Assembly (NCBI GenBank): GCA_964399735.1
Contig: CAYNSO010000003.1
Span: 51,970-115,969, forward strand
Length of the DNA stretch: 64,000 bases
DNA from: an uncultured Cytophagia bacterium
GTDB taxonomy: Bacteria > Zhuqueibacterota > Zhuqueibacteria > Residuimicrobiales > Krinioviventaceae
Direction of reading: 5' to 3'
Shown here one piece after another: positions 1-64,000 of the stretch (position 1 is the stretch's first letter; every line of letters begins with the position of its first letter). The translations under genes were made by a program, and so were the position numbers. Under the pieces are notes generated by a model, which saw nothing but the letters and a program-made list of their open reading frames with translations, made no database searches and had not been told where the DNA came from.

Positions 1-684
1 TTTGGCTGCTCCCTTGCCCAGTTTGAACTGGTTACGGATCACAGCGCGCAGGTTGGTGCGGTTATGGTGCCAGACCCGCATATCAGTCTGCCAATAGATA
101 ACATCGCCACCTGCCAGCGCCCGGCGAAAAAAACGGCTGTCGCTGCCGTTCAAATAATTATCAAATGGTCCGTATTTAGCAAAAATGGCGCGGATGAAAA
201 AAACATTCAGTGTTCCACAGGGGCCAATTTTTATGCCATTGCGCACATTCCAGGAATCGAAAAATTCTAGTAAATACTCTACCGTACCCCAGAGACTGCG
301 GGGGGTGCCGTTCATGACCGGGCCGACGATGATCTGTTTGCCGGCCTTGTAACCGTTGATGATATCATTTACCCACAACTCTCCTACCCGGCAATCGGTA
401 TCGGTGAACAAAAACAGGTCCGATTTGGCATTGTTAATTCCCAAATTTCGTCCCTCGCCCGGATGCAATCGCTTTTTGGAGTGGATGAGATTGACTTGGG
501 GAAAATCTCTACTTACCAGTTCGGCAGTATTGTCTGTGCCGCTATCAACCACAATCACCTCAAAGGCATAATCCGTTTTTTGCGCCTGCAAGGATTGTAA
601 TAAATTACCAATATATCGGGCACAGTTATACGACGGTATAATCACAGAAGCGCATATCTCTTTATTTTGTTCAGCGTTATTCAT
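1..684 (-). CDS. Glycosyltransferase family 2 (partial; C-terminus lies beyond window start)
   Basis: Hand translation of the minus strand from ATG at 682-684 gives MNNAEQNKEICASVIIPSYNCARYIGNLLQSL...VIVVDSGTDNT...FTDTDC. This is the typical GT2 N-terminal Rossmann region with a DxD-like TDTD motif. There is no stop before position 1. The ORF track shows only short antisense ORFs here. Confidence 0.6.
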   Translation of the reverse strand, partial: MNNAEQNKEICASVIIPSYNCARYIGNLLQSLQAQKTDYAFEVIVVDSGTDNTAELVSRDFPQVNLIHSKKRLHPGEGRNLGINNAKSDLFLFTDTDCRVGELWVNDIINGYKAGKQIIVGPVMNGTPRSLWGTVEYLLEFFDSWNVRNGIKIGPCGTLNVFFIRAIFAKYGPFDNYLNGSDSRFFRRALAGGDVIYWQTDMRVWHHNRTNLRAVIRNQFKLGKGAAK

Positions 685-700
685 ATCGTTACTAAATTCA

Positions 701-1852
701 TTATATTTTACCCAGCTCGGAAATTTCTGCTGCCATACCGTCCCAACTAAACTTTTTATTCAATTCTTTGATATGGCTGCGCATTGTTTCCACCATTGCG
801 GTATTTAAAGCGCCATCGATAAAAAACCGTCTTCCTGCCACGACAATTGCATCGGCATTGCCCGGCGGCGTCAGGAACCCGGTTTCGCCATCGGTTACAA
901 TTTCGGCAAAACAGCTTAGATCAGAGGCAATAACCGGTTTTTCCATAGCCAGGGCAACCTGCAAAGCCCCGCTGCCGGTTGCCGAGGTATACGGAAAAAC
1001 CGCAATATCGGCGGCTGCATACAGCCGTTCTACTTCTTCATTGACGATATATTCATTCTTGCGGATAACTATTGCTTGCAGGTTATATTCACTGATTTGT
1101 TTTTGGATAATATCTTCTTCTTCATGCCATGCTTCGCCAGTGAGCAGCAAGCGGATATTCGGAAATTCTATTGCCAGAGTTTTCATAGCCTGGAGTAGAA
1201 CCGGCACACCTTTATATTTACGGATAAAGCCGAAAAACATCAGCACCACATGATTTGGATTAAAGCCCAAACGCTTGCGTTCCTCATCTCGCTGAGCAGA
1301 ATTTGTTTTGAAAAAATTATAATTGGGGTGCGCCTTGACCCTGACATTAGCTTTGGGAACCAGGTAAAGCAACGAATCGCGAATTTCACGGGAATGCGCA
1401 ATAAAATAATCACCCATACGCAACACCAGCCGGGTACAAAATTGGCCAAAGCGGCTGGATTCATGTTCAACCACATTATGGCAAATAAAGACAATTTTGG
1501 GTGTTTTTAATATTTTAATGCCGATGCAAATCACCCAGTAAGGCAGCGTCCAGAAAGATACCCACCAGGGAATGATAACCAGCTGCGGCCGGTGTTTTTT
1601 TATGTGAAAGATAACACGAAACCACGATAACGGATTAAGCGAATCCAGTAAATAATCGACTCCCGGTTCTTCCAGTTTCACCTGGCTTTTATCTTTATCT
1701 GTTTGGCCGGGATAAAGCCACATGGGATACTGACGTTTCACCGCGCCCAGCGCCACCTGGTGTTCCTTTTTCAAGGCGCGAAATAATAATGTAGTATAAT
1801 GGGAAATCCCGCCGCGATACGGCCAGGTTGGTCCAAGCATATATATTTTCAT
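701..1852 (-). CDS. Glycosyltransferase family 4 (GT-B, group 1)
   Basis: 383 aa. N-terminal MKIYMLGPTWPYRGGISHYT and C-terminal nucleotide-sugar-binding region with the E-x7-E-like motif (VFPYTSATGSGALQVALAMEKPVIASD), typical of GT4 enzymes. Confidence 0.8.
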   Translation of the reverse strand: MKIYMLGPTWPYRGGISHYTTLLFRALKKEHQVALGAVKRQYPMWLYPGQTDKDKSQVKLEEPGVDYLLDSLNPLSWFRVIFHIKKHRPQLVIIPWWVSFWTLPYWVICIGIKILKTPKIVFICHNVVEHESSRFGQFCTRLVLRMGDYFIAHSREIRDSLLYLVPKANVRVKAHPNYNFFKTNSAQRDEERKRLGFNPNHVVLMFFGFIRKYKGVPVLLQAMKTLAIEFPNIRLLLTGEAWHEEEDIIQKQISEYNLQAIVIRKNEYIVNEEVERLYAAADIAVFPYTSATGSGALQVALAMEKPVIASDLSCFAEIVTDGETGFLTPPGNADAIVVAGRRFFIDGALNTAMVETMRSHIKELNKKFSWDGMAAEISELGKI

Positions 1853-1889
1853 ATACCACCCCTCTGCTGCAAATCACTCCCTGTCCTGC

Positions 1890-2861
1890 TCACTTATCCG
1901 CCTCATCCCTTGCACCGCCTGTTACGTTGCTTTCCATTTTACGAACCCGGTATAATACATTTTCAATCAGCTGGCGGTTGGCGCCTATTAAATCAGCCAG
2001 CAGGCCAATAATAAATATCTGAAAGCCGACAATCAGTAAAACCGCAGCCAAAATCAGGGACTGTATGTGACCGGCCCCGGATACAAATAAATAAAAATAT
2101 AAAAACCGCAGACCGATCAGAGCGCCCAGTAAAAAGATTATTCCGCCAATATAGGTAAACATTTTTAACGGTTCGTACATGGTGTAAATACGCATGATGG
2201 TACTAACGGAACGTTTGATATATTGCCAGTTACTTTTAAAAAGCCGGGATTCGCGTATTTGTTCGTTAACACGCACCGGCACATGAGTAACAACCAGGTT
2301 CTTTTTGCCGGCCTGGATAATCGTTTCCAAAGTGTAGGTAAAGCGGCTGACGACATTGATTTGCATGGCGGCATCGCGCGAAAAGGCGCGAAAACCGCTG
2401 GGGGCATCCGGTATATTTGTATCGGAAACTTGCTGCACCACCCAGCTGCCAAGATTCTGTAGCCTCTTTTTAATCCAGGAAAAATGCTCAATTTCATTAG
2501 TCTGACGGTCGCCAATAACAATATCCGCTTCCTTTTTCAAGATGGGCGTGATCAGCTTTTCAATATCACTGCCGCAATATTGATTATCGGCATCGGTATT
2601 GACAATGATATCTGCGCCCAACTGCAGGCAGGCATCAATTCCGGCGTTAAACCCCTTGGCCAAACCCTTGTTGCGGGTAAAGCTGACAATGTGCTTTACT
2701 CCCAATTCCTGCGCCACTTGTACGGTACGATCACGGCTGCCGTCATCGACAACCAATATTTCAATTTCATCAATCCCGTTTATCTTTTGCGGAAGATCAG
2801 CCAGAGTTTGAGGCAGGGCTTTTTCCTCATTATAACAGGGTATTTGAATGATCAGTTTCAT
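1890..2861 (-). CDS. GT2 polyprenyl-phosphate sugar synthase (GtrB/ArnC/DPM1-like)
   Basis: 323 aa. IQIPCYNEE...VVDDGSRDRT...NTDADNQ (DxD) followed by two C-terminal TM helices (IGGIIFLLGALIGL..., LILAAVLLIVGFQIFIIGLL). This is the architecture of bactoprenol-phosphate glycosyltransferases. Confidence 0.8.
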   Translation of the reverse strand: MKLIIQIPCYNEEKALPQTLADLPQKINGIDEIEILVVDDGSRDRTVQVAQELGVKHIVSFTRNKGLAKGFNAGIDACLQLGADIIVNTDADNQYCGSDIEKLITPILKKEADIVIGDRQTNEIEHFSWIKKRLQNLGSWVVQQVSDTNIPDAPSGFRAFSRDAAMQINVVSRFTYTLETIIQAGKKNLVVTHVPVRVNEQIRESRLFKSNWQYIKRSVSTIMRIYTMYEPLKMFTYIGGIIFLLGALIGLRFLYFYLFVSGAGHIQSLILAAVLLIVGFQIFIIGLLADLIGANRQLIENVLYRVRKMESNVTGGARDEADK

Positions 2862-2884
2862 TTGATTAATTAATCCCGAAAAGA

Positions 2885-3850
2885 TTATTCTACAATTTCT
2901 TCAATATTATATTCAGTAATTTCATTGGCATGGGTATAAATAATCATTTCTCCCAACAAGCCAATGGATATCAATTGAATGCCGATAATAAACAACATAG
3001 CGCCGAGCAGCAGCATAGGCCGTCCGGCAATTGCGCCATAACCTAAAATCCGGTAAATAAACAAATAAATATTGATCACAGCGCCAATCAAGGTAAAGAT
3101 CACACCTATAAAGCCCAAAAAATGCAGCGGCTTTTTAGAGTATTTGCTGATGAAAATGACATTGAGAAAATCCAGTAACCGTTTGATATAATTTTTAGGA
3201 TAAAGGGATTGCTCAAAATGACCCGGCAGTTGTTCAATGCTTTCCTCAGTAATTTTATAACCCTGCCGGTGGGCAAGAACCGGAATAAAGGCATTCAGTT
3301 CACCATAAAAAGGCACATGTTCAAGCAGAGACTTGCGCGTTGCCAGCACGCCGCTGTTAATATCGTGCAGTTGTAATTTGGTCATTGAACTGGTCATGCA
3401 GTTAAACGCTTTAGAGACAAGTTGATTCAACCGCGAATCACGCCGGGGCGAACGCACACCAATAACAATATCAAACCCCTCATCCAGTTTTTGTACAAAA
3501 CGCACCAAATTTTCAGGACTGACATTGACCCGGCAGGTAAAATAAATAATCTTTTCACCGGCGGCCAGTTTCATACCGGCATCCAGTGCAGCAGATTCGC
3601 CAAACATAGTGCGCAATTTGACCAGCTTGATCTTTTGAAATTGACCGGCCAGTTCCAGCATCTTGTTCCAGGTACCGTCGCTGCTGCCGTCATCGACATA
3701 AATGATCTCAAAATCAAATGCAGCGGCAGTAAAGATCTGCTGTAATTGCTGATTCAGTTCCGGCAAATAATCCTGCTGGTTCTGTGCAGTAATTATTATA
3801 GATACCAGTTTATGATCATTATTGCTTGGCATTGGTTTAATTTGCTCCAT
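2885..3850 (-). CDS. GT2 GtrB-like paralog with degenerate DxD motif (possible pseudo-enzyme)
   Basis: 321 aa with the same architecture as its neighbours (IIITAQNQ...VDDGSSDGT, two C-terminal TM helices). At the position where the paralogs carry DAD/DGD it carries FTCRVN instead. Confidence 0.7.
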   Translation of the reverse strand: MEQIKPMPSNNDHKLVSIIITAQNQQDYLPELNQQLQQIFTAAAFDFEIIYVDDGSSDGTWNKMLELAGQFQKIKLVKLRTMFGESAALDAGMKLAAGEKIIYFTCRVNVSPENLVRFVQKLDEGFDIVIGVRSPRRDSRLNQLVSKAFNCMTSSMTKLQLHDINSGVLATRKSLLEHVPFYGELNAFIPVLAHRQGYKITEESIEQLPGHFEQSLYPKNYIKRLLDFLNVIFISKYSKKPLHFLGFIGVIFTLIGAVINIYLFIYRILGYGAIAGRPMLLLGAMLFIIGIQLISIGLLGEMIIYTHANEITEYNIEEIVE

Positions 3851-3864
3851 ATCTTGTATTTACC

Positions 3865-4821
3865 TTAATATTCAAATTTTTTTCGGGAACCGGTATTCAC
3901 TACCAGTTTACCCACCAGACCATAACACATAAATAAAAAAGCAGTCGCCCAAAGTAGCAAAATAAGAGTAATTTGTATATTTAACTTGGCTGCATCAAAA
4001 TGCTGCATCAGAAAATGATACATAAAATGAACAAAAACAATAATACCGGACCAAAAACATAACGAAGCAAAGGCAGAGAAAAAGCGCAAGGGGTTATGCA
4101 AATGCTTCATCAGCAGCCGGATGGTGGTTAAATCCATAATCACGCGAAAAGTGCGGGTAAGATTATACTTGGACTTGCCAAACTCGCGCGCATGATGGGT
4201 TACCGGCATTTCCGTAATCTGCGCGCCCTGCATACGCAACAACGCCGGAATAAAACGATGCAGTTCACCATAAAGCGAGATACTGCGCAACAAATCGCCG
4301 CGAAACGCTTTGAGTGAACAGCCGGTATCGTGCAATTTTACATTCGTTACCGAGCAAATGATTCGGTTGGCAATTTTTGAAGGCACTTTGCGGACAATAA
4401 ACTTGTCCTTACGGTTCTTGCGCCAGCCACTCACCACGTCATATCCTTGTTCCAGTTTTTGCAGAATCAGCGGAATATCTGCCGGATCATTCTGCAGGTC
4501 GCCATCCATAGCAATCACATTAACGCCGCGGGTGGCTTTGAATCCTGCGGCCATGGCTGCCGACTGCCCGAAATTAGCGCGAAACAAAATGGCTTTGAGC
4601 GGTGCGTTTTCCTGCGCCAGGCGGCGCATTACATCGCGGGTGCCGTCGGCGCTGCCGTCATCAACAAAGATCACTTCATAACTCTTGCCCAACTGATCTA
4701 AAACGCCACTTAACACGCACCATACCCGTTCAACATTTTCTATTTCATTATAAAAAGGAATAACAACGGACAGGTATGGTTGCTCCGTTTGCTTTTCGTT
4801 TATTTCTTTTTCATACATCAT
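3865..4821 (-). CDS. GT2 polyprenyl-phosphate sugar synthase (GtrB/ArnC/DPM1-like)
   Basis: 318 aa. LSVVIPFYNEIENV...VDDGSADGT...AMDGDLQND (DxD), C-terminal TM helices. Confidence 0.8.
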   Translation of the reverse strand: MMYEKEINEKQTEQPYLSVVIPFYNEIENVERVWCVLSGVLDQLGKSYEVIFVDDGSADGTRDVMRRLAQENAPLKAILFRANFGQSAAMAAGFKATRGVNVIAMDGDLQNDPADIPLILQKLEQGYDVVSGWRKNRKDKFIVRKVPSKIANRIICSVTNVKLHDTGCSLKAFRGDLLRSISLYGELHRFIPALLRMQGAQITEMPVTHHAREFGKSKYNLTRTFRVIMDLTTIRLLMKHLHNPLRFFSAFASLCFWSGIIVFVHFMYHFLMQHFDAAKLNIQITLILLLWATAFLFMCYGLVGKLVVNTGSRKKFEY

Positions 4822-5407
4822 GCTTTATAAACCGTTTTTTTAGCAATAAAGCAACAATGACAACCGGCAGCAGCAGATAAATTTCCCGCACCACCGCCAT
4901 AGCATTGTGCCGGTTGAACAAGCTTTTAAAAAATCCCGCGGCATCTGCGCTCCGATGTATATCGGTGAACAAACTTGCAGGAATAATATAATACTGACTA
5001 CTCAAAGGCCAAAACAGCGGCGCACCAAACGGCGGATTGCTGTCGATTGTAACTAGATCAAACAATAAATGTAACAAGCCTGCCAGTACAAATATCAAGG
5101 CCAAAAAACGAAATTGCCGGGCATTCTTTCTGCTGCACAACCAGGCGCCGGGTAAAGCGGCCAGAACTACAAATAAAATGGTATGGGTAACTCCATGATG
5201 ATAACGATTCGGTTCGCCAACCATCAAGCCGAATAAAAAATCAATATCCGGTAATACTGCAAAAAACAGTGAGCCGATCAGAGCGATCCAGTTCAGCTTT
5301 TTACCTGTCCCCACAGTATAAACGACTAGTCCGCCTAAAGCATGTCCAATTGGTGAAGCCATAATCCTTGATTTTTTAAAAATATTACATTTATTACATG
5401 CCGCCAT
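4811..5407 (-). CDS. Small polytopic membrane protein, YdjM/DUF457-like putative membrane-bound metal-dependent hydrolase
   Basis: 198 aa. Several TM helices with conserved His/Asp clusters (PIGHALGG, LPDIDFLFG, HHGVTH). It overlaps both neighbours, indicating translational coupling. The start is uncertain: the second ATG (about 5362), preceded by AAGGA, may be the real one. Confidence 0.4.
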   Translation of the reverse strand: MAACNKCNIFKKSRIMASPIGHALGGLVVYTVGTGKKLNWIALIGSLFFAVLPDIDFLFGLMVGEPNRYHHGVTHTILFVVLAALPGAWLCSRKNARQFRFLALIFVLAGLLHLLFDLVTIDSNPPFGAPLFWPLSSQYYIIPASLFTDIHRSADAAGFFKSLFNRHNAMAVVREIYLLLPVVIVALLLKKRFIKHDV

Positions 5408-6737
5408 TCATTGAATAAAGACGGGCAGTTAATATGATATACACATTATAAAGCAACAATATGGAAATAAATACATTAAAAACAACTTTAACATGCACCG
5501 GACGGTGTAAAATTTTCAGCTTTTTTTCCGGTAATTGCGTTATGATTAAATTAATCACAAACATAAATGGCAAATACAGGGCAAGAATATGCCGTACCGA
5601 AGGTCCCAGGTAATTCCACCAGGCATTCAAACCAAAAAACACTCCAAAATAACAAAACAGGAACAGGAATAAAAACAAATGCTGTTTTAATAATTGCCAG
5701 GCTCTTACCCGGTTCATAAACAGGACGAGCAGAAAGTACAGAGTATAGAAAAAAATGAACCAGAAATAACCATACGCCTGTTTACTGGCTTTGATGGAAG
5801 TGATGCCGCCCGTCCAAACCCGGTTAAAAACCTGGGCCAGGGTATGTTCCTGGAAATACTTTTTCATACCGGGAATCTGCTCCGGGGGCATTTGTGGCCA
5901 GCCGACCCGGTCGCCATGAGCGCGGGTGCCGCTTTTCATTTGCTCGCGGGAATCGTACCACATGTAAAAAGTAGAATTAACATTATAAAAATACTTGCCG
6001 AATATCTTTTTATTGTTTTGAATATAGGGGTAAACAATTACAATAAATGTAACAAGTACCAATACAAGACTGACAAAGGGCACAAGCTGCTGTTTGAGGT
6101 TAATGGAATGAGACGTGCGATTGTGCAGACCAGTTATAAACACATAAATCTGTTTACATGTAAACCACACTGCCAGCAAACCCAAAGCCGGCATTACCGA
6201 TGCTTTGGTTAGAAAGGTGAGCCCGGTAAAAACTCCGGTAAGAATTGCATAATACCAGGTTGGCGCTGTAAACATTTTCAGAATGAGTAAAAAGGTAAGG
6301 AATGATAAAAAGAAAAATAATAACTCGCACTGAAAATAAGGCGCTTTAAAAATAAACACTGTAAATGCGGTTATAAAAAAAAGGTTTACAGCGGCATGGC
6401 GCGGGAAAAACCTGAAAAAAATCCACGCCAATGCGGCCAGTATCAATAAAGCGATTATTATATTTATCCGCTTACCCAGCACAAAATAATCATCCAGCGA
6501 CATACCCGTTTTATAAAACACCGACAGGATCAGGGGATACAAGGGGTGACGATTGCGATCGCCGGTAAAATGATAATTGGTATCGTGCAAATTGTGGGCA
6601 TAATACATATATGCGCCCTGGTCAAATTTGTTATAATCGGTATTCACCTCGCGGGCGTGCCGGTCTGCGCCATAATAAAAAATTCCAATGAACAAAGCTG
6701 CAACCAGGATAACAAGCGCAATTTTTAAATACTTCAT
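5394..6737 (-). CDS. GT-C fold membrane glycosyltransferase (ArnT/PMT, GT39/GT83-like)
   Basis: 447 aa, about 11 predicted TM helices. The first loop carries FDQGAYMYYAHN, resembling the D-E/Q-x-x-Y loop motif of the ArnT/PMT_2 family. It lies adjacent to the GtrB-like GT2 genes. Confidence 0.6.
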   Translation of the reverse strand: MKYLKIALVILVAALFIGIFYYGADRHAREVNTDYNKFDQGAYMYYAHNLHDTNYHFTGDRNRHPLYPLILSVFYKTGMSLDDYFVLGKRINIIIALLILAALAWIFFRFFPRHAAVNLFFITAFTVFIFKAPYFQCELLFFFLSFLTFLLILKMFTAPTWYYAILTGVFTGLTFLTKASVMPALGLLAVWFTCKQIYVFITGLHNRTSHSINLKQQLVPFVSLVLVLVTFIVIVYPYIQNNKKIFGKYFYNVNSTFYMWYDSREQMKSGTRAHGDRVGWPQMPPEQIPGMKKYFQEHTLAQVFNRVWTGGITSIKASKQAYGYFWFIFFYTLYFLLVLFMNRVRAWQLLKQHLFLFLFLFCYFGVFFGLNAWWNYLGPSVRHILALYLPFMFVINLIITQLPEKKLKILHRPVHVKVVFNVFISILLLYNVYIILTARLYSMNGGM

Positions 6738-6822
6738 ATCATTCTCACCTTGATCACTTTGATCATCTTGCTAAATTTTTAACACCATTTCTAAATAACC
6801 GCAAAGCGCGTCTGAACATGTT

Positions 6823-8151
6823 TTAAACTGTTGATGCGCCGTTTTCACTTTTATTCAATAACGAAACCACAAATTTAAACTTGCCGGTCTCTTCATAAGG
6901 TACTTTATCAACAACATGAATATTAATTTGCATGGTATCGCCAAGCTCCTCCAGTAACAGATTACGCAGCAATTGGTGCAAATCATCGGTAAACTGTTTA
7001 ACCGGTACAACATAAAAATCAATAACTCCCGGAACACGTTGCACAATTTGGGATAATCGTATTCCTTTGGCAAAAGTAGTAGCCTTTTGCAAACCGCCAA
7101 TATATTTGCCATATTTGTTGATGAGGCGGTCATCCATCCGTCCAATCAGGCGGTCGATCAACGGCAAGGTTCTGCCGCAGGCACACACCCGGTCGGTAGC
7201 AATCGCATAATCTTTGGTATCATAACGGATGAGTGGAAAAGCGCGGTTATGGAGTCCGGTTGAAATAATTCTTGCTTCCTCACCCGGTTTTGCCGGCGTA
7301 CCGTCATCTTTGATCAATTCGACGTGACCATACTCGGAAGCGATATGATAACCGCCATGCGGGCATTGAATGATCAAAGCCGTGTGCTCGATCAACCCGT
7401 AATTATCGCTTACCGGCGCTCCTGACCAGCTTTCCATAAACTGGCGTTGATTTTCTACCAGCGATTCCGCTACAGACACTATAAACCGGGGCTTGACATC
7501 TGTTATTCCCGCATCGTTCAAAACATGGCAGAGATGATTGAGAGCCGAAGAGTGTCCGCGCCAAAACTTTATCTTGTATTTACGCAGCAAAGCGGCGTAT
7601 TCGTGAATATTGGTTTCATCAATATATTGCGAAGAGAATTCCAGGCCGCGGCACTGCCAGTTCCAGCGATACTTGTTTGGCAGGTGCATTTTAAAATTAC
7701 GAATGTCCATAAAACCATCCCCCAGCTTGTAACCAAACCAGGAAAAATGCCGCCACTGGTGCACCAGTTCAACACTATTGATAAAATTATCCCAATAAAC
7801 TTCCAGAGGTGTGCCTGTTGTACCGCTGGTGTATACAGTTACAGGCCGGTATTTGTTAAAATTATCGGCTTTTAATTCATCCGTATGTTCCAGTACCAGT
7901 TCTTTGGAAAAGATCGGAATTTTATACAGATCAGCAAAAGAATTAAAATCTTGTCGGGCAAGGCCGTTTTCCTGGAAAAATTTGCGATAAAATGGCACGT
8001 TTGCAAAGCAATGATCCAGCATTTTGGAAAAATAAACCCATTGCAGTTGTTGCAATTTTTCAACAGAATAGTATTGGGTTTTCCACAACAACAGCCGCCA
8101 TTTTAACAGGTTGAATGGTGAAAAAAAATCTTCTAATCTGAATTCTTTCAT
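6823..8151 (-). CDS. CapK-like adenylate-forming enzyme (phenylacetate-CoA ligase / coenzyme F390 synthetase family)
   Basis: 442 aa. AMP-binding P-loop-like motif VYTSGTTGTPLEV. Size and N-terminal region are typical of CapK proteins found in capsule loci. Confidence 0.65.
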   Translation of the reverse strand: MKEFRLEDFFSPFNLLKWRLLLWKTQYYSVEKLQQLQWVYFSKMLDHCFANVPFYRKFFQENGLARQDFNSFADLYKIPIFSKELVLEHTDELKADNFNKYRPVTVYTSGTTGTPLEVYWDNFINSVELVHQWRHFSWFGYKLGDGFMDIRNFKMHLPNKYRWNWQCRGLEFSSQYIDETNIHEYAALLRKYKIKFWRGHSSALNHLCHVLNDAGITDVKPRFIVSVAESLVENQRQFMESWSGAPVSDNYGLIEHTALIIQCPHGGYHIASEYGHVELIKDDGTPAKPGEEARIISTGLHNRAFPLIRYDTKDYAIATDRVCACGRTLPLIDRLIGRMDDRLINKYGKYIGGLQKATTFAKGIRLSQIVQRVPGVIDFYVVPVKQFTDDLHQLLRNLLLEELGDTMQINIHVVDKVPYEETGKFKFVVSLLNKSENGASTV

Positions 8152-8185
8152 TTACCACATCTTTAAATTTCAAGATACAAATTAA

Positions 8186-9628
8186 TCAATCTTCAACAAC
8201 ATGAGCGGCGAAATCCTCGCGGTATTTTTTCCACAATGCCGAATTCCAGCTCAGGTCGGAGTCCAGACATTCATTCGCACGCAAAGCCATTTCCATAGTA
8301 TGATGGGTATTGTCGTGAGCAAATAAACCCTGCCTGCCAAGCGAAACCATACCGGAAAACTGAAGGATATAATTGTCGAGCGCCTCTAAATGGTCGGCAA
8401 AATTCTGGTTATAAATGGGATAAGCAAAAGCCAGGCGCTTTGTGTATGCCTTGCGTACCGGACAATTCACTGTCAATTCCATCTGCTGGAGTTCATTTAA
8501 TACTCGCTCCGTTATTGCTTCGTCGCTTGAATTCCATATTTCATCATCGGTGTTACATGGAATTTCTGAACACAATCCGGTTAATCCACGAGGTTGTTCA
8601 TTGCTACTGTAATTTTTGGTTTCCGATATTCTTGAAATAATAAAATGGTCATCGGGCACATAATGGGCATCAAAACTAGTAAACTGATCAGTCTCCAGCA
8701 CCAGGTAATGAAGGATCATGCTGCGGTATTGTAATTTTTTTCCTGCTTCCTGAATATGCTGCGGGGGCGCCGGATTGAGCAAACGCGCCAGCACGGTTAG
8801 CGGAATAGTTGAAAAAACAAAATTACAGCGGCAGTCAATAACCTCGGTTGAATTTTCAGAATTGATTTTTAGCCGCACATTGTCCGGCCGGCCCTGCCTG
8901 AAGCTGATTTGTTCAGCCGTTGAGGAATAATAGATTTTCCCTCCCAGCCGCTCTACCTCGCGGGCAAGAACAACGCTGATCTGCCCGAAACCCTGCCGCG
9001 GATAGAAAAATCGACCGGCGTTTTCCTTTTTAATTCCCGGCAACAGCGACAACACTTTTTTAATAATTTTGCCAAAACTGTTGGCCGCTACCCGACGCTG
9101 CGCCTGAATGATGGAAATTTCCTGCGGCGGCAGTCCCCATAGTTTTTTGGCATAGGGAAAATAAAAATTTTTACAAATGGTTTTTCCCAGTCCTTGCAAA
9201 AGAGCATCGGCAAAAGAGTTTTGCGGCGTGTTTTTTTTACGAAACGGTTTAAGCAGCAAATCGCCGGTAAAACCAATCACAAAAGAAAACGGCAAATGCA
9301 GAACAAGATCAACCGGGTTTAACGGAAACTTGACAAAACGATTTAATAAACGGATTCGACCATTGCGGGGTCGGTTGAGTAGATCGTCACCCAGTAACGC
9401 CTGTAACTCGTGTAAAATTTCAGGCGCAGTAGCCGGGTGCAAACGATGACTGCCAAAGTCAAAATATAATCCTTCATCATTAAAACTGGCGGCAATACCA
9501 CCGGGATATGGCTTTTGTTCGACAAGAATTACATTCCAGTCCGGTTGTTTACGGTGTAAAAGTTGTAATGCCAGCATTAAACCGGCAGGGCCTGCTCCTA
9601 ATATGATAATATTCTTTTTTTCTTCCAT
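8186..9628 (-). CDS. FAD/NAD(P)-binding oxidoreductase (amine-oxidase/protoporphyrinogen-oxidase-like fold)
   Basis: 480 aa. N-terminal dinucleotide-binding motif IIILGAGPAGLMLALQL...VEQKPYPGG. Confidence 0.65.
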   Translation of the reverse strand: MEEKKNIIILGAGPAGLMLALQLLHRKQPDWNVILVEQKPYPGGIAASFNDEGLYFDFGSHRLHPATAPEILHELQALLGDDLLNRPRNGRIRLLNRFVKFPLNPVDLVLHLPFSFVIGFTGDLLLKPFRKKNTPQNSFADALLQGLGKTICKNFYFPYAKKLWGLPPQEISIIQAQRRVAANSFGKIIKKVLSLLPGIKKENAGRFFYPRQGFGQISVVLAREVERLGGKIYYSSTAEQISFRQGRPDNVRLKINSENSTEVIDCRCNFVFSTIPLTVLARLLNPAPPQHIQEAGKKLQYRSMILHYLVLETDQFTSFDAHYVPDDHFIISRISETKNYSSNEQPRGLTGLCSEIPCNTDDEIWNSSDEAITERVLNELQQMELTVNCPVRKAYTKRLAFAYPIYNQNFADHLEALDNYILQFSGMVSLGRQGLFAHDNTHHTMEMALRANECLDSDLSWNSALWKKYREDFAAHVVED

Positions 9629-9630
9629 TC

Positions 9631-10665
9631 TTATTTTACCGCCATGTCAATTTCATTATCTTTTATTTCTTTAATAACAGTAAGAGTGGATTTATTGCCA
9701 GGCGAACCCAGAATGAAAAAGACCGCTCCTGCCAGCGCGGAAATCCACAGAAAAACCAGTTGAATGATACCAAATACTACGGCATGTTCTGTGGCAACAT
9801 TGAACCAGGAAAAAAACACCACATACCCCGCTTCACGAATGCCATACCCGCCGATCGAAGGCAGCAGTTCAGCCACAAAGATCATGGGAATGACTATGGG
9901 GAAACTATACCAGGGCGCATTAAAGCCCAAAATCGCTTTGGCTATCAAATACCCTGTAAAAATAAAAATTACCTGGTTCAAAAACGAATAGACGCTGACC
10001 ATAAAAAAATCTTTGGGATATTTGCGGCTTTCCTGGAAAACCTGCATAAGATCTGTAATACTGTTCCAGAATTTCTGAAACGGCAGCTTTATGGCTATTT
10101 TTTGGTAAAGTTTAAAAAATTGTGGAGAAATAATAATAATTCCCAATATCACCAGCAAGATGGAAAGAACAATAACCGATGGCAGAGCATCCTGCAGCAT
10201 TGGAATGCTGGATGAGGCAATAATACATGCCGACAGGGCAATAAAAACAGTAACAAACATGCCGGAAAGCCGTTCAACCAGAATCGTACCCATAATACCA
10301 CCTAGCGAATACTTGTGGTTCCTGGCAATCACAATAGCACGAATTGCATCACCGCCGCGGCCGGTAGGTAAAAACGTGTTGAAAAAACCGCCGATCATAT
10401 AACCGTAAAAAGATTCACCAAAATTGAGAGCATAGCCGCTGATTTTACCAACAACCACCCAACGTAAAGCACACGGAATAAGACGTAAAAGATAAACTAA
10501 AAAAGCAATAATCAACAACAAAAAATTGATTTGGCTAAATTTATCTAGTACATCGTTCCACTTGACAGTAGAAGCAAACCAGCCGATAGCGCCTAACGAA
10601 AAAAATATTTTTATGAATAACCAAAAGATATTCGATCTGGATTTGCCGGGTATATTAATTGACAT
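9631..10665 (-). CDS. Flippase-like membrane protein (MprF flippase-domain / LPG_synthase_TM / UPF0104 family)
   Basis: 344 aa, about 8 TM helices. N-terminal basic stretch, then FLPTGRGGDAIRAIVIARNHKYS, which matches the G-x-D-x-x-R signature of the family. Confidence 0.6.
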   Translation of the reverse strand: MSINIPGKSRSNIFWLFIKIFFSLGAIGWFASTVKWNDVLDKFSQINFLLLIIAFLVYLLRLIPCALRWVVVGKISGYALNFGESFYGYMIGGFFNTFLPTGRGGDAIRAIVIARNHKYSLGGIMGTILVERLSGMFVTVFIALSACIIASSSIPMLQDALPSVIVLSILLVILGIIIISPQFFKLYQKIAIKLPFQKFWNSITDLMQVFQESRKYPKDFFMVSVYSFLNQVIFIFTGYLIAKAILGFNAPWYSFPIVIPMIFVAELLPSIGGYGIREAGYVVFFSWFNVATEHAVVFGIIQLVFLWISALAGAVFFILGSPGNKSTLTVIKEIKDNEIDMAVK

Positions 10666-10896
10666 AATTGTTCCGGTTGTAAAACAATAACATGTTATTT
10701 TTCACAGAGTTATATATAAGCTATATTATTTATACAGGCAGAAAAAAATTCTGCGGAATACCATTTTTACACATAAACAGCCCATATTTCCTGGCGGAAA
10801 TAATGGTCACCAAACCGGAATGCTGTTTTAATTATATACACAAAAGCATGCCATACAGATGACATGCTTTATTTTTCCAAATCACTGACCAATAAA

Positions 10897-11874
10897 CTAT
10901 TGGTCACTTTTCTCATGCGGTTGAAAAATTCGGATCAGCTGCCTTGAAAATGATTTGGCTTTGGGTGCGCTGTATTGAGCAATTTTACGGTTTATACCGT
11001 CAGCCATCATACCGATCAATAATATTTGCAAACCGGAAAACCACAAGATCAGCACACTGGAAGAAACGACTTTATGGGTGAGAAAATTCAAAGTAAAACC
11101 GCCAGCCTCTTCAAAAGCATAGATCACATCAAAAATAAATTTAATGCCGCCAATTGCCAGGGTAAACATCGCGGCCGGAATAAATATCTTTAACGGGTTG
11201 AACAACATGGACAAACGAATGACCAGGTTCATAAATTCAATAAAATTCCAGGGAACAATTTTGGATTTACCGGCACGCTGGTAATAATTGATGGGCACAT
11301 ATTCCACTTTATAATTATCACTTAAAAAAGCTACTGTAGATGTCGTTGTAAAAGAAAACCGATCGGAAAGAATATTTAGATATTGCATGATCAATTCTTT
11401 ACGGAATATACGCAGACCGGAATTGAGATCGGGAATGCGCTCTCCGGTAACATATTCTGCCAGCTTGCGCAACATCCATTTGGCAGGACGACGTACTAGT
11501 GGAATGGCAACATTTTCACCCTGTCGTGAGCCCACAACCATATCGGCATCCCTGATATAATCCAGCATTTTGGGAATTTGATCGGCAGGGTAGGTATTAT
11601 CGGCATCGGTAATGAGGATAAGTTCGTTCCTGGCAACCTGAATACCGGTTTTTAATGAGGCGCCATAACCACGATTCTTCAAGTGTTGCACGACAATTGC
11701 ATTGGTAGTACGCGCTTTTTCCACTGTTTTGTCTTTGGAACCATCGTCGACAATAATAATTTCATAACTAATACCGGTTTCGGTTAAAACCCGGTTCAAA
11801 TCCTCGACTACGGCAATAATTCCGTTTTCTTCATTAAAAGCTGGAATAACTACGGAAATAGCATTTTCCATCAA
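10897..11874 (-). CDS. GT2 polyprenyl-phosphate sugar synthase (GtrB/ArnC/DPM1-like)
   Basis: 325 aa. ISVVIPAFNEENG...IVDDGSKDKT...ITDADNTY (DxD), C-terminal TM helices. Confidence 0.8.
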   Translation of the reverse strand: MMENAISVVIPAFNEENGIIAVVEDLNRVLTETGISYEIIIVDDGSKDKTVEKARTTNAIVVQHLKNRGYGASLKTGIQVARNELILITDADNTYPADQIPKMLDYIRDADMVVGSRQGENVAIPLVRRPAKWMLRKLAEYVTGERIPDLNSGLRIFRKELIMQYLNILSDRFSFTTTSTVAFLSDNYKVEYVPINYYQRAGKSKIVPWNFIEFMNLVIRLSMLFNPLKIFIPAAMFTLAIGGIKFIFDVIYAFEEAGGFTLNFLTHKVVSSSVLILWFSGLQILLIGMMADGINRKIAQYSAPKAKSFSRQLIRIFQPHEKSDQ

Positions 11875-12464
11875 ATTTTCCTGTATTATTGTTTTGTATT
11901 TCTGCCTGCAAAGAATACAAGATAATACAAAATATGGAGATAATCAACTTTTTTATGTAAAAACACCCGGCAGGATATTAATAAAACGGCTCTATATTGT
12001 TTGTAGTGGGTAATTCTCCCACTATTTTATGTACAAGAATACAGTCATAAAGATCTGATTACTGCAACTTTTCGTTGAACGACATTAAATACATTAAACT
12101 GGTGTTTAAAGAAAAATATTGCCTGCCATCCATATAAAGAGTTTTAAACTAAACCTTATAAAGAATATACTTTAATCAATAAACCTCATAATAACAATTT
12201 TTTGAATGATTTTCTCCGCGTTCCCGGCGGCCGCTGCAGTAAAAAAAATGAAACCGCAAAGTACCCGGAGGACGCAGAGGGAAAAAAGAATAAAACTTTT
12301 TCAGGTATTTTCTATTTTTAAAGTACTAGAATACAATGATTTCATATTGAGCCTTTTATATTTTAACAATGGCTCAATCGGTAAAATTACCCACAGAAAA
12401 GCATATAGAACCAATAAAACTCGATATTACCACCTGCGCCAATGATCAGCTAAAATAACCAGGT

Positions 12465-13604
12465 TCAGGAGAATAATTTAAAATACCAGGCACGGAAACG
12501 ATCGGATTGGAGCAGGCGGTTTTGCCAAGTCATAATTTGATTGAATACCCAGCCACGCAGTGAACCGGTTTTCATTGCAAATGCAACAATCTTGCGCTGA
12601 CCGGTAGACCAGGCAAATTTATAATCCTCATCGCCAAATAAAAAATCAAATTCCTCCGCCCCGGCGGTAATCGCCTCGGTAATACGCTGAGCAAGAACAA
12701 CTTTGCCGGGACTGTATCGGTTCCATTCCGGTTCAAATCCTCCCTGGAAATACAACACCTTGTTCTGAAAAGTAAATGTGCCGATAGCGGCGATGGTTCT
12801 ATCATTGGAACTGATGGTATGAATGGCAATATAGCCACGTTTTTCCAGTTCACGCACCAGGTTTTGAAAACCGCAACGAATTGCATCGGTTGCAAAGGCG
12901 CCGAGTTGGTGTTTTTGCCGGATACGCTTCTGATGAAGATCCATCAATTGTTCCAGGGCTTGCTCCAGCCCCGGCCCATTTTTATACCCCTGGAACCGGC
13001 CGGGAAAATAACGATAAAGATTTTTCACTTCATAACGCACGGCTTTGGCGCGTTTGCTGCTCAGGGCATTCTGAAAATCCGACCAGTTCTTGTCAATTGA
13101 AATAAAAGGCGCCAAACCAATTTTCTGTATGCGGATAAATTCCCAAACCTTGTTTGTAAATAATTCCGGAGCGGTCAGTAGGGTAAAATCTTCACGAAGC
13201 AGCTTGAATTGCATAATATGCCAGTTCTTGCGCTGCGCCAGCAGCCACTCGGCAAAAGCGGGCAAAACAGAGTCCTGATAATTTTTATGGACAATAAAAT
13301 TTTGAAAATCACAGTATTTGACACAGCAAAAGCCAAGCTGTTTGATAACGACAGGGCCAATTTTTGTAATTCGATAACCAAGCGGCGCGCAGCCCACCAA
13401 TTCGCCTTTTTCATTACGAGCCAACGCCAGGTAAGGATGCACCTTGTCGGCAAAGATCTTCCACGCGTAAAACTGAAATACCCAGGTTTGAAAAACAGTC
13501 AAATCGGCGACGTTTTTTTCCAGTTCTTCCCACTCTTTTCTTAACTGAAAAAAGTCATTCTCTGTATCTGCGATAGTAATAGTAATTGCTGAAAACGACG
13601 ACAT
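12465..13604 (-). CDS. GNAT-fold acyltransferase of the FemAB/CelD-like (Acetyltransf_6) type
   Basis: 379 aa. Length and overall pattern resemble cellulose-biosynthesis CelD-like / FemAB-like GNAT proteins common in EPS loci. The call is by resemblance only. Confidence 0.45.
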   Translation of the reverse strand: MSSFSAITITIADTENDFFQLRKEWEELEKNVADLTVFQTWVFQFYAWKIFADKVHPYLALARNEKGELVGCAPLGYRITKIGPVVIKQLGFCCVKYCDFQNFIVHKNYQDSVLPAFAEWLLAQRKNWHIMQFKLLREDFTLLTAPELFTNKVWEFIRIQKIGLAPFISIDKNWSDFQNALSSKRAKAVRYEVKNLYRYFPGRFQGYKNGPGLEQALEQLMDLHQKRIRQKHQLGAFATDAIRCGFQNLVRELEKRGYIAIHTISSNDRTIAAIGTFTFQNKVLYFQGGFEPEWNRYSPGKVVLAQRITEAITAGAEEFDFLFGDEDYKFAWSTGQRKIVAFAMKTGSLRGWVFNQIMTWQNRLLQSDRFRAWYFKLFS

Positions 13605-13628
13605 GAATATCCTGACTATCCCTGTAAA

Positions 13629-14093
13629 TTAATGAATGCCGGGCACATCTTTGATTTTAACTGCCGGCACACCGGCAACGACGGTATCGGCAGGCACATC
13701 TTTGGTCACTACCGCTCCGGCAGCAACAATAGAGCGGTCGCCGATGGTTACTCCGGGTAATATAACCGCATTGGCGCCCAGCCACACATCATTACCGATA
13801 TGGATTGGACGGTTATCTTCCGGATATAATTTTGCCAACACGGAGAAATTCGGATCGGACTGGCCGACAATCACAACACCTGTGGCAATGGCAACCCGAT
13901 CGCCAATTACAACGTTGTTTTTTATAACCCCCTTTTCCGACATGGGGATAATAATGTTAACGCCAAAATTTATAACTACTTTTTCCCCGATTTTGACCCC
14001 GCATTTGCGAAACAGCGTGGTTCGCAGCCCGGGATGCGGACAATAAACAGCCAGCCAGCGCATCATTTCAGTAAATTGCTGGGTAAAGGTCAT
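13629..14093 (-). CDS. Hexapeptide-repeat (left-handed beta-helix) acetyltransferase
   Basis: 154 aa. Imperfect hexapeptide repeats (GVKIGEKVVINFGVNIII..., IGDRVAIATGVVIVG, IGNDVWLGANAVILPGVTIGDRSIV). 4-nt overlap with the downstream gene. Confidence 0.75.
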   Translation of the reverse strand: MTFTQQFTEMMRWLAVYCPHPGLRTTLFRKCGVKIGEKVVINFGVNIIIPMSEKGVIKNNVVIGDRVAIATGVVIVGQSDPNFSVLAKLYPEDNRPIHIGNDVWLGANAVILPGVTIGDRSIVAAGAVVTKDVPADTVVAGVPAVKIKDVPGIH

Positions 14094-15055
14094 ACCTCCT
14101 GCCCTCCTCTTTTAGCCAGTAATTTATCGCGATAGCGGAAAAAACTGCCGGCATAACGCCGGACCAGTACAGTTCCAAAGGAAATTCGACCTTTACCGGG
14201 CAAACAATGTAAAAACTGCGCTTCCAGCCTGACGATATATGCGGAATCACCGGTAAAATCATTGCCGGGTCTGCCCGGTAGTGCGCCCCACCAAAAGCCC
14301 TCATAGCCGAGTTTTCGACCGATGGCTAGCGCTTCATCAGTGCCAAAAAATTTGGGAAAGGCCAGATGCCGCACAGTTTTGCCCAGTTTTTTTTCAATTA
14401 TCTGTTTAGCCAAACCAAAATCGGTTTCCATATCCAGAGGCGTTTGCAAAAGGGATTGAATGACTCGATAGTCGGCGCCGGCAAGTTCCACAAACTCAGG
14501 CCAGCGCGGAACATAGCGATGTTCAAGAGTGTGCGACTGAAAATCAAAAACCCCGGAATTGTGCATTTCCTGTAATTGCTGCCATTGCAATGGCTTGAGA
14601 AAATGCTGTAATTCTGGTAACACCGGTTCGTGAAATCGCGGGGCAATAAATACCACCGCTTTATAACCAAACTGTTTTAGCAGTGGAAAAGCGATATCAT
14701 ACAAATTTTGCGCGCCATCGTCAAAAGTAATTACAATGCTTCTTTCCGGCGCCCTGCTTTCACCTTTAAGATGAGCAAGCAGTGTATCGGCGTCAATCGT
14801 AACATAGCAATTGGCCGCCAAATATTCAAGATCGAGCCTGAACTGTTGCGCAGTAACGGTATGGTAGCAAAAAACAGGAATACCTGATTTGCCAAACTTT
14901 GCTTTTTTACTAAAAACAAAACCGGGAATTCCACCGGTAAACGCCGCATGGACTTCCGGCCAGTTTTTTTCCCAAATATTGCGCATACCGGTAAACAGTG
15001 ACGCCATCACACTTTCCTGAAAACAGATGATCCGGTTGCAATACCGGATCATCAT
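14090..15055 (-). CDS. Polysaccharide deacetylase (CE4, NodB-homology)
   Basis: 321 aa. Contains the CE4 TFDDG motif (VITFDDGAQNLYDIAFPLLKQFGYKAVVF). No obvious signal peptide. Confidence 0.65.
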   Translation of the reverse strand: MMIRYCNRIICFQESVMASLFTGMRNIWEKNWPEVHAAFTGGIPGFVFSKKAKFGKSGIPVFCYHTVTAQQFRLDLEYLAANCYVTIDADTLLAHLKGESRAPERSIVITFDDGAQNLYDIAFPLLKQFGYKAVVFIAPRFHEPVLPELQHFLKPLQWQQLQEMHNSGVFDFQSHTLEHRYVPRWPEFVELAGADYRVIQSLLQTPLDMETDFGLAKQIIEKKLGKTVRHLAFPKFFGTDEALAIGRKLGYEGFWWGALPGRPGNDFTGDSAYIVRLEAQFLHCLPGKGRISFGTVLVRRYAGSFFRYRDKLLAKRGGQEV

Positions 15056-15145
15056 TCAATTTACAAAAATTAGTTAATGGAATAAGGTAAGATATTTTTG
15101 TAAAATTTAAAACACAATTTTACACAAATGCTGCCGCCAGGGTAA

Positions 15146-16765
15146 TTAATCAAACAACGGGGTCAGCATTAAATTTAACGGGGTCGCCGGTGGCGCCAGA
15201 TCCGCACTGCCGGTTGGTTTGTGTAAAACAATATACATACTGCCGGTAGTTGCTGAATTTGCGCCCAAATTAACCGTACCCTGGGCAAAATCTTTGCTAA
15301 GCATTTCAAATTCAACACCCGTATCGTCAATAACATATTTCCCGGTCGACGTCCATGAAGATAGCCACGAAGGTTTGGCAGGAATACGGGTATCGTAACC
15401 GACATATATAGTGGCATCTTGATTAATTGAATACGATAAAAACGGGCTGTCATATACTTTTTTATCGTCATTTGCCGTTTTAAGCCACACAAGCCCCCTG
15501 AATTCCGGTGGAATATAGTACAATGTATAGGTTCGGTCACTATAAAAAACAGAACCCTGCGTTAATGTCTTGTTCATTATATAGGATGAACCTGTACTAG
15601 CATTTATATTTGTAATTTCAAAGGAATCGTAATTGGTAAAATCCAGACAGGCTTCCCCTGCCGGTAAATTAATACCGGTCGCATTATATGACACCGGAAC
15701 AGCGCCTGCAGTAATTTCCTGACCCGGCTCATCACACCAGTTTTCTACGGTATTGACAAAATTCGACAACGTTTCCAGGTACTGTTCTTCCTCCGGATCA
15801 ACTCCCCAAATTGTTGCCAAACCCGCTGCACCGGCAATTAATTCCGAACGCATAAAATCCCAGTTTTTGGTTGGTTCACTATCACCATTCCACACCGCGG
15901 TATTACGGTAAACACCGTCGGTACTCCAGTAAACAAACGGAATTCCTTCTCTCTTGTATGCGTTTCCATCTTCGTCAATTACAAAATCAGCGCCTACTGC
16001 ACGAGCCTGCAGGGGATCCATGGTTTTTTCAATCGCATACAAATGCTTGATATTCGGATTAATCTGCGCGCCCTGCTGATTCATATAATCAATCGACCAT
16101 TTAAACCATTCGGCAACCTTGTAATTCCAGATAACTTTGATCTCCCACCCCGGACTATAATAAACATTAGGATATTGCCAGGTCTTTTCAATAATTTTTC
16201 GCATAATGTCCATCTGCACCTGTCTTGCCTCAACAACGGCAGGATCATTTGAAGTAACATCATAAAAGTCCATCGGGTCCTGAAGCGGGCCGGAATCATA
16301 ATTACATCGTCCGGTACAGGCGGCATTAAAAGAAAAGTTCCAGGGATAATTGATAAGCCCATAACCAAACAAAGATATACCGAAAACTACATCATTTTCA
16401 TAAGCTCTTTGAGCAATAGCCGCAATCTTGTCATAAAAAGAGTTCGGAGTGTTTTTTGTATAGGTCCAGGTACATGCGGTAAAGTTTTCAATCATAACCC
16501 AGACATGATTACCACCATAATTTTTCATTGTGTTGATAAAATTAAGATCAAAATCCATCACATGAAATTTATTATTGTTGGGTACTGAACACATTAAATA
16601 AATAGGTTCACCATTATATGACAGATAATTGGGATTTTTATCAAACACTTCCAACTGAGCTCCGGCATTATGAATAAGAGCAAGGAGAAGCAAAATTAGA
16701 ACGGTATATAATATAATATGATTTTTGTAATTACGAATGTACAGGGTATTCATTGGTTTCTCCAC
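15146..16765 (-). CDS. Secreted protein, possibly a glycoside hydrolase-like enzyme with a C-terminal beta-sandwich domain
   Basis: 539 aa. Clear N-terminal signal peptide (LYTVLILLLLALIHNAGAQ). The central region is rich in aromatic, Asn and Glu residues, compatible with a TIM-barrel glycosidase. The family was not recognised with certainty. Confidence 0.35.
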   Translation of the reverse strand: MEKPMNTLYIRNYKNHIILYTVLILLLLALIHNAGAQLEVFDKNPNYLSYNGEPIYLMCSVPNNNKFHVMDFDLNFINTMKNYGGNHVWVMIENFTACTWTYTKNTPNSFYDKIAAIAQRAYENDVVFGISLFGYGLINYPWNFSFNAACTGRCNYDSGPLQDPMDFYDVTSNDPAVVEARQVQMDIMRKIIEKTWQYPNVYYSPGWEIKVIWNYKVAEWFKWSIDYMNQQGAQINPNIKHLYAIEKTMDPLQARAVGADFVIDEDGNAYKREGIPFVYWSTDGVYRNTAVWNGDSEPTKNWDFMRSELIAGAAGLATIWGVDPEEEQYLETLSNFVNTVENWCDEPGQEITAGAVPVSYNATGINLPAGEACLDFTNYDSFEITNINASTGSSYIMNKTLTQGSVFYSDRTYTLYYIPPEFRGLVWLKTANDDKKVYDSPFLSYSINQDATIYVGYDTRIPAKPSWLSSWTSTGKYVIDDTGVEFEMLSKDFAQGTVNLGANSATTGSMYIVLHKPTGSADLAPPATPLNLMLTPLFD

Positions 16766-17055
16766 TGTTTATGGAACAAGCCGACTCTTTCACATACAGG
16801 TAAATATAGTTATTCTGAAAAATGTAAAGCAATCATTATGCCAGCACAAAAAACTTTGAGGAATAACACTTTTTCTTTTAAATTTACAACACCTTGCAAA
16901 TAATTGAAAATAATACAATTATAATGTGGTCTTACTTCCCGCAATAATCATTTTGAATAACACAATCACAAGCCGATAATTCTATCCCCTTAATGTCTCA
17001 TTTGTATTTCAATATTGTTGCTTAAACGGGGCAGTTTTTCCCCTCACGAAACAAT

Positions 17056-18114
17056 TTATCCCTGCTCTGGTGGTACAAAACTGTCTGCGGCTGCTGGCAA
17101 ATTGTAATTTTTGCCCCCTCGCATGGACAAACCATAGAGCAGGTAAAACACAAATCCGGGTATGGAAATTACAATAACCAGTAAAAAGGTAACAATGGAA
17201 AGCAGGAAAGCCGTGGAAATAGATACCCCAAGTTTACTCAAAAAGAACACAAATGCGCCTTCGCGCACGCCTATCCCGCCAATGGCCAGCGGCAGCATGG
17301 TAGCCAGGGTCACCAGAGGCACAATAACAATCCAGTATCTGACCCCGATATGAATATCAAAAGAAAGAGCGACGAAATATGAAATTGCTATACGGCTAAA
17401 CTGAAAAACAATAGAGACAAGGAATACTCTAAGAATAGCCAGCTTGTTGTTTTTGAAATCAATAATAGAATCATAAATCCTTTGCAGCAAGGTTATATAT
17501 TTTTCTGTTTTTGCCGGATTATAATGGAATTTTTTTAACAACACCTCTAACAAAATAATCAGATAGCGGGACAGGATTACGCCCCAAAATAACACAACAA
17601 TACAAACGACTATGGTGATGATAAACTGCCAGGTATTGTTTATAAAACCGGTCTTGATTGCCAACACCCCCATCAATACCACAAAAATCAGTGAAATAAT
17701 GCCCAGCAGCCGATCGACAACAACGGTTGAAATGGAATCGTGAGTGTTTTTAATATAACGCGACAAACTGTATGACCGCAACAGATCAATACCGAGGCTG
17801 GATGGCAGAAAAGTGCCGATAAAACTGCTGATATAATAAATTTTAAAAATTTCCCAAAAAGGCACCCGGATATTTTTAACCTGAAGAAGCATTCGCCATT
17901 TCACAGATTTAAGGATCAATTCGATCATGGTTGGAATGAGCGCCAGCAATATAAACTCATAGCGTAACGCACCAAGTGTAGATTTTGCAACGCTCCAGTC
18001 GATTTTATCAAGCAAATAAAGAAAAATGGCCCCGCTCAGGACCATTCTTCCCAAATACTTGAATATATTTTTATAATCCGGTTTCTTCATGCGGACAGGT
18101 TTAAAAGACTCCAA
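17056..18114 (-). CDS. Flippase-like membrane protein (MprF flippase-domain / UPF0104 family), second copy
   Basis: 352 aa, multi-TM. Signature FLPSSLGIDLLRSYSLSR (G-x-D-x-x-R). A hairpin (GGGG...CCCC, 17031-17044) followed by a weak U tract lies just downstream. Confidence 0.6.
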   Translation of the reverse strand: MESFKPVRMKKPDYKNIFKYLGRMVLSGAIFLYLLDKIDWSVAKSTLGALRYEFILLALIPTMIELILKSVKWRMLLQVKNIRVPFWEIFKIYYISSFIGTFLPSSLGIDLLRSYSLSRYIKNTHDSISTVVVDRLLGIISLIFVVLMGVLAIKTGFINNTWQFIITIVVCIVVLFWGVILSRYLIILLEVLLKKFHYNPAKTEKYITLLQRIYDSIIDFKNNKLAILRVFLVSIVFQFSRIAISYFVALSFDIHIGVRYWIVIVPLVTLATMLPLAIGGIGVREGAFVFFLSKLGVSISTAFLLSIVTFLLVIVISIPGFVFYLLYGLSMRGGKNYNLPAAADSFVPPEQG

Positions 18115-18119
18115 TTAAT

Positions 18120-19109
18120 TTATTTATCTTTATGAAACGCGCGTTCCAGGCATTCATCAAGGGAAAGTTCCGGGTACCAGTTCAATGTTTTTAAAAGCAG
18201 TGAACCGTCATAGCGAACATTTTTAAACTTGGTATTTAGCCGGTAACGCGTCAGACCGAATTTACCTTTCAAACCCGGTACCTTGTTTGCTATTTCGAAA
18301 CATAAACCCATTAATTTTAAAAATGTGAACGGTATGGGGACGACAATACTTTTCAAGCGCACAGCGCGCAGATAGTATTGTAAATATTCTTTGTAGGTAA
18401 TGGTTTTGGGATCAATAATATTATAAATTTTGCCATTCGTTTTATCATTTTCCAGCAGGCGGCTCATTGCTTCACAGGTGTTATAAATATACGTCAAAGG
18501 TAACAGTTTTTCCTCACAGCCGATGCGTAGAATGACCCGACCACCGGCAGCAGAAAAACCGAGGTGTGGGAAAAACATGTTACGGCGCGCACCATACACC
18601 AAACCAGGCCGGACAATGGTAACCGGCATAGCAGAGGATTTCATAAATTCCTGAACATATTGTTCGCTGATCGTTTTGGTATAGGCATAAGGGCCGGCCC
18701 GTTCCGGGAAGCGCTCCAGCGGAAAACTTTCATTGATCAAAGATTTTTTGGGAATGCTGTTCATATCATAAACCACCAGTGAACTGACATGGATAAATTT
18801 TTTAATACCCGCTTGTTGCGCCAGTTCCAGCATGTATTTGGTGCCCTCGATTGTGCCGCGTTTTTGCTCCTCAAATGTGCCAAAGGTAGTCGCCCCGGCA
18901 TGTATGACCATATCCACGTCATCCATAATTCCCTGCAGGGAGGCTTTATCACCCAGGTCGCCAACAAATATCTCTACCGGCATTTTTTCCAGAAATGTCC
19001 GGTTACTTTTCGGCCTGACCATGGCTTTAACCTGGTATTCTTTTTGTAACAAGACCTCAACAAGGCGGCTGCCTAAAAAACCGGAAGCGCCGGTTACCAG
19101 TACTTTCAT
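18120..19109 (-). CDS. NAD-dependent epimerase/dehydratase (SDR family)
   Basis: 329 aa. N-terminal VLVTGASGFLGSRL Rossmann motif. Confidence 0.8.
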   Translation of the reverse strand: MKVLVTGASGFLGSRLVEVLLQKEYQVKAMVRPKSNRTFLEKMPVEIFVGDLGDKASLQGIMDDVDMVIHAGATTFGTFEEQKRGTIEGTKYMLELAQQAGIKKFIHVSSLVVYDMNSIPKKSLINESFPLERFPERAGPYAYTKTISEQYVQEFMKSSAMPVTIVRPGLVYGARRNMFFPHLGFSAAGGRVILRIGCEEKLLPLTYIYNTCEAMSRLLENDKTNGKIYNIIDPKTITYKEYLQYYLRAVRLKSIVVPIPFTFLKLMGLCFEIANKVPGLKGKFGLTRYRLNTKFKNVRYDGSLLLKTLNWYPELSLDECLERAFHKDK

Positions 19110-19120
19110 GCTATGCTCCT

Positions 19121-20149
19121 TTATTTCCAGATTTTTTCTGATAATTCAATCACCTTTAGCGCCTCTTGCCCGCTTACCGGCAATGGCCAGTCTTTATCCA
19201 GACTGGTATAAAAAGCGTTGATAAGATTTGTCATACCCGCTGTGGGTGATATTCTTTTCAAAGCAACTCCTGCGGTTACGTAGATTGTATTACCAAACAT
19301 TTGCATAGACTGTGAAACACTATCTACTCCCCTGGCAAAGGCTTTGGGAATCCGGCGGTATGTTTTTTGTTTTACAATACTCATGTTCGACAAATCTACC
19401 CGTGCGATCATTTTCGTGCCATACAGAACCAGGGTAAAAATATCGGGTTTAACCGACAACGACATATTAATTGCAGCAGTGGCATTCTTTGCGTCAAGCA
19501 AAATCCGCACTTCTTCTTGCAGTTTGTTACCGCTAGCCGATTTTTTTTTGATGATATGGGTTGTTTTGACTTCCTGCAGCAGATCCAGGGCTATTGCGGC
19601 GGGATGAGGAAACAGATCCTGCAAAAAATGCCCTTTCATTTCCTTTAACCAGGTTCCTTCCAGGCTATTAGCGCCAATGACCCTGCGGGTATCAAAGCCA
19701 AAAAATATTTCGGCATGAAGCAAATCGCCAAAGGCATAGCTGTTGGCTATATCGCGGGCTTTACCGTAGGTCGGGTCATACAACATGTTATGATTAACAC
19801 CCAGTTTGGCGTTGCCTTTTTCAGCTGCATGGTTCATCTCTTCCAGTTCCTTTACGGACAAGGCAATCGGCTTTTCAACTAGAACATGAATACCCTTGCC
19901 CAGAGCCGACAGCGCTATCTCTTTGTGCAAATGAGGCGGGGTTAATACATGCAATACATCAATTTTTTCATTATTCAACAATTCGTTAACGCTGGTATAA
20001 AATTTTACTCCACCCAGTTCTTGCGCTTTGCGTTTGGCCAGTTCCGGGTTCACATCACAAATGGCCGCCAGTTCCGTAAGCGGATTTGTCATTATTGCAT
20101 GAAAATGAAACCTGGATATATTCCCACAACCAACTACTGCTGATCTCAT
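19121..20149 (-). CDS. Gfo/Idh/MocA-family NAD(P)-dependent oxidoreductase (sugar dehydrogenase)
   Basis: 342 aa. N-terminal AVVGCGNISRFHFHAI...HVLVEKP, typical of the family (WbpB-like sugar-nucleotide 3-dehydrogenases). Confidence 0.75.
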   Translation of the reverse strand: MRSAVVGCGNISRFHFHAIMTNPLTELAAICDVNPELAKRKAQELGGVKFYTSVNELLNNEKIDVLHVLTPPHLHKEIALSALGKGIHVLVEKPIALSVKELEEMNHAAEKGNAKLGVNHNMLYDPTYGKARDIANSYAFGDLLHAEIFFGFDTRRVIGANSLEGTWLKEMKGHFLQDLFPHPAAIALDLLQEVKTTHIIKKKSASGNKLQEEVRILLDAKNATAAINMSLSVKPDIFTLVLYGTKMIARVDLSNMSIVKQKTYRRIPKAFARGVDSVSQSMQMFGNTIYVTAGVALKRISPTAGMTNLINAFYTSLDKDWPLPVSGQEALKVIELSEKIWK

Positions 20150-20279
20150 CCGTTAATCCTCATTTTATGTTGATAATAAAGCCAAAGGCGCAACCCGCTC
20201 ATTTTAGCGCCGTGACATGTTTTCCTGCCAATTAAGTAAACATAACCATAATGATCTGGAAATGTATATAATACAAAAT

Positions 20280-21437
20280 TTATTTATCTTTATCAAGCAG
20301 CTCGATATAGATCTTTTCCAACTCCTGAACATTATTTTGAATACTGAAACGCTTGCATGCCTCCGGGCCGCTTGAAGCCATTTGTTGCGCCAAAGCGGTA
20401 TTTTCAATGATCTTGTTTATACTTTTAGCCAACGCTGCGGGTTGCCCGGCCGGAACCAGTAAAGCGGCGCCGGAATCACCGTTTATTTCAATCATACCGC
20501 CAACCTGCGAAGCGACAATCGGCTTGCCCATTGCCATTGCTTCCACCATCACCAAACCAAATCCCTCGTTGAGAGAAGGAATAGCTACCAGGTCATACAG
20601 GGTCAACAATTCATAAATATCCGTACGGAAGCCAATCAATTTGACTTGTTCCTGCAAATTCAGTTCGGCGATCAATTGCAGCAGGGCATCCTTTTGTGGG
20701 CCGTCGCCGGTTATCAGCAAGCGCGCCTGCGGGTGTTTATCAACAATATTTCGCATGGCAGCTATCAAAAACTGGTTGCCCTTTTCCTCGCGCAAGCGGG
20801 TGAGGGTACCGATAATAAAATGATCCTTGCGCAAACCCAATTCCTGACGTAATTCGGCAAGACGCTTGTCATCGCAGCGTTTAAAAGGTTCCAGGTTCAC
20901 ACCATTATAAACCACCTTAATCAATTCATGAGGAACGTGCCGGCCGCTATGTAAAAAATCCTTAACTGCACCGGAAACGCCAATAGCCAGGTCGGTATAG
21001 CGGCGTAACATAAAATCTGCCAGGTACTGATGCGGCAGAATTTTTAAAATAGCGTGCTCATGCACTATATTGGGGATATGTTTTAGTCGTGCGGCAATTC
21101 TGCCGAAATTGGCGGAGCTATAACCATGCAAATGCAGCAGGTCTATTTTTTCTTTGTCAATCAGCTTCATCAGGCTGGTGATATTGCCAACAGAATACTT
21201 GCCATTGCCAAGAAAAAAAACCGGAATCCCCTCCTGCCGATAAATCTGCCCGGCGGGTTCCTCGTTTTTTAAACCGCAAGCCATTACATGAAAACGTTCT
21301 CTATCGGCATAACGATGCCAGTCGCGGATCAGATATGCACAACTGCTGGGATTAATGCCATCCATGGAAAATTTATCGATTACATGCAGGATATTATATT
21401 TCTTTTTCAAACTATCTCCACAAACTCTATTGATCAT
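20280..21437 (-). CDS. Glycosyltransferase family 4
   Basis: 385 aa. GT-B C-terminal motif region (AIPSLNEGFGLVMVEAMAMGKPIVASQVGG). Confidence 0.8.
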   Translation of the reverse strand: MINRVCGDSLKKKYNILHVIDKFSMDGINPSSCAYLIRDWHRYADRERFHVMACGLKNEEPAGQIYRQEGIPVFFLGNGKYSVGNITSLMKLIDKEKIDLLHLHGYSSANFGRIAARLKHIPNIVHEHAILKILPHQYLADFMLRRYTDLAIGVSGAVKDFLHSGRHVPHELIKVVYNGVNLEPFKRCDDKRLAELRQELGLRKDHFIIGTLTRLREEKGNQFLIAAMRNIVDKHPQARLLITGDGPQKDALLQLIAELNLQEQVKLIGFRTDIYELLTLYDLVAIPSLNEGFGLVMVEAMAMGKPIVASQVGGMIEINGDSGAALLVPAGQPAALAKSINKIIENTALAQQMASSGPEACKRFSIQNNVQELEKIYIELLDKDK

Positions 21438-21477
21438 TCATTCAAAACAAGAACGATTCAAGCTGCAATCAGAATGA

Positions 21478-22230
21478 TCAAGAGTTACCATTCTGTTTAC
21501 GGTTTTTAATCACTTTGGCCGGAATGCCCACAGCCACGCTAAATTCAGGAATAGCGCCGCGCACCACTGCCGAGGTGCCGATAATACAATCACGACCGAT
21601 ATGCGCGCCATCTGTCACTTTAACGCTAGCGCCCAGCCAGACATTATCCTCAACAACAATACCATCGGACTTGCGCTCCTGTTCCAGCACCGATATATCG
21701 GTTCGCGCAAAAGTATGCTCACCGCCGACAAGATAACAATAAGCGGCAAACAGGGCATTTTTACCCAATGTTACCTTGCTGGCAGAAAAAATCTCGCAAT
21801 TGAAACCAATGTTGGCATTATCGCCAATCTCTATATCGCCGTCCTTGCAGCTTAGAATTGTATTTCTGCCGATAAATGAACCGGAACCGATTGTGATGCC
21901 GTAATTGTTTTCACCTTTGGCATCCAGCAGACAGTTATCATCTATCACCACATTATCGCCAATATAAATTTTATGCGGATGACGCAACACCACATTCATC
22001 CCAAAATTGACATTTCTGCCAACCCGGCCAAGCAGCGCCGGATAGAGCTTGCTGCGCAGCAGTAATCCTAACGCTCCGGGCATATTGGCACATAGCATTA
22101 CAATCAACTCGTATTTAACCAGCGTCCATATTCCCCTTTTACCGATCACGAGATTACAGTATTTGCCAATTTTACCGACACGGGCATCGTGCAGATCCCG
22201 CTGAATTCCTACCGGAACAGCATTATCCAT
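21478..22230 (-). CDS. Hexapeptide-repeat (LbH) acyl/acetyltransferase
   Basis: 250 aa. Multiple hexapeptide repeats (IGDNVVIDDNCLL, IGSGSFIGRNTIL, IGDNANIGFNCEI, IGRDCIIGTSAVV). Confidence 0.75.
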   Translation of the reverse strand: MDNAVPVGIQRDLHDARVGKIGKYCNLVIGKRGIWTLVKYELIVMLCANMPGALGLLLRSKLYPALLGRVGRNVNFGMNVVLRHPHKIYIGDNVVIDDNCLLDAKGENNYGITIGSGSFIGRNTILSCKDGDIEIGDNANIGFNCEIFSASKVTLGKNALFAAYCYLVGGEHTFARTDISVLEQERKSDGIVVEDNVWLGASVKVTDGAHIGRDCIIGTSAVVRGAIPEFSVAVGIPAKVIKNRKQNGNS

Positions 22231-22239
22231 ATAAACACC

Positions 22240-23262
22240 TCATACTGTGTTAGTGTGGCGTGGTTTAAGGTAACCTTGTTCAATGTACCAGTCCGCTGTT
22301 TCGTGGATACCCTTCTGGAGCGTGACACCGGGCTGATAACCCAATTCGGCTTTGGCTTTATTGATCGAAAAAGCCCGATCTTTGATGTAAATATCCACGC
22401 GCCGCCGAAAAATGGGTGGCTGCACCCGCAGAGGGATACATATCTTTTCACATAAATATCCGGCGCAATAGACCGGCCATAACGGTAGCCTGATAATTTT
22501 CAGCTTTATTCCCAAATCTTGAGCCACGTATTTGGCAAAATCGCACAATGTGCAATACCCGTCACCGGCGATAATGTAAATTTGACCGACTGCTTCGGGG
22601 TTTTCTCCTGCCAGGCGGAAACCTTCAACAATATCCGTTACATGAGTTAAATGATAAAACGGATCCTTGCGGCCCAGCATAATAAAGCGGTTTTTCTGTA
22701 CCATGCGGTACATTTTCAGCATTCGTAAATCACCGGGCCCATAAATACCCGAAGGTCGAACAATTGTTACCGCAAGTTTCTTTTGGCAATGATAAAACAT
22801 GACCATTTTTTCCGCTGCAAGTTTGGTCTCTTGATAGATATCACCCGGCTTGCAGGGCGCATTTTCATCAGCAGGTGGATGATCAACATGACCATGCACA
22901 CCAACGGTGCTGCAATACACCACCCGTTTTATACCATGACGCAGAGCGGCAATCAGCACATTTTCGGTGCCGGTTACATTAACATTGTAATATTCATGAT
23001 CCGGCACATTGGCTGCCCGGTACAAAGCGGCAATGTGAAAAACAATATCCATATCCTGGACGGCTGCCTCAACCTCGGCAGGATTGGTAATGTTGCCATA
23101 AACAATTTCAACCGGCAATGAACGTAAATGGTCAATTTTACTGGAGGCGCGCACCAGGGCACGCACGGAATAACCATGCGTTAACAGGTTTTGCACCATA
23201 TACCTGCCGGTAAAACCGGAAGCTCCGGTAACCAGCGCTTTTTTTAGTGTTTGCTCCTGCAT
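22240..23262 (-). CDS. NAD-dependent epimerase/dehydratase (SDR family)
   Basis: 340 aa. ALVTGASGFTGRYM Rossmann motif; YxxxK (YQETK). Confidence 0.8.
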   Translation of the reverse strand: MQEQTLKKALVTGASGFTGRYMVQNLLTHGYSVRALVRASSKIDHLRSLPVEIVYGNITNPAEVEAAVQDMDIVFHIAALYRAANVPDHEYYNVNVTGTENVLIAALRHGIKRVVYCSTVGVHGHVDHPPADENAPCKPGDIYQETKLAAEKMVMFYHCQKKLAVTIVRPSGIYGPGDLRMLKMYRMVQKNRFIMLGRKDPFYHLTHVTDIVEGFRLAGENPEAVGQIYIIAGDGYCTLCDFAKYVAQDLGIKLKIIRLPLWPVYCAGYLCEKICIPLRVQPPIFRRRVDIYIKDRAFSINKAKAELGYQPGVTLQKGIHETADWYIEQGYLKPRHTNTV

Positions 23263-23267
23263 TTTAT

Positions 23268-24953
23268 TTACACCGTTTTATATTTATCTTTAACCTGATT
23301 AATTTCAGCAGCAATCCGCTCATTATTCCAGCCCAGCTCTCCGGCCATCAGAGCAGCACAAGCTTGCAAACATTCATCAGCAGGGCAATCGCCTGAACCC
23401 AGATCGGAGCGGCGCAACACAAAATCTGCCAGCTTTAATGCGCCTTCTTCGCGAACTGCATTGATAACCTCCGCTTTAATTACCAGAGAATTTTTAACCA
23501 GCGGTTGCGCCAGATCGGGCTGTTGCTTGATACTGGCAATAATTTGCTTGTATAGCGTGCCATAATTATATAATAAACGGACTAGAATATCTTTGGGCAA
23601 CACATCCGTATTGGCGGCAAGTGCATTGGTTATAAAATCATTATAATCATTAATATCGCCGCCGGTCAATGGCTTTTGTCGCGTAGAGAACAACCGGGTA
23701 TCATTATGCAATTTTGTCATGACCAGGTTCATGGTTTTTTCCGCCACGTCGCGGGCAGTCGTATATTTTACGCCGACTATACTCAACAATCCATCAACCT
23801 GTGCGGTTTTACTATAATCGACAATCCGGTAATGCGGCAGTAGTTGTACATCCTCACCAGGCCTGGGCTCGGCAGCCAGAGGCAGCACGCCGCCATGTAC
23901 ATAGGTAATGTCGCTGCGCTGTAATTTCAATTCCGGCAAAAGAACATTCAGCTCCTGCAGCAGGTCTTGAACATCAGTTTCTTTTACTTTAAAAGAGTCT
24001 GCATCGCCATTATAGGGCAAATGCGAAGTGCCAATAACTGTATAATCGCGCCAGGGAGTGATAAATAATAAACGGCGTTTGTTGCGGCGGTATTGCTTGC
24101 CTTCACGAAACTCGATATTGCTGGATATACCAAAAGCATAATTGTTGTTAATTTTGCGTTTCAGCACAATATTCATGGCTTTGGAAAGGATGAATTTGGG
24201 TGCAGCTGCAGAATCAACCAACCCGGCGATTTTATTTGTCCATGGCCCGGCTGTGGTCACTATCATTTTTGCATTGATTTCATATTCCGTACCATTCAAA
24301 ACATCTTTAACCCGCGCACCGGTAATTTGGTTACCATTTTTTAAAAAGGAAACCGCTTCCATATAATTAAACACATCAGCGCCATTGTTGGCAGCAGCCA
24401 GGATAAAAGAGATTACCAGGCGTTCCGTGTTGTATGCCTGTGCGTCATACCATACCGCAGCGCCGGTAAAATTACTGTCCATCAATACCGGCATTTCTGC
24501 CGCGCAGGTGCGGCGGGAAATTACTTTGCCATTACCAATTCTCTTTTGTGCATCATTGCCGCGATTACGGGTGCAACTGATAATATCATTCATTAATAAA
24601 CCGGCAAACATGACATGCTTGCTTTTCATTGTTAATCCGTATGTTGGCATCATACATGCCAGCGGATGAACAAGGTGCGGAGCTATTTTTAGCATGATCT
24701 TGCGTTCGCGAATGGATTCCACAGTACGTTTAAAATCCAGCGTTTGTAAATAGCGCAAGCCGCCATGAATAATTTTCAAACTATTGCCGGAGGTTTCTGC
24801 AGCGAAATCGGTTTTTTCAACCAGTGCGACCCGCAAACCACGTGATACTGCTTCCCAGACCAGCGCAGCGCCATACATACCACCACCAATAATTAACAGA
24901 TCGTATTGTTTGTCCTGTATATTTTGCAAATTTCTTTTCATCAAATTCCTCAT
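23268..24953 (-). CDS. FAD-dependent oxidoreductase, glycerol-3-phosphate dehydrogenase (GlpA/GlpD)-like
   Basis: 561 aa. N-terminal DLLIIGGGMYGAALVWEAVSRGLRVALVEKTDFAAETSGNSLKIIHGGLRY is the canonical GlpD/DAO-family FAD-binding start. Confidence 0.7.
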   Translation of the reverse strand: MRNLMKRNLQNIQDKQYDLLIIGGGMYGAALVWEAVSRGLRVALVEKTDFAAETSGNSLKIIHGGLRYLQTLDFKRTVESIRERKIMLKIAPHLVHPLACMMPTYGLTMKSKHVMFAGLLMNDIISCTRNRGNDAQKRIGNGKVISRRTCAAEMPVLMDSNFTGAAVWYDAQAYNTERLVISFILAAANNGADVFNYMEAVSFLKNGNQITGARVKDVLNGTEYEINAKMIVTTAGPWTNKIAGLVDSAAAPKFILSKAMNIVLKRKINNNYAFGISSNIEFREGKQYRRNKRRLLFITPWRDYTVIGTSHLPYNGDADSFKVKETDVQDLLQELNVLLPELKLQRSDITYVHGGVLPLAAEPRPGEDVQLLPHYRIVDYSKTAQVDGLLSIVGVKYTTARDVAEKTMNLVMTKLHNDTRLFSTRQKPLTGGDINDYNDFITNALAANTDVLPKDILVRLLYNYGTLYKQIIASIKQQPDLAQPLVKNSLVIKAEVINAVREEGALKLADFVLRRSDLGSGDCPADECLQACAALMAGELGWNNERIAAEINQVKDKYKTV

Positions 24954-25688
24954 GCTCTTTTTTGAAATTTAATCGTAATTGGAGTTCCAAATAATTTTAT
25001 AATCCCAATTTTTCCAAAAAAACTTTCCACACGAAAAGCAAGACGCGGTGAATTTAATACCCGGTATAATGCAACCGGTAAAAAAAAGCTCTTGAGTTTA
25101 ATCTCTAAAGCAAAGCCATGACGTTTAAATTCAGTGTCGACTGTTTTTCCCAAAAAGCCATGATAAGTTTGAATATTCTTATTCAAGGGTTTAAAAAGTT
25201 TGCGGAACACCCGCTCGAAAAGAGACAGGCTGAAATAATTGGGAAAATCCAGCGCAATATCTTTGCGGGATACACGACATAATTCCGCAACCATCCGCTT
25301 CCAGTCCACAACGTGCATAAGTACCCGTGAAGAAACCACTGCGTCAAAGGAATGATCACGAAAGCAGAGCTGATGGGCATCGCAAACAACCGCCTCATAG
25401 TGGATATTATGCTTTTGCGCCAGTTTACGCGCCTGAATCAGCATGTGCAGCGAAGCATCGGAGGCAACGACAAAACCGCGCCGGGCAAAATGGCTGGTCA
25501 GCTTGCCGGTGCCGGCGCCAACATCCAGCATAAATTGAAAATGGGGAATCAGCTTGTCATATAGTTCCGTTTCATATTGCTTTAAAAATGCGCCAAATCC
25601 GGAACCGAAACGATCCTTTTCATAATCATCTGCAAAATGGGCGTCGGCATACAAGGAATAACTGTAATGTTTTTTTATATTTTTTTTC
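24950..25688 (-). CDS. Class I SAM-dependent methyltransferase
   Basis: Motif I LDVGAGTGKLT. The ORF track extends to ATG 25861, which would overlap the upstream GT4 by about 160 nt. An in-frame TTG at 25686-25688, preceded by GAGG with a 6-nt spacer, gives a non-overlapping start. End coordinate chosen on that basis. Confidence 0.65.
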
Positions 25689-25703
25689 AAACAAGCCTCA
25701 ATA

Positions 25704-26924
25704 TTAATTCTGATAACCTTGCAGGGCCATATCCAAAATTTTACCTGTTTTATCAAGATAATTCTGATAGCTGTATTGACGTTCAGCGAGTTGGCGGGCA
25801 GCTTGCACCATTCCGGTTCGCCGCGATTCATCTTGCAAAATTGCAATAATTCCGGCGGCAAAATCTTCCGGCTCGGCGCGAGTCAGCACAGCGACTGAAT
25901 CATCCAATATCTGTGTATGAGTAATATGGCGTGTTGCAACAATCGGTTTTCCTGAACGCAAATAAGAATATATTTTTAGCGGTGAATTATTGCCCTTTAA
26001 ACGGGGCGATACCAGTACATCTGCCAGTTGTACAAACGCCGGGATTATTTGAGGTTGCACAAAACCGGTAAAAATCATATTTTCGCCGAATCCAGTCTTG
26101 AACGCCATGTTACGGTAAAACTGTTGCTGCGCTTCATTACCACCCACCAATACAAAACGCACGGCATCACCATATTTTTTAATGACCGGAACGGCGCTCT
26201 GTACCAACAGGTCAATGCCCTGATATGGCTCAAAAGTGCCATAGTATAAAATTACCGTTTTCCCGGCTAGCCCATATTCAGTTTGCAGGCGCTGCAATGC
26301 GTTTTCATCGGGGGGAAAAACCAAACTGTTATCTGCAACATTTTCAATAAGCAGGCTTTTTTTATTCGGAAAATTCTCTTCCACATAATGTTGCAACTCC
26401 GGGCAAATAGTAATGACTGCACTGGCGCTTTTAATGGTATATTGTTCCAAACGATCAAACAATTTTAAAAATGGTTTAAACCCGGTAAACTTGAAATTAG
26501 TCAATTGCTGCGGCAGGCTGGAATGCATGTCATACAAATGCGGGATGTTGTAGCGTTTGGCTAAAAATGCACCCCAAAAGCTGGCTTCCTCATGAGTATG
26601 AATAATGTCGTATTTATTTTTCCGTAATAATTTTATGGTTAGAATAATAAGAAATAAATCCAGAAAAATTTTGGTTTTTGAAGGCCCCACTTTAACTTTA
26701 CGAACAAAAGGGATACGGGCAGACCGATAGATTGTAACACCATCAATAAGCACATTTTGACCGACCGGATAGGTAACCAAATCTACCTGGTGCCCAAGTA
26801 AAGACAGGGCTTTCATACGATGTAAAACACTAAAAGGAGTGCCGCGGGGCTGAAACCAGGGTTGAGGCGCCAGCATTAAAATCCGTAATTTTTTCATATC
26901 TCCGGGTTCATTCCTTCCAGTCAC
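25704..26924 (-). CDS. Glycosyltransferase family 4
   Basis: 406 aa. GT-B fold with typical C-terminal donor-binding region (PRLKGNNSPLKIYSYLRSGKPIVAT). Confidence 0.8.
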   Translation of the reverse strand: MTGRNEPGDMKKLRILMLAPQPWFQPRGTPFSVLHRMKALSLLGHQVDLVTYPVGQNVLIDGVTIYRSARIPFVRKVKVGPSKTKIFLDLFLIILTIKLLRKNKYDIIHTHEEASFWGAFLAKRYNIPHLYDMHSSLPQQLTNFKFTGFKPFLKLFDRLEQYTIKSASAVITICPELQHYVEENFPNKKSLLIENVADNSLVFPPDENALQRLQTEYGLAGKTVILYYGTFEPYQGIDLLVQSAVPVIKKYGDAVRFVLVGGNEAQQQFYRNMAFKTGFGENMIFTGFVQPQIIPAFVQLADVLVSPRLKGNNSPLKIYSYLRSGKPIVATRHITHTQILDDSVAVLTRAEPEDFAAGIIAILQDESRRTGMVQAARQLAERQYSYQNYLDKTGKILDMALQGYQN

Positions 26925-26954
26925 ATATTCAGTTACGTGTAATAAATCCCGATC

Positions 26955-28412
26955 CTACTCGGCTCCATATCCTGTTATCACGACAAAAAATGTTTTCATC
27001 ATGATCCGCCAATCCAGCATTAAAGACCAGTTATCAATATATTCCAAATCCATTTTCATCCACTGATCAAAAGACAGCTTGTTCCTACCACTAACCTGCC
27101 AAATGCAGGTAATGCCAGGCTTTAAAGATAAGCGCCGGCGCTGCCAGATTTTATAATTTTCCACTTCACTGACTATTGGCGGCCGCGGCCCGACAATACT
27201 CATATCGCCTTTTAAAACATTAAATAATTGCGGTAATTCATCAATGCTGGTTTTGCGAATAAATGAACCGACTTTGGTTATGCGCGGGTCTTTTTTAATT
27301 TTAAAGACCGGTCCGTCCATTTCATTATCCTCCTGCAACTCTGCTTTCATCTCTTCGGCATTATTTACCATAGAGCGAAATTTATAAAGAATGAACTTGC
27401 GGCCCTTTAAGCCGCAACGCACCTGTTTGAACAAAATTGGCCCTTTGGAGGTAACTTTGATCGCAATCGCGGTTATCAGCATAATTGGAGAAAGCACAAT
27501 TAATGATAATGCGGATATAAGAATATCTAGTAATCGTTTGATAAAAAGCTGCCATTCGCGGGCATGAAAAGTTTTAAATTCCAGCAGCGGAAAACCGTTA
27601 AAGTCCGTTTGCCGGGTATGCGCCAAAGTTAAATTGTAAAAATCCAGCGAAAGAGCTGTAGTAATGCCCACCTCTTCACAGGCCAGAATAGCTTCTTCAA
27701 TCAAGGGCAGCCAATGCCGGGGAACAACAAAGATAACCTGGTCTATAACTATCTGGTTGATAATAAAGGGAATATCTTTGATGCGGCCCATCACCCGGTA
27801 ACCGGCAATTTTTTTGCCATACAGGGCATGGTCGTCGTCAATCAGACCGACAATTTTCAAGCCCCAGTTGCCATGGTTGTGCACAGCATCAATAAATTCC
27901 AAAGCTCTTTTGCCGGTTCCAACAATTAACAGATTCTCCTGGTTTAATCCCTTGGAATGAACATTATCCAAAATTTTTAAAAGCGCCCACTTTTCCAGCA
28001 AGATTAATAAATACGCGGTAGCAGCATAAACAACAAAGAACAAACGGCTGGTCATTTGTAGTTTAGCTAAAAAGACAAAGTTACCGGAGGCAAGCGTTGC
28101 CCATAACCCGGAAACAATAATAAGCCAGACTAATTTCCGAAAAGGTCTGGTACGGTAACCCTCATATATTCCATAAATGGAAAATATAACTACCCAAATC
28201 AGTGGAAAGCCCCCAAACAACATCCAGAAATTGCTGGCAAAATTTACAAATCCGGAAAAAGTAGCGCTGGTAGCATAGGCTTTAATATTTAACTGGGCTA
28301 CCTGGCGAATAAATTCATCAAGAAAATAGGCAATAGGAAAAACAACAAGAAGCACAAAAAAATCAATGCCTTTTAAAATATTACCTAAAAACTTTTCTCG
28401 TTCAGATACCAT
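26955..28412 (-). CDS. Polyprenyl-phosphate glycosyl-1-phosphate transferase (WbaP/WcaJ-like initiating sugar transferase)
   Basis: 485 aa. N-terminal TM helices, central Rossmann-like region, and the C-terminal bacterial sugar transferase domain with conserved PGITCIWQVSGRN and DLEYIDNWSL. Confidence 0.85.
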   Translation of the reverse strand: MVSEREKFLGNILKGIDFFVLLVVFPIAYFLDEFIRQVAQLNIKAYATSATFSGFVNFASNFWMLFGGFPLIWVVIFSIYGIYEGYRTRPFRKLVWLIIVSGLWATLASGNFVFLAKLQMTSRLFFVVYAATAYLLILLEKWALLKILDNVHSKGLNQENLLIVGTGKRALEFIDAVHNHGNWGLKIVGLIDDDHALYGKKIAGYRVMGRIKDIPFIINQIVIDQVIFVVPRHWLPLIEEAILACEEVGITTALSLDFYNLTLAHTRQTDFNGFPLLEFKTFHAREWQLFIKRLLDILISALSLIVLSPIMLITAIAIKVTSKGPILFKQVRCGLKGRKFILYKFRSMVNNAEEMKAELQEDNEMDGPVFKIKKDPRITKVGSFIRKTSIDELPQLFNVLKGDMSIVGPRPPIVSEVENYKIWQRRRLSLKPGITCIWQVSGRNKLSFDQWMKMDLEYIDNWSLMLDWRIMMKTFFVVITGYGAE

Positions 28413-28433
28413 AAAATATTACAAAACTTTCTG

Positions 28434-29390
28434 TCAAACAGAATTCTTGTTATTGAACCACTGTATAAATTTATCAATACCGGCTTCAATGGCAACTTGC
28501 GGATTATAATTCAAATCCTGCTTTGCCCGGCTGATATCGGCAAATGTAATTGGCACATCACCAGGTTGATCCGGCTTCCAGTCAATAATGGCTTTTTTCC
28601 CCAAACCTTTTTGTATCAAATCAATCAGATACATTAATTCAACCGTATTCGATTCACCAAGGTTATAGATATGGTAACCGTCGCAATGCAAAATTGCTGC
28701 TTGTATCCCCTGTAATATATCATCTATAAAAGTATAGTCACGCCGGCTTTTACCGTTGCCAAAAACCGGAATGGGTTTACCATTGTCAATTAAATTGGCA
28801 AATTTATGAATAGCCATATCCGGTCTCTGCCGTGGACCATAGACAGTAAAAAAACGCAGGCAATTAACAGAAATCTTGTAAAGTTTATGATAGGTGTAAC
28901 AAACCAATTCGCCGGCTTTTTTAGTGGCAGCATAAGGCGAAATGGGGTTATCAACAGAATCACTCTCGCTGAATGGCACTTTATCATTGGCGCCATATAC
29001 GGAAGATGAAGAAGCAAACACAAACCCGGATACATCATGTTCCCTGCACATTTCCAGCAAATGCATGGTACCCTGCACGTTCACTCTTTCATACAATAAT
29101 GGTTCCTGGATTGAAGGCCTTACACCGGCGCGGGCAGCCAGGTGAACAATAACGTCGAATTTATGCGCGGAAAAAATCTTTTGCAGCAACGGCAGGTCAA
29201 GAATATCGCCTTCAATCAGTTGGTAATTTTTATGCGCCAACAGTTCTTTGATATTGTTTCTTTTTATAGCCGGATCATAATAGTTGTTAAAATTATCCAG
29301 GCACACAACATCATCCCCCTGTTTTACCAATCTTTCACTCAAATGTGAGCCAATAAAACCGGCGCCCCCGGTGACCAATAACTTCATCAT
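28434..29390 (-). CDS. NDP-sugar 4-epimerase (GalE/UDP-glucuronate-epimerase-like SDR)
   Basis: 318 aa. LVTGGAGFIGSHL; catalytic YAATK. Confidence 0.8.
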   Translation of the reverse strand: MMKLLVTGGAGFIGSHLSERLVKQGDDVVCLDNFNNYYDPAIKRNNIKELLAHKNYQLIEGDILDLPLLQKIFSAHKFDVIVHLAARAGVRPSIQEPLLYERVNVQGTMHLLEMCREHDVSGFVFASSSSVYGANDKVPFSESDSVDNPISPYAATKKAGELVCYTYHKLYKISVNCLRFFTVYGPRQRPDMAIHKFANLIDNGKPIPVFGNGKSRRDYTFIDDILQGIQAAILHCDGYHIYNLGESNTVELMYLIDLIQKGLGKKAIIDWKPDQPGDVPITFADISRAKQDLNYNPQVAIEAGIDKFIQWFNNKNSV

Positions 29391-29413
29391 CTACCCTTAA
29401 TAAAGATCAAACC

Positions 29414-31732
29414 CTAATAATGATAATAACTATATGTATTATTCAAGATGGCCGTTTCCGAACCGTTCAATATTACACCAATAAGATTTACATTTACATT
29501 GCTAAACAACTCTAATTTTTCCTGGGCAATCTTTCTATCCGTTTGCCCGGCTTTAACAACCACGGCAACGGCATCCATCTGAGTACCAATTACCACACAA
29601 TCAGTCGCCGCTTCAAGGGGGGGAGCATCGAAGAGGATAAAATCAAATTTTCGGCGCGCTTCATCAAGAAAATGACGCATTTGCTGCGAGCCCAATAATT
29701 CCGAAGGATTGGGGATCATCGATCCGCAGCTGATAATCGACAAATTGGGAATATGAGTCTGCTGTACCACACTGGACAATGTTACCCGGTTATTTAAATA
29801 ATTTGTAAAACCCGGCTCCTTTTTCATCCCAAAAGTGTTATGCAACACACCGCGGCGTAAATCGGCATCGACCAGCAGGGTATTGGTTCGCTGTTGAGCA
29901 AGAATAATAGCCAGGTTGCTGGCGGTAAACGATTTGCCCTCTTCCGGGCTGATACTGGTAAGCAGCAACGTGTGAATTCGCCCGGTATTTTTTGAAAACA
30001 TTAAATGAGTGCGCAAAGCGCGGTACGATTCCCCTATGGGTGTGGGTGAATAATCATGTGTGACCAATTGTCGGTCTATTTGCTTGGCTTTTTCAAAATC
30101 CTGATATTCTTTGATATTGCCAAATTTTACTATTGGTATTGCGCCCAAAACCGGCAAATTCAAAAGTCTTTCAACATCGTTAAATGACCGGATCTTGTTA
30201 TCAGAAATTTCCAAAAGCAGGGCAATAACAACACCTAAAATTAAACCCAAACCTCCGCCCAGTAAAACCCGCGACATTTTGCTGGGGTTAATTGGCGAAG
30301 TTGGTGTTATGGCCCGATCAAGAATAGCAATTTCATTTTCTTCAACTACATCGGCCAGTTCCATTTTTTGCATTTCCTGCAGTAACAGAAAATACTTGTC
30401 CTCGGCAATTTTCTTCTTCCGTTCCAGTTCCATAAAGCGATACTGATCCTGTGGCAGTAAATTTAGCTGTGTTTGAATACCAGATAAATCCGTGCGATAT
30501 TCCGATTCGCGTCTTGCCAGGGTATTACGAAAACTGGAAGCAAAATTGGTGATCTCTTTGTGAGTTGTGCGAATATTATTCATTACCTCCAACAATTCCG
30601 GATGATCGGGCGAGAATTGTTGATAGAGCATGTCGTATTGCTTGTTCAAAGCCTGCAATTGCTGCTTGAGGATTGCCATTTTAGTTTCATTAACAAACAT
30701 CGGGTTATTGGCAATTTCTGTAACAATAAAACTGCGGTATTGATCGGGGTCAGGCTCGGAATCGGCTTTATCCAGCCGATCCAGGTATTCGGTCAGTTGA
30801 TTCCTTTGCCGCGGTAAATCCCGAAGCGCTTTATCATAATCGGTAAGCCGATCCAGCAATCTTTTCTTTTCGCCGTCCAGACTAAGCGGATAGCGTGAAT
30901 AAAAACTACGCAGTTCAGCCTCAACAGCGTTCACTTTAACTTCTGCAGTTTTTAATTGTTTGGAAATAATATCCCTTTTTAAATCTACATCTCGGGTTTT
31001 TAAATTCATACTTTGGTCGACATATACTTCGGCAATTCGGTTCAACTTTTTCGGCAAGAGTTCAGGGTCGGTACCGTTCATTTGCAGGATCATATACGAA
31101 CCGCCGCCAAAGAAATCTACACTCAAATCTCTGGATATAGCGTCTGCGGCTTTATCAATTGATACAACTTTGAATTTGATCTCTTTGGGAAACTCGACAG
31201 CGTGGGGTTGTAGTTGGAAAGTAATGCCATTCCCGCTGCGTTCGCTGGCAACTGCGTCCCATACATTGGCGCTATCGAGCACTGTTCCACCGGTGCTATC
31301 CATAAAAACAAAATAATAATTTCCGGCTTCGTCAATTGAAACTTTGTATTTACCAATAACCGGGCTTTCGCTGGTATAATAGCTAAAAAATATTTCATCA
31401 GCGCTTTTCATTGTGGTATCCTGAAGCACAATTGCCAGCCCTAACTGGGCAGTAACCCGGTTAATAAATGTGCGGCTGCGAATTTCACCCTTGCGCTCAT
31501 TGTTCCAGAATTGGCCGGCGTCCTGATCGATCGATCTTATTTTCAAATTTACATAAGCCCGGTAAATGGGCACCTGGTTTCTGGCTTTTAAATAAAAAGG
31601 CACTGCTACCAATATCATACATACCAGTATCAGATATTTTCTTTTCCAAATGCCTTTAATATACTTTTGGAAATCAATTTGAGAAACATTTGCTGGTTCT
31701 GCAGGTATATGTAGATTGTCTAATTCTTCCAT
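29414..31732 (-). CDS. Polysaccharide co-polymerase / tyrosine autokinase (Wzc / BY-kinase-like)
   Basis: 772 aa. N-terminal TM, long coiled-coil periplasmic region, second TM, cytoplasmic P-loop ATPase (Walker A SPEEGKSFTASNLA), and a C-terminal tyrosine cluster (NNTYSYYHY). Confidence 0.8.
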   Translation of the reverse strand: MEELDNLHIPAEPANVSQIDFQKYIKGIWKRKYLILVCMILVAVPFYLKARNQVPIYRAYVNLKIRSIDQDAGQFWNNERKGEIRSRTFINRVTAQLGLAIVLQDTTMKSADEIFFSYYTSESPVIGKYKVSIDEAGNYYFVFMDSTGGTVLDSANVWDAVASERSGNGITFQLQPHAVEFPKEIKFKVVSIDKAADAISRDLSVDFFGGGSYMILQMNGTDPELLPKKLNRIAEVYVDQSMNLKTRDVDLKRDIISKQLKTAEVKVNAVEAELRSFYSRYPLSLDGEKKRLLDRLTDYDKALRDLPRQRNQLTEYLDRLDKADSEPDPDQYRSFIVTEIANNPMFVNETKMAILKQQLQALNKQYDMLYQQFSPDHPELLEVMNNIRTTHKEITNFASSFRNTLARRESEYRTDLSGIQTQLNLLPQDQYRFMELERKKKIAEDKYFLLLQEMQKMELADVVEENEIAILDRAITPTSPINPSKMSRVLLGGGLGLILGVVIALLLEISDNKIRSFNDVERLLNLPVLGAIPIVKFGNIKEYQDFEKAKQIDRQLVTHDYSPTPIGESYRALRTHLMFSKNTGRIHTLLLTSISPEEGKSFTASNLAIILAQQRTNTLLVDADLRRGVLHNTFGMKKEPGFTNYLNNRVTLSSVVQQTHIPNLSIISCGSMIPNPSELLGSQQMRHFLDEARRKFDFILFDAPPLEAATDCVVIGTQMDAVAVVVKAGQTDRKIAQEKLELFSNVNVNLIGVILNGSETAILNNTYSYYHY

Positions 31733-31749
31733 AATTTTCTTTTTTCACA

Positions 31750-32463
31750 TTATTGTTTCAACAGTGTTAAATATAAAATGATTAACGACATTCCAAACTG
31801 GAAATATCGCATCATACTTCTAAAAGTTGGCCGATTGGCACGCGGCACCACCAGTTCATCGCCTGATACAAAACCTAATTCATAAAGTGAAGTGCCCTGC
31901 TGAATTGCCTCAATAAAATCTTTATAAATAATTTCATCTTTGCGCATAATAAACATATCATTCAAAGCCGAAAGTGCATCCAATCCACCGACCAGCCCGC
32001 CGGCCTCTCTGATCATATCCCAAAAAGACATATCCAGACTTACTCGATACATTCCAGGTTGACCAAAATCACCACGCAGCGTGATACGAATTAATGGCTT
32101 GACAATGACCATAGGTTCACGGGCATAGGGTTTAAACTGTTCTGTTAATAATAACCGGACTTCTTCTGTAGTCATTCCGGCAACATGGATACTTCCCAAA
32201 GTTAAAAGATCAACCTGCCCGAAGCCGTTGATTGTAAATGCTTTGTCATGGAAATTTGCTACAAACTTTCCTTCAACCGGTGCAAAGCCACCATCATAGA
32301 CATATAAATGAATAGCATCACCGGGACCAACAATTATTTCACCCAGCCGGTCATCCTGGGAATAAACGCTGCCAGATAATAAAAGATGCAGCAATAATAG
32401 TAATATTCCAGCAATTGACAGTTGCTTCACGATAAACCTCTTGTTTAACCTGTTCTTTTCCAA
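31750..32463 (-). CDS. Polysaccharide export protein (Wza-like, Poly_export/SLBB)
   Basis: 237 aa. Signal peptide and IIVGPGDAIHLYVYDG, resembling the PGDxLxIxV motif of Wza-family exporters. Shorter than E. coli Wza. Confidence 0.6.
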   Translation of the reverse strand: MEKNRLNKRFIVKQLSIAGILLLLLHLLLSGSVYSQDDRLGEIIVGPGDAIHLYVYDGGFAPVEGKFVANFHDKAFTINGFGQVDLLTLGSIHVAGMTTEEVRLLLTEQFKPYAREPMVIVKPLIRITLRGDFGQPGMYRVSLDMSFWDMIREAGGLVGGLDALSALNDMFIMRKDEIIYKDFIEAIQQGTSLYELGFVSGDELVVPRANRPTFRSMMRYFQFGMSLIILYLTLLKQ

Positions 32464-32478
32464 ACTTTTTTCCTGCCC

Positions 32479-33201
32479 TTAGCGTGAACGGTAAAAGCGA
32501 TACCGCTTGGCTTTGGTTTCCATATTCATTTTCTTTAATGTTGCTCTGAGCTTGAAATAGCCGATTCTGGTAAAACCAAACCGCTGCGATTTCAACTCTT
32601 TGCGAATATTCATAACTCCCCCCATAGGATTTTCGATAACTATTTTTTTAATTTTTTCAGTAACAGGTAAATCAGCTTCTTCAACAGTCAGTTTTCGTTT
32701 GGCAAACGAGGCGGACTTGGCCGCAGCGCCTTTATCTTGACGGCGCGCTGCTATTGCGTCAATTTCGTCTTGTCCGGGCGCTAAATCGCTTTCCTGTATT
32801 TCCAATAATGATCCGTTTTGGGGGGTTGTAAATTTTAAACCACGGCAATAATCAAAATCGTCTATTGCTTCTTCCAGGGAATCATAGCTGGTAAGAATGC
32901 GGTTAAATTCAAGCATTTCAAACACTTCGTACACATCAGGGGTCATTTGGGTAATTTTTAAATCACCACCTTTTTCACGCAGACCACGAATTTCACCCAC
33001 AAAGATACCCCAGCCCGCGCTGCTGACATAATGCACGCCACCCAGATCTATGATAAACTGGTTGTTTCCCTGATTGATTTGCTCTGCAATTGTTTTTTGC
33101 AAATCAGATGAAGTTGTTGTGTCAATATAGCCGCTCACACGTAATAAAATAATATCTTTTAACGCGCCTATTTTATATATACTTTTTTCAATACCTTCCA
33201 T
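32479..33201 (-). CDS. STAS-domain (anti-sigma-factor-antagonist-like) protein with a basic C-terminal extension
   Basis: 240 aa. The N-terminal roughly 115 aa form a SpoIIAA-like STAS fold with the conserved Ser region (GGVHYVSSAGWGIF). The C-terminal roughly 120 aa are charged and Lys/Arg-rich with no recognised domain. Confidence 0.6.
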   Translation of the reverse strand: MEGIEKSIYKIGALKDIILLRVSGYIDTTTSSDLQKTIAEQINQGNNQFIIDLGGVHYVSSAGWGIFVGEIRGLREKGGDLKITQMTPDVYEVFEMLEFNRILTSYDSLEEAIDDFDYCRGLKFTTPQNGSLLEIQESDLAPGQDEIDAIAARRQDKGAAAKSASFAKRKLTVEEADLPVTEKIKKIVIENPMGGVMNIRKELKSQRFGFTRIGYFKLRATLKKMNMETKAKRYRFYRSR

Positions 33202-33262
33202 GCCCTGCCCAAGTACGAATTTATTCCATATAGATTGTACGTAATTAATTTATTAAAAAAAG

Positions 33263-33280
33263 GCAAAGTTAATGCCAACA
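33263..33280 (-). promoter_or_regulatory. Candidate sigma-54 (-24/-12) promoter upstream of the STAS-wza-wzc operon
   Basis: The minus strand reads TTGGCATTAACTTTGCC. This has correctly spaced GG (-25/-24) and GC (-13/-12) elements (TGGCAT-N5-TTGCC versus consensus TGGCAC-N5-TTGCW). It sits about 60-80 nt upstream of the STAS start codon. A sigma-54 activator is encoded at the window end. Confidence 0.35.
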
Positions 33281-33520
33281 ATAAACCTGGTAATAACTAA
33301 TTTATAATAAATATCAATCATATTTTAACTGCATTGTTTATTTTTATTACACTTAAAGAACCTGTTTTGCCGGCTGTTTTTGCCTGTTTTGCCCAAAACC
33401 AAAAAGGGCACAAAAATGCCGTTCTTTTATCTGATATTGTTATAATGCGAAACATTTGTGACTCATACCAAAACAATATCAGTATGACAATAAACTTGCA
33501 TCAAGAACGGCATGGAAATA

Positions 33521-35047
33521 CTATTTATGTTTTTTATTATTTACCAGCGATAAATACGTTTTTACATACTTTTCTGCAGCAACGGACCAGGAATAATCGG
33601 CACGCATTCCCCGCTTTATCAGTTTTTGCCAGTTCTTTTGATCGCCATAAGCAGCAACCGCGCGTTTAATGGCATCAACCAAATCTTTTTTATTATAGGG
33701 CTCAAAAGTAAAGCCATTGCCATTTTCAGGGTCCTGGTCAAAATCAATTACTGTATCTTTCAACCCCCCGGTACTGCGGACAATAGGTACAGTACCATAT
33801 TTCAAGCTGTATAACTGATTCAGACCACAAGGCTCATACCGGGATGGCATTAAAAACATATCACTGCCAGCTTCAATCAAATGCGCCAAATCATTGTCAA
33901 AACGTAAAAAGAGCGCTACATTTTTGGGATAGGTTTTACAGATTTTTTGCAAAGCCTCGTGATATGCAGGTTCGCCAAGACCCAAAATAACCAACCGCAC
34001 ATCTTGTGCAATTATATCTTTGATAGCAGCCTGGATCAAATCGAACCCCTTTTGGCCGGCTAAACGCGATACCATACCAATTAGTGGTTTATTGTCATCT
34101 GTCGGAAAATTACATTTTTCCAGCAATTCTTTTTTGTTAAGAGCTTTACCTTCCGGCTTATTACAGGAATACTTTTCAGCAATCAACGAATCGGTTTCCG
34201 GATTCCATTCCGAATAATCGGCGCCATTAAGAATACCTTCAAAATCTTGATTACGCGATTGTAAATACTCGGTCATACCCGCGCCAGTTTCTGAATTGGT
34301 GAGCACTTCATTGGCATACGCCTGGCTAACGGTTACAATCTTGTCGGCAGTTTGAATTCCGGCTTTTAAAAAGTTTATATTTTTGTGGTGCAGTAAATCA
34401 TTTACACCATCCTTATTCTTTTGTTCAATTCCCAGCAATTCAAGATTATCGTTGGAAAAATTGCCCTGATAAGCCATATTGTGAATCGATAAAACCGTTG
34501 CACAATTGGCATAAAAAGCGTCTTTATTAAATTCATGTTTCAAATACCAGGGCACAAGACCGGTTTGCCAGTCGTTGCAATGGATGATTTGTGGTTCCCA
34601 ATGCAGTAATTTTATCGTTTCCAGGGCTGCCTTGCAAAACAATCCAAATCTTTCCGCATTATCAGGCAAGTCCTTTCCGGTCTCCGAATCGACATACAAA
34701 TCGTTGCCACCAAAAAAAGGTTTGTATTCCAGAAAATAAATTTGCACTTTGGAATCGGGTATAAAAGCCGATTTGGCGCATGCGATATGATCATTTTCCC
34801 CCATTTTAATTTTAACCCTTTTTAACCGTATAACTTCACGTAACACATACTTGCGATCATTAATACATCCATATTTGGGCATTATCACTCGTATATCATG
34901 CCCCATATCATAAAGCGCTTTTGGCAGGGCGCTGGAAACATCTGCCAAACCGCCTGTCTTGGCAAAAGGAGTTACTTCGGATGATAAGAATAAAATTCGT
35001 AGCCTGGTTTTCATAGCATTACCTTTTTTCTTTTGACGATGGGGCAA
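33521..35047 (-). CDS. glgA: Glycogen synthase (GT5, ADP-glucose type)
   Basis: 508 aa. Canonical start MKTRLRILFLSSEVTPFAKTGGLADVSSALPKAL and conserved KTGGL motif. Confidence 0.85.
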   Translation of the reverse strand: MPHRQKKKGNAMKTRLRILFLSSEVTPFAKTGGLADVSSALPKALYDMGHDIRVIMPKYGCINDRKYVLREVIRLKRVKIKMGENDHIACAKSAFIPDSKVQIYFLEYKPFFGGNDLYVDSETGKDLPDNAERFGLFCKAALETIKLLHWEPQIIHCNDWQTGLVPWYLKHEFNKDAFYANCATVLSIHNMAYQGNFSNDNLELLGIEQKNKDGVNDLLHHKNINFLKAGIQTADKIVTVSQAYANEVLTNSETGAGMTEYLQSRNQDFEGILNGADYSEWNPETDSLIAEKYSCNKPEGKALNKKELLEKCNFPTDDNKPLIGMVSRLAGQKGFDLIQAAIKDIIAQDVRLVILGLGEPAYHEALQKICKTYPKNVALFLRFDNDLAHLIEAGSDMFLMPSRYEPCGLNQLYSLKYGTVPIVRSTGGLKDTVIDFDQDPENGNGFTFEPYNKKDLVDAIKRAVAAYGDQKNWQKLIKRGMRADYSWSVAAEKYVKTYLSLVNNKKHK

Positions 35048-35181
35048 ATGAATCTATTAGAAGAAGAATTTCAATTAATTCCATCAACACAGACCCTATA
35101 ATTTAACAAAATTTTAATCAAAATCAATAAAAAAGGGTAACGTGTGTTACCCTTTGAAAAAACAAAGTCGGGGTTTCCTGA

Positions 35182-35973
35182 TTATAACCGGGACAAATAA
35201 GTTTGCGCCCTGGAAATATATTCGCTATCGGGATAGTTGGAAATTAATTTTTCAAATTCACTTTTAGCCCGGTCTTTATTTCCAAGACGTAAATAGCATA
35301 GACCAATTTTAAGTTGCGCCGAATCTAATTTATTGGATCCGCTGTAAGTAAATACCTTTTGAAATTCAAGGATTGCCTGATTAAAATCAGCCAGGGCATA
35401 ATAACATTCCCCTTTCCAGTACTGACAATTATCTATCAGCGAGTTGGAGACATTTTGGGCTAGCAAATTATCGAAACTTTGAATGGCTTGGCGATAACTG
35501 CGATTCCGGTATAAATTCAAAGCGGCTTCATAACGTCCCTTGAAGGTGTTGTCTGTAGCAACAGCGCCGGTCGGCGCTTCTGTTGTCATCTGATTTTGCA
35601 ATTCCTGAATACGCCGGTCGCGTTCCGCTACCTGGTTTTTTAAATTTGCCAGTTCTTCTTCCTTGCGTTTCGCTTCCGCTTCCAGTTGATCAACCGGAAC
35701 ATTTGTATTCCCGGAATCAGAAAATTCTGTCTGCGGTATAGTTTGAGTATTTTCCTCGGTAATTCCTAATAAACGCAACACTTCTTCTTCATCAGAAGAC
35801 GCGTCCAGATCGCTAAGAAGTTGACTATCCAAATCATCAAGGTTATCTTCTTCAAACAAGCTGTCATCATAACCCTGACCGCCGGCGCCGGTACTGGCAC
35901 AGGAACCTAAATATAAAACAGATATAATGCTTAACAGCATAATAATCAAGGGCATATATTTTTTTGTGCTCAT
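35182..35973 (-). CDS. TPR-repeat lipoprotein with N-terminal coiled coil (YbgF/CpoB-like)
   Basis: 263 aa. Lipobox LYLGSC, acidic low-complexity region, coiled coil (EELANLKNQVAERDRRIQELQN), then TPR repeats. Start overlaps the stop of the upstream gene. Confidence 0.5.
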   Translation of the reverse strand: MSTKKYMPLIIMLLSIISVLYLGSCASTGAGGQGYDDSLFEEDNLDDLDSQLLSDLDASSDEEEVLRLLGITEENTQTIPQTEFSDSGNTNVPVDQLEAEAKRKEEELANLKNQVAERDRRIQELQNQMTTEAPTGAVATDNTFKGRYEAALNLYRNRSYRQAIQSFDNLLAQNVSNSLIDNCQYWKGECYYALADFNQAILEFQKVFTYSGSNKLDSAQLKIGLCYLRLGNKDRAKSEFEKLISNYPDSEYISRAQTYLSRL

Positions 35974-37136
35974 TGTTCACTCCTGCTTTGTTTTCTTTGT
36001 AGCAAAAAGCTAGCTGTTCCCCAGCCTAATGCGGTTATTGCTCTGGTAGCAGTCCGCCAAATCGGGGCATTTTTAATTATGGTTACTTGAATGGGTCTTT
36101 TCGGTAAACCGGAATAACCGATACCGGATAAATCATCTGTTATTGCAACAATAAAATATTCCAGGCCGGAGGCATCAACCTGGCTCTTGTCCAGAACAGC
36201 GCGATAATCTGTTCCCTGGACGGTTTCCATTTTTAAAACATTCCAGTTTTTTGTACCAACAGTCCGATACAAAACAGCAACTACACGTAGAGGAATTGTG
36301 GAAAACACCTGTGCTTTATATTTAATACTATTGCCAGATTCTGCCTCAAAAATCGGAACATGTTTAACCAGGGGCTTTTTATAATCAAAATCTACCGGCA
36401 CCCCTCCTTCGGGCATTCCATCATGATCCATGTAACCATTGAGGTCTTCGGGCTGCATTGGATCAATATCCAGTTTCAGGGGGATATAATCTCGATCCAA
36501 ATCTTTTTTATTTTCGACCGGTAAAAAATAATTAACGCCTATTGAAGCAGTGAGAACACCATCATTTTCATCACCGCTTTTTATTTGATCCAGGCGGTCG
36601 GTAAAGGTATATTTGTAATCCATTTCAAAGAGCAAACTGAATTTTTCTTCAATTTTAAACTGCAAACCGCCGCCAAATTTAATAAATGAATTGAGGCGCT
36701 TGGCGTTTTTGCCATGTATAACCAACAATTCTTTATCAAAAGTTGTTTGATACCATAATCCACCGACGCCGATCAGTGAATAGGGATTGATGCGCTTTAA
36801 AGGCATCAGGTTCATTCGCATGGATAAATCAAAGGGAATGATACTGGTTTTTAATTTCTCCGCTTGTTTAAAATCACTGTTTATTCGTTCCGCATCACGA
36901 TTGGTGCGCAGGGTGCTAAACCCCACTTCACTGCCAAAAAGCAGATAGGGATTTGGACTATAACCAACAAACAAGACAATATGGGGTGACAATACCGGCC
37001 CGTTCCAGTCGCCCTCAAGCCTTGCCGCACCCAGCTTAAATCCGGCGCCAAAACGTGGTTCATAAGCGTAGACGTTGGAATAACTGTTACAACAAAATAA
37101 AATGAAAACTGTTACTATCAGGAATTTTTTTATCAA
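35970..37136 (-). CDS. Outer-membrane beta-barrel-domain protein
   Basis: 388 aa. Signal peptide and an N-terminal region with alternating hydrophobic pattern ending in aromatic residues, typical of OMP barrels. The C-terminal domain is unassigned. Confidence 0.4.
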   Translation of the reverse strand: MIKKFLIVTVFILFCCNSYSNVYAYEPRFGAGFKLGAARLEGDWNGPVLSPHIVLFVGYSPNPYLLFGSEVGFSTLRTNRDAERINSDFKQAEKLKTSIIPFDLSMRMNLMPLKRINPYSLIGVGGLWYQTTFDKELLVIHGKNAKRLNSFIKFGGGLQFKIEEKFSLLFEMDYKYTFTDRLDQIKSGDENDGVLTASIGVNYFLPVENKKDLDRDYIPLKLDIDPMQPEDLNGYMDHDGMPEGGVPVDFDYKKPLVKHVPIFEAESGNSIKYKAQVFSTIPLRVVAVLYRTVGTKNWNVLKMETVQGTDYRAVLDKSQVDASGLEYFIVAITDDLSGIGYSGLPKRPIQVTIIKNAPIWRTATRAITALGWGTASFLLQRKQSRSEQ

Positions 37137-37238
37137 TTGATAATAATCTCTAGCAAGTTATCTTGTTATTTCATTAAATTTATTAAAGTTATATTAAAAA
37201 GTCAAGAAATTTCTATCTGCTCCAAATAGAACATAATT

Positions 37239-38054
37239 TTAGTCTTTTCCGCCATTTTTTGAATAACCAATTATTAACAACACAATTCCAAACAATACAA
37301 ACACCAGGCTGATTCCCTGATTCAAGCTGATTCCTTTATCGCCTATCATAAAAATAATCATGCTGGACTCGTAATAACGGAAAAAATCTATAGTAAAACG
37401 GGCAATTCCATACAAAATTAAAAAGAGATACAATAAAAAGCCATCAAATTTTTTCCACCTTTCTGCATATAACAAAATTCCCAATATGATTAATCCATAG
37501 AGAGAGGAATATAACTGGGCCGGAATAAGCGGGGTATTTGGAAAGGTAAATCCGGCGGCGCTGTTGGACGGAAAAACAAAGCAAAAATGATCATGCGCTT
37601 GACAAGGCAAACCAAAACAGCAGCCATTTAAAAAACATCCGATGCGGGTCAAAAAGATACCCAAGCCTACGCTGGGGATAACAACATCGGCAATTTTTAA
37701 AAAAGAGAGCTTTTTAACTTTTAAAAAGACTAATGCAGAAATAAAGCAGAGAATGACTCCACCAAGCAGGGTCAAGCCTCCCATGCCAATTGTGCCGTCG
37801 CTCTGGAATGGGCTAATTGCATCAATCCAGTGGCCACGGAATTCTTCCGGATGATAGATAACGTATAAAAAACGCGATCCAACAATTGCGCTAATGATCA
37901 ATATGACCGATAGATCCATGATTAGATTGGGATCAACATTTACTTTTTTCGCCCGATGCAAAGCGAATAGAATACCTAAAAGAAAAGAAATAGCAAGCAT
38001 AACACCATACGCGCGAATTTCAAAAGCGCCGAGTTTTAATAATACAGGGTGCAA
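37239..38054 (-). CDS. lgt: Prolipoprotein diacylglyceryl transferase
   Basis: 271 aa. Typical Lgt N-terminus (MHPVLLKLGAFEIRAYGVMLAISFLLG) and multi-TM organisation. Confidence 0.8.
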   Translation of the reverse strand: MHPVLLKLGAFEIRAYGVMLAISFLLGILFALHRAKKVNVDPNLIMDLSVILIISAIVGSRFLYVIYHPEEFRGHWIDAISPFQSDGTIGMGGLTLLGGVILCFISALVFLKVKKLSFLKIADVVIPSVGLGIFLTRIGCFLNGCCFGLPCQAHDHFCFVFPSNSAAGFTFPNTPLIPAQLYSSLYGLIILGILLYAERWKKFDGFLLYLFLILYGIARFTIDFFRYYESSMIIFMIGDKGISLNQGISLVFVLFGIVLLIIGYSKNGGKD

Positions 38055-38073
38055 TTTTTCCTCCTGTTCGTCT

Positions 38074-39294
38074 TTATTTATAACGTTGTAACGATGTATT
38101 TAAAATCAAGCCAATCATAACCATGTTGGTCAACAGCGATGACCCGCCGTAACTGATAAACGGCAGCGGCATCCCTGTAACCGGCATTATTCCCATGGTC
38201 ATGCCGATATTGACAATAACCTGAAACGCTAAAATAACAACAAAACCTGTTGTCATCAAACCTGAAAAATCACTTTTTGCATGATATGCAATGGACAGAC
38301 TATGCAACAGTAAAACGAGAAAAGTCACCAGTACAACCAATGCACCCAGCAAGCCCCATTCTTCTGCCAGTACTGAAAAAATAAAATCGGTATGCTGGGC
38401 TGGTAAAAAGCGAAGCTGGGTTTGAGAGCCTTGTAAAAATCCTTTGCCAATAATACCACCTGAGCCAATGGCCACTTTGGATTGAATGATCTGATACCCG
38501 GCTCCCTGCGGATCCGAAACCAGGCCAAGAAAACTGAGCACACGCTGTTTTTGGTAATCGTGCAAATGATTCCAGAAATGTGGAGCGACGATACCGACAA
38601 TAATATTAACCAGAAATACCGCCCAAAACACGAGCGCTCGTTGACGGCTCAGGATTAATATAGCACAAATTATTAACATTATGAAAGAAAAAGTCCAAAA
38701 ATTAAAAGATGCTATAAATGTTAAAACCGGCAATAAAATGAACATTATAACAGTTAGACGCAAACCCTTCCAGTAAAGCATGGGAATGAGGATAATGATA
38801 AATGTTAATGATGTTCCCAGATCCGGTTGCTTTAAAACAAGAATAAAAGGCGCCAGCACAAGCGCAAAAGCCGCCAAAAGATAACGCAAGCGACGGGGAG
38901 AATAGTTACGCGAACTCAATAGAGCAGCCAGCGTAATAACAAGAATTGGTTTGAAAAATTCAGAGGGCTGTAACTGGATACTGCCCAGATTGATCCAACG
39001 ACTGGGTTGACCGGTATTTGGTATGATTAATAATAGAATTAAAAAACACAAACAAACAAAATACAATCCAAAAGCTGAAATACGCACCCAATCGAGCGGA
39101 ATTTTTGCAGCAACAAGCAGAAAAACAAAGCCAATAATGATCCAGATCAATTGCCGGAGGAAATAGCCCTTCCAGGCGCCATCCTCGCCGGTCCAGGTAG
39201 CGCTGTATATGGCTATTAGCCCATAAAGGCATAATAGCAACACAGTAATAATAATGACCCGGTCGGTTTTAATTTTATTGAGCGTATTTAGCAT
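38074..39294 (-). CDS. rodA: Rod-shape-determining protein RodA (FtsW/RodA/SpoVE SEDS family)
   Basis: 406 aa multi-TM SEDS protein immediately downstream of mrdA-mreD-mreC. Confidence 0.8.
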   Translation of the reverse strand: MLNTLNKIKTDRVIIITVLLLCLYGLIAIYSATWTGEDGAWKGYFLRQLIWIIIGFVFLLVAAKIPLDWVRISAFGLYFVCLCFLILLLIIPNTGQPSRWINLGSIQLQPSEFFKPILVITLAALLSSRNYSPRRLRYLLAAFALVLAPFILVLKQPDLGTSLTFIIILIPMLYWKGLRLTVIMFILLPVLTFIASFNFWTFSFIMLIICAILILSRQRALVFWAVFLVNIIVGIVAPHFWNHLHDYQKQRVLSFLGLVSDPQGAGYQIIQSKVAIGSGGIIGKGFLQGSQTQLRFLPAQHTDFIFSVLAEEWGLLGALVVLVTFLVLLLHSLSIAYHAKSDFSGLMTTGFVVILAFQVIVNIGMTMGIMPVTGMPLPFISYGGSSLLTNMVMIGLILNTSLQRYK

Positions 39295-39322
39295 TTTTCA
39301 TTCAAAAATATTTTTATAAAAT

Positions 39323-41149
39323 TTAATCAACATGCCTGACGGCGCTATCCTGTTCGGCCAAAATGCGTGATTTATTAAAATACATTTGCAATAAATCATG
39401 AGCAATGGGTGCAGCCTGGGCGCCGCCGCCGCCGCCATTTTCAATAAAAACGCAAAAAGCAATTTCCGGATTTTCAAAAGGAGCAAAGCCAATAAACCAG
39501 GCATGATCCTCGCCATGGGGATTTTGCGCGGTGCCGGTTTTACCCGCAACATGAATATTCGGTAAACGGCTGGCCCGCCCTGTACCTTTCTCGCCATTAA
39601 CTACCAGGCGCATTCCATTACGTATAATTGAATAGGTCTGCGACGATATACCGGTCGTTTGATTTTTTTGAAATAAAGTATTGGGTATTTCACGGTTTTG
39701 GGAATCGACAAAACGCTGCACCAGGTGGGGTGTATACCAGACGCCTGAATTTGCCAAAATCATGGCAAACTGAGCCATTTGCAGGGGTGTAGTTAACAGA
39801 TCGCCCTGGCCGATCCCTACATTCAGCAACATTCCCGCGGTCCAGCCCGTTTTTTGATAAACCTTGTTCAGGTATGTGCTATCGGGAACATTGCCCGCTC
39901 TTTCATCAGGTAAATCTATACCAGTAACACGGCCAAAACCAAACTCACGGGCATACCGGGCCCAGGTGTTTACATCCAGAGTAAGACTAACATTATACAA
40001 ATAGACATTACACGACATTTTAATAGCATCAGTCAGATTATTTGTGCCATGTCCGGCATGATTCCAGCAGTTAAAGGTTGCGTTTCCAAAACGAAAATAG
40101 CCCGGGCATGAATACATAGTATGCTCGGTTATTTTATTCTCTTGCAACGCTGCTGCCAGCATAACCAGTTTGAATGTAGAACCGGGGGGAAATTCTCCCT
40201 GGATCATTCTGTCATAAAGAGGTTTGGCGGGATTGTTGAGCAGGTTTTGCCAGGTTTTATGAGGTATATTACCCGCTAGTAGCGCCGGGTTATAATCCGG
40301 CTTGCTGCACATTACCAGCACTTCTCCATTCCTGGTATCGAGAAATACCGCGCCTCCCTGGCGATTTTGAAATAAATCTTCTGCAAATTTTTGCATATCC
40401 AGGTCGATTGCAAGATACAGATCATGCCCGGGTACAGGGTCTCTTTCTCCCGAGAACTCTTTATCAGCAACCTCCCTGCCAAGTGCGTTTACTTCAATAA
40501 AATTAAAGCCTGCCTGACCGCGTAATTTATCATCAAAAGCCTTTTCAATACCTTTTTTACCAATTATATCTCCTTGCACAATGCCGGTTTGCGGCAAGCC
40601 CTCCAGTTCTTTTTTTGATACTTCGGCCAAATATCCCAATAAATGGGCTGACCAAAGATTGTCCAGATACGTTCGTTTTGGTTCAATCTTTAAATAAATC
40701 CCCGGCAGGTTCAGCTTGTTTTCCTCAATACGGATCATTGCCTCAAATTCTATATCATTCCATACTTTGATAGATGTAAAAGGATTTTGAGCTGACGATA
40801 TTTTTTTACGAATTACAGCAAGAGAATCATCAAGAATATCCGACAATAAATTAATAACACTATCTTTGCGGCATTCAAAAGGCACTGCAAACACAGAATA
40901 GGATGGCTGATTTTTTACAATTATCTTGCCGTTCCGGTCATAAATAATGCCTCGTGACGGAATAATTCGCACACGGCGTATTCTATTTATATCTGAAAAA
41001 TTACGGTATTTTTGTCTTTCATAAACCTGTAGTTGAAACAGCTTGACCAACAGTAAAAAGAAAAAGAAGATTATGACGGCGCTGGATAATATTTTTTTAT
41101 CTTTATATATTGTCATAAATTCACTAATGATCAGGTCTTGTGAAATCAA
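39323..41149 (-). CDS. mrdA: Penicillin-binding protein 2 (class B transpeptidase)
   Basis: 608 aa. N-terminal TM, dimerisation domain, transpeptidase motifs (STFK in PPGSTFKLVMLAA, SCN, KTGT). The overlapping 99-aa ORF at 39298-39597 is treated as spurious. Confidence 0.85.
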   Translation of the reverse strand: MISQDLIISEFMTIYKDKKILSSAVIIFFFFLLLVKLFQLQVYERQKYRNFSDINRIRRVRIIPSRGIIYDRNGKIIVKNQPSYSVFAVPFECRKDSVINLLSDILDDSLAVIRKKISSAQNPFTSIKVWNDIEFEAMIRIEENKLNLPGIYLKIEPKRTYLDNLWSAHLLGYLAEVSKKELEGLPQTGIVQGDIIGKKGIEKAFDDKLRGQAGFNFIEVNALGREVADKEFSGERDPVPGHDLYLAIDLDMQKFAEDLFQNRQGGAVFLDTRNGEVLVMCSKPDYNPALLAGNIPHKTWQNLLNNPAKPLYDRMIQGEFPPGSTFKLVMLAAALQENKITEHTMYSCPGYFRFGNATFNCWNHAGHGTNNLTDAIKMSCNVYLYNVSLTLDVNTWARYAREFGFGRVTGIDLPDERAGNVPDSTYLNKVYQKTGWTAGMLLNVGIGQGDLLTTPLQMAQFAMILANSGVWYTPHLVQRFVDSQNREIPNTLFQKNQTTGISSQTYSIIRNGMRLVVNGEKGTGRASRLPNIHVAGKTGTAQNPHGEDHAWFIGFAPFENPEIAFCVFIENGGGGGAQAAPIAHDLLQMYFNKSRILAEQDSAVRHVD

Positions 41150-41646
41150 TAAGAATCAAAAGGATTGATCGTTGATTTTTTCCAGATTTTATGAGGTAAA
41201 AGCAAAATTATTAATCCCAGTACAATAAGGGTATACAAAATCTGCGGCGCCAGGTGTTTAAATATACCAGACCAGAAAGTTACTGACATAAAATTAATAA
41301 AAAAATGAGCCAGAAAAAAGTACTGTAAAATATAAACTACAAAGGTAAAGTAAAGTTCAATTTTCTTATGAAACACCCGTTTACTAAATAAAGAACCGGC
41401 AATAAACCCGCTGATAGAAAAAAGCAGGGAGCCCACTCCGGGTATGCCATAACCAAGTACATCGCGCAAAAAACCGGTAAAAAAACCGGCCAGGGTTGTA
41501 TAACTTTTGTTTGAACCCAGAGCTGCCAGGCCCAGTACAATAATGCTCAAATCGGGAACACTTTGGAACAAGGAAAAATGTCCCACCACCGAAACCTGTA
41601 AAATAACCGATAGCAGTAATAAAACCGCATAAATAATACTTTTCAT
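41146..41646 (-). CDS. mreD: Rod-shape-determining protein MreD
   Basis: 166 aa polytopic membrane protein between mreC and mrdA. 4-nt overlaps on both sides. Confidence 0.65.
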   Translation of the reverse strand: MKSIIYAVLLLLSVILQVSVVGHFSLFQSVPDLSIIVLGLAALGSNKSYTTLAGFFTGFLRDVLGYGIPGVGSLLFSISGFIAGSLFSKRVFHKKIELYFTFVVYILQYFFLAHFFINFMSVTFWSGIFKHLAPQILYTLIVLGLIILLLPHKIWKKSTINPFDSY

Positions 41647-42440
41647 TGCTGCATTTCTTTACTTTTAATAATTAAAACATACTCAAGCCGGGTATAATCG
41701 ACTTGAGGTTTAACGACAAGAATGTGAAACAAACGATTCGGGTCTCGTTTAATGCCAACCACATGACCAATAATAATGCCTTCCGGAAAAAAAGAATTGG
41801 TTCCGGCAGTAATGATCTGCTCGCCATTGGTAATGGTTACTGTTTGCGGCACACCCCACATAAGAGCCTTGTCGTCGCCATTTCCTTCAAAAACTCCGGT
41901 ATAGCGGGATTCTGCAAGTCGAGCGGCAGCGCGAAAATTTTTATCAACCAAAAGCTGACCAACAGAATAAGACCCGCTAACCCGCGCTATCTTGCCGGCC
42001 AAACCGGAACTGGCCATAAAGGGCATGTTTTCTTTAATTCCCTTGTCGTTCCCGGCATCAAGTATTACGGTTTTCATGCCGCCGGCGCCGTCAAAACCGG
42101 TTACCCGCGCCGCAACAGTTTCACCGGGCAGATATTGTTTCAGATCCAACAACGCCAAAAGCCTTTGATTTTTCCGCCCCAATTCCTCAAGTTGAGAATT
42201 ATGGTGTGCCAGTTGAATATTTTCTTTATAGAGGCGTGCATTCTCGGCGCGGATGCCCTGTAATTCCCACAATCCGGCAACAGGCTCCAGAATCCGGCCG
42301 GTTACATCCAGGGTCCATATATAAATTGCACTATCGCGGCCGGTTTGATGTGTAGATACAAGTATAATCAAAGAAGCGATTATCGTCATCGCTAAAAAGA
42401 AATAATCTCTCCATTGCGTTTTTTGCATTCTACCCGACAA
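41643..42440 (-). CDS. mreC: Rod-shape-determining protein MreC
   Basis: 265 aa. N-terminal TM, coiled coil, C-terminal beta-rich domain; conserved position in the operon. Confidence 0.75.
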   Translation of the reverse strand: MSGRMQKTQWRDYFFLAMTIIASLIILVSTHQTGRDSAIYIWTLDVTGRILEPVAGLWELQGIRAENARLYKENIQLAHHNSQLEELGRKNQRLLALLDLKQYLPGETVAARVTGFDGAGGMKTVILDAGNDKGIKENMPFMASSGLAGKIARVSGSYSVGQLLVDKNFRAAARLAESRYTGVFEGNGDDKALMWGVPQTVTITNGEQIITAGTNSFFPEGIIIGHVVGIKRDPNRLFHILVVKPQVDYTRLEYVLIIKSKEMQQ

Positions 42441-42454
42441 GCTGTTTTTCCTGG

Positions 42455-43240
42455 TTATTTTGTCAAATTACCCGGAGGCAAGGTTACAGAAAATTGTTGC
42501 GCTTTACCATTTTTCCATTGTAAAACCTCCGGCACACCGTTATCGATAACAGCAAATGTAAAATCATCCATCCAGTAACCGGGGTTAATATACCATCCTC
42601 CGCCATGTTGCTCCAGCGCCGGCCAGTGAGTATGTCCCAAAACAACATAATCATAACCATCGGCTATTCGCGCATAAGCAAATTCGCGGTAATCCATATC
42701 GGAATAGCCGGAACGATCCCTGGAAGCTTGCCGGCTAAGATGGGAACAAAATAGAGCCAGCGGTATGCCCAGATCGGGATGCAACATCCTGTACAGAGAT
42801 GTATTTAACGGACTGCGCAGCACTTTTTTCATAGCCCGGTACAAATAATCTTTTTTCAACAATCCGTCACCGTGTTTCATAAAAATTTTATAATTTTCAT
42901 TATTGATGACATAATCATCAAGGTGAAGATGCAAGCCGACTTCATTCTTCATAAATGACCCCAGCCAGAAATCATGGTTTCCAGCCATATAATGAATCTC
43001 TTTCCCGGAGCGGCAAAGATTGGTCAATAAAGAGATAATATGAAAATGCCGCTGGGGAATGGCGTGACGGTACTCGAACCAAAAATCAAACAAATCGCCG
43101 ACGATCACCAGAATTGCATCCTGAGCGGCAAAATATTCTAAAAAAGAAACGAGATGATGTGCTTTTCTGGCTTCTGCTTCATGATCCTGGGCGCCTAAAT
43201 GGGCATCGGAAAGAAAATAAATTTTACTCATTAAAATCAT
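42455..43240 (-). CDS. Calcineurin-like metallophosphoesterase, LpxH-like (UDP-2,3-diacylglucosamine pyrophosphatase family)
   Basis: 261 aa. Metal-binding motifs IYFLSDAHLG, GDLFDFW, GNHDFW, typical of LpxH-like phosphoesterases. Confidence 0.6.
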   Translation of the reverse strand: MILMSKIYFLSDAHLGAQDHEAEARKAHHLVSFLEYFAAQDAILVIVGDLFDFWFEYRHAIPQRHFHIISLLTNLCRSGKEIHYMAGNHDFWLGSFMKNEVGLHLHLDDYVINNENYKIFMKHGDGLLKKDYLYRAMKKVLRSPLNTSLYRMLHPDLGIPLALFCSHLSRQASRDRSGYSDMDYREFAYARIADGYDYVVLGHTHWPALEQHGGGWYINPGYWMDDFTFAVIDNGVPEVLQWKNGKAQQFSVTLPPGNLTK

Positions 43241-43445
43241 CCATCCTGTTTAAAAAATAAATTAAACAAACATGGATTCAAATGCAAGACCAGAATGCAA
43301 CCAGTGATATAAATACAGGAAAACAGCAAAATTAAAGCACCCATTATTTAAAAAGAGTTGACAAATAATTAAAAGTTTATTACTTTTTAACTTACATACA
43401 TCATTTTTTTTAAATAGCAGAAAAAAATTGGAGGCAGATTTGACA

Positions 43446-43730
43446 ATGGAAGCATTAGGTCTGGTAGAAACTCGTGGATTTATCCCCGCCATCGAAGCGG
43501 CTGATGCCATGGTAAAAGCAGCAAATGTTCAACTGGTTGGCACCGAACGGGTAGGCAGTGGTTTGGTTACAGTTATCGTTCGTGGTGATGTTGGCGCTGT
43601 CAAAGCGGCCACCGATGCCGGCGCTGCTGCCGCTGAAAAAGTTGGCGAACTGGTTTCAGTTCACGTTATTCCGCGTCCTCATTCCGAGGTTGAACAAATT
43701 TTACCCAAAGTAAAAACATCCGTAAAATAG
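43446..43730 (+). CDS. Bacterial microcompartment shell protein, BMC-H (PduA/EutM/CcmK-like, Pfam00936)
   Basis: 94 aa [82 protein letters not shown], near-identical in pattern to PduA/EutM. GGAGG lies 11 nt upstream of the ATG at 43446. The ORF track uses an upstream TTG at 43428. Confidence 0.85.
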
Positions 43731-43857
43731 TTACTTTCGGTTCGGAATAATCATTTAACTTTCAGGATATACCGGGTTTTATTCCAGACCCTGTTATATC
43801 ATTATTACTATAACATTTTATTATTTATCTATTCCAATGCAGATTACAGGAACATAA

Positions 43858-44724
43858 GTGCAAATTTCATCTTTTGCTAAAATCAACCTGGGCTTGAGAA
43901 TTCTGGGGAAGCGTAATGATGGTTTCCATGAATTAGAGACTATTTTCCAAACGATCAGCGTACATGACGATTTAGAATTTTACCCGGCGGATAAAGAGAT
44001 CACCTTGAAAGGAGATTCGCCGGGCTGTTCGTCAGAACACAATCTTGTTTATAAAGCAGCGTTATTGCTAAAACAGCATTGCAGTATTGAGCAAGGGTGC
44101 ATAATAAAACTCGATAAAAGAATTCCAGTCGGAGCAGGCTTGGGCGGGGGCAGCAGTAATGCCGCAACAACCCTGATTGCCCTGAACAATTTATGGAATA
44201 TTGGCCTTAAAACTGATTCGCTGCTGTCTCTTGCGGCGCAGCTTGGTTCCGATGTACCTTTTTTTATTATTAAAGGAACGGCATTGGGTCAAGGCAGGGG
44301 TGAAATATTAACGCCGCTTGATTTTTCCCTGCAATTCCATGGGGTGCTGGTTTGCCCCGATTTGCGTATAATAACGAAAACAGCTTATGAAATGCTTAAT
44401 TTTAGCTTGACAAAGTCATTTAAAAAAAGTAAATTTAGTGTCTTGACAAGATGGAAGACCGATTACAAGATATGGAATACACAACTGGTAAATGATTTTG
44501 AACCAGTAATATTTAACGCATATCCTGAACTGAGTCAAATTTTCCAAGATTTTAAAAAGCAGGATGCGTTTTATTCCCGGATGTCAGGAAGCGGTTCAAC
44601 AATGTTTGGCTTGTTTGAAAATGAAGAAAAGGCAGTAAAAGCCCGGCAGTATTTTCAAAAAAAATACAAAACCTTTATTTTTACGCCGCTTTATCAAAGT
44701 ACTATAATAACTGAATCCGGATAA
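43858..44724 (+). CDS. ispE: 4-diphosphocytidyl-2-C-methyl-D-erythritol kinase
   Basis: 288 aa, GTG start. N-terminus FAKINLGLRILGKRNDGFHEL and GHMP-kinase motif PVGAGLGGGSSNAA. Confidence 0.85.
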   Translation: MQISSFAKINLGLRILGKRNDGFHELETIFQTISVHDDLEFYPADKEITLKGDSPGCSSEHNLVYKAALLLKQHCSIEQGCIIKLDKRIPVGAGLGGGSSNAATTLIALNNLWNIGLKTDSLLSLAAQLGSDVPFFIIKGTALGQGRGEILTPLDFSLQFHGVLVCPDLRIITKTAYEMLNFSLTKSFKKSKFSVLTRWKTDYKIWNTQLVNDFEPVIFNAYPELSQIFQDFKKQDAFYSRMSGSGSTMFGLFENEEKAVKARQYFQKKYKTFIFTPLYQSTIITESG

Positions 44725-44739
44725 AATAGAAATCATTTT

Positions 44740-44810
44740 GGGGCGTCGTCAAGCGGTAAGACACAGGATTTTGGATCCTGCATTCGGAGGTTCGAATCCT
44801 CCCGCCCCAG
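44740..44810 (+). tRNA. tRNA-Gln (anticodon UUG)
   Basis: Cloverleaf folded by hand. Acceptor stem TGGGGCG/CGCCCCA, D-arm GTC-AAGCGGTAAG-GAC, anticodon stem CAGGA/TCCTG with loop TTTTGGA (anticodon TTG), T-arm GGAGG-TTCGAAT-CCTCC, discriminator G. Nearly colinear with E. coli tRNA-Gln. CCA is not encoded. Confidence 0.8.
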
Positions 44811-44821
44811 CAAGATCCTTT

Positions 44822-44853
44822 AAATGACGAAATAAATATATTCGTCATTTTTT
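44822..44853 (+). terminator. Rho-independent terminator after ispE-tRNA-Gln
   Basis: 10-bp stem AAATGACGAA / TTCGTCATTT with a 9-nt loop, followed by a T run (TTTTTCG). Confidence 0.55.
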
Positions 44854-44906
44854 CGTTAAAATATTCAAGTTACTTTCATTACCAGGCCAATGCGGTAAAG
44901 GCAGGA

Positions 44907-45911
44907 ATGAAAAAACAAATTGACAAAAAAAATAGTATTGGAATGGTGAATTCATCAAATGCACCCGAAATTAAAATTTTTTCGGGGCGATCAAATCCCG
45001 GCCTAGCTGAAAGAATTGCCTCGATTTTAGACAAGCCTCTTGGGCAGGTTGAAATCAAAAATTTCTCCGATGGGGAAATTTGGGTTAAATATAATGAAAA
45101 TATTCGGGGTACTGATGTTTTTATCGTTCAACCGACAAATGCACCGGCAGAAAATCTGCTGGAATTGCTCATTATGATCGATGCGGCGCGGCGGGCTTCT
45201 GCTTCCTGCATTACTGCAGTTATCCCTTATTTTGGGTATGCCCGGCAGGACAGGAAAGATCAGCCAAGAGTGGCAATCAGTTCCAAACTGGTGGCCAACC
45301 TGATCGTCAAAGCCGGGATTAACCGGGTATTAACCATGGATTTACACGCCCCGCAAATTCAGGGTTTTTTTGATATACCATTGGATCATTTATATGCCGC
45401 CACTTTATTTATTGATCATATAAAAAAATTAAACCTGCCGAATCTGGTGGTCGCTTCACCGGATATTGGCGGCATTCATTTGGCTCGCGCTTATGCCAGC
45501 AGGCTGGGTTCGGATCTGGTTATGATGAACAAACGTAGAATAAAACATAATGTATGCTGCGTTACGGAACTGATTGGCGATGTTCGTGATAAAAATGTTC
45601 TCGTTGTTGATGACATCATCGATACTGCCGGCACCCTGGTTAACGGTGTTAAAGTTTTAAAAGATAAAGGCGCCAATGATATTTATGTAGCGTGTACTCA
45701 TGCCTTGTTATCGGGCAATGCTGTGGAATTGATTCAGAATTCAAATATAACCAAAATATTTTGCAGCAATTCAACCAGTTTGCCGGAACATAAAAAGCTC
45801 GATAATATGGAAGTCCTTTGTATCTCCAGGTTATTGGCTGAAGCAATTACACGAATACACGAAGAGAGATCGATTTCCGATCTGTTTCCACAAAAAGGAC
45901 CAATGCATTAA
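44907..45911 (+). CDS. prs: Ribose-phosphate pyrophosphokinase (PRPP synthetase)
   Basis: 334 aa. IKIFSGRSNPGLAERIA, PRPP-binding loop VVDDIIDTAGT. The true start may be the internal Met at MVNSSNAPEIKIFSG (44943). Confidence 0.9.
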   Translation: MKKQIDKKNSIGMVNSSNAPEIKIFSGRSNPGLAERIASILDKPLGQVEIKNFSDGEIWVKYNENIRGTDVFIVQPTNAPAENLLELLIMIDAARRASASCITAVIPYFGYARQDRKDQPRVAISSKLVANLIVKAGINRVLTMDLHAPQIQGFFDIPLDHLYAATLFIDHIKKLNLPNLVVASPDIGGIHLARAYASRLGSDLVMMNKRRIKHNVCCVTELIGDVRDKNVLVVDDIIDTAGTLVNGVKVLKDKGANDIYVACTHALLSGNAVELIQNSNITKIFCSNSTSLPEHKKLDNMEVLCISRLLAEAITRIHEERSISDLFPQKGPMH

Positions 45912-45956
45912 AATAAAAATACTGATACAAAGCAGATAAATTTATGGAGATATGAA

Positions 45957-46583
45957 ATGTCAGAACTTTCGTTGACAGTTGAAACCCGTAAAGAAACGGG
46001 CAAGCAATATGCAAAAAAATTAAAACGGGAAAATAAAATACCAGGCATATTTTATTTTCATGGTAAGGAAAGTATTCCATTTACAGTTGGATTGAAAGAA
46101 GCACAAGCGCTGGTCGGTAAGGAAAGCGGAATATTAAAAGTATTGTTTGATGGCAAACAGGAAAAAAATTGCATCATCAGGGAGATTCAATATAACCCCA
46201 TTACTGCCAAACCGATTCATATTGATTTAATGGGAATTTTGATGACCGAAAAGGTTCATGTTACTGTTCCCGTGCATTTGACAGGAATACCGATTGGAGT
46301 TAAAAATTTTAACGGCCTTTTACAACACAATACCCGTGAAATTGAAATTATGTGTATGCCGGCAGATATTCCCCAGTTTATTGAGATTGATGTAACAAAA
46401 TTGGGCATTGGCGATTCGGTCCACCTTTCATCCATTAAAATGGATAAAATTGAATTTTTGAACGAACCTGAAACAGTAATTGCCTCAGTCGGCGCTATGC
46501 GAGCCGCTGAAGGGGCTGCCGAAGCCGGTGAAGAAGGAACAAAAGAACCGGAATTGATTACCAAAGCCGAAGAGAATGAATAA
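45957..46583 (+). CDS. rplY: 50S ribosomal protein L25 / general stress protein Ctc
   Basis: 208 aa. The N-terminal L25 domain (LTVETRKETGKQYAKKLKRENKIPGIFY) plus a C-terminal Ctc-type extension. Confidence 0.8.
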   Translation: MSELSLTVETRKETGKQYAKKLKRENKIPGIFYFHGKESIPFTVGLKEAQALVGKESGILKVLFDGKQEKNCIIREIQYNPITAKPIHIDLMGILMTEKVHVTVPVHLTGIPIGVKNFNGLLQHNTREIEIMCMPADIPQFIEIDVTKLGIGDSVHLSSIKMDKIEFLNEPETVIASVGAMRAAEGAAEAGEEGTKEPELITKAEENE

Positions 46584-46619
46584 TGACGACAAGCTGGCTC
46601 GGATAAACCTGGTGAATAA

Positions 46620-47201
46620 ATGCCCGAAACATATTTCATCGTCGGATTGGGAAATCCAGGTCGCCGGTATAGCAAAACTCGTCATAATACAGGTTTTATG
46701 GTTGCAGACAAGATAGTGTCAACGTTTTATGGTTCTTTGGAAAAAATAGAAACACTTGCGGAAATTGCACACCTGACAATTAGCCAAAAACAGGTAATTG
46801 TTGCAAAACCGCAAACATATATGAACAACAGCGGCATTGCCGTTAAAGCCCTGGTTCAGCGTTTTAATATAAATCTGGATCATTTACTGGTCATTTATGA
46901 TGATGTTAATCTTGAATTTGGCCGGCTAAAAATTAAAGGCGGAGGAAGTTCCGGAGGGCATAATGGAATGGAATCAATTCTGTTTCATTTACAGTCCGAT
47001 GAATTTCCACGGTTACGGGTGGGCATAGGTTCGCCCAAAATGGCACACAATATGGTTCGCTTTGTATTATCCGGTTTTACACGAACCGAACGGCAATTAA
47101 TGAACGATATTGTACATAATGCAGAAAAAGCAGCGACCAGCTTTATAATGGACGGACTTGAAAAAACAATGAATAGTTATAATGCCAAATTGAATAAATA
47201 A
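46620..47201 (+). CDS. pth: Peptidyl-tRNA hydrolase
   Basis: 193 aa. YFIVGLGNPGRRYSKTRHNTGFMV is the canonical Pth N-terminus. Confidence 0.9.
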   Translation: MPETYFIVGLGNPGRRYSKTRHNTGFMVADKIVSTFYGSLEKIETLAEIAHLTISQKQVIVAKPQTYMNNSGIAVKALVQRFNINLDHLLVIYDDVNLEFGRLKIKGGGSSGGHNGMESILFHLQSDEFPRLRVGIGSPKMAHNMVRFVLSGFTRTERQLMNDIVHNAEKAATSFIMDGLEKTMNSYNAKLNK

Positions 47202-47221
47202 TCCTATCAGGAGGAGTAAAC

Positions 47222-47734
47222 TTGCGTAAATACGAAACCATATTTGTAATTGATTCGTTACTAAAATCAGATGAAATTGAAAGCATCATTACAAAATATG
47301 AAAAATTTATCTCGGCAAATGGCGGACAAATTGAAACATTGGAGCGGTGGGGCAAAAAGAGACTTGCCTTTGAAATTAAAAAAAGACAATATGGTTATTA
47401 TGTCTTTATTCGTTTTGACGGCAGCCCGTCTATGATCAAACCGCTGGAACGGGAATATCGTTTGAATGAATCAATTTTACGCTATAAAACAATTTTATTA
47501 TCAACAATGGCTTTAAAAGCGCTGGCGATACAGCAGGCAATGGGTTTAACAAAAAGAGCACAAGAGGAATCAGAAGACAAAACTGCTGCGGTTCAAGTTG
47601 CGCCGGTTGATGTTGCGCCGGTTGATGTTGCGCCGGTTGATGTTGATGATGATAGTGAAATCACGAAAAGTTCACAGCAAGAAAATGATTCATTACAAGC
47701 CGAACAACCTGTGGAAGAAAAACAAGACGATTGA
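47222..47734 (+). CDS. rpsF: 30S ribosomal protein S6 with extended acidic/repetitive C-terminal tail
   Basis: 170 aa, TTG start preceded by AGGAGG. N-terminal S6 fold (RKYETIFVIDS...). The C-terminal tail contains (VAPVD)x3 and is acidic. Confidence 0.85.
   Translation: MRKYETIFVIDSLLKSDEIESIITKYEKFISANGGQIETLERWGKKRLAFEIKKRQYGYYVFIRFDGSPSMIKPLEREYRLNESILRYKTILLSTMALKALAIQQAMGLTKRAQEESEDKTAAVQVAPVDVAPVDVAPVDVDDDSEITKSSQQENDSLQAEQPVEEKQDD
47597..47641 (+). repeat. Perfect 3 x 15-nt tandem repeat (GTTGCGCCGGTTGAT) inside the rpsF tail
   Basis: Read directly from the sequence. Three identical in-frame copies encoding VAPVD, followed by GTTGATGATGAT. Confidence 0.85.
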
Positions 47735-47823
47735 TTGTTCACTTGATATTTGCAGATAAATTTTGTATTATTATCTAAATATATCTCAACAGGATTTGTT
47801 AAAAAGGCCATAGGAGCAGGTAT

Positions 47824-48351
47824 ATGTCCGAATTGAAAATGCCTGATATCAATAATGTGCTGATTGCCGGAAATTTAACGAGCGATCCTATATTTCGAAA
47901 AACCAATAATGGAACATCTGTAACAAATTTCTTTATTGCTTCAAATCGTAAATACCGGGATAATTCCGGTATATGGCGAGAGAACCTTTGTTATGTTGGT
48001 GTTGTTGCCTGGCATAGATTGGCAGATACATGTAATGAAATTTTGAAAAAGGGCAGCGCCGTTTTGATTGATGGAGAATTACAAAGCAGAAACTGGCGGA
48101 ATGAAGATGGTACCAGCAGAAATGTAGTAGAAATTCGTGCACGGAGAATTCAATTCCTTGACAAAGCATTATCGGCAGAAGTTGAAGAAATGGCAATTAA
48201 TGATAGTGAAGAAAAGACTAACATAACAAATGATGAACAACCGGGTATCCAGCAGCCAATTCCGGAAGAAAATATTCCCATTGCACCAATAAAAGAAATC
48301 AAGGTGGAACCAACTGAATTTGATTTTGGTTATAAAAATTTGAATCTATAA
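47824..48351 (+). CDS. ssb: Single-stranded DNA-binding protein (OB fold; between rpsF and rpsR)
   Basis: 175 aa. OB-fold core (NNVLIAGNLTSDPIFRKTNNGTSVTNFFIASNRKY...WHRLADTCNEILKKGSAVLIDGELQSRNW). The C-terminus ends ...FDFGYKNLNL rather than the classic DDDIPF. Confidence 0.7.
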   Translation: MSELKMPDINNVLIAGNLTSDPIFRKTNNGTSVTNFFIASNRKYRDNSGIWRENLCYVGVVAWHRLADTCNEILKKGSAVLIDGELQSRNWRNEDGTSRNVVEIRARRIQFLDKALSAEVEEMAINDSEEKTNITNDEQPGIQQPIPEENIPIAPIKEIKVEPTEFDFGYKNLNL

Positions 48352-48372
48352 AGTATCATAAAAGGAGTTTCT

Positions 48373-48594
48373 ATGCTCAAAAAGAAAAGGATTTGCAGAT
48401 TTTGTGAAGAAAAAATCTTGTATATCGATTATAAAGACGATAAAAAGCTGCAACGATTCACAACCGAACAAGGGAAAATTATCCCCCGCAGAACATCTGG
48501 CACATGTGCAAAACATCAGCGTCAGTTGGTCAAAGCCCTTAATTTGGCCAGAGAAATCGCTCTGATACCATACGTTGCAGATTTGACTAAATAA
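48373..48594 (+). CDS. rpsR: 30S ribosomal protein S18
   Basis: 73 aa. [17 protein letters not shown]...[17 protein letters not shown]. Confidence 0.9.
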
Positions 48595-48615
48595 ATAATG
48601 CACAGGAAAGGAAAT

Positions 48616-49059
48616 ATGAAAGTAATATTAAAAAAAGATATTGATACTTTGGGTAATGCTGGAGACATTGTTGAAGTGAAACAAGGTTATGCCAGAAATT
48701 TCCTGATTCCCTCCAACATGGCTATTGCCGCCTCACCTTCAAACCTGCGATCTTTTAATGAAGAAAAAAAGTTGTTTGAAAGACGCGAACTGAAAGGCAA
48801 AAAAGAGGCCGAACTATTGGCTGCAAAACTGGATAAAGTATCCCTTACCGCTACTGTTCAGGTTGGTGAAGAAGATAAAGTGTTTGGCTCGGTAACAAAC
48901 CAGAATATTGCTGATATGCTAAAAGATCAGGGTTTTGACATCGACCGTAGAAAAATCCAGCTGGATGAACCTTTAAAAGCATTGGGAGTATACGATATTC
49001 CCGTAAAACTGCACCATGAAGTTGAAGCCAAAGTAAAAGTGTGGGTGGTGAGAGACTAG
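48616..49059 (+). CDS. rplI: 50S ribosomal protein L9
   Basis: MKVILKKDIDTLGNAGDIVEVKQGYARNFLIP is the canonical L9 N-terminus. ATG at 48616 is preceded by AGGAAAGG. The ORF track starts 18 nt further upstream. Confidence 0.9.
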   Translation: MKVILKKDIDTLGNAGDIVEVKQGYARNFLIPSNMAIAASPSNLRSFNEEKKLFERRELKGKKEAELLAAKLDKVSLTATVQVGEEDKVFGSVTNQNIADMLKDQGFDIDRRKIQLDEPLKALGVYDIPVKLHHEVEAKVKVWVVRD

Positions 49060-49336
49060 TTTTTACCGGCAATCAATCCCGGAATGTTTTTTTGATTGAT
49101 TGCCTTTCTGCCAGCAATTTGCATAAATTCTCATTGAAACAGGGGGAAGAGAACTCGTCAACAAACCGGCGCTTCCCTGATAATACTTGACTTTATCATT
49201 ATTAGCAACAGTTTATTATTCCCGTAAAATTACGTGTAAAAAGAGTTGATTTTAATAATCCAAACGATTATTTTATAATAACTAAAACTTGTTTGCCACT
49301 TGTTAAAATTAACTAATAACCAAGAGGGAAAAAAAA

Positions 49337-49528
49337 GTGGAAAGTACATTTCCGAAATGCCAAAAATGTAATAATGGAATACTGATTCCCTTGTCAGATT
49401 ACGGCAGAGATGGCGCGACGATCATGTACAAAGCATGGGTTTGCACAAATCCATCCTGTGGATTTAACATCAGAATTGATAACGGTGAAATCAGTCTGGG
49501 TAAAGAAATTAAAGAATCCACAAAATAG
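49337..49528 (+). CDS. Small zinc-ribbon protein (CxxC...CxxxxC), hypothetical
   Basis: 63 aa, GTG start preceded by AGAGGGA. Cys pairs CQKC and CTNPSC, about 30 residues apart. Follows a 277-nt leader/intergenic region. Confidence 0.35.
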   Translation: MESTFPKCQKCNNGILIPLSDYGRDGATIMYKAWVCTNPSCGFNIRIDNGEISLGKEIKESTK

Positions 49529-49564
49529 CGCGTTGACGGATTTTCCTGTATCGTAATTGTTGGT

Positions 49565-50539
49565 TTGTCTATTTTGAAACTGATTAAAAAAAATATCCTG
49601 TTTAAACAGGAATTAAGCTTTTGGAGGCGGCATAAAGTAAAAATTATTTCCACTCTTGTCGCCTTATTTGTCTGGTTTTTAATTGTATCAGGGGGTACTT
49701 TTGATTACAATGTGTCAATTCCAATTACCTGTACCAATACCGGGGATAGTTACATTGTTGTTAATAAATTACCAAAAAACGGCCGGGTTATTCTCCGGGG
49801 TCAGGGTATTCATTTAATGGTTTTTTCTTTATTTAAAGAGGGACGCTTAAATATTGAACCGCAATGGGAAGCCGGACAATCATTTATTTACCCTTCTGAA
49901 AAAGATGTAATATTGTATGGCAATGCGCTAAAGTTACAAATTGTAAAACTGACAGAACCGGATTCAATTGAATTACAGATCGAAAAACTGATTATACGCG
50001 AAGTTCCTGTAATAAATCAGGTTAATATCGTTCCCACAATTGGTCATACAATCGTTGGCGATATTATTATTGAACCGGATATTGCACTGATTAAAGGGCC
50101 AAAATCTATTGTTGATACAGTGAATTCTATATATACAAAAAAAGCCAAAGTTGAAAACATAAAATATCCCCTGCAAAAACAAATCGGCCTGATAAAACCA
50201 GCTATCCCCAATCTTGAACTGTTAAACAAGAATACTATGATAACCGCGGATATTCAAAAATTGATGGAGAAAAAAATAACCAATATCCCGGTTACGATTA
50301 TTAATCTTCCTCCCAATGTTTCCGCACTAATTATCCCATCACACATTTCCCTGGTAATACAAGGTGGTGCAAACCTGGTTTTTCCAGTAAACGAAAAAGA
50401 TATTGAAGCATATATCGATTATGCCAGGCAGCGCCCGTCCACTCAGCAGGATTTTCCAGCTTATATAAAACCAATTGCCGGGATTCGTTATCGCGATATT
50501 GAACCAAAACGCTTCAAGGTCATTCTTGAAAGAGAATAA
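49565..50539 (+). CDS. YbbR-like domain protein
   Basis: 324 aa, TTG start. N-terminal TM helix (IISTLVALFVWFLIV) followed by repeated beta-rich YbbR-like modules. No diadenylate cyclase gene is adjacent. Confidence 0.5.
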   Translation: MSILKLIKKNILFKQELSFWRRHKVKIISTLVALFVWFLIVSGGTFDYNVSIPITCTNTGDSYIVVNKLPKNGRVILRGQGIHLMVFSLFKEGRLNIEPQWEAGQSFIYPSEKDVILYGNALKLQIVKLTEPDSIELQIEKLIIREVPVINQVNIVPTIGHTIVGDIIIEPDIALIKGPKSIVDTVNSIYTKKAKVENIKYPLQKQIGLIKPAIPNLELLNKNTMITADIQKLMEKKITNIPVTIINLPPNVSALIIPSHISLVIQGGANLVFPVNEKDIEAYIDYARQRPSTQQDFPAYIKPIAGIRYRDIEPKRFKVILERE

Positions 50540-50552
50540 AGCTTGGAAAAAA

Positions 50553-51566
50553 ATGAACATATTAGGTATTGAAACATCCTGCGACGAAACAAGCGCAGCC
50601 GTGGTAAATGAACGCTCAATCCTTGCGAATATTATTGCCACACAAAGCATTCATCAAAAATATGGCGGCGTAGTACCGGAATATGCTTCGCGTGCTCATA
50701 TTGTCAAGCTGGCGCCAATTGTACAGGAAGCATTACAAACAGCCGGTGTAAACTATAAAGATTTGGATGGTCTGGCAGTTACTTATGGGCCGGGGCTGGC
50801 TGGCTCACTGCTGGCCGGGCTGTGCTTTTGCAAAGGACTGGCGCTCTCTTTAAATATTCCCTGGGTTGGAGTGAATCATATCGAAGGTCATATTGTTGCT
50901 GTTCATGCTAATGAACAAGAAATTGAATATCCGGCAATTTGTCTGGTGGCTTCCGGCGGGCATACTATTTTGATCCTTATCAAAGAACCCCTGCACTACC
51001 AGATACTGGGCAGAACAATAGATGATGCCGCTGGAGAGGCTTTTGATAAAATTGCAAAAATTCTGGGCCTTCCCTATCCGGGGGGGCCATCTATTGAAAA
51101 AGCAGCCGAAACAGGTAATGATAATGCAATCCGTTTTCCCCGCGCATTGATGGAAAACAATAATTATAATTTCAGTTTTAGTGGACTCAAAACCGCGGTT
51201 CTTTATCATGTGGAATCTTTACATAAATTGGGTAAAGAAATTCCTGTTGATGATATTTGCGCCAGTTTTCAAAAAGCGGTTATCGATGTGCTGGTACAAA
51301 AGAGTATGAATGCTGTAAAAGAATTCAAATGCAATTCACTGATTTTGGCAGGCGGGGTGGTACGCAACACACCACTACGGGAAAATTTCAGGGAACTTGC
51401 CAGGCAAGCTCAAGTTAACTTTTATGCACCGGCGCCGGAGCTCTGTACAGATAACGCGGCAATGATTGCCCGGGCTGGTTACATGCGCATGATGAAAAAC
51501 CAGCATTCTGATTTTTCGCTCGATGTTGTACCCAATTTATCATTTACCGACAGCGTCAATCAGTGA
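50553..51566 (+). CDS. tsaD: tRNA N6-adenosine threonylcarbamoyltransferase (Kae1/YgjD family)
   Basis: MNILGIETSCDETSAAVV..., HIEGH metal-binding motif (GVNHIEGHIVAVH). ATG at 50553. The ORF-track start at 50475 is an upstream in-frame extension. Confidence 0.9.
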   Translation: MNILGIETSCDETSAAVVNERSILANIIATQSIHQKYGGVVPEYASRAHIVKLAPIVQEALQTAGVNYKDLDGLAVTYGPGLAGSLLAGLCFCKGLALSLNIPWVGVNHIEGHIVAVHANEQEIEYPAICLVASGGHTILILIKEPLHYQILGRTIDDAAGEAFDKIAKILGLPYPGGPSIEKAAETGNDNAIRFPRALMENNNYNFSFSGLKTAVLYHVESLHKLGKEIPVDDICASFQKAVIDVLVQKSMNAVKEFKCNSLILAGGVVRNTPLRENFRELARQAQVNFYAPAPELCTDNAAMIARAGYMRMMKNQHSDFSLDVVPNLSFTDSVNQ

Positions 51567-51684
51567 CAATCATGAAATATGTAAATTCAGGTTTTTATCC
51601 TGGTGTAAAAATATTTATCCGGTAAAACAAGAAATTTTCTATTAAACAATAATCGCTATAACTCCTGGCAGGAACCAGACCAGT

Positions 51685-53853
51685 ATGTTATTTTTAACCA
51701 TATCACAGTTCCATATTGCTGCAAAAAGTGTTTTGCTTTTATTTGCATTTATTATTGCAGGTATTTTTTTTACCCTTTATATTTATCGTTTTACCATCCC
51801 CCCTGTTTCATTATTTTTGAAAAGAATAATGTCCGGTTTACGTATAATTGCTCTGCTCCTGCTGCTTTTTGTAATATTTGAACTATCAGTAAACCTGATA
51901 AAAACCCGCAAAGACAAACCCCAGGTTGCAATAGCAATTGATACTTCGGCCAGTATGGCGGTAAAAGACGAAACCGGCATTCGTGCCGAAATCATTAAAG
52001 AGGTTTTACAAAACCCTGCATTTGCATACCTGCAGAACAATTTTATTATGAATTATTACACTTTTTCCAATACAACTCTAACTCATAAACAAGCGGATTC
52101 TTTGTTCTTTTCCGGTGATGCAACCAATATTATTCAATGTTTGCAATTTATAAAAAAAGAATTTACAGAAAAAAATCTTGCTGCAATCATTATGCTTTCC
52201 GATGGAAATTATAACCGGGGTGGCAACCCGGTGCGAATAGCGGAGCAACTGGGTACGCCGGTTTTTACAGTTGGCCTGGGTTCCGCGGAACCGGTAAAAG
52301 ATTTAGCCATTATCGAAGTTGAAAACAATTCGTTTTGTTATCTCGATGAATCCACACCGGTAAATGTCACAATCCGTAACCGCGGTTACGGGGAAATCGG
52401 CCTGCCAATATCTCTGACTGTTAATGATGAACTGATTGAAACTCAAATGCACACCCTGCCGGCTTTATCCGAACTTGAAGCTACCTTTAACGTAACACCA
52501 AAAATAACCGGAATCAATAAACTGGTTATCAGTATACCGGTGCAAAAAAATGAATTAATCGAACAAAATAACAGCCGCACAATATATATTGATGTTTTAA
52601 AATCCAGACTTTATATTCAGATTTATGCAGGTAGTCTGTCGCCTGATATTTCATTCCTGAAAAACAGTATTCTGTCGTCAAAACGATACTCTGTCGGTCT
52701 TTTAGTTGAAAAACCGGGCGGCGGTTTTTACAATTATGATAATGACACACAAGATACAGATATAATAATATTTATAGATTTTCCTACAGCTGTTACAGAC
52801 CAGGCGACTTTGACCCGGCTACTAGACGCTATGGAGACAAATGCGACTCCACTCTGGGTGATTACCGGAAAAAACATCAACCTGAAAAAATTATCCGCAT
52901 TTGAAAACTGGCTACCCTTTAAATGTAACGCCAATTACATAAATGAAACTCAAATTTATGCAGAACCCGGAGAAATTGGAAAAAACCATCCCATTCTTCA
53001 GCCGGCAATGCAAACATCAACCTGGATCTCAGCCTGGTTAAAATTGCCGCCAATATATACAATTCATCAGTTCCAACAATTCTGGCCTGAAACACAAACC
53101 CTGGTTAATGCAAGAACAACGTCAAGCCAACAGAACGCAAAAACCCCTGGTTCGCTTGTCGTCATTAGAACCAGGCAAATGCATAAATCTGCTGCAATTT
53201 TAGGGTATGGTTTATGGCGTTGGGAATTATTAATGAGGGGGGTCGGTGACGATAGCGATATTTATAATAATTTTATTAATAACATGTTACAATGGCTTGA
53301 AACAAAAAAAGAAACAAGCGCCTGGCAAATTAAAACCGATAAACAACATTATAATTTCGGGGAACCAATTAAAGTAACCGTAAATATAACAAAGCAGGCA
53401 TTGGCAATGGTAAATGAACCGGAATTAACCCTGTTACTCAACCATAAACAGGGTCAGGAATCTGTTACCGTATCCCGATCCGGTGATGACAGCTATTCAA
53501 ATGTTTTATACCTGGATAAAGCCGGCGATTACCAACTGACGCTTGATAGCGCCACAATGTCACATATTACCAATAAACCCGATGAAGCAGTGTTTAGCAT
53601 TGGTGAATATAGTGTTGAACTGAATAATACGCAATTACAAAAACCGACATTACAGGACCTGGCGCTCAATAGCGGTGGCAGATACGTTGAGCCGGACTCG
53701 GTAGCTTTACTGCAAAAAGTGATTCATGGCGCTACCAGAACCAGCGCCCAGGCCTGGAATAAGGAATTATGGAATGAAAAATATATTCTTTTTTTAATCA
53801 TCTTTTTATTAGCTCTGGAATGGTTTTTGCGTAAGAAAAAGGGAATGCTTTAA
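51685..53853 (+). CDS. Membrane-anchored vWA-domain protein with N-terminal double-TM anchor (BatA-like architecture, longer)
   Basis: 722 aa. Two N-terminal TM helices, MIDAS-like motif VAIAIDTSASMAV, large extracytoplasmic region, and a C-terminal TM helix (ILFLIIFLLALEWFL). Confidence 0.55.
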   Translation: MLFLTISQFHIAAKSVLLLFAFIIAGIFFTLYIYRFTIPPVSLFLKRIMSGLRIIALLLLLFVIFELSVNLIKTRKDKPQVAIAIDTSASMAVKDETGIRAEIIKEVLQNPAFAYLQNNFIMNYYTFSNTTLTHKQADSLFFSGDATNIIQCLQFIKKEFTEKNLAAIIMLSDGNYNRGGNPVRIAEQLGTPVFTVGLGSAEPVKDLAIIEVENNSFCYLDESTPVNVTIRNRGYGEIGLPISLTVNDELIETQMHTLPALSELEATFNVTPKITGINKLVISIPVQKNELIEQNNSRTIYIDVLKSRLYIQIYAGSLSPDISFLKNSILSSKRYSVGLLVEKPGGGFYNYDNDTQDTDIIIFIDFPTAVTDQATLTRLLDAMETNATPLWVITGKNINLKKLSAFENWLPFKCNANYINETQIYAEPGEIGKNHPILQPAMQTSTWISAWLKLPPIYTIHQFQQFWPETQTLVNARTTSSQQNAKTPGSLVVIRTRQMHKSAAILGYGLWRWELLMRGVGDDSDIYNNFINNMLQWLETKKETSAWQIKTDKQHYNFGEPIKVTVNITKQALAMVNEPELTLLLNHKQGQESVTVSRSGDDSYSNVLYLDKAGDYQLTLDSATMSHITNKPDEAVFSIGEYSVELNNTQLQKPTLQDLALNSGGRYVEPDSVALLQKVIHGATRTSAQAWNKELWNEKYILFLIIFLLALEWFLRKKKGML

Positions 53854-54015
53854 CTCATCAATCTCTAGTAATATCAACGCCAGAGCTAATCCGGGTTCTG
53901 GCAAAATAAATGTTGCAATTTTGCTTCACTTGTCATAAATTTAAGACTAATATGTAAAGTGTGCATTGACGTTTTTGCAATTGAGTATTTCTAATTTGAA
54001 TTCCGGTTATATAAA

Positions 54016-55053
54016 ATGAAAGGATATACTTTGAAAAAGACAACGTTATTGTTGATAGTAATGTATGTTATTATCCCCTTGCGTTCCTTTTCCCAGGTAT
54101 CATATTACGGTGGTAAAGGGCTATTGAGAATAATTGAAGCAGAGACAATTCATCCCGGAATTCTGGCTGTCAATGCTGTATATAACGGCTATGCCGCAGG
54201 AGACAACTATAATTTCAGTGAAGACCATTCCTTATATCTGGGGGCGACGGTTGGTATATCGGAACATTTTGAAATATTTTCACAATTAACGCCCTACCAG
54301 GATGATCAAAAACACACCTGGGGGCCAATTGGCGATTCCAAATTGTGTGTTAAATATCACATTCCCAATAACAGCACAATGGTAAAATTTGGAATTGTTG
54401 GTTATCTGAGTTTTCCAACTGCGGTAAACCACAATGTACCATTTGAATCGTACAGCAACGATGCAATGGGCTGGGCATTAATGAGTTTAACATCGTTCGA
54501 TTTGAAAAATGTCTCCTCCACCCTGCCCCTGAAATTGACTCTGAATTTGGGATATCGGGATCATAATTGGGGCGATCAATTCTTTTCTGCTCGCAAGGAT
54601 CAGTTAATAGGCGGGTTGGGATTTAAATTTCCAGTTCGTTCCAATCTGCTTTATTCTGAAATAACCGGTGAATATTTTATCAATAATACCGAAAATGTTA
54701 CCCCCAGTCAAAATTTTATTCGCTTTACCCAGGGTTATCGTTTTGTTGGCCCCTGGCATCTTATTTGTGACCTTGCCGCAGATATTGAACTGGGTGGTTA
54801 CAGACCAGATAAAAAAGATCTATACAAAGATTCCTACATTAAAGATTATGCCGACTGGAAAATTATATTCGGAGTTTCTTATCGTACCACACTGTTTGCA
54901 GGTAAAACCAAAGCAGAAAAACTTGAAGAAGAAAAAGCTCGTTTGGAACAACAGGAACTCAATAAAATTCAGGACAAACGAGAAAAAGTAATAAAAGATT
55001 TGGAAGAATTAAGAAAGCAACTGGAACAGGAAAAAAAGCCAACTACGGATTAA
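54016..55053 (+). CDS. Secreted/outer-membrane protein with C-terminal coiled coil, hypothetical
   Basis: 345 aa. Signal peptide (LLLIVMYVIIPLRSFSQ), beta-rich body, and a C-terminal charged coiled coil (KAEKLEEEKARLEQQELNKIQDKREKVIKDLEELRKQLEQEKK). Confidence 0.4.
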   Translation: MKGYTLKKTTLLLIVMYVIIPLRSFSQVSYYGGKGLLRIIEAETIHPGILAVNAVYNGYAAGDNYNFSEDHSLYLGATVGISEHFEIFSQLTPYQDDQKHTWGPIGDSKLCVKYHIPNNSTMVKFGIVGYLSFPTAVNHNVPFESYSNDAMGWALMSLTSFDLKNVSSTLPLKLTLNLGYRDHNWGDQFFSARKDQLIGGLGFKFPVRSNLLYSEITGEYFINNTENVTPSQNFIRFTQGYRFVGPWHLICDLAADIELGGYRPDKKDLYKDSYIKDYADWKIIFGVSYRTTLFAGKTKAEKLEEEKARLEQQELNKIQDKREKVIKDLEELRKQLEQEKKPTTD

Positions 55054-55147
55054 ATTTTTTACGTAAACCCTATGTTTTGTTGTATAATTTAATAATAAAA
55101 AGAGTGAAATATGTGGTGTTTTTTCAGCAGCGCCGGGAAAATACCGA

Positions 55148-56590
55148 TTGATAATTATTATAAAGCTGTACAGACCAAGAATGAATTTTTTGATGCAAAA
55201 TCTTGCAATACCTGAAAAAAAGCAATTTAACATCAGGGCGATTTTTATCGTCCTCTTGTTTTTTATATTACAATCATATTCTTTAGCTATACCCCCGGTT
55301 GACTCACCGACTAAACAGCTAAGCCCACGGCAGTATGATGAACTTGAAAAAGCCTCGGCAAAACTACATTCAGAAGCTCAGCAATTGTTTGATAATGGTA
55401 ATTACTGGGAAAGCGCCCGCAATCTGATCATTTTACTCGATTTTAATAATAGCTATTCAAAAATTGATGAAGTGATTTTTACTCTGGGCGACTGTTTGTA
55501 TGAAATTGGTCTTAATGAGGGCTCCAAGAAAATATTCAAATACCTGGTAAAAAAATTCATATCCAGCGATCAACTTCCCCGCGCTTTGCTCGGGCTGCAA
55601 CGGATAGAATATGATAGTGAAAACCTGATAAAATGTATTGATTTTTATAAAGTGATCTCCAGAGGCAGTCCTCCCCAGGAGATTCTGGATTGTTCACGTT
55701 ATTATGCAGGTCTCAGTTTTTATAAACTGAATGATTACACAAATGCAATTGATATTTTATCACAAATTAATCGCTCGAATCCATATTATGCCTTTGGGCA
55801 GTACACATGCGGCTTGTCGTACCTGCGTTTGAAAAAAGTTCGCAAAGCCGTCGATACCATGAACGGGATATTGCGTATTGCTATTGTTAATGATGAAATG
55901 CGCAGCATTGTGGACGAGACTCACTTGACTTTGGGTTATATTTATTACGAACTCGGCTATTATGAACATTCCTGGCAGCAATTTAATTCTGTTTCGTCAA
56001 ATCATACCAATTATCGCGATGCCTTGTTATCCGCCGGGTGGGCTGCAACCAAACTGCAAGATTATGAGCGGGCTATCAATCCATTAACACAATTGGTTAG
56101 TTTTAAAGAAGAAGATGAAAAAACCCAGGAAGGGTTCTTTTTACTTGGTCAATGTTATTTAAAATTAGGGCTGTATGACGATGCCCTTAAAATATACGAG
56201 TTTCTGGTTAACATACTACCCAAAAGAGAACTGGTGCCCGTCATAATTCAGCAAGTTGGTGGTGGTATTGCCCAGGAAGAGAAAAAAATTGAAAAAATAA
56301 AAATGGATTTACTGGTTCTGGAAACAAAATTATTAAACCTGATTCAGCTAAACCCCGATATGGACACCCCGGCATACCTGCAGAAAGAAAAATCAGAGAT
56401 TACGACAACACGGAACAATTTGTTAACTCAAATTCAATCAGAACGTAAATCGTTCGAACAGTTCTCCGGTCAAATTAAAGAGATGAAAGAAAAAATTCAA
56501 ATCAGAAAAGAACGGCAGGACTGGAGAGCTTTTGCTGAATATGGTAAATCACGAGCTATGTTTTTAAAAAGAACTGAAACACAAAATTAA
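55148..56590 (+). CDS. TPR-repeat protein with C-terminal coiled coil
   Basis: 480 aa. N-terminal signal/TM, multiple TPR-like repeats (YYAGLSFYKLNDYTNAIDIL, GYIYYELGYYEHSWQQF, LGQCYLKLGLYDDALKIY). The start is possibly Met at 55181. Confidence 0.65.
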   Translation: MIIIIKLYRPRMNFLMQNLAIPEKKQFNIRAIFIVLLFFILQSYSLAIPPVDSPTKQLSPRQYDELEKASAKLHSEAQQLFDNGNYWESARNLIILLDFNNSYSKIDEVIFTLGDCLYEIGLNEGSKKIFKYLVKKFISSDQLPRALLGLQRIEYDSENLIKCIDFYKVISRGSPPQEILDCSRYYAGLSFYKLNDYTNAIDILSQINRSNPYYAFGQYTCGLSYLRLKKVRKAVDTMNGILRIAIVNDEMRSIVDETHLTLGYIYYELGYYEHSWQQFNSVSSNHTNYRDALLSAGWAATKLQDYERAINPLTQLVSFKEEDEKTQEGFFLLGQCYLKLGLYDDALKIYEFLVNILPKRELVPVIIQQVGGGIAQEEKKIEKIKMDLLVLETKLLNLIQLNPDMDTPAYLQKEKSEITTTRNNLLTQIQSERKSFEQFSGQIKEMKEKIQIRKERQDWRAFAEYGKSRAMFLKRTETQN

Positions 56591-59526
56591 TGCAACTGAT
56601 GAAAAAATCCTTTTATAATAAAATTCCAGGCATCCTGTTTCTATTTCTTTCAATATTTCCCCTCTGTTTACAAACCGGTTATTCACAGGAAAGCGCTTTT
56701 GTTTCAGCGATTATCAAAGAAACGGGCGAAGACCTGGTTAAACTGGGTGAAATTATTAAAGAACACCAAGCCTTGTTGGAAAAATACCCGAAAGGGCCTT
56801 TTGCTTCCACAATTATGTTTCAACTTGCCGAACTGGAAGCACAAAGAAGCAATGTAATTTATCAACAGGAAATGCGGTTATTTGAAGAAAACCTCAAAAA
56901 ATTTGACGAAGGACAGCTTGCTGTCGAGCCCCCAATGCCAAAATTGGACATGAGCACAACCATTCAATATTGCAACACTTTGCTCAAAGAGTTTCCCAAT
57001 TCAAAATTCCAGGATAAAATCCTGTACAAGCTGGGCATTTCATACTTGCAGGAAGGGGATAAACTAAAAGCCAAAAACTATTTTGAAAGCATTGTTGGCA
57101 ATTACCCGGAATCACCAGTTGCCCTTGAAGCTCATTTTCGTATTGGTGAATATTATTTTGATAAACGCGATCTTGAAAATGCAATTTATCATTACAGCAA
57201 ATTGTTAGCAGACTGGAATAATCCTTATTTTGATATGTCGCTCTACAAACTGGGTTGGTCGTATTATAACCTGAGCAGTTATAGCAAGGCAATCAGCAGT
57301 TTTTTATATTTGATAGAAGATATTTCCCTGGTGGAAAAAGCTGAAACGCAAATTCTCAGTAAAAGTAAAACAGATTTACGGCTTGAATCTATTCATTATA
57401 TTGCCAGTTGTTTTACAGAATTTGGCGGCCCCCGGGGAGCTAAAGAATTCCTGGTAAAATATAAAGAAAAAGAATATACAATGCCAATTCTGCTTAAAAT
57501 GAGCGAACTCTATAAAAAACGCAATTACTATGCAGAGGCAATTGAAACCTATAAAGCAATTCTTGAATTATATCCCTATTATTCCGAAGCGCCGGAGATA
57601 TATCAAAACATTATAGATAATTATGAAGCCAATGAAGATTTGTCAGGCGCCAATAAAGTCCGTGAAGAACTGGTAGATCAAATCGGACCGGGAAGTAACT
57701 GGCTTACTCAAAACCCCGACAATGAAGTAAAGAATAACGGTCTTGCTGTAACCCGCGAAACGCTTGTTTACCTGGGAGGTTTTTACCAGGCTGAAGCACA
57801 AACCTCCGGCAGCAAAGAAACCTATTTGAAAGCAATTGCAAAATACCTGGACTATATTAAAAAATTTCCAAATGCCGAGGATGTACCAAAAATTAATTAC
57901 TATCTGGCAGAATGTTACTATAATATCCAGGATTTCACCCAGGCCGCCGATTGTTATCACAATGTTGTAATTCAAGACCCCCTGAACAAAACCGGGTTTC
58001 GTGAAGAAGCGGCATATAACCGAATTTTATGTTATTATGAATTAATGAATACCTCCGGAACGCCTGATGTAAACTCGACCAGTATCCCCAATTTTTTAGG
58101 TACAAACGACACGCTGGTTATTGCGAATATTAATAAACCGGCAGAAATAAATACTCTACTGGCAAGCAATGATTTCTTTCTCACCTTTCCTCACAGCAAA
58201 TGGCTTGATCAGGTGATGATGAAATATGGTGAAATTTTGCACAGTTTGAAATATTATCTGCCGGCTATCGAAGTCTACAAAAAAATATTACAACTTGGTA
58301 ATGCCAGGCCCTACTCTCTTACCGCTTCCATGAGCGCCGGGCAATGTTATTTTGATGCAGAATTGTTTTATGAAGCGGAAATCTGGTTTAATAATATTGT
58401 AAAGAATTTTCCCGATTCAACCCGTTATACCAAAAGAGCGCAAATCCTTGCATCATCGGCAAATTTTAAAATAGCCGAGCAACTTAGCGACTCGGGGAAA
58501 AATCTTGAAGCGGCAAAACTGCTTGGTACAGTTGTAGACAAAGCGGCTGAACCGGGTATCCAGGAACGGGCAGTATTTGAGGCCGCCGCACAATACCAAA
58601 AAGCCGGTCAACCGGGCCAGGCCGCCACAATGCTTGAAAAATTATATACTCTGCAACCAAATTCAAACCTGGTTGATGAAGCTTTAAAAAATGCAGCTGA
58701 ATTACGGGAAAATAATAAAGAGGCTTCTTTGGCAGCTCGTAATTATCTGCTGCTGGCAGACAATTACCCCCTCTCCAAACATGCCAAACGCTCTGTTATT
58801 AATGCTGCTGTTAATTACGAAAATTTGCAGGACTGGTTTTCTGCCAAAGCTACATACAATAAATATGTCACATCTTTTCCGGATTCCGGCGATGATTATA
58901 TAGAGTGTATGTTTAAAATTGGGGAAATGAACTACAAGCTGAATGATTATTACAATGCCGAAATCGCATTCAACAATACAATCATTACCTACAATAACAT
59001 GGTTAATGAAGGGCAGTTCCTCGATACTTATTTCATTGCCCAGGCGCAATTTATGCTAGGTGAAATTTATTATATCTCGTATAAGCAAATCAACCTCACC
59101 CCCCCCCTTGAAACAAATTTAAAGCTGAAAGTAGCGAGCTATCAAAAGGTTCTTAATGCATATAAAGATGCCTTGCTATACCAGGTAGCTGACTGGAGTA
59201 CGGCCGCCACTTTTAAAATTGGCATGACTTTTGAAGAGTTATTCAGAGCATTTATTGAATCACCTCCGCCTGACGGATTGACCGACGATCAGTTAAATAC
59301 TTATGTTACCGCACTGCAGGAAAGAGCGGAACCATATAAACAACAGGCATTGGAAACATACAAACTCAATGTAGAACAGGCGATAAGTAATAATATATCA
59401 AATAGTTGGATAGAGGAAAGCAAAAAAAGAATAGAAGCGCTTTCCGGTGAAACAGAAAAAAATGATATTGAAATGAACAGCGCCGACCAGGAAAATGTAA
59501 CACAGGGAACATTAGGAAAATCTTGA
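56590..59526 (+). CDS. Large TPR-repeat protein (secreted)
   Basis: 978 aa. Signal peptide, then more than 10 TPR-like repeats throughout (e.g. LGISYLQEGDKLKAKNYFESIVGNYPESP). Confidence 0.65.
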   Translation: MQLMKKSFYNKIPGILFLFLSIFPLCLQTGYSQESAFVSAIIKETGEDLVKLGEIIKEHQALLEKYPKGPFASTIMFQLAELEAQRSNVIYQQEMRLFEENLKKFDEGQLAVEPPMPKLDMSTTIQYCNTLLKEFPNSKFQDKILYKLGISYLQEGDKLKAKNYFESIVGNYPESPVALEAHFRIGEYYFDKRDLENAIYHYSKLLADWNNPYFDMSLYKLGWSYYNLSSYSKAISSFLYLIEDISLVEKAETQILSKSKTDLRLESIHYIASCFTEFGGPRGAKEFLVKYKEKEYTMPILLKMSELYKKRNYYAEAIETYKAILELYPYYSEAPEIYQNIIDNYEANEDLSGANKVREELVDQIGPGSNWLTQNPDNEVKNNGLAVTRETLVYLGGFYQAEAQTSGSKETYLKAIAKYLDYIKKFPNAEDVPKINYYLAECYYNIQDFTQAADCYHNVVIQDPLNKTGFREEAAYNRILCYYELMNTSGTPDVNSTSIPNFLGTNDTLVIANINKPAEINTLLASNDFFLTFPHSKWLDQVMMKYGEILHSLKYYLPAIEVYKKILQLGNARPYSLTASMSAGQCYFDAELFYEAEIWFNNIVKNFPDSTRYTKRAQILASSANFKIAEQLSDSGKNLEAAKLLGTVVDKAAEPGIQERAVFEAAAQYQKAGQPGQAATMLEKLYTLQPNSNLVDEALKNAAELRENNKEASLAARNYLLLADNYPLSKHAKRSVINAAVNYENLQDWFSAKATYNKYVTSFPDSGDDYIECMFKIGEMNYKLNDYYNAEIAFNNTIITYNNMVNEGQFLDTYFIAQAQFMLGEIYYISYKQINLTPPLETNLKLKVASYQKVLNAYKDALLYQVADWSTAATFKIGMTFEELFRAFIESPPPDGLTDDQLNTYVTALQERAEPYKQQALETYKLNVEQAISNNISNSWIEESKKRIEALSGETEKNDIEMNSADQENVTQGTLGKS

Positions 59527-59537
59527 GGTAATACAAA

Positions 59538-59921
59538 ATGGTAATTAAAAATAACAAATTTGCAATTCTTTATGCTGTTATCATTTTACTTTTTATTAAC
59601 AGCTCTCTTTACTCGCAAGAATCGGGTAATAATACATTATCTGAAAATTCGACAATAAATAGCCCGGTTATTTCAAATGATTCTTTGAACATTGATAATG
59701 AAAATATCAAAATGTTCATTGATAAAATCGAAGTAAATGTTCAACTGGAAAAACCACAAGCATTATTTATCTTGCCGGGTACAACACCGGATATTGATGA
59801 CATTCAAATTGAGCATTCATTTTTCAATGAAATTTTTCGGCCTGTCGAAAAACGGGGAAGAATCCAGACAAGTCTGACAACAGAGCCTGCCAAAGATCGT
59901 AAAGATTACATTCCCTGGTAA
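59538..59921 (+). CDS. Small secreted hypothetical protein
   Basis: 127 aa. Signal peptide (FAILYAVIILLFINSSLYSQ), Ser/Asn-rich region. No recognised domain. Confidence 0.3.
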   Translation: MVIKNNKFAILYAVIILLFINSSLYSQESGNNTLSENSTINSPVISNDSLNIDNENIKMFIDKIEVNVQLEKPQALFILPGTTPDIDDIQIEHSFFNEIFRPVEKRGRIQTSLTTEPAKDRKDYIPW

Positions 59922-59991
59922 GCCCGAATTTTAAAATTTTCTTTTGTGTAATAATCTTAACTAGTCATAACAACTGATTAAGGAGGTATCC

Positions 59992-60609
59992 TTGGGTAGC
60001 ATTATAGGTTTTTTTGTAAAGGGCGGAACGGTCATGTATCCGATTCTTCTGGCATTGATATTTGGCCTTGTGGTTATCATTGAAAGAGTAATCTTTATTC
60101 TATTTAAAAACCGCATAGATTCCGAATTGTTTGTTAACAAGATTGCCGAACTAATTAAAAGCGGGAACATCAACAAGGCGATTGAATATTGCAATATTTC
60201 GGATGCGGCTCTACCAAATATTACCAAAGCCGGTTTACAGGAAATTCATTCTACGCCGGCCAGCATTCAAAATGCTTTGGAACTGGCAGCTATGGTAGAA
60301 ATACCAAAACTTGAAAAACGAGTCAATTATCTTGCCATGATTGCCAATGTTGCTACCCTGTTGGGGTTGCTTGGTACTATTTTTGGTCTTATCAATTCAT
60401 TTGCCGCAGTTGCCCATGCCGAAGCGGCTGAAAAAGCAACTTTATTAACAGCCGGTATTTCTATCGCCATGAATACAACCGCATTTGGATTGGTTGTCGC
60501 TATTCCCTGCCTGATCGGGTATACATATCTGACGGAGAAAACCAATGAAATTATTGATGAAATAAACGAAAACGTAGCTCGTCTTTACAGGATCATGACT
60601 ACGAGGTAA
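59992..60609 (+). CDS. MotA/TolQ/ExbB proton-channel family protein
   Basis: 205 aa. Three TM helices and the conserved C-terminal channel region (LGLLGTIFGLINSFAAVA...AGISIAMNTTAFGLVVAIP). Confidence 0.8.
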   Translation: MGSIIGFFVKGGTVMYPILLALIFGLVVIIERVIFILFKNRIDSELFVNKIAELIKSGNINKAIEYCNISDAALPNITKAGLQEIHSTPASIQNALELAAMVEIPKLEKRVNYLAMIANVATLLGLLGTIFGLINSFAAVAHAEAAEKATLLTAGISIAMNTTAFGLVVAIPCLIGYTYLTEKTNEIIDEINENVARLYRIMTTR

Positions 60610-60612
60610 TGA

Positions 60613-61080
60613 ATGAATCTTAAAGAATCAATGCGCCGGAGAATGAGGGGGCATGCTCAGGATGTAGAAATTAATCTCACTTCAGTTATGAATATTTTTT
60701 TGATTCTTATTCCATTTTTATTGTTGACCGCAGTTTTTGTTCGTATTTCTGTTCTTGAACTGTCATTACCATCCCTGGATTCCAGCAGCCGGTCAGCTCA
60801 GGTAAAAAAACAAAAAAATGCAATCATTAATATTCTCATGATTGATGGCAATGGCTTTGAACTGAAAAGCCCGGAAATGAAATTTGCGCTAATAGCAAAA
60901 AAAGATGACAATTACGATTGGGACAAGCTGGTGACACAATTGAAAGAAATTAAAACCAAATATCCCGATTCTGAAGATATTCTTATTTCCGCAGTAGATT
61001 CAATTAAATATCAAATCATTATCAGTGTTATGGACAAATGCCGTGAATCCGGTTTTCCCAATATTTCTATTTCAGGTTAA
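60613..61080 (+). CDS. ExbD/TolR biopolymer transport protein
   Basis: 155 aa. N-terminal basic segment, single TM (INLTSVMNIFLILIPFLLL), periplasmic domain. Confidence 0.7.
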   Translation: MNLKESMRRRMRGHAQDVEINLTSVMNIFLILIPFLLLTAVFVRISVLELSLPSLDSSSRSAQVKKQKNAIINILMIDGNGFELKSPEMKFALIAKKDDNYDWDKLVTQLKEIKTKYPDSEDILISAVDSIKYQIIISVMDKCRESGFPNISISG

Positions 61081-61095
61081 GAAAGATTATTAATT

Positions 61096-61611
61096 ATGAA
61101 TATCGATGATAAAGCTCATTTAATAAATCTGTCGAAAAGCACAAAACACCGAGGACGTGGCACTGCCAGTTTGAAACTGACATCCATGATTGATATGTTT
61201 ACCATTCTACTGGTTTTTTTACTGAATCAGTACAGCGCCGAGGGACAGATCATGACCCTGACCAAAGATCTCAATCTGCCAGCATCAACATCGCAATTGC
61301 AACCCAGGGTAACCTCTATTATTTCAATAACGCAAGAATGGATTTTGGTAGATGGCAGACCTGTAGAGCGCATTGAAAACATTGTTACAGATGAGAAATT
61401 GATCATAGCTCCACTTTATTCAGAATTGACCAAAATCAAAAGCATAACCCAGGGTATTAACACAATTACCGATCAAATGGGCGGGTTTAAAGGGAACATT
61501 ACCATTCAAGGTAATTATGATATAACTTTTGACCTTTTGAAAAGAGTAATGTTAACCTGCGGCACAACCGGTTATAACAATATGCTACTAGCTGTTGCGC
61601 AAATAGAGTAG
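61096..61611 (+). CDS. ExbD/TolR biopolymer transport protein (second copy)
   Basis: 171 aa. LTSMIDMFTILLVFLL TM segment and ExbD-like periplasmic domain. Confidence 0.65.
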   Translation: MNIDDKAHLINLSKSTKHRGRGTASLKLTSMIDMFTILLVFLLNQYSAEGQIMTLTKDLNLPASTSQLQPRVTSIISITQEWILVDGRPVERIENIVTDEKLIIAPLYSELTKIKSITQGINTITDQMGGFKGNITIQGNYDITFDLLKRVMLTCGTTGYNNMLLAVAQIE

Positions 61612-61661
61612 TACGATAAATAACGATGACAGTTTTTAAAAAAATATAGAAATTCATATTA

Positions 61662-63056
61662 ATGGCATCTATGCGAAAACATTCAATTCTGGCGACAAAA
61701 ATTGTTCAGGGTAATAAAGAGACTGAACTGCATATCAAGCCGAATAAAAAGCTGACCATTGGCCGCAGTCCGGATAATGATATTGTCGTTTACAGTGACG
61801 CTTATCCCAAGAAACATACTCTTATTGAATGTAAAAAGGATACGTGTGTTTTAAACATAACTCCTAATATGAGTGGAGTTATTGAATATAAAAATTCCAG
61901 GCTCGATTTCAATGATTTATTTCTGCATGACCTGTTACCACGCAAAGGTGAGTTTTATACTCTGCCTTTCAGTCATGGCAGAACCGGCGCAATTAAAATT
62001 GCAGATACGGTAATTTATTTCAACTATGACGGCGACGGGTTACAATCATTAAAGGACATGCCGGGTTATACATGGAAGCAATCATTTTCCAAGACATTTT
62101 CCAAAGATTTATTATTCAAAACCTTATTAACACTTTTTTGTGTATTGGAAATTTTTCTGGCTATAAAATTAAAGGGCTATGAAGTTCCTCCTGTTGAGCC
62201 GCCGGATATTGATAAAGTACCTCAACGTTTTGCCAAATTTATTATTAACAAACCTGCGCCGCCAATCGAAACGGAATTGGCAACAACATCCGGGGCCGCT
62301 TCAGGTTCATCGGAAGAGGAATCTGGAGAGAATAAAGATAAAGAACCGGAAGCAAAAAAACCGGCAGGCGGTTCGGGAAGCGAACCGGGCAGCAAACCGG
62401 TAGTTGCCCAGGGTTTGCTGGGGCTTATTGGCGGAGCCGGAAGTTCAGACAATGCCAGCGCCACAGCAGATTTTTTAATTGAACAGGGCCTGGTAAAAGA
62501 ACTGGATGAATTGATAGGTACGCAAAAACTAACCAATACCCGTGCGAACGGCAGAAGAGGCGATGGCTCCGGCAGCGGGGGCGGTAGTGGTTCAGGCTCA
62601 GGTTCCGGTGACGGACTTGATGATCTTCTTGCCCTGGGTTTAGCCGGTGGAATTGATGATTTGTTACCCGCCGGCGGTGGAGTGGAAAAAGTTACATTAC
62701 AGAAAAAAGGGAATGTAAATATTGAACAACCCAAACAAATGCGAGGTTCTCAAGCCGCCCAGGCACAGCGTACACAACAGTCTGTAATGTCCATTATCAA
62801 TTCCCAGGAGGGGCGCATTATGTATACTTATAATAAATACCTGCGCGAAGACCCGAACCTGAGGGGCAAGATCAATGTCGACATTACTATTGAAGCAGAT
62901 GGAACGGTTAGTAATGTTGCTATTCTTGAAACGGATATACCCATACAGGAATTTATTCAGGATATTGTCAATATTTTACGACGTTTAAAATTTCCACCGA
63001 TAACCGAAGGGGCTGTTCAGGTCAATCTTCCCTTTGTGTTTAATCGAATGAACTGA
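61662..63056 (+). CDS. TonB/TolA-like energy transducer with FHA-like N-terminal cytoplasmic domain
   Basis: 464 aa. Residues about 1-150 are FHA-like (LTIGRSPDNDIVVYSD...KKHTLIE...NMSGVIEYKNSRLDFND). Then a single TM (LLFKTLLTLFCVLEIFLAIKL), a Pro-rich segment and a Gly/Ser low-complexity linker (GSGSGGGSGSGSGSGDG). The C-terminal roughly 90 aa resemble TonB_C (KINVDITIEADGTVSNVAILETD...FPPITEGAVQVNLPFVF). Confidence 0.5.
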   Translation: MASMRKHSILATKIVQGNKETELHIKPNKKLTIGRSPDNDIVVYSDAYPKKHTLIECKKDTCVLNITPNMSGVIEYKNSRLDFNDLFLHDLLPRKGEFYTLPFSHGRTGAIKIADTVIYFNYDGDGLQSLKDMPGYTWKQSFSKTFSKDLLFKTLLTLFCVLEIFLAIKLKGYEVPPVEPPDIDKVPQRFAKFIINKPAPPIETELATTSGAASGSSEEESGENKDKEPEAKKPAGGSGSEPGSKPVVAQGLLGLIGGAGSSDNASATADFLIEQGLVKELDELIGTQKLTNTRANGRRGDGSGSGGGSGSGSGSGDGLDDLLALGLAGGIDDLLPAGGGVEKVTLQKKGNVNIEQPKQMRGSQAAQAQRTQQSVMSIINSQEGRIMYTYNKYLREDPNLRGKINVDITIEADGTVSNVAILETDIPIQEFIQDIVNILRRLKFPPITEGAVQVNLPFVFNRMN

Positions 63057-63093
63057 TAAAAAAACCCTGCTTATGGCAGGGTTTTTTATTTTT
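63057..63093. terminator. Bidirectional rho-independent terminator between the convergent tonB-like gene and the sigma-54 activator gene
   Basis: TAAAAAAACCCTGC-ttatg-GCAGGGTTTTTTATTTTT. GC-rich 8-bp stem flanked by an A run on one side and a T run on the other. Confidence 0.75.
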
Positions 63094-63118
63094 GAACAAT
63101 ATGATTCTTGACAGTTTA

Positions 63119-64000
63119 TCAGTGTCTATTATTATGTGACCTGTCATTTTTATAATCAAGCGGATTAATTTGCAAATTGCGAATTTTTTGTTGCAAAAAC
63201 TGTCGTTTCATTTCCAATAATTTTGCTGCCTGGCTCACATTGCCCAAGGTCATTTTAAGAGCCTGATCGATCATACTCCATTCAAATTCACGAATCACCA
63301 GGTCTTTGGCATTGCTGAATGACACATCACCAGGCGCTAAATTTAAAAGATTTTGCGGGGTCTTTACCAACTCCGGGGGTAACAAATCGACAGTAATCAG
63401 CGGCTTTTCTGCCAGCACAACGCATTGTTCCAAAACATGTATAAATTGCCGAACATTTCCTGGCCAGTCATAATCCAGTAATAACTGCATAGCGGCAGAA
63501 TCAAAAGCTTGTATGTTTTTTGCATGCTTTTCAGCATAAACTTGCATATAATGGTTAGCCAGAACAGGAATATCAATTTTACGTTCGCGTAATGCCGGCA
63601 ACTGAATTTCTACAACCTTGATGCGATAATATAAATCCTCCCGGAATCTCCCCTCTTCAATTTCTTTGCGTAAATTTTTATTGGTAGCGCTAATCAACCG
63701 AACATCAGTTTGCAGCATTTTTTTGCCGCCCAAACGGGTAAAGGCTTTTTCTTCCAAAATTCGCAGAATTTTCGCCTGCGTGTCTATGCTCATATCGGCA
63801 ATTTCATCCAGAAACAGGGTGCCGCCATTGGCAATTTCAAACTTGCCCTGACGCTGGTTGATAGCCCCGGTATATGCTCCTTTTTCATGTCCGAACAACT
63901 CACTTTCCACCAGGTCTTTGGGAATAGCTGCACAGTTCATGGTAATAAAAGGCCCTGTTGCTCTTGCGCTGTATGAATGAATTGTCTTGGCAGCCAGTTC
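63119..64000 (-). CDS. Sigma-54-dependent transcriptional activator (bacterial enhancer-binding protein), N-terminus beyond window end
   Basis: AAA+ sigma-54 interaction domain with the GAFTGA-type motif (ESELFGHEKGAYTGA) and Walker B (GTLFLDEIADM). C-terminal Fis-type HTH (LGNVSQAAKLLEMKRQFLQQKIRNL). The ORF is open to the window edge. Confidence 0.85.
   Translation of the reverse strand, partial: ELAAKTIHSYSARATGPFITMNCAAIPKDLVESELFGHEKGAYTGAINQRQGKFEIANGGTLFLDEIADMSIDTQAKILRILEEKAFTRLGGKKMLQTDVRLISATNKNLRKEIEEGRFREDLYYRIKVVEIQLPALRERKIDIPVLANHYMQVYAEKHAKNIQAFDSAAMQLLLDYDWPGNVRQFIHVLEQCVVLAEKPLITVDLLPPELVKTPQNLLNLAPGDVSFSNAKDLVIREFEWSMIDQALKMTLGNVSQAAKLLEMKRQFLQQKIRNLQINPLDYKNDRSHNNRH

Follow-up and report, generated by a model that had tools for sequence, protein, structure and literature searches.

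A large bacterial glycan supercluster that probably overlays side-chain glycosylation modules on a conventional Wzx/Wzy-type pathway

The stretch of DNA analysed here (64 kb; the window) carries in positions 1-33201 a run of closely spaced genes, with intergenic gaps of -158 to 590 nt; all genes given below by window coordinates lie on the minus strand. At the head of the cluster is a STAS-domain protein and possible regulator (32479-33201; Pfam STAS, E 2.4e-19). It is followed by a short Wza-like OPX protein of 237 aa with an N-terminal hydrophobic segment (31750-32463; Poly_export, 39.7 bits, cut-off 28), a Wzc-type co-polymerase/BY tyrosine autokinase with GNVR, Wzz and AAA_31 domains (29414-31732), a GalE/GDP-mannose-dehydratase-like SDR acting as a nucleotide-sugar enzyme (28434-29390; GDP_Man_Dehyd, 1.4e-65; Epimerase, 9.5e-63) and the initiator, a WbaP/WcaJ-type polyprenyl-phosphate hexose-1-P transferase (26955-28412; Bac_transf, E 3.8e-71). 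Wzc ends in NNTYSYYHY and has the Walker A motif EEGKS. It scored 176.6 bits with TIGR01007 (cut-off 108), and the initiator scored 426 bits with TIGR03025 (cut-off 295.6). A sequence-only reading of this DNA had described tightly packed minus-strand genes with a WbaP-like initiator, Wza and Wzc bearing a C-terminal Tyr cluster, and all of these were confirmed, the initiator and Wzc by scores above the TIGR cut-offs.

Downstream of the initiator, Pfam and NCBIfam identified a GT4 (25704-26924), a SAM methyltransferase (24950-25861), a GlpD-like FAD dehydrogenase (23268-24953), an HpnA-like SDR (22240-23262) and a hexapeptide acyltransferase (21478-22230), the last four being members of a recurrent cassette. 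The genes of this block cluster with PF03706, GT-C and GT2 genes in contig L008 and in metagenome loci; L008 holds a compact module with the order SDR-PF03706-methyltransferase-GT-C-GT2-CapK-amine oxidase. The same searches placed another GT4 (20280-21437), a GFO/IDH/MocA oxidoreductase (19121-20149) and an SDR (18120-19109) next, and these three genes are syntenic in L012-L015. Further along are a membrane-anchored GH5/GH-A-clan-like glycoside hydrolase of 539 aa with a C-terminal beta-rich domain and no Pfam match (15146-16765), a CE4 polysaccharide deacetylase (14090-15055) whose N-terminal region is PgaB/IcaB-like in NCBIfam at a score below cut-off, a second hexapeptide acyltransferase (13629-14093) and a FemAB-like GNAT (12465-13604), the last three again found with Pfam and NCBIfam. 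Pfam also gave a GT4 at 701-1852. Across about 2-26 kb, the window corresponds to a cassette that many metagenome contigs share and that contains the methyltransferase, GlpD-like, SDR, hexapeptide transferase, GT4, CE4, PF03706, GNAT, YdjM and ArnC-like GT2 genes.

Four GT2 enzymes in the window are GtrB-like, since they gave full-length matches to ArnC, PgfS, AglJ, PpgS and DPM models and carry C-terminal hydrophobic segments. Three ArnC/GtrB/PgfS-like enzymes stand in tandem (3865-4821, 2885-3850 and 1890-2861; Glycos_transf_2), each with two C-terminal TM helices in a TM scan; their full-length model matches (ArnC, 180.7 and 134.3 bits; AglJ, 130 bits) are below equivalog cut-offs. The fourth, an AglJ/DPM1-like candidate polyprenyl-P-sugar synthase (10897-11874; Glycos_transf_2, 1.3e-29), lies directly upstream of the first PF03706 gene; it scored 112 bits with AglJ and 101 bits with DPhHxTase, both below cut-off, and the TM scan called three to four overlapping hydrophobic segments in residues 223-287. 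Hydrophobic segments follow residue ~220 in all four enzymes, with two segments in three of them. These matches agree with the earlier count of four DPM1/GtrB/ArnC-type enzymes, three in tandem. Immediately upstream of the tandem genes is a YdjM-family inner-membrane protein (4811-5407; Pfam YdjM, 4.9e-21), and YdjM followed by a membrane GT2 recurs in L034, L037, L041, L060 and L097. The neighbouring protein of 447 aa and ~11 TM (5394-6737) has no Pfam match of its own; its homologues carry PMT_2 and its fold is GT-C, as expected for the one ArnT/PMT-like enzyme proposed in the window. It was rejected as a candidate Wzy.

Two stand-alone PF03706 (UPF0104/LPG_synthase_TM) proteins, each of ~8 TM, had been proposed, each with a G-x-D-x-x-R signature, and both were verified. 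The first (344 aa; 9631-10665) matched LPG_synthase_TM with E 7.4e-33 (114.7 bits) and TIGR00374 with 69.5 bits (cut-off 43.2), and its motif is GGDAIR, of which orthologues keep GGD..R with little or no variation. The second, a homologue of the MprF flippase domain (352 aa; 17056-18114), gave E 1.1e-38 (133.8 bits) and 86.6 bits with the same models and has the motif GIDLLR. The most conserved neighbours of the first protein are a CapK/PaaK-like adenylate-forming ligase (6823-8151) and an amine-oxidase/PRK07208-like FAD protein (AmOx; 8186-9628), both identified with Pfam and NCBIfam. The CapK-PF03706-AmOx trio persists at 33-43% identity and is complete in L016, L019 and L021-L026; L018 and L020, which are short or end-cut contigs, hold only AmOx of the three. 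Co-occurrence of PF03706 with GtrB-like GT2 genes, suggested earlier as a check, was rare: of 72 metagenome loci, only 2 have such a GT2 no more than two genes away from PF03706. Orthologues of the first protein in more distant genomes retain CapK and AmOx beside them instead. Both observations count against the interpretation favoured below. A large polytopic protein lies within two genes of PF03706 in 12 of the 72 loci. GT-C-clan Pfam matches were obtained for eight of ten tested proteins of this kind, mostly two genes or fewer from PF03706 (seven genes away in L034), two of the eight being at or below the gathering score (L053 and, only marginally, L081). In addition, a KSB1 MAG holds an extra PF03706+DUF6798 pair.

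Pfam, NCBIfam and a TM scan of the ORFs revealed neither Wzx nor Wzy in the 64-kb window, as the sequence-only reading had stated; the only polytopic ORFs (at least 250 aa and at least 6 TM) are the 447-aa GT-C enzyme, the two PF03706 proteins, WbaP, Lgt and RodA. The 33-kb region is not a complete locus, as had been supposed. Position 1 interrupts a minus-strand GT2 gene (translation of 1-680; Pfam), of which the 5' part lies within 1-1852 and the complete version, in contig L001, encodes 303 aa. We followed the cluster past this edge in other assemblies of near-identical strains rather than in the window's own contig; L001 and L002 are 99.6% and 99.9% identical to window positions 1-11852, and in contigs at this level of identity the same-strand cluster continues for at least 19 kb. 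Past the edge, L001 and L002 encode GT2, GT4, YdjC, PMT_2 (625 aa), Wzx (500 aa), GT4, GT2 and PMT (550 aa). L010 adds PMT_2 (591 aa), a GT2 with two hydrophobic segments past residue 250 (316 aa), a polytopic protein of 329 aa that is weakly PF03706-like, an ACP-like ORF, FkbH, a CE4 deacetylase, GNAT, Wzy_C (466 aa) and DUF2304. The extension adds three GT-C enzymes and one GtrB-like GT2 to those in the window.

The MOP flippase Wzx lies 4.3-5.8 kb past position 1 (Polysacc_synt_3, E 3.1e-83) and scored 282.2 bits with the WzxC-type model NF007773 (cut-off 273). The Wzy_C protein lies 17.7-19.1 kb past position 1 (65 bits, gathering 31.7), its sole NCBIfam match being a weak one to IctB; the Wzy_C family (PF04932) also includes WaaL-type ligases and IctB-like proteins. 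This protein is most likely the polymerase of the repeat unit, and the role is less certain for this polymer because the gene sits after a strand switch. The order PMT_2-Wzx is kept in L003, a relative of 85% identity (PMT_2, then Polysacc_synt), and a KSB1 MAG (L005/L012) and L013-L015 are syntenic across the window part of the cluster.

Taken together, window positions 1-33201 probably make up the promoter-proximal two-thirds of a supercluster, 52 kb or more in length, in an uncultured relative of candidate division KSB1. The supercluster would be an unusually large and essentially conventional Wzx/Wzy-type locus with superimposed side-chain glycosylation modules. The WbaP-type transferase would begin the repeat unit on undecaprenyl phosphate, and soluble GT4 and GT2 enzymes would lengthen it; Wzx would flip it, the Wzy_C-family protein would polymerise it, and Wzc and Wza would export the polymer. 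Several GtrABC/Arn-style modules would be overlaid on this backbone. In these, polyprenyl-P-monosaccharides would be made by at least five ArnC/GtrB-like membrane GT2 enzymes, and their sugars are probably modified by the redox, acyl, methyl and deacetylase enzymes. Since the ORFs scanned yielded no GtrA (PF04138), in a scan not specific for ArnE/F-type small ORFs, the strongest candidate flippases for the polyprenyl-P-sugars are the stand-alone PF03706 proteins, of which there are two and possibly three. At least four GT-C enzymes may then use the flipped sugars periplasmically, decorating the polymer or another acceptor. The earlier suggestion of periplasmic glycosylation from lipid-linked monosaccharide donors is supported in this form by the GtrB/ArnC-like GT2 and GT-C enzymes.

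The backbone resembles group-1-capsule/colanic-acid EPS loci (WcaJ/WbaP, WzxC, Wzy, Wzc, Wza) in its PHPT initiator above the TIGR03025 cut-off, Wzc BY-kinase with a C-terminal Tyr cluster, Poly_export OPX protein, MOP flippase above the NF007773 cut-off, Wzy_C protein and many GT4 and GT2 enzymes. However, the present cluster is much larger, its Wzx and Wzy_C genes are far downstream of the initiator, its Wza has only 237 aa, and at least five polyprenyl-P-sugar synthases, at least four GT-C enzymes and two to three PF03706 proteins are interleaved. The modules share ArnC/GtrB/PgfS-like GT2 enzymes with two C-terminal TM helices and GT-C transferases with three-component systems (GtrA/GtrB/GtrC, ArnC/ArnD/ArnE-F/ArnT, CsbB/GtcA/YfhO and PgfS/PgfM), and the CE4 deacetylase recalls ArnD; they differ in having PF03706 in the place of GtrA, which was not found among the ORFs scanned (ArnE/F-type small proteins were outside the specific screen), and in that the matches to the ArnC, PgfS and AglJ models all stay below equivalog cut-offs. 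Passages on archaeal AglD/arCOG00899 (UPF0104) by Makarova, Galperin & Koonin 2015 (PMC5898192) describe PF03706 beside AglD/DPM1-like GT2 and PMT/STT3-like GT-C enzymes, and beside a polysaccharide deacetylase and a glycosyltransferase. Both contexts occur in the window, where GT2 (10897-11874) followed by PF03706 (9631-10665) repeats the domain order of the AglD fusion. Unlike AglD, these are separate bacterial genes embedded in a Wzx/Wzy EPS cluster, and the tightest partners of the first PF03706 protein, the CapK-like ligase and the PRK07208-like FAD protein, are not mentioned in those passages. The aminoglycolipid operons GpgSDF (P. aeruginosa; PMC12713373) and HexSDF (C. difficile; PMC10128005) combine a glycosyltransferase (GT4 in GpgS), a deacetylase and a stand-alone PF03706 'flippase'. 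A like triad is present in the window (GT4, 20280-21437; CE4, 14090-15055; PF03706, 17056-18114); however, its genes are not orthologues of theirs (GlcN_PG_synth model, 56 bits, cut-off 480) and, unlike in these three-gene operons, are not adjacent, with five others interleaved.

The sequence-only reading had proposed that the pathway lacks Wzx and Wzy, the UPF0104 proteins flipping the lipid-linked repeat unit and the GT-C enzyme or another non-canonical protein polymerising it. The window itself, with two PF03706 proteins, a GT-C enzyme and neither canonical gene, fits this proposal, but the same cluster just past the edge encodes the cut-off-passing MOP flippase and the Wzy_C protein, flanking genes of the kind that the reading itself had named as refuting it, the flippase arrangement is kept in the 85% relative, and PF03706 homologues are known or predicted for monoglycosyl or aminoacyl lipids rather than PP-linked oligosaccharides. 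The proposal is therefore extremely improbable; the part of it that stands is a putative role of UPF0104 proteins, in place of GtrA, in flipping polyprenyl-P-sugar donors. A less remote, though still unlikely, explanation is that the 2-26 kb region is a self-contained, widespread cassette merely co-located with the EPS genes and making a distinct cell-envelope glycoconjugate. The product could, for instance, be an amino-glycolipid like those of GpgSDF and HexSDF (synthase-deacetylase-flippase type), with further acylation by the FemAB-like GNAT or CapK ligase, in which case PF03706 would flip a diacylglycerol-, PG- or other lipid-based glycolipid instead of a polyprenyl-P-sugar. The order [GT4]-methyltransferase-GlpD-like-SDR-Hexapep-(GT4-CE4)-PF03706-GNAT-YdjM followed by two to three membrane GT2 genes recurs in nine unrelated metagenome contigs (L034, L035, L037, L041, L060, L066, L071, L073 and L097), and L008 has a compact version. 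The metagenome loci gave no match to Wzc, WbaP, Wzx or Wzy_C within +/-8 kb, flanks too short to exclude nearby export genes, and one to Wza only in L075, which is not among the nine. The parallel of GT4, CE4 and PF03706 with GpgSDF and HexSDF points the same way, as does conservation of the CapK-PF03706-AmOx trio in Syntrophales and other MAGs with a Deltaproteobacteria label, which gave no full-length match to a GtrB-like GT2 (for Aerophobus, the contig is not long enough to tell); a FemAB-like GNAT beside PF03706 also recalls the MprF pairing of synthase and flippase. Against this explanation, the GT4 is no orthologue of GpgS (NF053787, 56 bits, cut-off 480), the deacetylase is a PgaB/IcaB-like CE4, and the cassette holds ArnC-like polyprenyl-P-sugar synthases and, in the window, L008 and L034, a GT-C enzyme, a combination that suggests polyprenyl-P donors.

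It is also quite improbable that the PF03706 proteins are not flippases here and act as scaffolds, acceptor-lipid binding subunits of GT-C/GT2 enzymes or transporters of another substrate, leaving the flipping of polyprenyl-P-sugars to an unrecognised protein or to housekeeping flippases encoded elsewhere. In H. volcanii, the Wzx-like AglR and not the AglD C-domain is reportedly the proposed Dol-P-Man flippase. No stand-alone PF03706 protein, GpgF and HexF included, is known to have biochemically demonstrated flippase activity, and hexF and gpgF mutants still make the glycolipid (PMC10128005, PMC12713373). However, PF03706 is homologous to the MprF translocation domain and repeatedly adjoins GT-C and lipid-sugar enzymes, and the locus offers no other known candidate, the ORFs scanned having yielded no GtrA in a screen not specific for ArnE/F-type small proteins.

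Within the favoured Wzx/Wzy-type interpretation, the supercluster may house more than one independent pathway; Wzx might therefore serve a different glycan than WbaP, Wzc and Wza. A GtrA-replacing role of PF03706 proteins in flipping lipid-linked sugars is not a new idea; it appears in the AglD/arCOG00899 passages of PMC5898192, published in 2015, and is echoed by HexSDF (PMC10128005) and GpgSDF (PMC12713373). The modestly new point is the recurrence of the ~2-26 kb cassette.

In the first 43 kb, we scanned every non-overlapping minus-strand ORF of 100 aa or more against Pfam, and many of these also against NCBIfam. The gene inventory of the sequence-only reading proved correct. In transcription order, from high to low coordinates on the minus strand, a STAS protein comes first, followed by a short Wza-like OPX protein (31750-32463), a Wzc BY-kinase (29414-31732), a GalE-like SDR and a WbaP/WcaJ-type initiator (26955-28412). 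The initiator is identified as a polyprenyl-phosphate hexose-1-phosphate (or HexNAc-1-phosphate) transferase by Bac_transf (E 3.8e-71) and TIGR03025 (426 bits against a cut-off of 295.6). Wzc exceeded the TIGR01007 cut-off (176.6 against 108 bits), matched GNVR and ends in a Tyr-rich C-terminus (...NNTYSYYHY). The Wza homologue scored 39.7 bits with Poly_export (cut-off 28), though it is just 237 aa long; the window thus encodes a PCP-2a/BY-kinase and OPX export pair. Given this short length and the lone Poly_export domain, the protein probably has no counterpart of the C-terminal outer-membrane helix found in E. coli Wza and might depend on a separate beta-barrel partner.

Downstream of the initiator lie a GT4 (25704-26924), a methyltransferase (24950-25861), a GlpD-like FAD dehydrogenase, an HpnA-like SDR and a hexapeptide transferase, and then a second GT4 (20280-21437), a GFO oxidoreductase and an SDR. 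PF03706 no. 2 (17056-18114), a stand-alone homologue of the MprF flippase domain, is separated from a CE4 deacetylase by a 539-aa protein without a Pfam hit; the deacetylase is followed by a hexapeptide transferase and a FemAB-like GNAT. The order continues with an AglJ/DPM-like GT2 (10897-11874), PF03706 no. 1 (9631-10665), an amine-oxidase-like FAD protein, a CapK/PaaK-like ligase, a polytopic protein of 447 aa (GT-C447; 5394-6737), a YdjM-family membrane protein that is a putative metal-dependent hydrolase (4811-5407), three ArnC-like GT2 enzymes in tandem (1890-4821) and a GT4, the last complete gene at the low-coordinate end. When both genes are called as longest ORFs, the methyltransferase (TTG start) overlaps its upstream GT4 by 158 nt; its true start is probably further downstream. 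The largest gap in the cluster is a non-coding stretch of 590 bp (11875-12464), which is probably an internal promoter region. The only Rfam match in the whole window was a tRNA at 44739-44810 on the plus strand.

The sequence-only reading had proposed a polysaccharide pathway without Wzx and Wzy, in which the UPF0104 (PF03706) proteins and the GT-C enzyme act as substitutes, and had staked this proposal on canonical wzx/wzy genes not flanking the locus. Inside the window, the observation itself holds. A six-frame scan of all 64 kb yielded just six polytopic ORFs, namely GT-C447, both PF03706 proteins, WbaP, Lgt and RodA; therefore, neither Wzx nor Wzy is encoded there. To the right of position 33201, the scanned genes encode glycogen synthase, a TPR protein, an OMP, Lgt, RodA, PBP2, MreD, MreC and a metallophosphoesterase, and no wzx or wzy was found among these genes, which reach to ~43 kb; none of the plus-strand ORFs in this part has six or more TM segments. 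An OMP_b-brl protein is encoded at 35970-37136.

However, the locus is truncated by the left window edge. On the minus strand, a GT2 gene is interrupted at position 1, with only its first 226 codons (bases 1-680) inside the window. Searching with the neighbouring GT4 retrieved two Logan contigs, L001 and L002, which match window positions 1-11852 at 99.6% and 99.9% identity. Both assemblies stop within the 590-bp gap, at about window position 12015, which points to a repeat, a difference between strains or a break in coverage. Past the edge, on the same strand, these contigs encode a GT2 of 303 aa, a GT4 of 433 aa, YdjC, a PMT_2 GT-C of 625 aa, a Polysacc_synt_3 protein of 500 aa, a GT4, a GT2 and a PMT GT-C of 550 aa. 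One step further, the near-identical contig L010 adds a second PMT_2 protein (591 aa), a fifth GtrB-like GT2 (316 aa, with two hydrophobic segments past residue 250), a 329-aa polytopic protein, an ACP-like ORF, an FkbH-domain protein (TIGR01686, 279 bits against a cut-off of 147), a glyoxalase, CE4 and GNAT genes on the opposite strand, a Wzy_C protein of 466 aa and a DUF2304 protein. The 329-aa protein is weakly colinear with PF03706 no. 2 (pairwise E 0.008) and carries PGK..R and GLGVxEG motifs. Together with the GT2, the ACP-like ORF (97 aa, DSLG motif) and the FkbH-domain gene, it occupies L010 14422-17406, 12.1-15.1 kb left of the window start; these genes hint at an ACP-loaded glyceryl or acyl substituent.

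The 500-aa protein (L001 16179-17681, L010 6632-8134) lies 4.3-5.8 kb beyond position 1 and is a Wzx of the MOP superfamily: it matched Polysacc_synt_3 with an E-value of 3.1e-83 and NF007773, 'MOP flippase family protein', with 282 bits against a cut-off of 273. It is absent from the window itself and is known through contigs 99.6-99.9% identical to it. The Wzy_C protein (L010 20008-21408; about 10 TM segments) lies 17.7-19.1 kb beyond position 1 and scored 65 bits against a gathering score of 31.7, although PF04932 covers polymerases and WaaL ligases alike and the sole NCBIfam match was a weak one to IctB. This extension was read from assemblies of near-identical strains, different from the window's own assembly. 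The order PMT_2 then Wzx is kept in L003, a JGI contig whose GT-C orthologue is 85% identical, and the part of the cluster inside the window is syntenic in KSB1-type MAGs. The Wzx/Wzy-less pathway was therefore rejected: a canonical Wzx and a Wzy_C protein are encoded just left of the window, and their seeming absence reflects where the window was cut rather than biology. The WbaP-type enzyme would start the repeat unit, and cytoplasmic glycosyltransferases, Wzx, the Wzy_C protein and Wzc with Wza would follow in turn, giving a conventional Wzx/Wzy-dependent heteropolysaccharide backbone.

GT-C447 had no match in Pfam or NCBIfam, and sequence profile searches of the PDB gave nothing useful for its family or for the PF03706 family. 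Its 401 homologues (E <= 1e-3) include proteins that carry PF13231 or PF02366 or are named GT39/ArnT-like. An AlphaFold model built from a 32-sequence alignment reached a pLDDT of 88, and the top 27 Foldseek matches to this model were all GT-C proteins, with weak E-values. Judged by the predicted structure, GT-C447 is a GT-C enzyme and not a Wzy; it has the fold of the transferase in a GtrABC-type system and is predicted to use a lipid-linked monosaccharide. Distant homologues in two other loci (L007 and L009) are solitary among unrelated genes, indicating that the family is not always in the context seen here.

The donors for such transferases would come from the GtrB/ArnC-like GT2 enzymes, four in the window and one in L010, which their sequences mark as putative polyprenyl-phosphate-sugar synthases. 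Those in the window have hydrophobic segments past residue ~220, two in three of the enzymes and three to four overlapping ones in 10897-11874. The ArnC, PgfS, AglJ, PpgS and DPM models matched over their full length, with every score below the equivalog cut-off, and membership in the ArnC, AglJ or PgfS equivalogs was therefore rejected. Orthologues of the Arn pathway, which modifies lipid A with L-Ara4N, were not found among the ORFs scanned: the best ArnC model score was 180.7 bits against a cut-off of 529, ArnE/F, ArnA and ArnB had no matches, and GT-C447 resembles ArnT at the level of the fold only. The ArnC-like GT2 tandem is directly preceded by YdjM, and this is always so in five metagenome loci (L034, L037, L041, L060 and L097). 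No GtrA (PF04138) was found in the set profiled for it, which comprised minus-strand ORFs of 100 aa or more in window 1-43 kb and the scanned genes of the extension. The gap at 11875-12464, the only one inspected for a small flippase, contained short ORFs with no obvious multi-TM candidate.

The PF03706 proteins are candidates for this flipping step. No. 1 and no. 2 belong to PF03706/COG0392 (AglD2/YbhN) by their LPG_synthase_TM scores (114.7 and 133.8 bits against a gathering score of 33.4) and exceeded the TIGR00374 cut-off of 43.2 (69.5 and 86.6 bits). At 344 and 352 aa, they consist of the TM domain only, without the C-terminal aminoacyl-PG synthase domain of bifunctional MprF, whose model NF033480 gave 10.7 and 14.4 bits against a cut-off of 600. 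Orthologues of no. 1 share an invariant or almost invariant GGD..R; that G-x-D-x-x-R is an MprF signature was a claim of the sequence-only reading. The flippase idea is plausible but not new. An MprF-type flippase identity was assigned to UPF0104 and to the C-terminal domain of AglD by Makarova, Galperin and Koonin (PMC5898192), who also described two conserved contexts, one with an AglD-like GT2 and a PMT/STT3-like GT-C and the other with a polysaccharide deacetylase and a glycosyltransferase. The window contains both of these contexts. The experimentally studied synthase-deacetylase-'flippase' operons HexSDF (PMC10128005) and GpgSDF (PMC12713373) each include a stand-alone PF03706 protein, although lipid flipping by HexF and GpgF is still unproven. 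The window has no orthologous single operon of this kind, and PF03706 is the sole matching component. The GT4 at 20280-21437 was rejected as a GpgS/GlcNAc-PG synthase orthologue (NF053787, 56.2 bits against a cut-off of 480), and the deacetylase is a PgaB/IcaB-like CE4 with a score below the cut-off.

We surveyed the neighbourhoods of both proteins, a co-occurrence analysis of PF03706 with GtrB-like GT2 enzymes having been proposed in the sequence-only reading. For no. 1 (21 loci in GTDB genomes), full synteny was confined to the KSB1-like group. The CapK-like ligase and the FAD protein were conserved neighbours at 33-43% identity in Deltaproteobacteria/Syntrophales-labelled and unclassified bacterial MAGs; GtrB-like GT2 was not among the conserved neighbours in the 21 loci. 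The trio of CapK/PaaK-like ligase, PF03706 and PRK07208-like FAD protein (window 6823-10665, minus strand) recurs in loci L016 and L018-L026, and is reduced to the FAD protein in two short or end-cut contigs, one of them a short Aerophobus contig. Our guess is that it performs an ATP-dependent amidation of a lipid or sugar coupled to flipping. Adjacent large polytopic proteins were frequent, some of them PMT_2-like or TPR-bearing. In L019, the trio adjoins a Kdo transferase and a TM and TPR protein. In the KSB1 MAG GCA_016934825.1 (L005 7242-9979), an extra PF03706 gene paired with DUF6798 (a 571-aa membrane protein) sits between CapK and the 447-aa GT-C, which looks like a modular gain of a further PF03706/polytopic-protein pair.

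For no. 2, a shallow alignment found no metagenome relatives, and another alignment gave homologues in 80 metagenome loci. Within two genes of the homologue, out of 72 loci, we counted a hexapeptide transferase in 15, a large polytopic protein in 12, an SDR in nine, a GT4 in six, a CE4 in four and a GtrB-like GT2 in two. Of ten large polytopic proteins tested from these loci, two were MFS transporters and eight matched GT-C-clan Pfam families (PMT_2, PMT, TMEM260-like and DUF2079), two of the eight with scores that did not exceed the gathering score. PF03706 is therefore genuinely associated with GT-C enzymes, whereas its link to GtrB-like GT2 is looser.

The gene set at window ~2-26 kb also recurs. 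The order [GT4]-MT-GlpD-like-SDR-hexapeptide-(GT4-CE4)-PF03706-GNAT-YdjM-GT2tm, with two to three copies of the last gene, was repeated in several unrelated metagenome contigs (L034, L035, L037, L041, L060, L066, L071, L073 and L097); the window additionally has the CapK ligase, the PRK07208-like FAD protein and the GT-C. A compact version in a MAG contig (L008) comprises GlpD-like, MT, SDR, PF03706, MT, GT-C, GT2, CapK, FAD protein and hexapeptide transferase genes, with identities to the window of 39% for the GT-C, 56% for the GT2 and 52% for the FAD protein. The backbone would be decorated in the periplasm by several GtrB-like/GT-C modules, with the PF03706 proteins as probable flippases for lipid-linked monosaccharides. 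What the genes encode, the GT-C fold and the continuation of the locus past the edge are established by the analysis; the flippase role and every substrate are inferred. The cassette may serve to tailor polyprenyl-phosphate sugars in the manner of the Arn pathway, or it may produce a distinct glycolipid, and the supercluster may be a merger of more than one pathway. A broader reading, which we put forward as doubtful, is that window ~2-26 kb represents a widespread uncharacterised envelope-glycoconjugate cassette in which PF03706 proteins are dedicated flippases of tailored polyprenyl-phosphate monosaccharides (or aminoglycolipids), with the GT-C then transferring the sugar. If this were true, PF03706 would be a third bacterial solution for the flipping step besides GtrA and ArnE/F, and a function would be assigned to a large family of 'flippase-like' proteins.

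The locus is a large new case of a known pathway type, and its conserved cassette is of moderate interest. This glycan supercluster is very large and well conserved among KSB1-like bacteria; it encodes four or more GT-C enzymes, five or more putative polyprenyl-phosphate-sugar synthases and two or three PF03706 proteins. The cassette and the CapK-PF03706-FAD-protein trio are defined gene sets that could be expressed in a heterologous host and studied by lipidomics, and the supercluster offers a natural bacterial system in which to test the prediction, made a decade ago, that lipid-linked sugars are flipped by stand-alone MprF-type domains.

Follow-up and report, generated by a model that had tools for sequence, protein, structure and literature searches.

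Genes at the locus

The window analysed here is a 64,000-nt stretch of DNA from an uncultured Cytophagia bacterium (GCA_964399735.1, CAYNSO010000003.1:51970-115969), which encodes on its minus strand four proteins of glycosyltransferase family 2 (GT2), referred to below as A, B, C and D. Each of them consists of a GT-A domain followed by two C-terminal hydrophobic segments or membrane helices, the latter seen by hydropathy analysis, and all four exceed the cut-off of PF00535 (Glycos_transf_2). Gene A (positions 1890-2861, 323 aa) encodes an AglJ/DPM1-like polyprenyl-phosphate glycosyltransferase with an intact D[AG]DNQ motif, gene B (2885-3850, 321 aa) an ArnC/GtrB-like GT-A domain with two transmembrane (TM) helices but without the DxD metal site, and gene C (3865-4821, 318 aa) an intact ArnC-type polyprenyl-phosphate glycosyltransferase carrying MDGDLQN and HHAREFGKSK. 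The 3' end of a gene for a YdjM-family inner-membrane protein (PF04307, 4811-5407, minus strand) runs 11 nt into the start of C, and this gene is the first of a YdjM-C-B-A cassette, of which A, the third GT2 member, is the most conserved.

Beyond YdjM, also on the minus strand, lies a gene for a 447-aa polytopic membrane protein (5394-6737) that has no Pfam match itself; homologues of its product match PF13231 or PF02366, or bear the source names 'ArnT-like' or 'GT39', and from them it was assigned as a divergent, ArnT/PMT_2-like GT-C protein, likely a consumer of a polyprenyl-phosphate sugar. The same strand carries a gene for an LPG_synthase_TM/TIGR00374 'flippase-like' membrane protein (9631-10665), a gene type that recurs near DxD-less pairs in other phyla, and next to it gene D (10897-11874, 325 aa), the fourth GT2 polyprenyl-phosphate-type glycosyltransferase, with the motif TDADNTY; the same adjacency was seen in loci L001, L003, L005 and L007. 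Further minus-strand genes encode a FemAB-like Acetyltransf_6 protein (PF13480, 12465-13604), whose family adjoins or is fused to the DxD-less module in other bacteria, and a polysaccharide deacetylase (PF01522, 14090-15055), which shares its fold family with ArnD and recurs as a neighbour of that module. A promoter and terminator scan of positions 1-13000 gave counts not above those in shuffled sequence, and told no more than the tight packing of the genes does.

Fold and family membership of B

In HMMER alignments B matched ArnC and GtrB from end to end (E = 4e-33 to 1e-26). The AF2 model of B has a pLDDT of 79.8 and helices at residues 218-237, 241-269 and 276-307, and Foldseek superposed it on ArnC and GtrB with TM scores of 0.65-0.72 over about 320 columns comprising all domains (ArnC about 0.70); together with hydropathy, these analyses assign to B a GT-A domain, juxtamembrane helices and two C-terminal TM helices. 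Its match to PF00535 scores 67.3 bits against a cut-off of 23.3 and covers profile positions 1-129 of 168, compared with 97-104 bits in the paralogues. Neither B (134.3 bits) nor C (180.7 bits) is an ArnC equivalog by NCBIfam NF007986, which has a cut-off of 529 bits. A shares 21-23% identity with B and C and belongs to a different, AglJ/DPM-like subfamily.

Loss of the DxD motif and of ligand residues

The initial annotation had described A, B and C as tandem paralogues of which the middle one has lost its catalytic motif, and the architecture and motif strings that it quoted are all present in the open reading frames: A, C and D retain DxD (NTDADNQ, MDGDLQN and TDADNTY, respectively), and B has FTCRVN at this place together with an upstream DDGS motif and the TM helices. 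Residues T105-C106-R107 of B (codons at 3530-3538, minus strand) occupy the position of ArnC D100-A101-D102 in a MAFFT alignment of the four window proteins, in HMMER alignments with the ArnC and GtrB structures and in one in which ArnC and GtrB were aligned jointly with 236 cassette proteins, TCRVN of B standing opposite DADLQ of ArnC. An alternative motif might have lain elsewhere, but the search of B for Asp/Glu-x-Asp/Glu found only D46-F-E48, in strand beta2. The motif loss is neither chance nor a sequencing error, since DxD is absent from the site in all 120 closest proteins and in 82/82 genomic copies (the window plus 81 fetched KSB1/Calditrichota loci, out of 152 relatives detected), while the orthologues of C keep D[GS]D[LM]Q and those of A keep D[AG]D. 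In these 82 copies the first DxD position holds T (73) or A (9) and the third holds R (81) or G (1); some orthologues miss the Arg at the site (TAGIG in L002/P0086).

It has been reported that D102 and Q104 of ArnC are metal ligands, that D100 is the proposed base, that N77 and R205 are UDP ligands and that R137 is a ligand of undecaprenyl phosphate (UndP) (PMC12690121, PMC12698845). The DxD motif has been described as conserved across the polyprenyl-phosphate glycosyltransferase family, as is the donor-phosphate Arg (ArnC R205, GtrB R197, DPMS R202), and the acceptor-phosphate Arg (ArnC R128, GtrB R122) is universally conserved (PMC12690121, PMC12698845). The loss in B is wider than DxD: in the 236-protein alignment the equivalents of ArnC Q104, N77, E19, R137, R164 and R205 are replaced, and PxYNE has become TAQNQ. 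Gly210 of B takes the position of R205, and Gly is found there in 81 of the 82 B-family sequences; the positions of N77, E19, Y17 and P15 are variable in the family, and that of Q104 is occupied by R (58), N (8), H (8) or G (4). Every ArnC ligand residue is invariant across the 78 C-family sequences. What B keeps are the UndP-pocket equivalents of ArnC R128, R131 and S141 (R133, R136 and S146 in B numbering) plus D158, all invariant in 82/82 family members. The pocket shows more than simple decay: T105, R107, V108, E85, N142, N165 and Q207 are near-invariant within the B family, and these residues, with DDGS and the usually basic residue at the Q104 position, could serve a new ligand or chemistry, which counts against the reading preferred below.

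A clade of DxD-less paralogues

Among the 150 nearest representatives at 50% identity, 48 lack DxD and form one clade together with B. Neighbour-joining recovered this clade in 199 of 200 bootstrap replicates from all columns and in 107 of 200 after 70 functional-site columns had been masked; its monophyly is thus moderately supported once the signature sites are removed. The clade is marked by E in place of ArnC Q80, P130, N in place of R137, Q in place of H202 and the loss of R205, and it spans several phyla including Acidobacteriota. R128 is kept in 159/159 DxD-less proteins, across which the UndP pocket and D158 are also invariant. The replacements of DxD vary by subclade (TxR, [APS]xY or NTS), the nucleoside-binding positions are relaxed, and in the sister subclades with [APS]xY or NTS the first Asp of DDGS is mostly lost and the gene pairing described below is the same. 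B belongs to a large, old and widespread clade of ArnC/GtrB-type paralogues that has apparently gone undescribed. Its members have lost the site for metal and nucleotide-sugar but retain the GT-A fold, the pocket for the polyprenyl-phosphate head group, the membrane domain of two helices and the C-terminal tail. Literature searches returned no account of ArnC/GtrB-type proteins that lack DxD, nor of polyprenyl-phosphate glycosyltransferases that are hetero-oligomeric. The term 'pseudoglycosyltransferase' is used in the literature for VldE/ValL-type C-N coupling enzymes, which are unrelated to B. A recent duplication giving rise to B and C was considered and rejected, as the tree places B in the old DxD-less clade and not beside C.

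Selection and conservation

B is under strong purifying selection: between the window and L003 its dN/dS ratio was 0.064, with 0.044 in C and 0.063 in A. B orthologues in 80 fetched loci are 49-88% identical to the window protein, and the reading frame of B is unbroken in every locus examined. A pseudogene reading of B was rejected on this dN/dS value and on the breadth of its relatives. Conservation is complementary in the two neighbours, lying in the catalytic domain in C and in the membrane helices and C-terminal tail in B: the scores for B were 0.42 in the N-half of the GT-A domain, 0.67 in TM1, 0.82 in TM2 and 0.65 in the tail, against 0.59-0.73 in the GT-A domain, 0.30 in TM1, 0.47 in TM2 and 0.26 in the tail of C. 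Within B, conservation is lowest in the nucleotide-binding N-half and highest in TM2 with the periplasmic loop, and the TM2 motif GxQxxxxGxxGE is common to B and the ArnC/GtrB/DPMS type. In a mirror-tree analysis the partial correlation r(B,C|A) was 0.64, compared with 0.28 for r(B,A|C) and 0.41 for r(C,A|B) as controls, a signal that may be inflated by similar evolutionary rates of B and C.

Gene order and pairing

A relative of B is encoded in 152 stretches detected by the genome scan. In about 80 fetched KSB1/Calditrichota loci, YdjM-C-B-A occurs on the same strand in nearly every locus; YdjM was found in 34/38 long loci, C lies directly upstream of B in all 77 testable ones, and the order C-B-A is constant across two phylum-level groups. 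The pairing extends to lineages unrelated to KSB1/Calditrichota. Of 59 metagenome loci, 56 have the DxD-less gene immediately behind another GT2 gene, whose motif was readable and exactly DGDLQ, as in C, in 48 of the 59 and which was cut by the contig end in 7 more; the exceptions are one locus without an upstream GT2 gene and two in which it is 0.5-1.2 kb away. An intact DGDLQ-type GT2 gene is also directly upstream in 8/8 looked-up loci with enough upstream DNA, and 4 of 10 GT2/DxD-less pairs (the window and L001 counted) overlap by 4 nt.

The tandem triplication diversifying sugar specificity for side-chain decoration that had been suggested in the initial annotation is not supported, because A is of another subfamily, the B clade is separate from C and the order C-B-A is fixed. 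LPG_synthase_TM and GT-C genes recur near DxD-less pairs, with a PMT_2 gene behind the pair in L084, L085 and L086, and a formyltransferase gene lies upstream in one related locus (L089). A FemAB-like gene adjoins the DxD-less module in L090, L091, L092 and L064, in the last of which it is directly upstream of YdjM and was detected by Pfam only; in a BLASTP count of the accessory genes that surround the cassette, FemAB-like genes were present in at least 10/38 loci, divergent copies being under-counted. The DxD-less module is moreover fused to a FemAB-family protein in P0206 and P0233, and a minimal unit, in L093, is a C-type GT2 gene followed by a DxD-less/FemAB fusion. One weak case of a fusion to a flippase-like domain was also seen. 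The FemAB-like fusions point to an unstudied tailoring step acting on lipid-linked sugars in exosortase-type exopolysaccharide systems.

Discussion

A large clade breaks the DxD rule of its family yet keeps the lipid-phosphate pocket, and its members nearly always lie behind an intact DGDLQ-type enzyme. The initial annotation had offered two options for B, a non-catalytic partner or a protein with a different donor chemistry. With its ligands gone, its sequence under strong purifying selection and its near-constant adjacency to an intact paralogue, B fits the former best; the latter is disfavoured because the DxD replacements differ between subclades and the nucleoside-binding positions are relaxed. 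We propose, with a probability of about 0.6, that B and C form a hetero-oligomeric synthase in which B is a non-catalytic subunit that binds the lipid carrier. B itself most likely transfers no sugar. It would be made together with C, the intact ArnC-type enzyme encoded immediately upstream, and the two probably associate, to judge from the order and overlap of the genes, the co-variation and complementary conservation of the proteins and the oligomers that their homologues form. ArnC and GtrB have been described as homotetramers (PMC12690121, PMC12698845), which are held together by the TM helices and a swapped C-terminal element; we suggest that B and C assemble as a hetero-oligomer. In such an assembly C would catalyse the reaction of NDP-sugar and polyprenyl phosphate to polyprenyl-P-sugar, and B would act as a scaffold in the membrane and for oligomerisation and offer a second site for lipid phosphate, which may hold the carrier or the product for hand-off to the FemAB-like acyl/aminoacyl transferase, the deacetylase, the flippase-like protein or the GT-C transferase. 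We infer that B associates with C, does not catalyse the transfer, binds lipid and takes part in the hand-off.

It is also conceivable that B is an active glycosyltransferase that needs no metal, Arg107 and the mostly basic residue 109 replacing the cation and neutralising the nucleotide diphosphate, with D163 or E85 as the base. The Arg at the ArnC D102 position in 81/82 copies, the mostly basic residues found in place of Q104 (R 58, N 8, H 8, G 4), the retention of DDGS, R133, R136, S146 and D163, the new invariant residue E85 and the intact fold seen by AF2 and Foldseek would all accord with such an enzyme. However, R205 is replaced by Gly in 81/82 sequences, N77, E19, Y17 and P15 are variable, the base D100 has become Thr or Ala, and conservation within the protein is lowest in the nucleotide-binding N-half (0.42), while orthologues with TAGIG (L002/P0086) miss the Arg altogether and the sister subclades with [APS]xY or NTS have mostly lost the first DDGS Asp and nevertheless keep the pairing, which makes a metal-independent enzyme quite improbable. 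Even less can be said for B as a decaying, functionless duplicate, an idea suggested by the lost catalytic motif and the Pfam GT2 score of 67 bits against 97-104 in the paralogues: a dN/dS of 0.064, like that of the neighbouring genes, a reading frame unbroken in all loci examined, invariant residues particular to the family, 152 genomic relatives and a clade present in several phyla leave it next to no credibility.

Alternatively, B might act alone and not as a subunit of C, as a binder of lipid-linked sugars or a non-glycosyltransferase enzyme, the pairing reflecting a shared pathway only; examples would be an adaptor that presents polyprenyl-P-sugar to a deacetylase or a FemAB-like enzyme, or a helper in flipping the lipid-linked sugar. 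The invariance of the UndP pocket and D158 in 159 DxD-less proteins, the peak of conservation in TM2 and the periplasmic loop, the FemAB-like fusions with the one weak flippase-like case, and the LPG_synthase_TM and GT-C genes nearby are as expected of a protein of this kind. Its adjacency to a DGDLQ-type GT2 gene (56/59, often with the 4-nt overlap), on the other hand, is far tighter than that to any other pathway gene, the conservation of B and C is complementary, the partial correlation of B with C exceeds that with A, and the homologues are obligate oligomers (PMC12690121, PMC12698845); we thus consider independent action unlikely. The lipid-binding role is common to a stand-alone B and to our best explanation.

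Our preferred reading of B as a partner of C can be extended, more tentatively and with considerable doubt, to the whole DxD-less clade, which may represent a new class of lipid-carrier-handling subunits that form obligate hetero-oligomers with DGDLQ-type enzymes, capture polyprenyl-P-sugar in the phosphate pocket and channel it to cytoplasmic FemAB-like aminoacyl or acyl transfer and deacetylation, possibly with membrane transfer to the GT-C protein. If this were true, a multi-enzyme machine modifying lipid-linked sugars would be spread widely, through KSB1, Calditrichota and Acidobacteriota as well as exosortase-type polysaccharide loci. A hetero-oligomer of B and C, if it exists, would be, as far as the literature searches show, the first case in the family in which catalysis and membrane or lipid handling are split between two paralogues. 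It would also explain the presence of 'two GT2 genes' in many polysaccharide loci where one sugar transfer suffices, and sugar-count predictions from such loci would need correction.

Comparison with known systems

B shares full-length homology, architecture, the UndP pocket and the TM2 motif with ArnC (PmrF), GtrB and DPMS (PDB 9hwj, 9bhc, 8vxh, 5ekp, 5mlz), but differs from them by the absence of the DxD-Q metal site, the R205 ligand and N77; and whereas ArnC and GtrB are homotetramers, B is paired with an intact paralogue. Non-catalytic glycosyltransferase-like partners are known from GAUT1:GAUT7 and from streptococcal GtfA-GtfB. Likewise, IRX9 in plant xylan synthesis (PMC4132061) and the XXT2-XXT5 pair (PMC13376630) resemble B in that a paralogue without catalytic residues is retained beside an active enzyme. 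All of these belong to other folds or families (GT43, GT34, GT8 and GT-B) and are mostly eukaryotic, whereas for B the complex is putative; literature searches found no case of a non-catalytic partner in the membrane polyprenyl-phosphate GT2 family. Polyprenyl-phosphate glycosyltransferases can be stabilised or stimulated by non-catalytic membrane partners, such as GacJ, the partner of GacI in Streptococcus, and mammalian DPM2/DPM3, the partners of DPM1. GacJ and DPM2/DPM3 are, however, small unrelated membrane proteins, while B, a paralogue of the enzyme, has its full length.

Metal-independent GT-A enzymes, e.g. C2GnT-L of GT14, use basic residues in place of the cation, and B is similar in lacking DxD and having the basic R107 and R/N/H109 at the metal place; it differs in that the remaining nucleotide ligands have been lost or vary, and in that some orthologues and the sister subclades do without the Arg. 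As for the locus, the Arn lipid A pathway, with ArnC, the deformylase ArnD, the flippase ArnE/F and the GT-C enzyme ArnT, is paralleled by the ArnC-type C, the deacetylase-family gene, the flippase-like proteins and the ArnT/PMT_2-like GT-C protein, to which the locus adds a putative DxD-less subunit, FemAB-like transferases and YdjM, with C scoring 181 bits against the ArnC cut-off of 529.

Results

A single long glycoconjugate gene cluster occupies the minus strand of the window at 701-31732 and contains four GT2 genes: A (1890-2861, 323 aa), B (2885-3850, 321 aa, without a DxD motif), C (3865-4821, 318 aa) and D (10897-11874, 325 aa). All four passed the Pfam GT2 cut-off and carry two C-terminal hydrophobic segments each. 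The nearest NCBIfam models were ArnC for B and C, and AglJ and dolichyl-phosphate hexose transferases for A and D, with none of the four reaching an NCBIfam equivalog cut-off. The nearest relatives are metagenome-assembled genomes of candidate division KSB1 and Calditrichota. Genes C and B are separated by 14 nt and B and A by 23 nt, and a scan of positions 1-13000 found no promoter or terminator signals above chance.

The initial annotation had described B as a paralogue that lost its DxD motif, and the loss is real: a MAFFT alignment of A-D, HMMER comparison of B with the solved ArnC and GtrB (E = 4e-33 to 1e-26) and an alignment combining 82 B, 78 C and 76 A sequences with these two reference proteins all place B T105-C106-R107-V108-N109 on ArnC D100-A-D102-L-Q104. 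The minus strand at 3524-3544 translates to YFTCRVN, and the only other acidic-x-acidic triplet in B is D46-F-E48 in strand beta2. Since an AlphaFold2 model of B (mean pLDDT 79.8) matches ArnC and GtrB along the entire chain, with TM scores of about 0.65-0.72, the fold is predicted to be intact.

The loss extends well beyond DxD, however. In the ArnC and GtrB structural work, ArnC D102 and Q104 are metal ligands and D100 is the proposed base, UDP is bound by D48, N77, R205 and S210, and undecaprenyl phosphate by R128, R131, R137 and S141 (PMC12690121, PMC12698845). Among 82 B-family sequences, the D100 position is T in 73 and A in 9, D102 is R in 81 and G in one, and Q104 is R in 58, N in 8, H in 8 and G in 4. 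R137 is replaced by N in all 82 and R205 by G in 81, the N77, E19, Y17, P15 and K211 positions are variable, and the R164/K position is hydrophobic. Retained are D47, D48, S50, R128, R131, D133, S141, D158 and S210, and all of these residues, both those lost and those kept in B, are unchanged in the C family (n = 78). The donor and metal half of the B active site is thus gone and the lipid-phosphate half preserved. Two orthologues, one of them at 10001-10948 of locus L002 (protein P0086), read T-A-G-I-G instead of T-x-R-V-R; they have no Arg at the former metal site but retain the remaining family signatures and their place in the C-B-A order.

B is maintained rather than decaying. DxD was absent from all of the 120 closest database proteins (54-88% identical to B) and from all 82 genomic copies, the window included; dN/dS between the window and the related locus L003 was 0.064 for B, 0.044 for C and 0.063 for A; and E85, T105, R107, V108, N142, N165, Q207 and G210 are near-invariant and specific to the B family. 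The conserved loss, the low dN/dS and these residues exclude B as a relic.

A genome scan recovered 152 stretches encoding a B relative, of which 80 loci were fetched. The order YdjM-C-B-A on one strand was found in essentially every locus with enough flank, the YdjM-family (PF04307) inner-membrane protein of the window lying at 4811-5407 and overlapping the start of C by 11 nt. C immediately preceded B in all 77 loci where this could be checked, and the 38 KSB1/Calditrichota loci of 19 kb or more all contain C and B, with A present in 36 and YdjM in 34. A, the most conserved cassette member, shares only 21-23% identity with B and C and represents a different subfamily. The tandem triplication proposed initially does not hold as a recent event: the cassette is old and fixed, and A belongs to another subfamily. 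In five loci (L031, L054, L076, L077 and L081) B is followed by a gene with only 25-30% identity to A, so the third position can hold a different GT2; five sequences of the A alignment carry MIDADETY in place of NTD[AG]DNQY.

The DxD-less condition is not restricted to this lineage. When 1.84 billion cluster representatives were searched exhaustively with phmmer, 48 of the best 150 matches lacked DxD; the site reads [APS]-x-Y-[FL]-Q in most of these 48 and N-T-S in one, P0123, and named sources include Acidobacteriota and Thermoanaerobaculia. Across 159 DxD-less proteins the equivalents of R128 and D158 are always present, and R131 survives in 152 sequences, D133 in 153 and S141 in 128 (T in 12 more). 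D100, D102, N77 and R205 are lost, as is the first Asp of DDGS. Derived signatures of the B type are frequent (E for Q80 in 140, P130 in 147, N for R137 in 142, Q for H202 in 144). In a neighbour-joining tree B and all other DxD-less sequences group in a single clade, separate from C, ArnC, GtrB and all canonical representatives, with bootstrap 199/200 using all columns and 107/200 with 70 functional-site columns masked. Both structural papers describe DxD as conserved throughout the family (PMC12690121, PMC12698845); our literature searches found no published description of DxD-less ArnC/GtrB-type proteins, and no NCBIfam model specific for them was found.

In nearly all cases the DxD-less gene has an intact DGDLQ-type gene as its partner. 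Look-ups of DxD-less proteins from other lineages gave loci L083-L094. In L084, L085, L086/L087 and L089-L093 the DxD-less gene is immediately preceded, in the same orientation, by an intact GT2 that lies 1-24 nt away or overlaps it by 4 nt and carries MDGDLQNDP and HHARxxGxSKYG as C does; the short contigs L083 and L088 end inside the C-terminal helix of such a gene. No YdjM gene was found beside the non-KSB1 pairs examined. A metagenome scan with 33 non-KSB1 DxD-less proteins yielded 577 relatives, and among 59 fetched loci with at least 300 nt upstream, the adjacent GT2 had exactly D-G-D-L-Q in 48, was cut by the contig end in 7 and had DGNMD in one, the partner was 0.5-1.2 kb off in two, and one had none. 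The DGNMD case (L105, 2525-3442, MDGNMDYDP) has its second Asp changed to Asn and is the only adjacent partner in this set without DGDLQ.

Discussion

We propose, with a probability of roughly 0.6, that B is a non-catalytic subunit that would bind polyprenyl phosphate and assemble with the intact enzyme C, and that may pass a lipid-linked sugar on to tailoring, flipping or GT-C steps. Averaged over the cassette families, pairwise identity in each region is consistent with a division of labour: for B and C respectively, it is 0.42 and 0.59 in the N-half of GT-A, 0.55 and 0.73 in its C-half, 0.67 and 0.30 in TM1, 0.67 and 0.13 in the periplasmic loop, 0.82 and 0.47 in TM2, and 0.65 and 0.26 in the C-terminal tail. 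B-type proteins retain a family-wide TM2 motif, GxQxxxxGLxGE, and an ArnC-like tail (KEYxIxxI); C of the window lacks the motif, and the tails of C-type proteins are not conserved. In ArnC the eighth beta strand of each GT-A sheet is donated by the neighbouring protomer, and in GtrB the neighbour is contacted by TM2 and the C-terminal domain (PMC12690121, PMC12698845); in a mixed oligomer, such contacts between protomers may be supplied by B. A natural tandem fusion, P0121 (633 aa), contains two complete ArnC-like modules, each with DADLQD and two TM helices, and fits the dimer as building block of these enzymes.

Two other readings deserve consideration. B might bind lipid or act otherwise independently, forming no complex with C, which we regard as unlikely; partial correlation of distance matrices gave r(B,C|A) = 0.64 versus r(B,A|C) = 0.28 and r(C,A|B) = 0.41, a co-variation beyond phylogeny that lends weak support to B-C association, weak because the two proteins also have similar evolutionary rates. 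Still less probable is a metal-independent enzyme using R107 and R109, since B lacks R205 and N77, its nucleoside positions are relaxed, the T-A-G-I-G orthologues have no Arg to offer and sister subclades carry quite different residues.

Fusions and neighbouring genes give the DxD-less module a pathway context. Some DxD-less proteins, namely P0206 and P0233, continue at their C-terminal end into a FemAB-family XrtA/PEP-CTERM-associated protein (TIGR03019/PF13480), and in L093 a C-type GT2 and a downstream fusion of this kind make up a minimal two-gene unit. As separate genes, FemAB-like proteins are encoded next to the pair in L090, L091 and L092; in the Calditrichota locus L064 one immediately precedes YdjM, and a 542-aa ORF with no Pfam match directly follows A. 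LPG_synthase_TM 'flippase-like' genes, polysaccharide deacetylases, AsnB-like amidotransferases, exosortase EpsH and PMT_2 GT-C genes recur as neighbours.

The minus strand of the window also encodes a 539-aa ORF (15146-16765) with no Pfam or NCBIfam match at E <= 0.001 and with relatives in 8 of the 38 long loci, a Bac_transf initiating phosphoglycosyltransferase with a GNVR/AAA_31 chain-length regulator-like protein (26955-31732) and, further along, a glycogen synthase (33521-35047) and a PBP2-type transpeptidase (39323-41149). A GlpD-like FAD oxidoreductase (DAO + DAO_C), a class I methyltransferase and an NAD epimerase also lie on this strand (22240-25861). In two loci from other lineages (L084, 1-2049; L091, 1-2121) these gene types form a trio immediately before LPG_synthase_TM and the GT2/DxD-less pair, which hints at a conserved module of larger size. 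The coding strand switches at about 43200-43900, where the last minus-strand gene reaches 43240 and the first plus-strand gene starts at 43858, and the GC skew sign change at about 44 kb probably reflects this coding-strand bias, not necessarily a replication landmark.

The window has the same kinds of gene as the loci of other lineages, each encoded on its minus strand: a FemAB-like gene (12465-13604), a deacetylase (14090-15055), two LPG_synthase_TM/TIGR00374 'flippase-like' genes (9631-10665, directly downstream of D, and 17056-18114) and a divergent GT-C (5394-6737, just upstream of YdjM) whose homologues are labelled PMT_2 or ArnT-like. The adjacency of D and a flippase-like gene also occurs in L001, L003, L005 and L007. 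Between the first flippase-like gene and the GT-C sit, on the same strand, a PaaK/F390-synthetase/CapK-like adenylate-forming ligase (6823-8151) and a PRK07208-type FAD oxidoreductase (8186-9628); CapK_C-type ligases adjoin the pair in L084 and L085 too. The layout of the window resembles the Arn pathway (ArnC, ArnD, ArnE/F and ArnT), with extra parts in the window.

Follow-up and report, generated by a model that had tools for sequence, protein, structure and literature searches.

The polysaccharide export genes in the 64-kb stretch of DNA analysed here (64,000 nucleotides; the window) probably form a sigma-54-dependent operon led by the gene of a STAS-HTH regulator, which is likely to bind DNA under the control of its STAS domain; this is the best explanation overall. 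According to this reading, the genes for the STAS-HTH protein, Wza, Wzc, an epimerase and downstream biosynthesis proteins would be transcribed as one operon from a -24/-12 type sigma-54 promoter, which an enhancer-binding protein (EBP) probably activates from a TGT-N11-ACA site ~100–200 bp upstream, and a second sigma-54 promoter would serve a block of genes further along this 33-kb polysaccharide locus. The regulator would be made together with the export machinery, and what its C-terminal domain does would depend on whether an unlinked kinase has phosphorylated the STAS domain or a partner has bound it. The C-terminal domain would most probably bind DNA at the locus and either feed back on or gate transcription in a CapS-like manner, and the net role of the protein would be SypA-like, i.e. 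a checkpoint on polysaccharide production. The features discussed below are listed in Table 1.

Table 1. Coordinates of the predicted genes, protein domains and control elements in the window
Feature	Coordinates	Strand	Basis or remarks
Unannotated 539-aa ORF	15146..16765		Downstream of the second sigma-54 type site
Second sigma-54 type promoter (predicted)	16829..16843	-	Exact match; same 33-kb polysaccharide locus
Priming sugar transferase	26955..28412		After the epimerase
NAD-dependent sugar epimerase/dehydratase	28434..29390	-	Pfam; next conserved operon member
wzc-like chain-length regulator, tyrosine autokinase	29414..31732	-	Pfam GNVR, AAA_31, Wzz
wza-like polysaccharide export protein	31750..32463	-	Pfam Poly_export
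STAS-linker-HTH-like protein gene, 240 aa	32479..33201	-	ORF; first gene of the export operon
Basic four-helix HTH-like domain, conserved, residues 172–240	32482..32688	-	Tail is the invariant ...KR.R..RSR
Linker, variable, predicted disordered, residues 121–171	32689..32841	-	
STAS domain, SpoIIAA/RsbV type, residues 1–120	32842..33201	-	PF01740, TIGR00377, structure matches
Sigma-54 type -24/-12 promoter (predicted), TGGCATTAACTTTGC(C), TGGCAT-TAACT-TTGCC	33262..33277	-	Exact match, cross-species conservation
Enhancer-like element (candidate), TGTTTCGCATTATAACA, TGT-N11-ACA	33438..33454	-	177 nt upstream of the -24 element
Possible degenerate second copy of the TGT-N11-ACA element	33457..33475		
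Sigma-54 EBP gene, 3' part, cut by the window end	63119..64000	-	AAA+, GAYTGA loop, HTH_8

Biofilm and capsule formation depend centrally on polysaccharide export loci of the Wza/Wzc type. The gene order glgA, STAS-HTH, wza, wzc and epimerase is conserved in essentially every related locus, with glgA present in most. The wza gene begins 15 nt beyond the stop codon of the STAS-HTH gene and wzc is next, which bears out the claim of the preliminary description of this DNA that the STAS gene heads a wza-wzc operon. Further, wza comes after the STAS-HTH gene wherever the locus is long enough to tell (76/80), also in the distant variant L087, and distant variants keep the linkage of the STAS-HTH gene to export genes. 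The wzc product scored 176.6 bits against NCBIfam TIGR01007 (cut-off, 108) and its gene is syntenic in related loci, as is that of the epimerase, which is 61–88% identical in every locus reaching that far (65/80).

The STAS-HTH protein has more than 1500 homologues and, among the 120 matches listed, all span the full length of the query; the start of the protein (MEGIE/MDGIE) is conserved among homologues. Residue conservation was read from 33 homologues with 49–90% identity. The architecture is that of a SpoIIAA/RsbV-type STAS domain joined through a flexible linker to a basic four-helix HTH-like domain. No conserved columns are seen in the linker, the length of which differs among homologues in the alignment, and the pLDDT of residues 123–171 is below 50 in the predicted structure. 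The STAS domain had been described as fused to an extension of ~120 residues of unknown fold; the extension exists but is not one domain, being made up of a disordered linker of ~50 residues and an HTH-like domain of ~65 residues.

The latter domain (pI 10.5) had no match in sequence searches against Pfam and the PDB. The structure prediction suggested in the preliminary description gave a four-helix, HTH-like C-terminal part, and its predicted fold, searched against PDB-based libraries, resembles HTH DNA-binding domains, though with weak matches; weak sequence matches point the same way. HTH_21 was matched below cut-off in 9 of 26 homologues (best E, 8.7e-4), and a duplicated C-terminal copy in one homologue (P0169) reached 29.7 bits versus the HTH_Tnp_Tc3_2 cut-off of 31.5; the C-terminal domain of the window's own protein matched neither HTH_21 nor HTH_Tnp_Tc3_2. 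Comparison of the sequences thus suggests a remote similarity to transposase-type HTH domains rather than membership of that group, and we infer that the C-terminal domain binds DNA. The unnamed domain family comprises at least 203 clusters and merits a name. We also considered the C-terminal tail as a substrate of the tyrosine kinase and dropped this idea, because no Tyr position is invariant.

The layout of the locus had been called non-standard for Wza/Wzc loci, which is contradicted by the syp/eps cluster of Vibrionaceae, where a sigma-54 promoter precedes genes for the STAS protein SypA (first), SypC (Wza) and SypD (Wzc), with SypG as the EBP (PMC4517449, PMC5801674, PMC12994190). Across phyla, sigma-54 is recognised as a recurrent regulator of exopolysaccharide genes (PMC3162934). 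The locus described here is like syp in that it is a polysaccharide locus predicted to be transcribed by sigma-54 from more than one promoter, in that a STAS protein with a conserved, putatively phosphorylatable Ser is encoded first and in that Wza-/Wzc-type export genes and glycosyltransferases come soon after the STAS gene. However, SypA is a single-domain STAS protein that is devoid of a DNA-binding domain and is reported to act after syp transcription (PMC4517449), whereas the protein here adds the linker and the HTH-like domain. Further, syp encodes its own EBP (SypG), a sensor kinase (SypF) and a SypA kinase/phosphatase (SypE), whereas no response regulator, kinase or EBP that could be a counterpart of SypE, SypF or SypG was found in the 33-kb locus, and the Vibrionaceae and the host of this DNA, an uncultured KSB1/Calditrichota-type bacterium, belong to unrelated phyla. 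What is new in comparison with syp is the fusion of the STAS regulator to an unnamed HTH-like domain; the overall layout is already known.

The same comparison bears on an alternative that we consider possible, though on balance improbable, namely that the protein is a post-transcriptional factor like SypA, the STAS domain of which regulates the export or assembly machinery by contacting its proteins, with the C-terminal domain docking to Wzc, Wza, the membrane or RNA and not to DNA. The reported post-transcriptional action of SypA speaks for such a role, as do the linkage to wza in all loci examined, distant variants included, the proposal that an Anabaena STAS protein directly regulates a polysaccharide biosynthetic enzyme (bioRxiv 10.64898/2026.04.08.717354) and the weakness of the C-terminal fold matches to HTH. 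If the C-terminal domain binds no DNA, the protein would still be a well-defined regulator that is tightly coupled to Wza.

Our preferred reading, in which the regulator acts on DNA, finds a model in CapS, a STAS-wHTH transcriptional repressor that occurs with the kinase CapK beside bacterial immune operons; the capS gene adjoins the promoter of the operon that CapS controls, and phosphorylation of the STAS Ser splits the CapS dimer and frees the DNA (PMC13373217). In our analysis, the fused HTH-like domain would suggest a DNA-binding switch of the CapS kind no less than it would suggest partner switching. We note that the two proteins differ in several respects. First, CapS is without a long linker and carries a winged HTH of the MarR/ArsR type, whereas the C-terminal domain here has four helices and weakly resembles transposase-type HTH domains; no sequence relationship between the two proteins was detected beyond the STAS domain. 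Second, CapS adjoins CapK (HTH-STAS-GHKL), whereas the neighbours here are glgA and wza/wzc and no kinase is adjacent. Third, CapS represses immune operons at sigma-70-type promoters, whereas here polysaccharide export is under predicted sigma-54 control. The locus gives a hint, open to testing, that STAS proteins controlling polysaccharide loci may work on nucleic acid.

The assignment of the N-terminal domain as a SpoIIAA-like STAS domain with a VSSAGWG motif, as first described, was borne out by Pfam PF01740 (E, 2.4e-19, residues 15–112; 69.5 bits versus a cut-off of 22.6), NCBIfam TIGR00377 (59.3 bits, above the cut-off of 53.45) and alignment with SpoIIAA. SpoIIAA was found in the PDB by phmmer (3e-9), and a Foldseek comparison of the STAS domain with SpoIIAA, RsbV and RsfB gave TMt values of 0.84–0.92; the SpoIIAA equivalog model TIGR02886 fell short (51.9 versus 114.75). 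Residues S60, S61, A62, G63 and W64 are invariant across the 33 homologues, and conservation of the serine in orthologs had been named as a point on which the first interpretation could fail. As S61, which lies in VSSAGWG, falls opposite SpoIIAA Ser58, the phosphorylated residue, in the alignment, it would be the phosphorylatable residue. The likeness to SpoIIAA and RsbV extends to the STAS fold, the position of the Ser and family-level HMM matches. In contrast, SpoIIAA and RsbV are single-domain proteins, are encoded beside a kinase/anti-sigma factor and a phosphatase, and act on a sigma-70-family factor, and no such partners are seen here: none of the ORFs of the window encodes a HATPase_c or PP2C/SpoIIE protein, which extends to the entire window the earlier observation that no cognate kinase or phosphatase is adjacent, and a search out to 10 kb in two relatives (L085 and L086) found no kinase, phosphatase or anti-sigma partner either. 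Because such partners are absent from these regions, control by phosphorylation is proposed from analogy only. One such analogy is the partner-switching-like Anabaena All4160/HenR module, in which a phosphorylation-controlled STAS protein regulates the formation of the heterocyst polysaccharide layer and the genes for its kinases lie at other places in the genome; it concerns another organism and locus, and neither a sigma-54 promoter nor an HTH fusion is described there (bioRxiv 10.64898/2026.04.08.717354).

It is conceivable, but in our view unlikely, that the STAS domain senses a ligand or nucleotide, or serves for constitutive dimerisation, the serine then being structural. The lack of partner genes in the regions searched would fit such a role, and some STAS domains do bind ligands or serve otherwise (PMC8256260). 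However, both S60 and S61 are invariant, with S61 exactly at the position of the SpoIIAA phospho-serine, the closest structures are those of kinase-regulated antagonists, and unlinked kinases, as in Anabaena, are known for other STAS proteins.

The overall explanation also draws on the control region. The predicted promoter (33262..33277, minus strand; TGGCAT-N5-TTGC core at 33263..33277) lies in the non-coding region between glgA and the STAS-HTH gene, in the orientation of the gene; counted upstream from the ATG, its 5' T is at 76 nt and its 3' end at 61 nt. The transcript would be predicted to start near 33251. In the window alone, the two motif matches (0.64 expected) are not significant, at least two being present in 11 of 100 shuffles, and a relaxed match at 54754..54768 on the plus strand was dismissed because it is inside a coding region. 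The significance of the promoter instead comes from its conservation across species. Further TGGCAY-N5-TTGC sites were searched for in 80 related loci (1.77 Mb), where 49 of the 58 exact matches fell in the 350 nt preceding the orthologous gene and nine elsewhere. The strict motif was present upstream of the gene in 49/80 loci (336-fold) and TGGCAY-N5-TTGY in 67/80, the enrichment over the rest of the loci being 336–376-fold; in about one-quarter of the loci, the -12 element reads TTGT or TTGA and not the canonical TTGC. In the related loci, the motif is always gene-oriented and 52–220 nt 5' of the start codon. In five or six loci without a strict upstream site, the best match moves into the gap between the STAS and wza genes, where it is an exact TGGCAY-N5-TTGC in three (L057, L059 and L068), and the site thus tracks the operon. 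The candidate sigma-54 promoter noted at first ~60 nt upstream of the gene is thereby strongly supported by conservation in ~80 species. Reading the conserved site as a sigma-54 promoter is thus well supported at the level of the sequence, and the operon would be expected to depend on sigma-54 in vivo.

Promoters of the NifA/NtrC type have upstream activator sequences, e.g. TGT-N10-ACA for NifA. The resemblance here lies in the -24 GG and -12 GC and in an inverted repeat ~100–200 bp upstream that is often tandem, the half-site spacing being N11 here versus N10 in NifA. In 55/80 loci, the gene is preceded by TGTTTC[GA]-N7-ACA, at 2.08 per kb versus 0.002 per kb elsewhere, i.e. an enrichment of ~1000-fold. 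The TGT-N11-ACA element is often tandem with a spacing of 18–20 nt and in most loci begins 93–226 nt ahead of the promoter, and the two elements co-occur in 67/81 loci. We treat it as a candidate enhancer-like site embedded in a terminator-like hairpin after glgA. The 94-nt nested hairpin at this place was rejected as a small RNA, its inner part being the TGT-N11-ACA element conserved across loci; the intergenic region matched no Rfam family, every match being far under the gathering score. The little-studied phyla KSB1, Calditrichota and Zhuqueibacterota keep one design, with a predicted sigma-54 promoter, an enhancer-like site and a STAS-HTH first gene, and from these loci, predicted sigma-54 promoters and enhancer-like sites of uncultured phyla can be compiled as a clean set.

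In a more specific and rather doubtful version of the DNA-binding reading, the STAS-HTH protein would bind within the sigma-54 control region that drives its own operon, perhaps where the tandem TGT-N11-ACA sites are, and act as a co-activator or anti-activator of the EBP, and the state of the STAS serine would gate synthesis of the export machinery. If true, this would directly link partner-switch-type signalling to sigma-54 enhancer function and would suggest a mechanism for SypA-type STAS regulators of polysaccharide loci.

An EBP gene had been reported at the end of the window and linked to this control. The gene is indeed present (Pfam Sigma54_activat, 3e-51, plus AAA_lid_14 and HTH_8), but nothing ties that EBP to this promoter, and tblastn found no EBP gene within 6 kb of the orthologous loci. 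Its translation contains ELFGHEKGAYTGA, an intact GAYTGA loop, which argues for the presence of rpoN in the genome. That TGGCAY-N5-TTGC is instead the operator of another DNA-binding protein, possibly the STAS-HTH protein itself, with the operon under a housekeeping sigma factor, is very unlikely: although the motif count within the window is at chance level, one clade has TTGT or TTGA at -12 and the spacer sequence is conserved within clades, the site has the exact sigma-54 consensus with its fixed 5-nt spacing, its orientation and distance from the start codon are kept as above, an enhancer-like inverted repeat is at the typical distance, the intergenic region has no sigma-70-like promoter on the gene's strand, the window contains a sigma-54 EBP gene, and another operon of the locus is preceded by a second, independent site of this consensus.

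At this second site, TGGCATARTGATTGC is kept at the same place in all three syntenic relatives (L081–L083), in which the flanking DNA diverges and the relatives of the 539-aa protein are 57–74% identical. A further homologue of this protein (P0281), found without the motif in a phage-like, unrelated context, was left out as evidence. The element that precedes the second promoter does not look like that of the first.

The protein encoded by the first gene of the export operon consists of a STAS domain, a linker, and a C-terminal helix-turn-helix (HTH)-like domain and is referred to here as STAS-HTH. Residues 15–112 match Pfam STAS (E 2.4e-19) and pass the NCBIfam model for anti-sigma factor antagonists (TIGR00377; 59.3 bits against a cut-off of 53.45), the nearest solved sequences and structures being SpoIIAA, RsbV, and RsfB. 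The phosphorylated Ser58 of SpoIIAA aligns with Ser61 in the VSSAGWG motif, in agreement with the preliminary description, which had recognized a SpoIIAA-like STAS domain with a phosphorylatable serine. The domain has a pI of 4.4. In three family members, a long, low-complexity N-terminal extension of 260–400 residues precedes the STAS domain (P0186, 483 aa; P0229, 566 aa; and P0236, 544 aa).

The remainder of the protein had been described as a basic extension of ~120 residues with a fold unknown. Alignment of 33 homologues (49–90% identity) divided it into two parts. Residues 121–171 vary in length and sequence, and AlphaFold2 gave a pLDDT below 50 for residues 123–171. Residues 172–240 form a strongly conserved, basic block (LP..EKIKK...ENP..G...IK..L.S.RFG......FK....LK.....TK.KRYRFYRSR), with a pI of 10.5 and invariant residues including Pro-179, Glu-182, Lys-183, Pro-192, Leu-203, Phe-208, Lys-232, Arg-233, Arg-235, Arg-238, Ser-239, and Arg-240. 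Modeled alone with AlphaFold2, this block is predicted to be a four-helix domain (pLDDT 94.6, pTM 0.80). It matches no Pfam family and no PDB sequence; the Foldseek matches (FapR, FtsK-gamma, RosR, and the Pax paired domain) are weak (E > 1) but all of one kind. Further, 9 of 26 homologues gave weak matches to HTH_21, and one relative (P0169) carries the domain in duplicate, its second copy falling just short of the Pfam HTH_Tnp_Tc3_2 cut-off. A profile of the domain detected 203 clusters among 1.84 billion representatives, nearly always at the protein C terminus; when 10 longer representatives were looked at, 8 had a STAS domain and the remaining 2 were proteins of repeated HTH units. The structural evidence and the weak sequence evidence together point to an HTH-type domain, and we conclude that it represents an undescribed HTH-like family that probably binds nucleic acid. 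In the main rival reading, this domain does not bind DNA but docks onto the export machinery.

More than 1500 homologues were found at E up to 0.001, and all of the 120 matches listed span the full query length. Those with names come from metagenome-assembled genomes of candidate division KSB1, Calditrichota, and Candidatus Zhuqueibacterota. As far as each contig reaches, 80 species-level genome loci share the gene order TPR protein, glgA, STAS-HTH, wza, wzc, epimerase; in distant relatives, synteny extends from mreCD, PBP2, rodA, and lgt as far as genes for the priming transferase and a GT4 glycosyltransferase, and a Poly_export gene also follows that of the divergent 483-aa variant (locus L087). 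This indicates that the family as a whole is linked to the export machinery, and both coexpression of STAS-HTH with the Wza/Wzc machinery and a functional tie between them are well supported. In the window, genes for an epimerase, a priming sugar transferase, glycosyltransferases, acyltransferases, and other sugar-modifying enzymes continue beyond wzc on the same strand to approximately position 700, which makes the polysaccharide locus ~33 kb long. It also contains two paralogous genes with an LPG_synthase_TM domain (lysyl-phosphatidylglycerol synthase membrane domain), an acyl-CoA-ligase-like gene, and an amine-oxidase-like flavoprotein gene, which hint at an unusual lipid- or acyl-modified polymer.

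Features of the window and of related loci
Feature	Position	Strand	Remark
wzc-like gene	29414..31732	(-)	GNVR and P-loop kinase domain; 17 nt beyond wza-like gene
wza-like gene	31750..32463	(-)	Pfam Poly_export; 15 nt after STAS-HTH ORF
STAS-HTH gene	32479..33201	(-)	240-codon ORF
-24/-12 promoter TGGCATTAACTTTGC(C)	33277..33262	(-)	Upstream of STAS-HTH gene
Direct repeats GGCAAAAC(AG)	33362..33395	(-)	Three copies
Small hairpin and T-run	33407..33420		Beside nested hairpin
Nested hairpin	33418..33511	(-)	94 nt
TGT-N11-ACA element TGTTTCGCATTATAACA	33454..33438	(-)	Clear copy; 177 nt upstream of promoter
glgA	33521..35047		Upstream of STAS-HTH gene; 319-nt intergenic region
LPG_synthase_TM genes	9631..10665; 17056..18114	(-)	
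Acyl-CoA-ligase-like gene	6823..8151		
Amine-oxidase-like gene	8186..9628		
539-aa ORF	15146..16765	(-)	Unannotated; first gene past second sigma-54 site; opens next block of locus
Second exact sigma-54 match	16829..16843	(-)	Upstream of 539-aa ORF
GCAACA-N4-5-TGAAAT-N5-7-GGGACAT	~16990..17030	(-)	~150–210 nt upstream of second site
BMC-domain gene	43428..43730	(+)	100 aa
TPR/exbB/exbD block	55148..63056	(+)	Before EBP gene
EBP gene	63119..64000	(-)	Truncated by window end; intact AAA+ domain, GAYTGA loop, HTH_8 domain
Enlarged STAS-HTH/wza gap, best sigma-54-type match	L057 4157..5146; L059 6001..6990; L068 6001..7156		Also L027, L043, L077

The motif TGGCAY-N5-TTGC, proposed previously as a candidate sigma-54 promoter, occurs twice in the window against 0.64 expected, which alone is not significant. 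However, when 885 kb of related loci were compared on both strands, 49 of the 58 exact matches lay at most 350 nt upstream of the STAS-HTH orthologue and on its strand, a 336-fold enrichment; permitting TTGY at -12 placed a site in 67 of 80 loci (376-fold). The distance from the site to the start codon downstream is 52–220 nt. This cross-species comparison settles the significance of the site, and it is unlikely that the conserved motif is something other than a sigma-54 promoter; the glgA/STAS-HTH intergenic region yielded no sigma-70-like promoter on the strand of the gene. Five or six loci lacking a strict-consensus upstream site have their best match between STAS-HTH and wza instead, and in three of them (L057, L059, and L068) it is exact, which suggests that regulator and export genes are transcribed separately in some lineages. 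Some of these loci also keep a weaker site upstream of the STAS-HTH gene.

A search for words common to the regions upstream of the promoters detected TGTTTC[GA]-N7-ACA (i.e. TGT-N11-ACA), which 55 of 80 loci carry upstream of the gene (2.08 per kb versus 0.002 per kb elsewhere), frequently as two copies 18–20 nt apart. The element starts 93–226 nt upstream of the -24 element, and 67 of 81 loci have both promoter and element. An inverted repeat at such a distance is the classical arrangement of activator sites for sigma-54 enhancer-binding proteins (EBPs) at NtrC/NifA-type promoters, and we regard the element as an enhancer-like candidate activator site. The EBP gene noticed previously at the window end, with its intact AAA+ domain and GAYTGA loop, speaks for the use of sigma-54 by the organism; there is no sign of a link between this particular EBP and the promoter, and a search of 6 kb around the orthologous loci revealed no EBP gene. 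The window copy of the element lies inside a nested hairpin directly after the glgA stop codon (outer stem GCCGTTCTT/AAGAACGGC, inner stem CTGATATTGTT/AACAATATCAG; -34.3 kcal/mol as RNA, z = -4.3), which is followed by a T-rich stretch, matches no Rfam family, and may be a glgA terminator overlapping the enhancer-like site. Both arms are conserved in loci L001–L004, and L024 has a similar enclosing hairpin; in other loci, the element is instead preceded by a short terminator of canonical form. The direct repeats between element and promoter are not conserved even in L001, the closest relative.

The second exact match recurs as TGGCATARTGATTGC at the equivalent place in three relatives, in which the proteins are 57–74% identical and the flanking DNA has diverged, indicating that the locus has at least two conserved sigma-54-type promoters. 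Overall, transcription of the operon and of a second block from predicted sigma-54 promoters is well supported. The GCAACA-N4-5-TGAAAT-N5-7-GGGACAT block, conserved in four genomes (the window and, at the equivalent place, L081–L083), is unlike the TGT-N11-ACA element and so may serve another activator. The 539-aa ORF matches no Pfam or NCBIfam family and is followed by genes for a polysaccharide deacetylase, a hexapeptide acyltransferase, a FemAB-like GNAT, and a GT2 glycosyltransferase. Its homologues are scarce (19 at E up to 1e-20, chiefly from KSB1), and one of them (P0281) adjoins thyX in a phage-like context.

The preliminary description had reported no adjacent kinase or phosphatase, and we found no HATPase_c (RsbW/SpoIIAB-like) or PP2C/SpoIIE protein in the entire window, small gap ORFs included, or within 10 kb of the locus in two distant relatives. 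By analogy, we propose that the STAS serine would be a phospho-switch worked by unlinked enzymes, that the C-terminal domain would bind DNA, most plausibly the control region of the locus, and that the net role of STAS-HTH could be a SypA-like checkpoint on polysaccharide production.

The layout had been considered nonstandard for Wza/Wzc loci, but the syp/eps cluster of Vibrionaceae provides a precedent: the EBP SypG activates its sigma-54 promoters, its first gene encodes the STAS protein SypA, the conserved Ser56 of which SypE both phosphorylates and dephosphorylates, and the genes that come next include those for Wza-like SypC and Wzc-like SypD (PMC4517449, PMC5801674, PMC12994190). SypA, whose mode of action is still unsolved, is reported to act after transcription (PMC4517449). 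Control of exopolysaccharide and other cell-exterior functions by sigma-54 is a recognized theme across phyla (PMC3162934). The likeness to syp lies in sigma-54 and STAS control of a Wza/Wzc locus; SypA, however, is single-domain, whereas STAS-HTH is not, and SypE, SypF, and SypG are missing from the locus. The recently characterized CapS is likewise a STAS/winged HTH fusion; it dimerizes via its STAS domain, and when CapK, the kinase encoded alongside, phosphorylates the serine of that domain, the dimer breaks and DNA is released (PMC13373217). The STAS-HTH family differs from CapS in its genomic context, in having no adjacent kinase, and in its HTH-type domain, which is of another kind and sits on a long linker. 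Heterocyst polysaccharide formation in Anabaena is likewise under the control of a STAS protein, with kinases that are unlinked (bioRxiv 10.64898/2026.04.08.717354). We conclude that the STAS-HTH family mixes features of these systems and is a member of none. The STAS-HTH/sigma-54 feature of the export operon is real and strongly conserved; its regulatory logic has precedents, syp-like control of a Wza/Wzc locus by sigma-54 and STAS being combined here with a CapS-like STAS-HTH fusion, and its C-terminal domain family is undescribed and occurs in little-studied phyla. Being conserved, the fusion provides a way into the question, still unsolved, of how SypA-type proteins work.

Elsewhere in the window, we noted an isolated gene for a BMC-domain protein (bacterial microcompartment shell; Pfam E 7.5e-31) between a metallophosphoesterase gene and ispE-like/prs genes, with no other microcompartment genes in the window. 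Further, the block preceding the EBP gene encodes two large TPR proteins (480 and 978 aa), ExbB, two ExbD proteins, and a 464-aa protein with weak TonB_C and FHA-like matches and looks like a TonB/Tol-type energy-transduction cluster.
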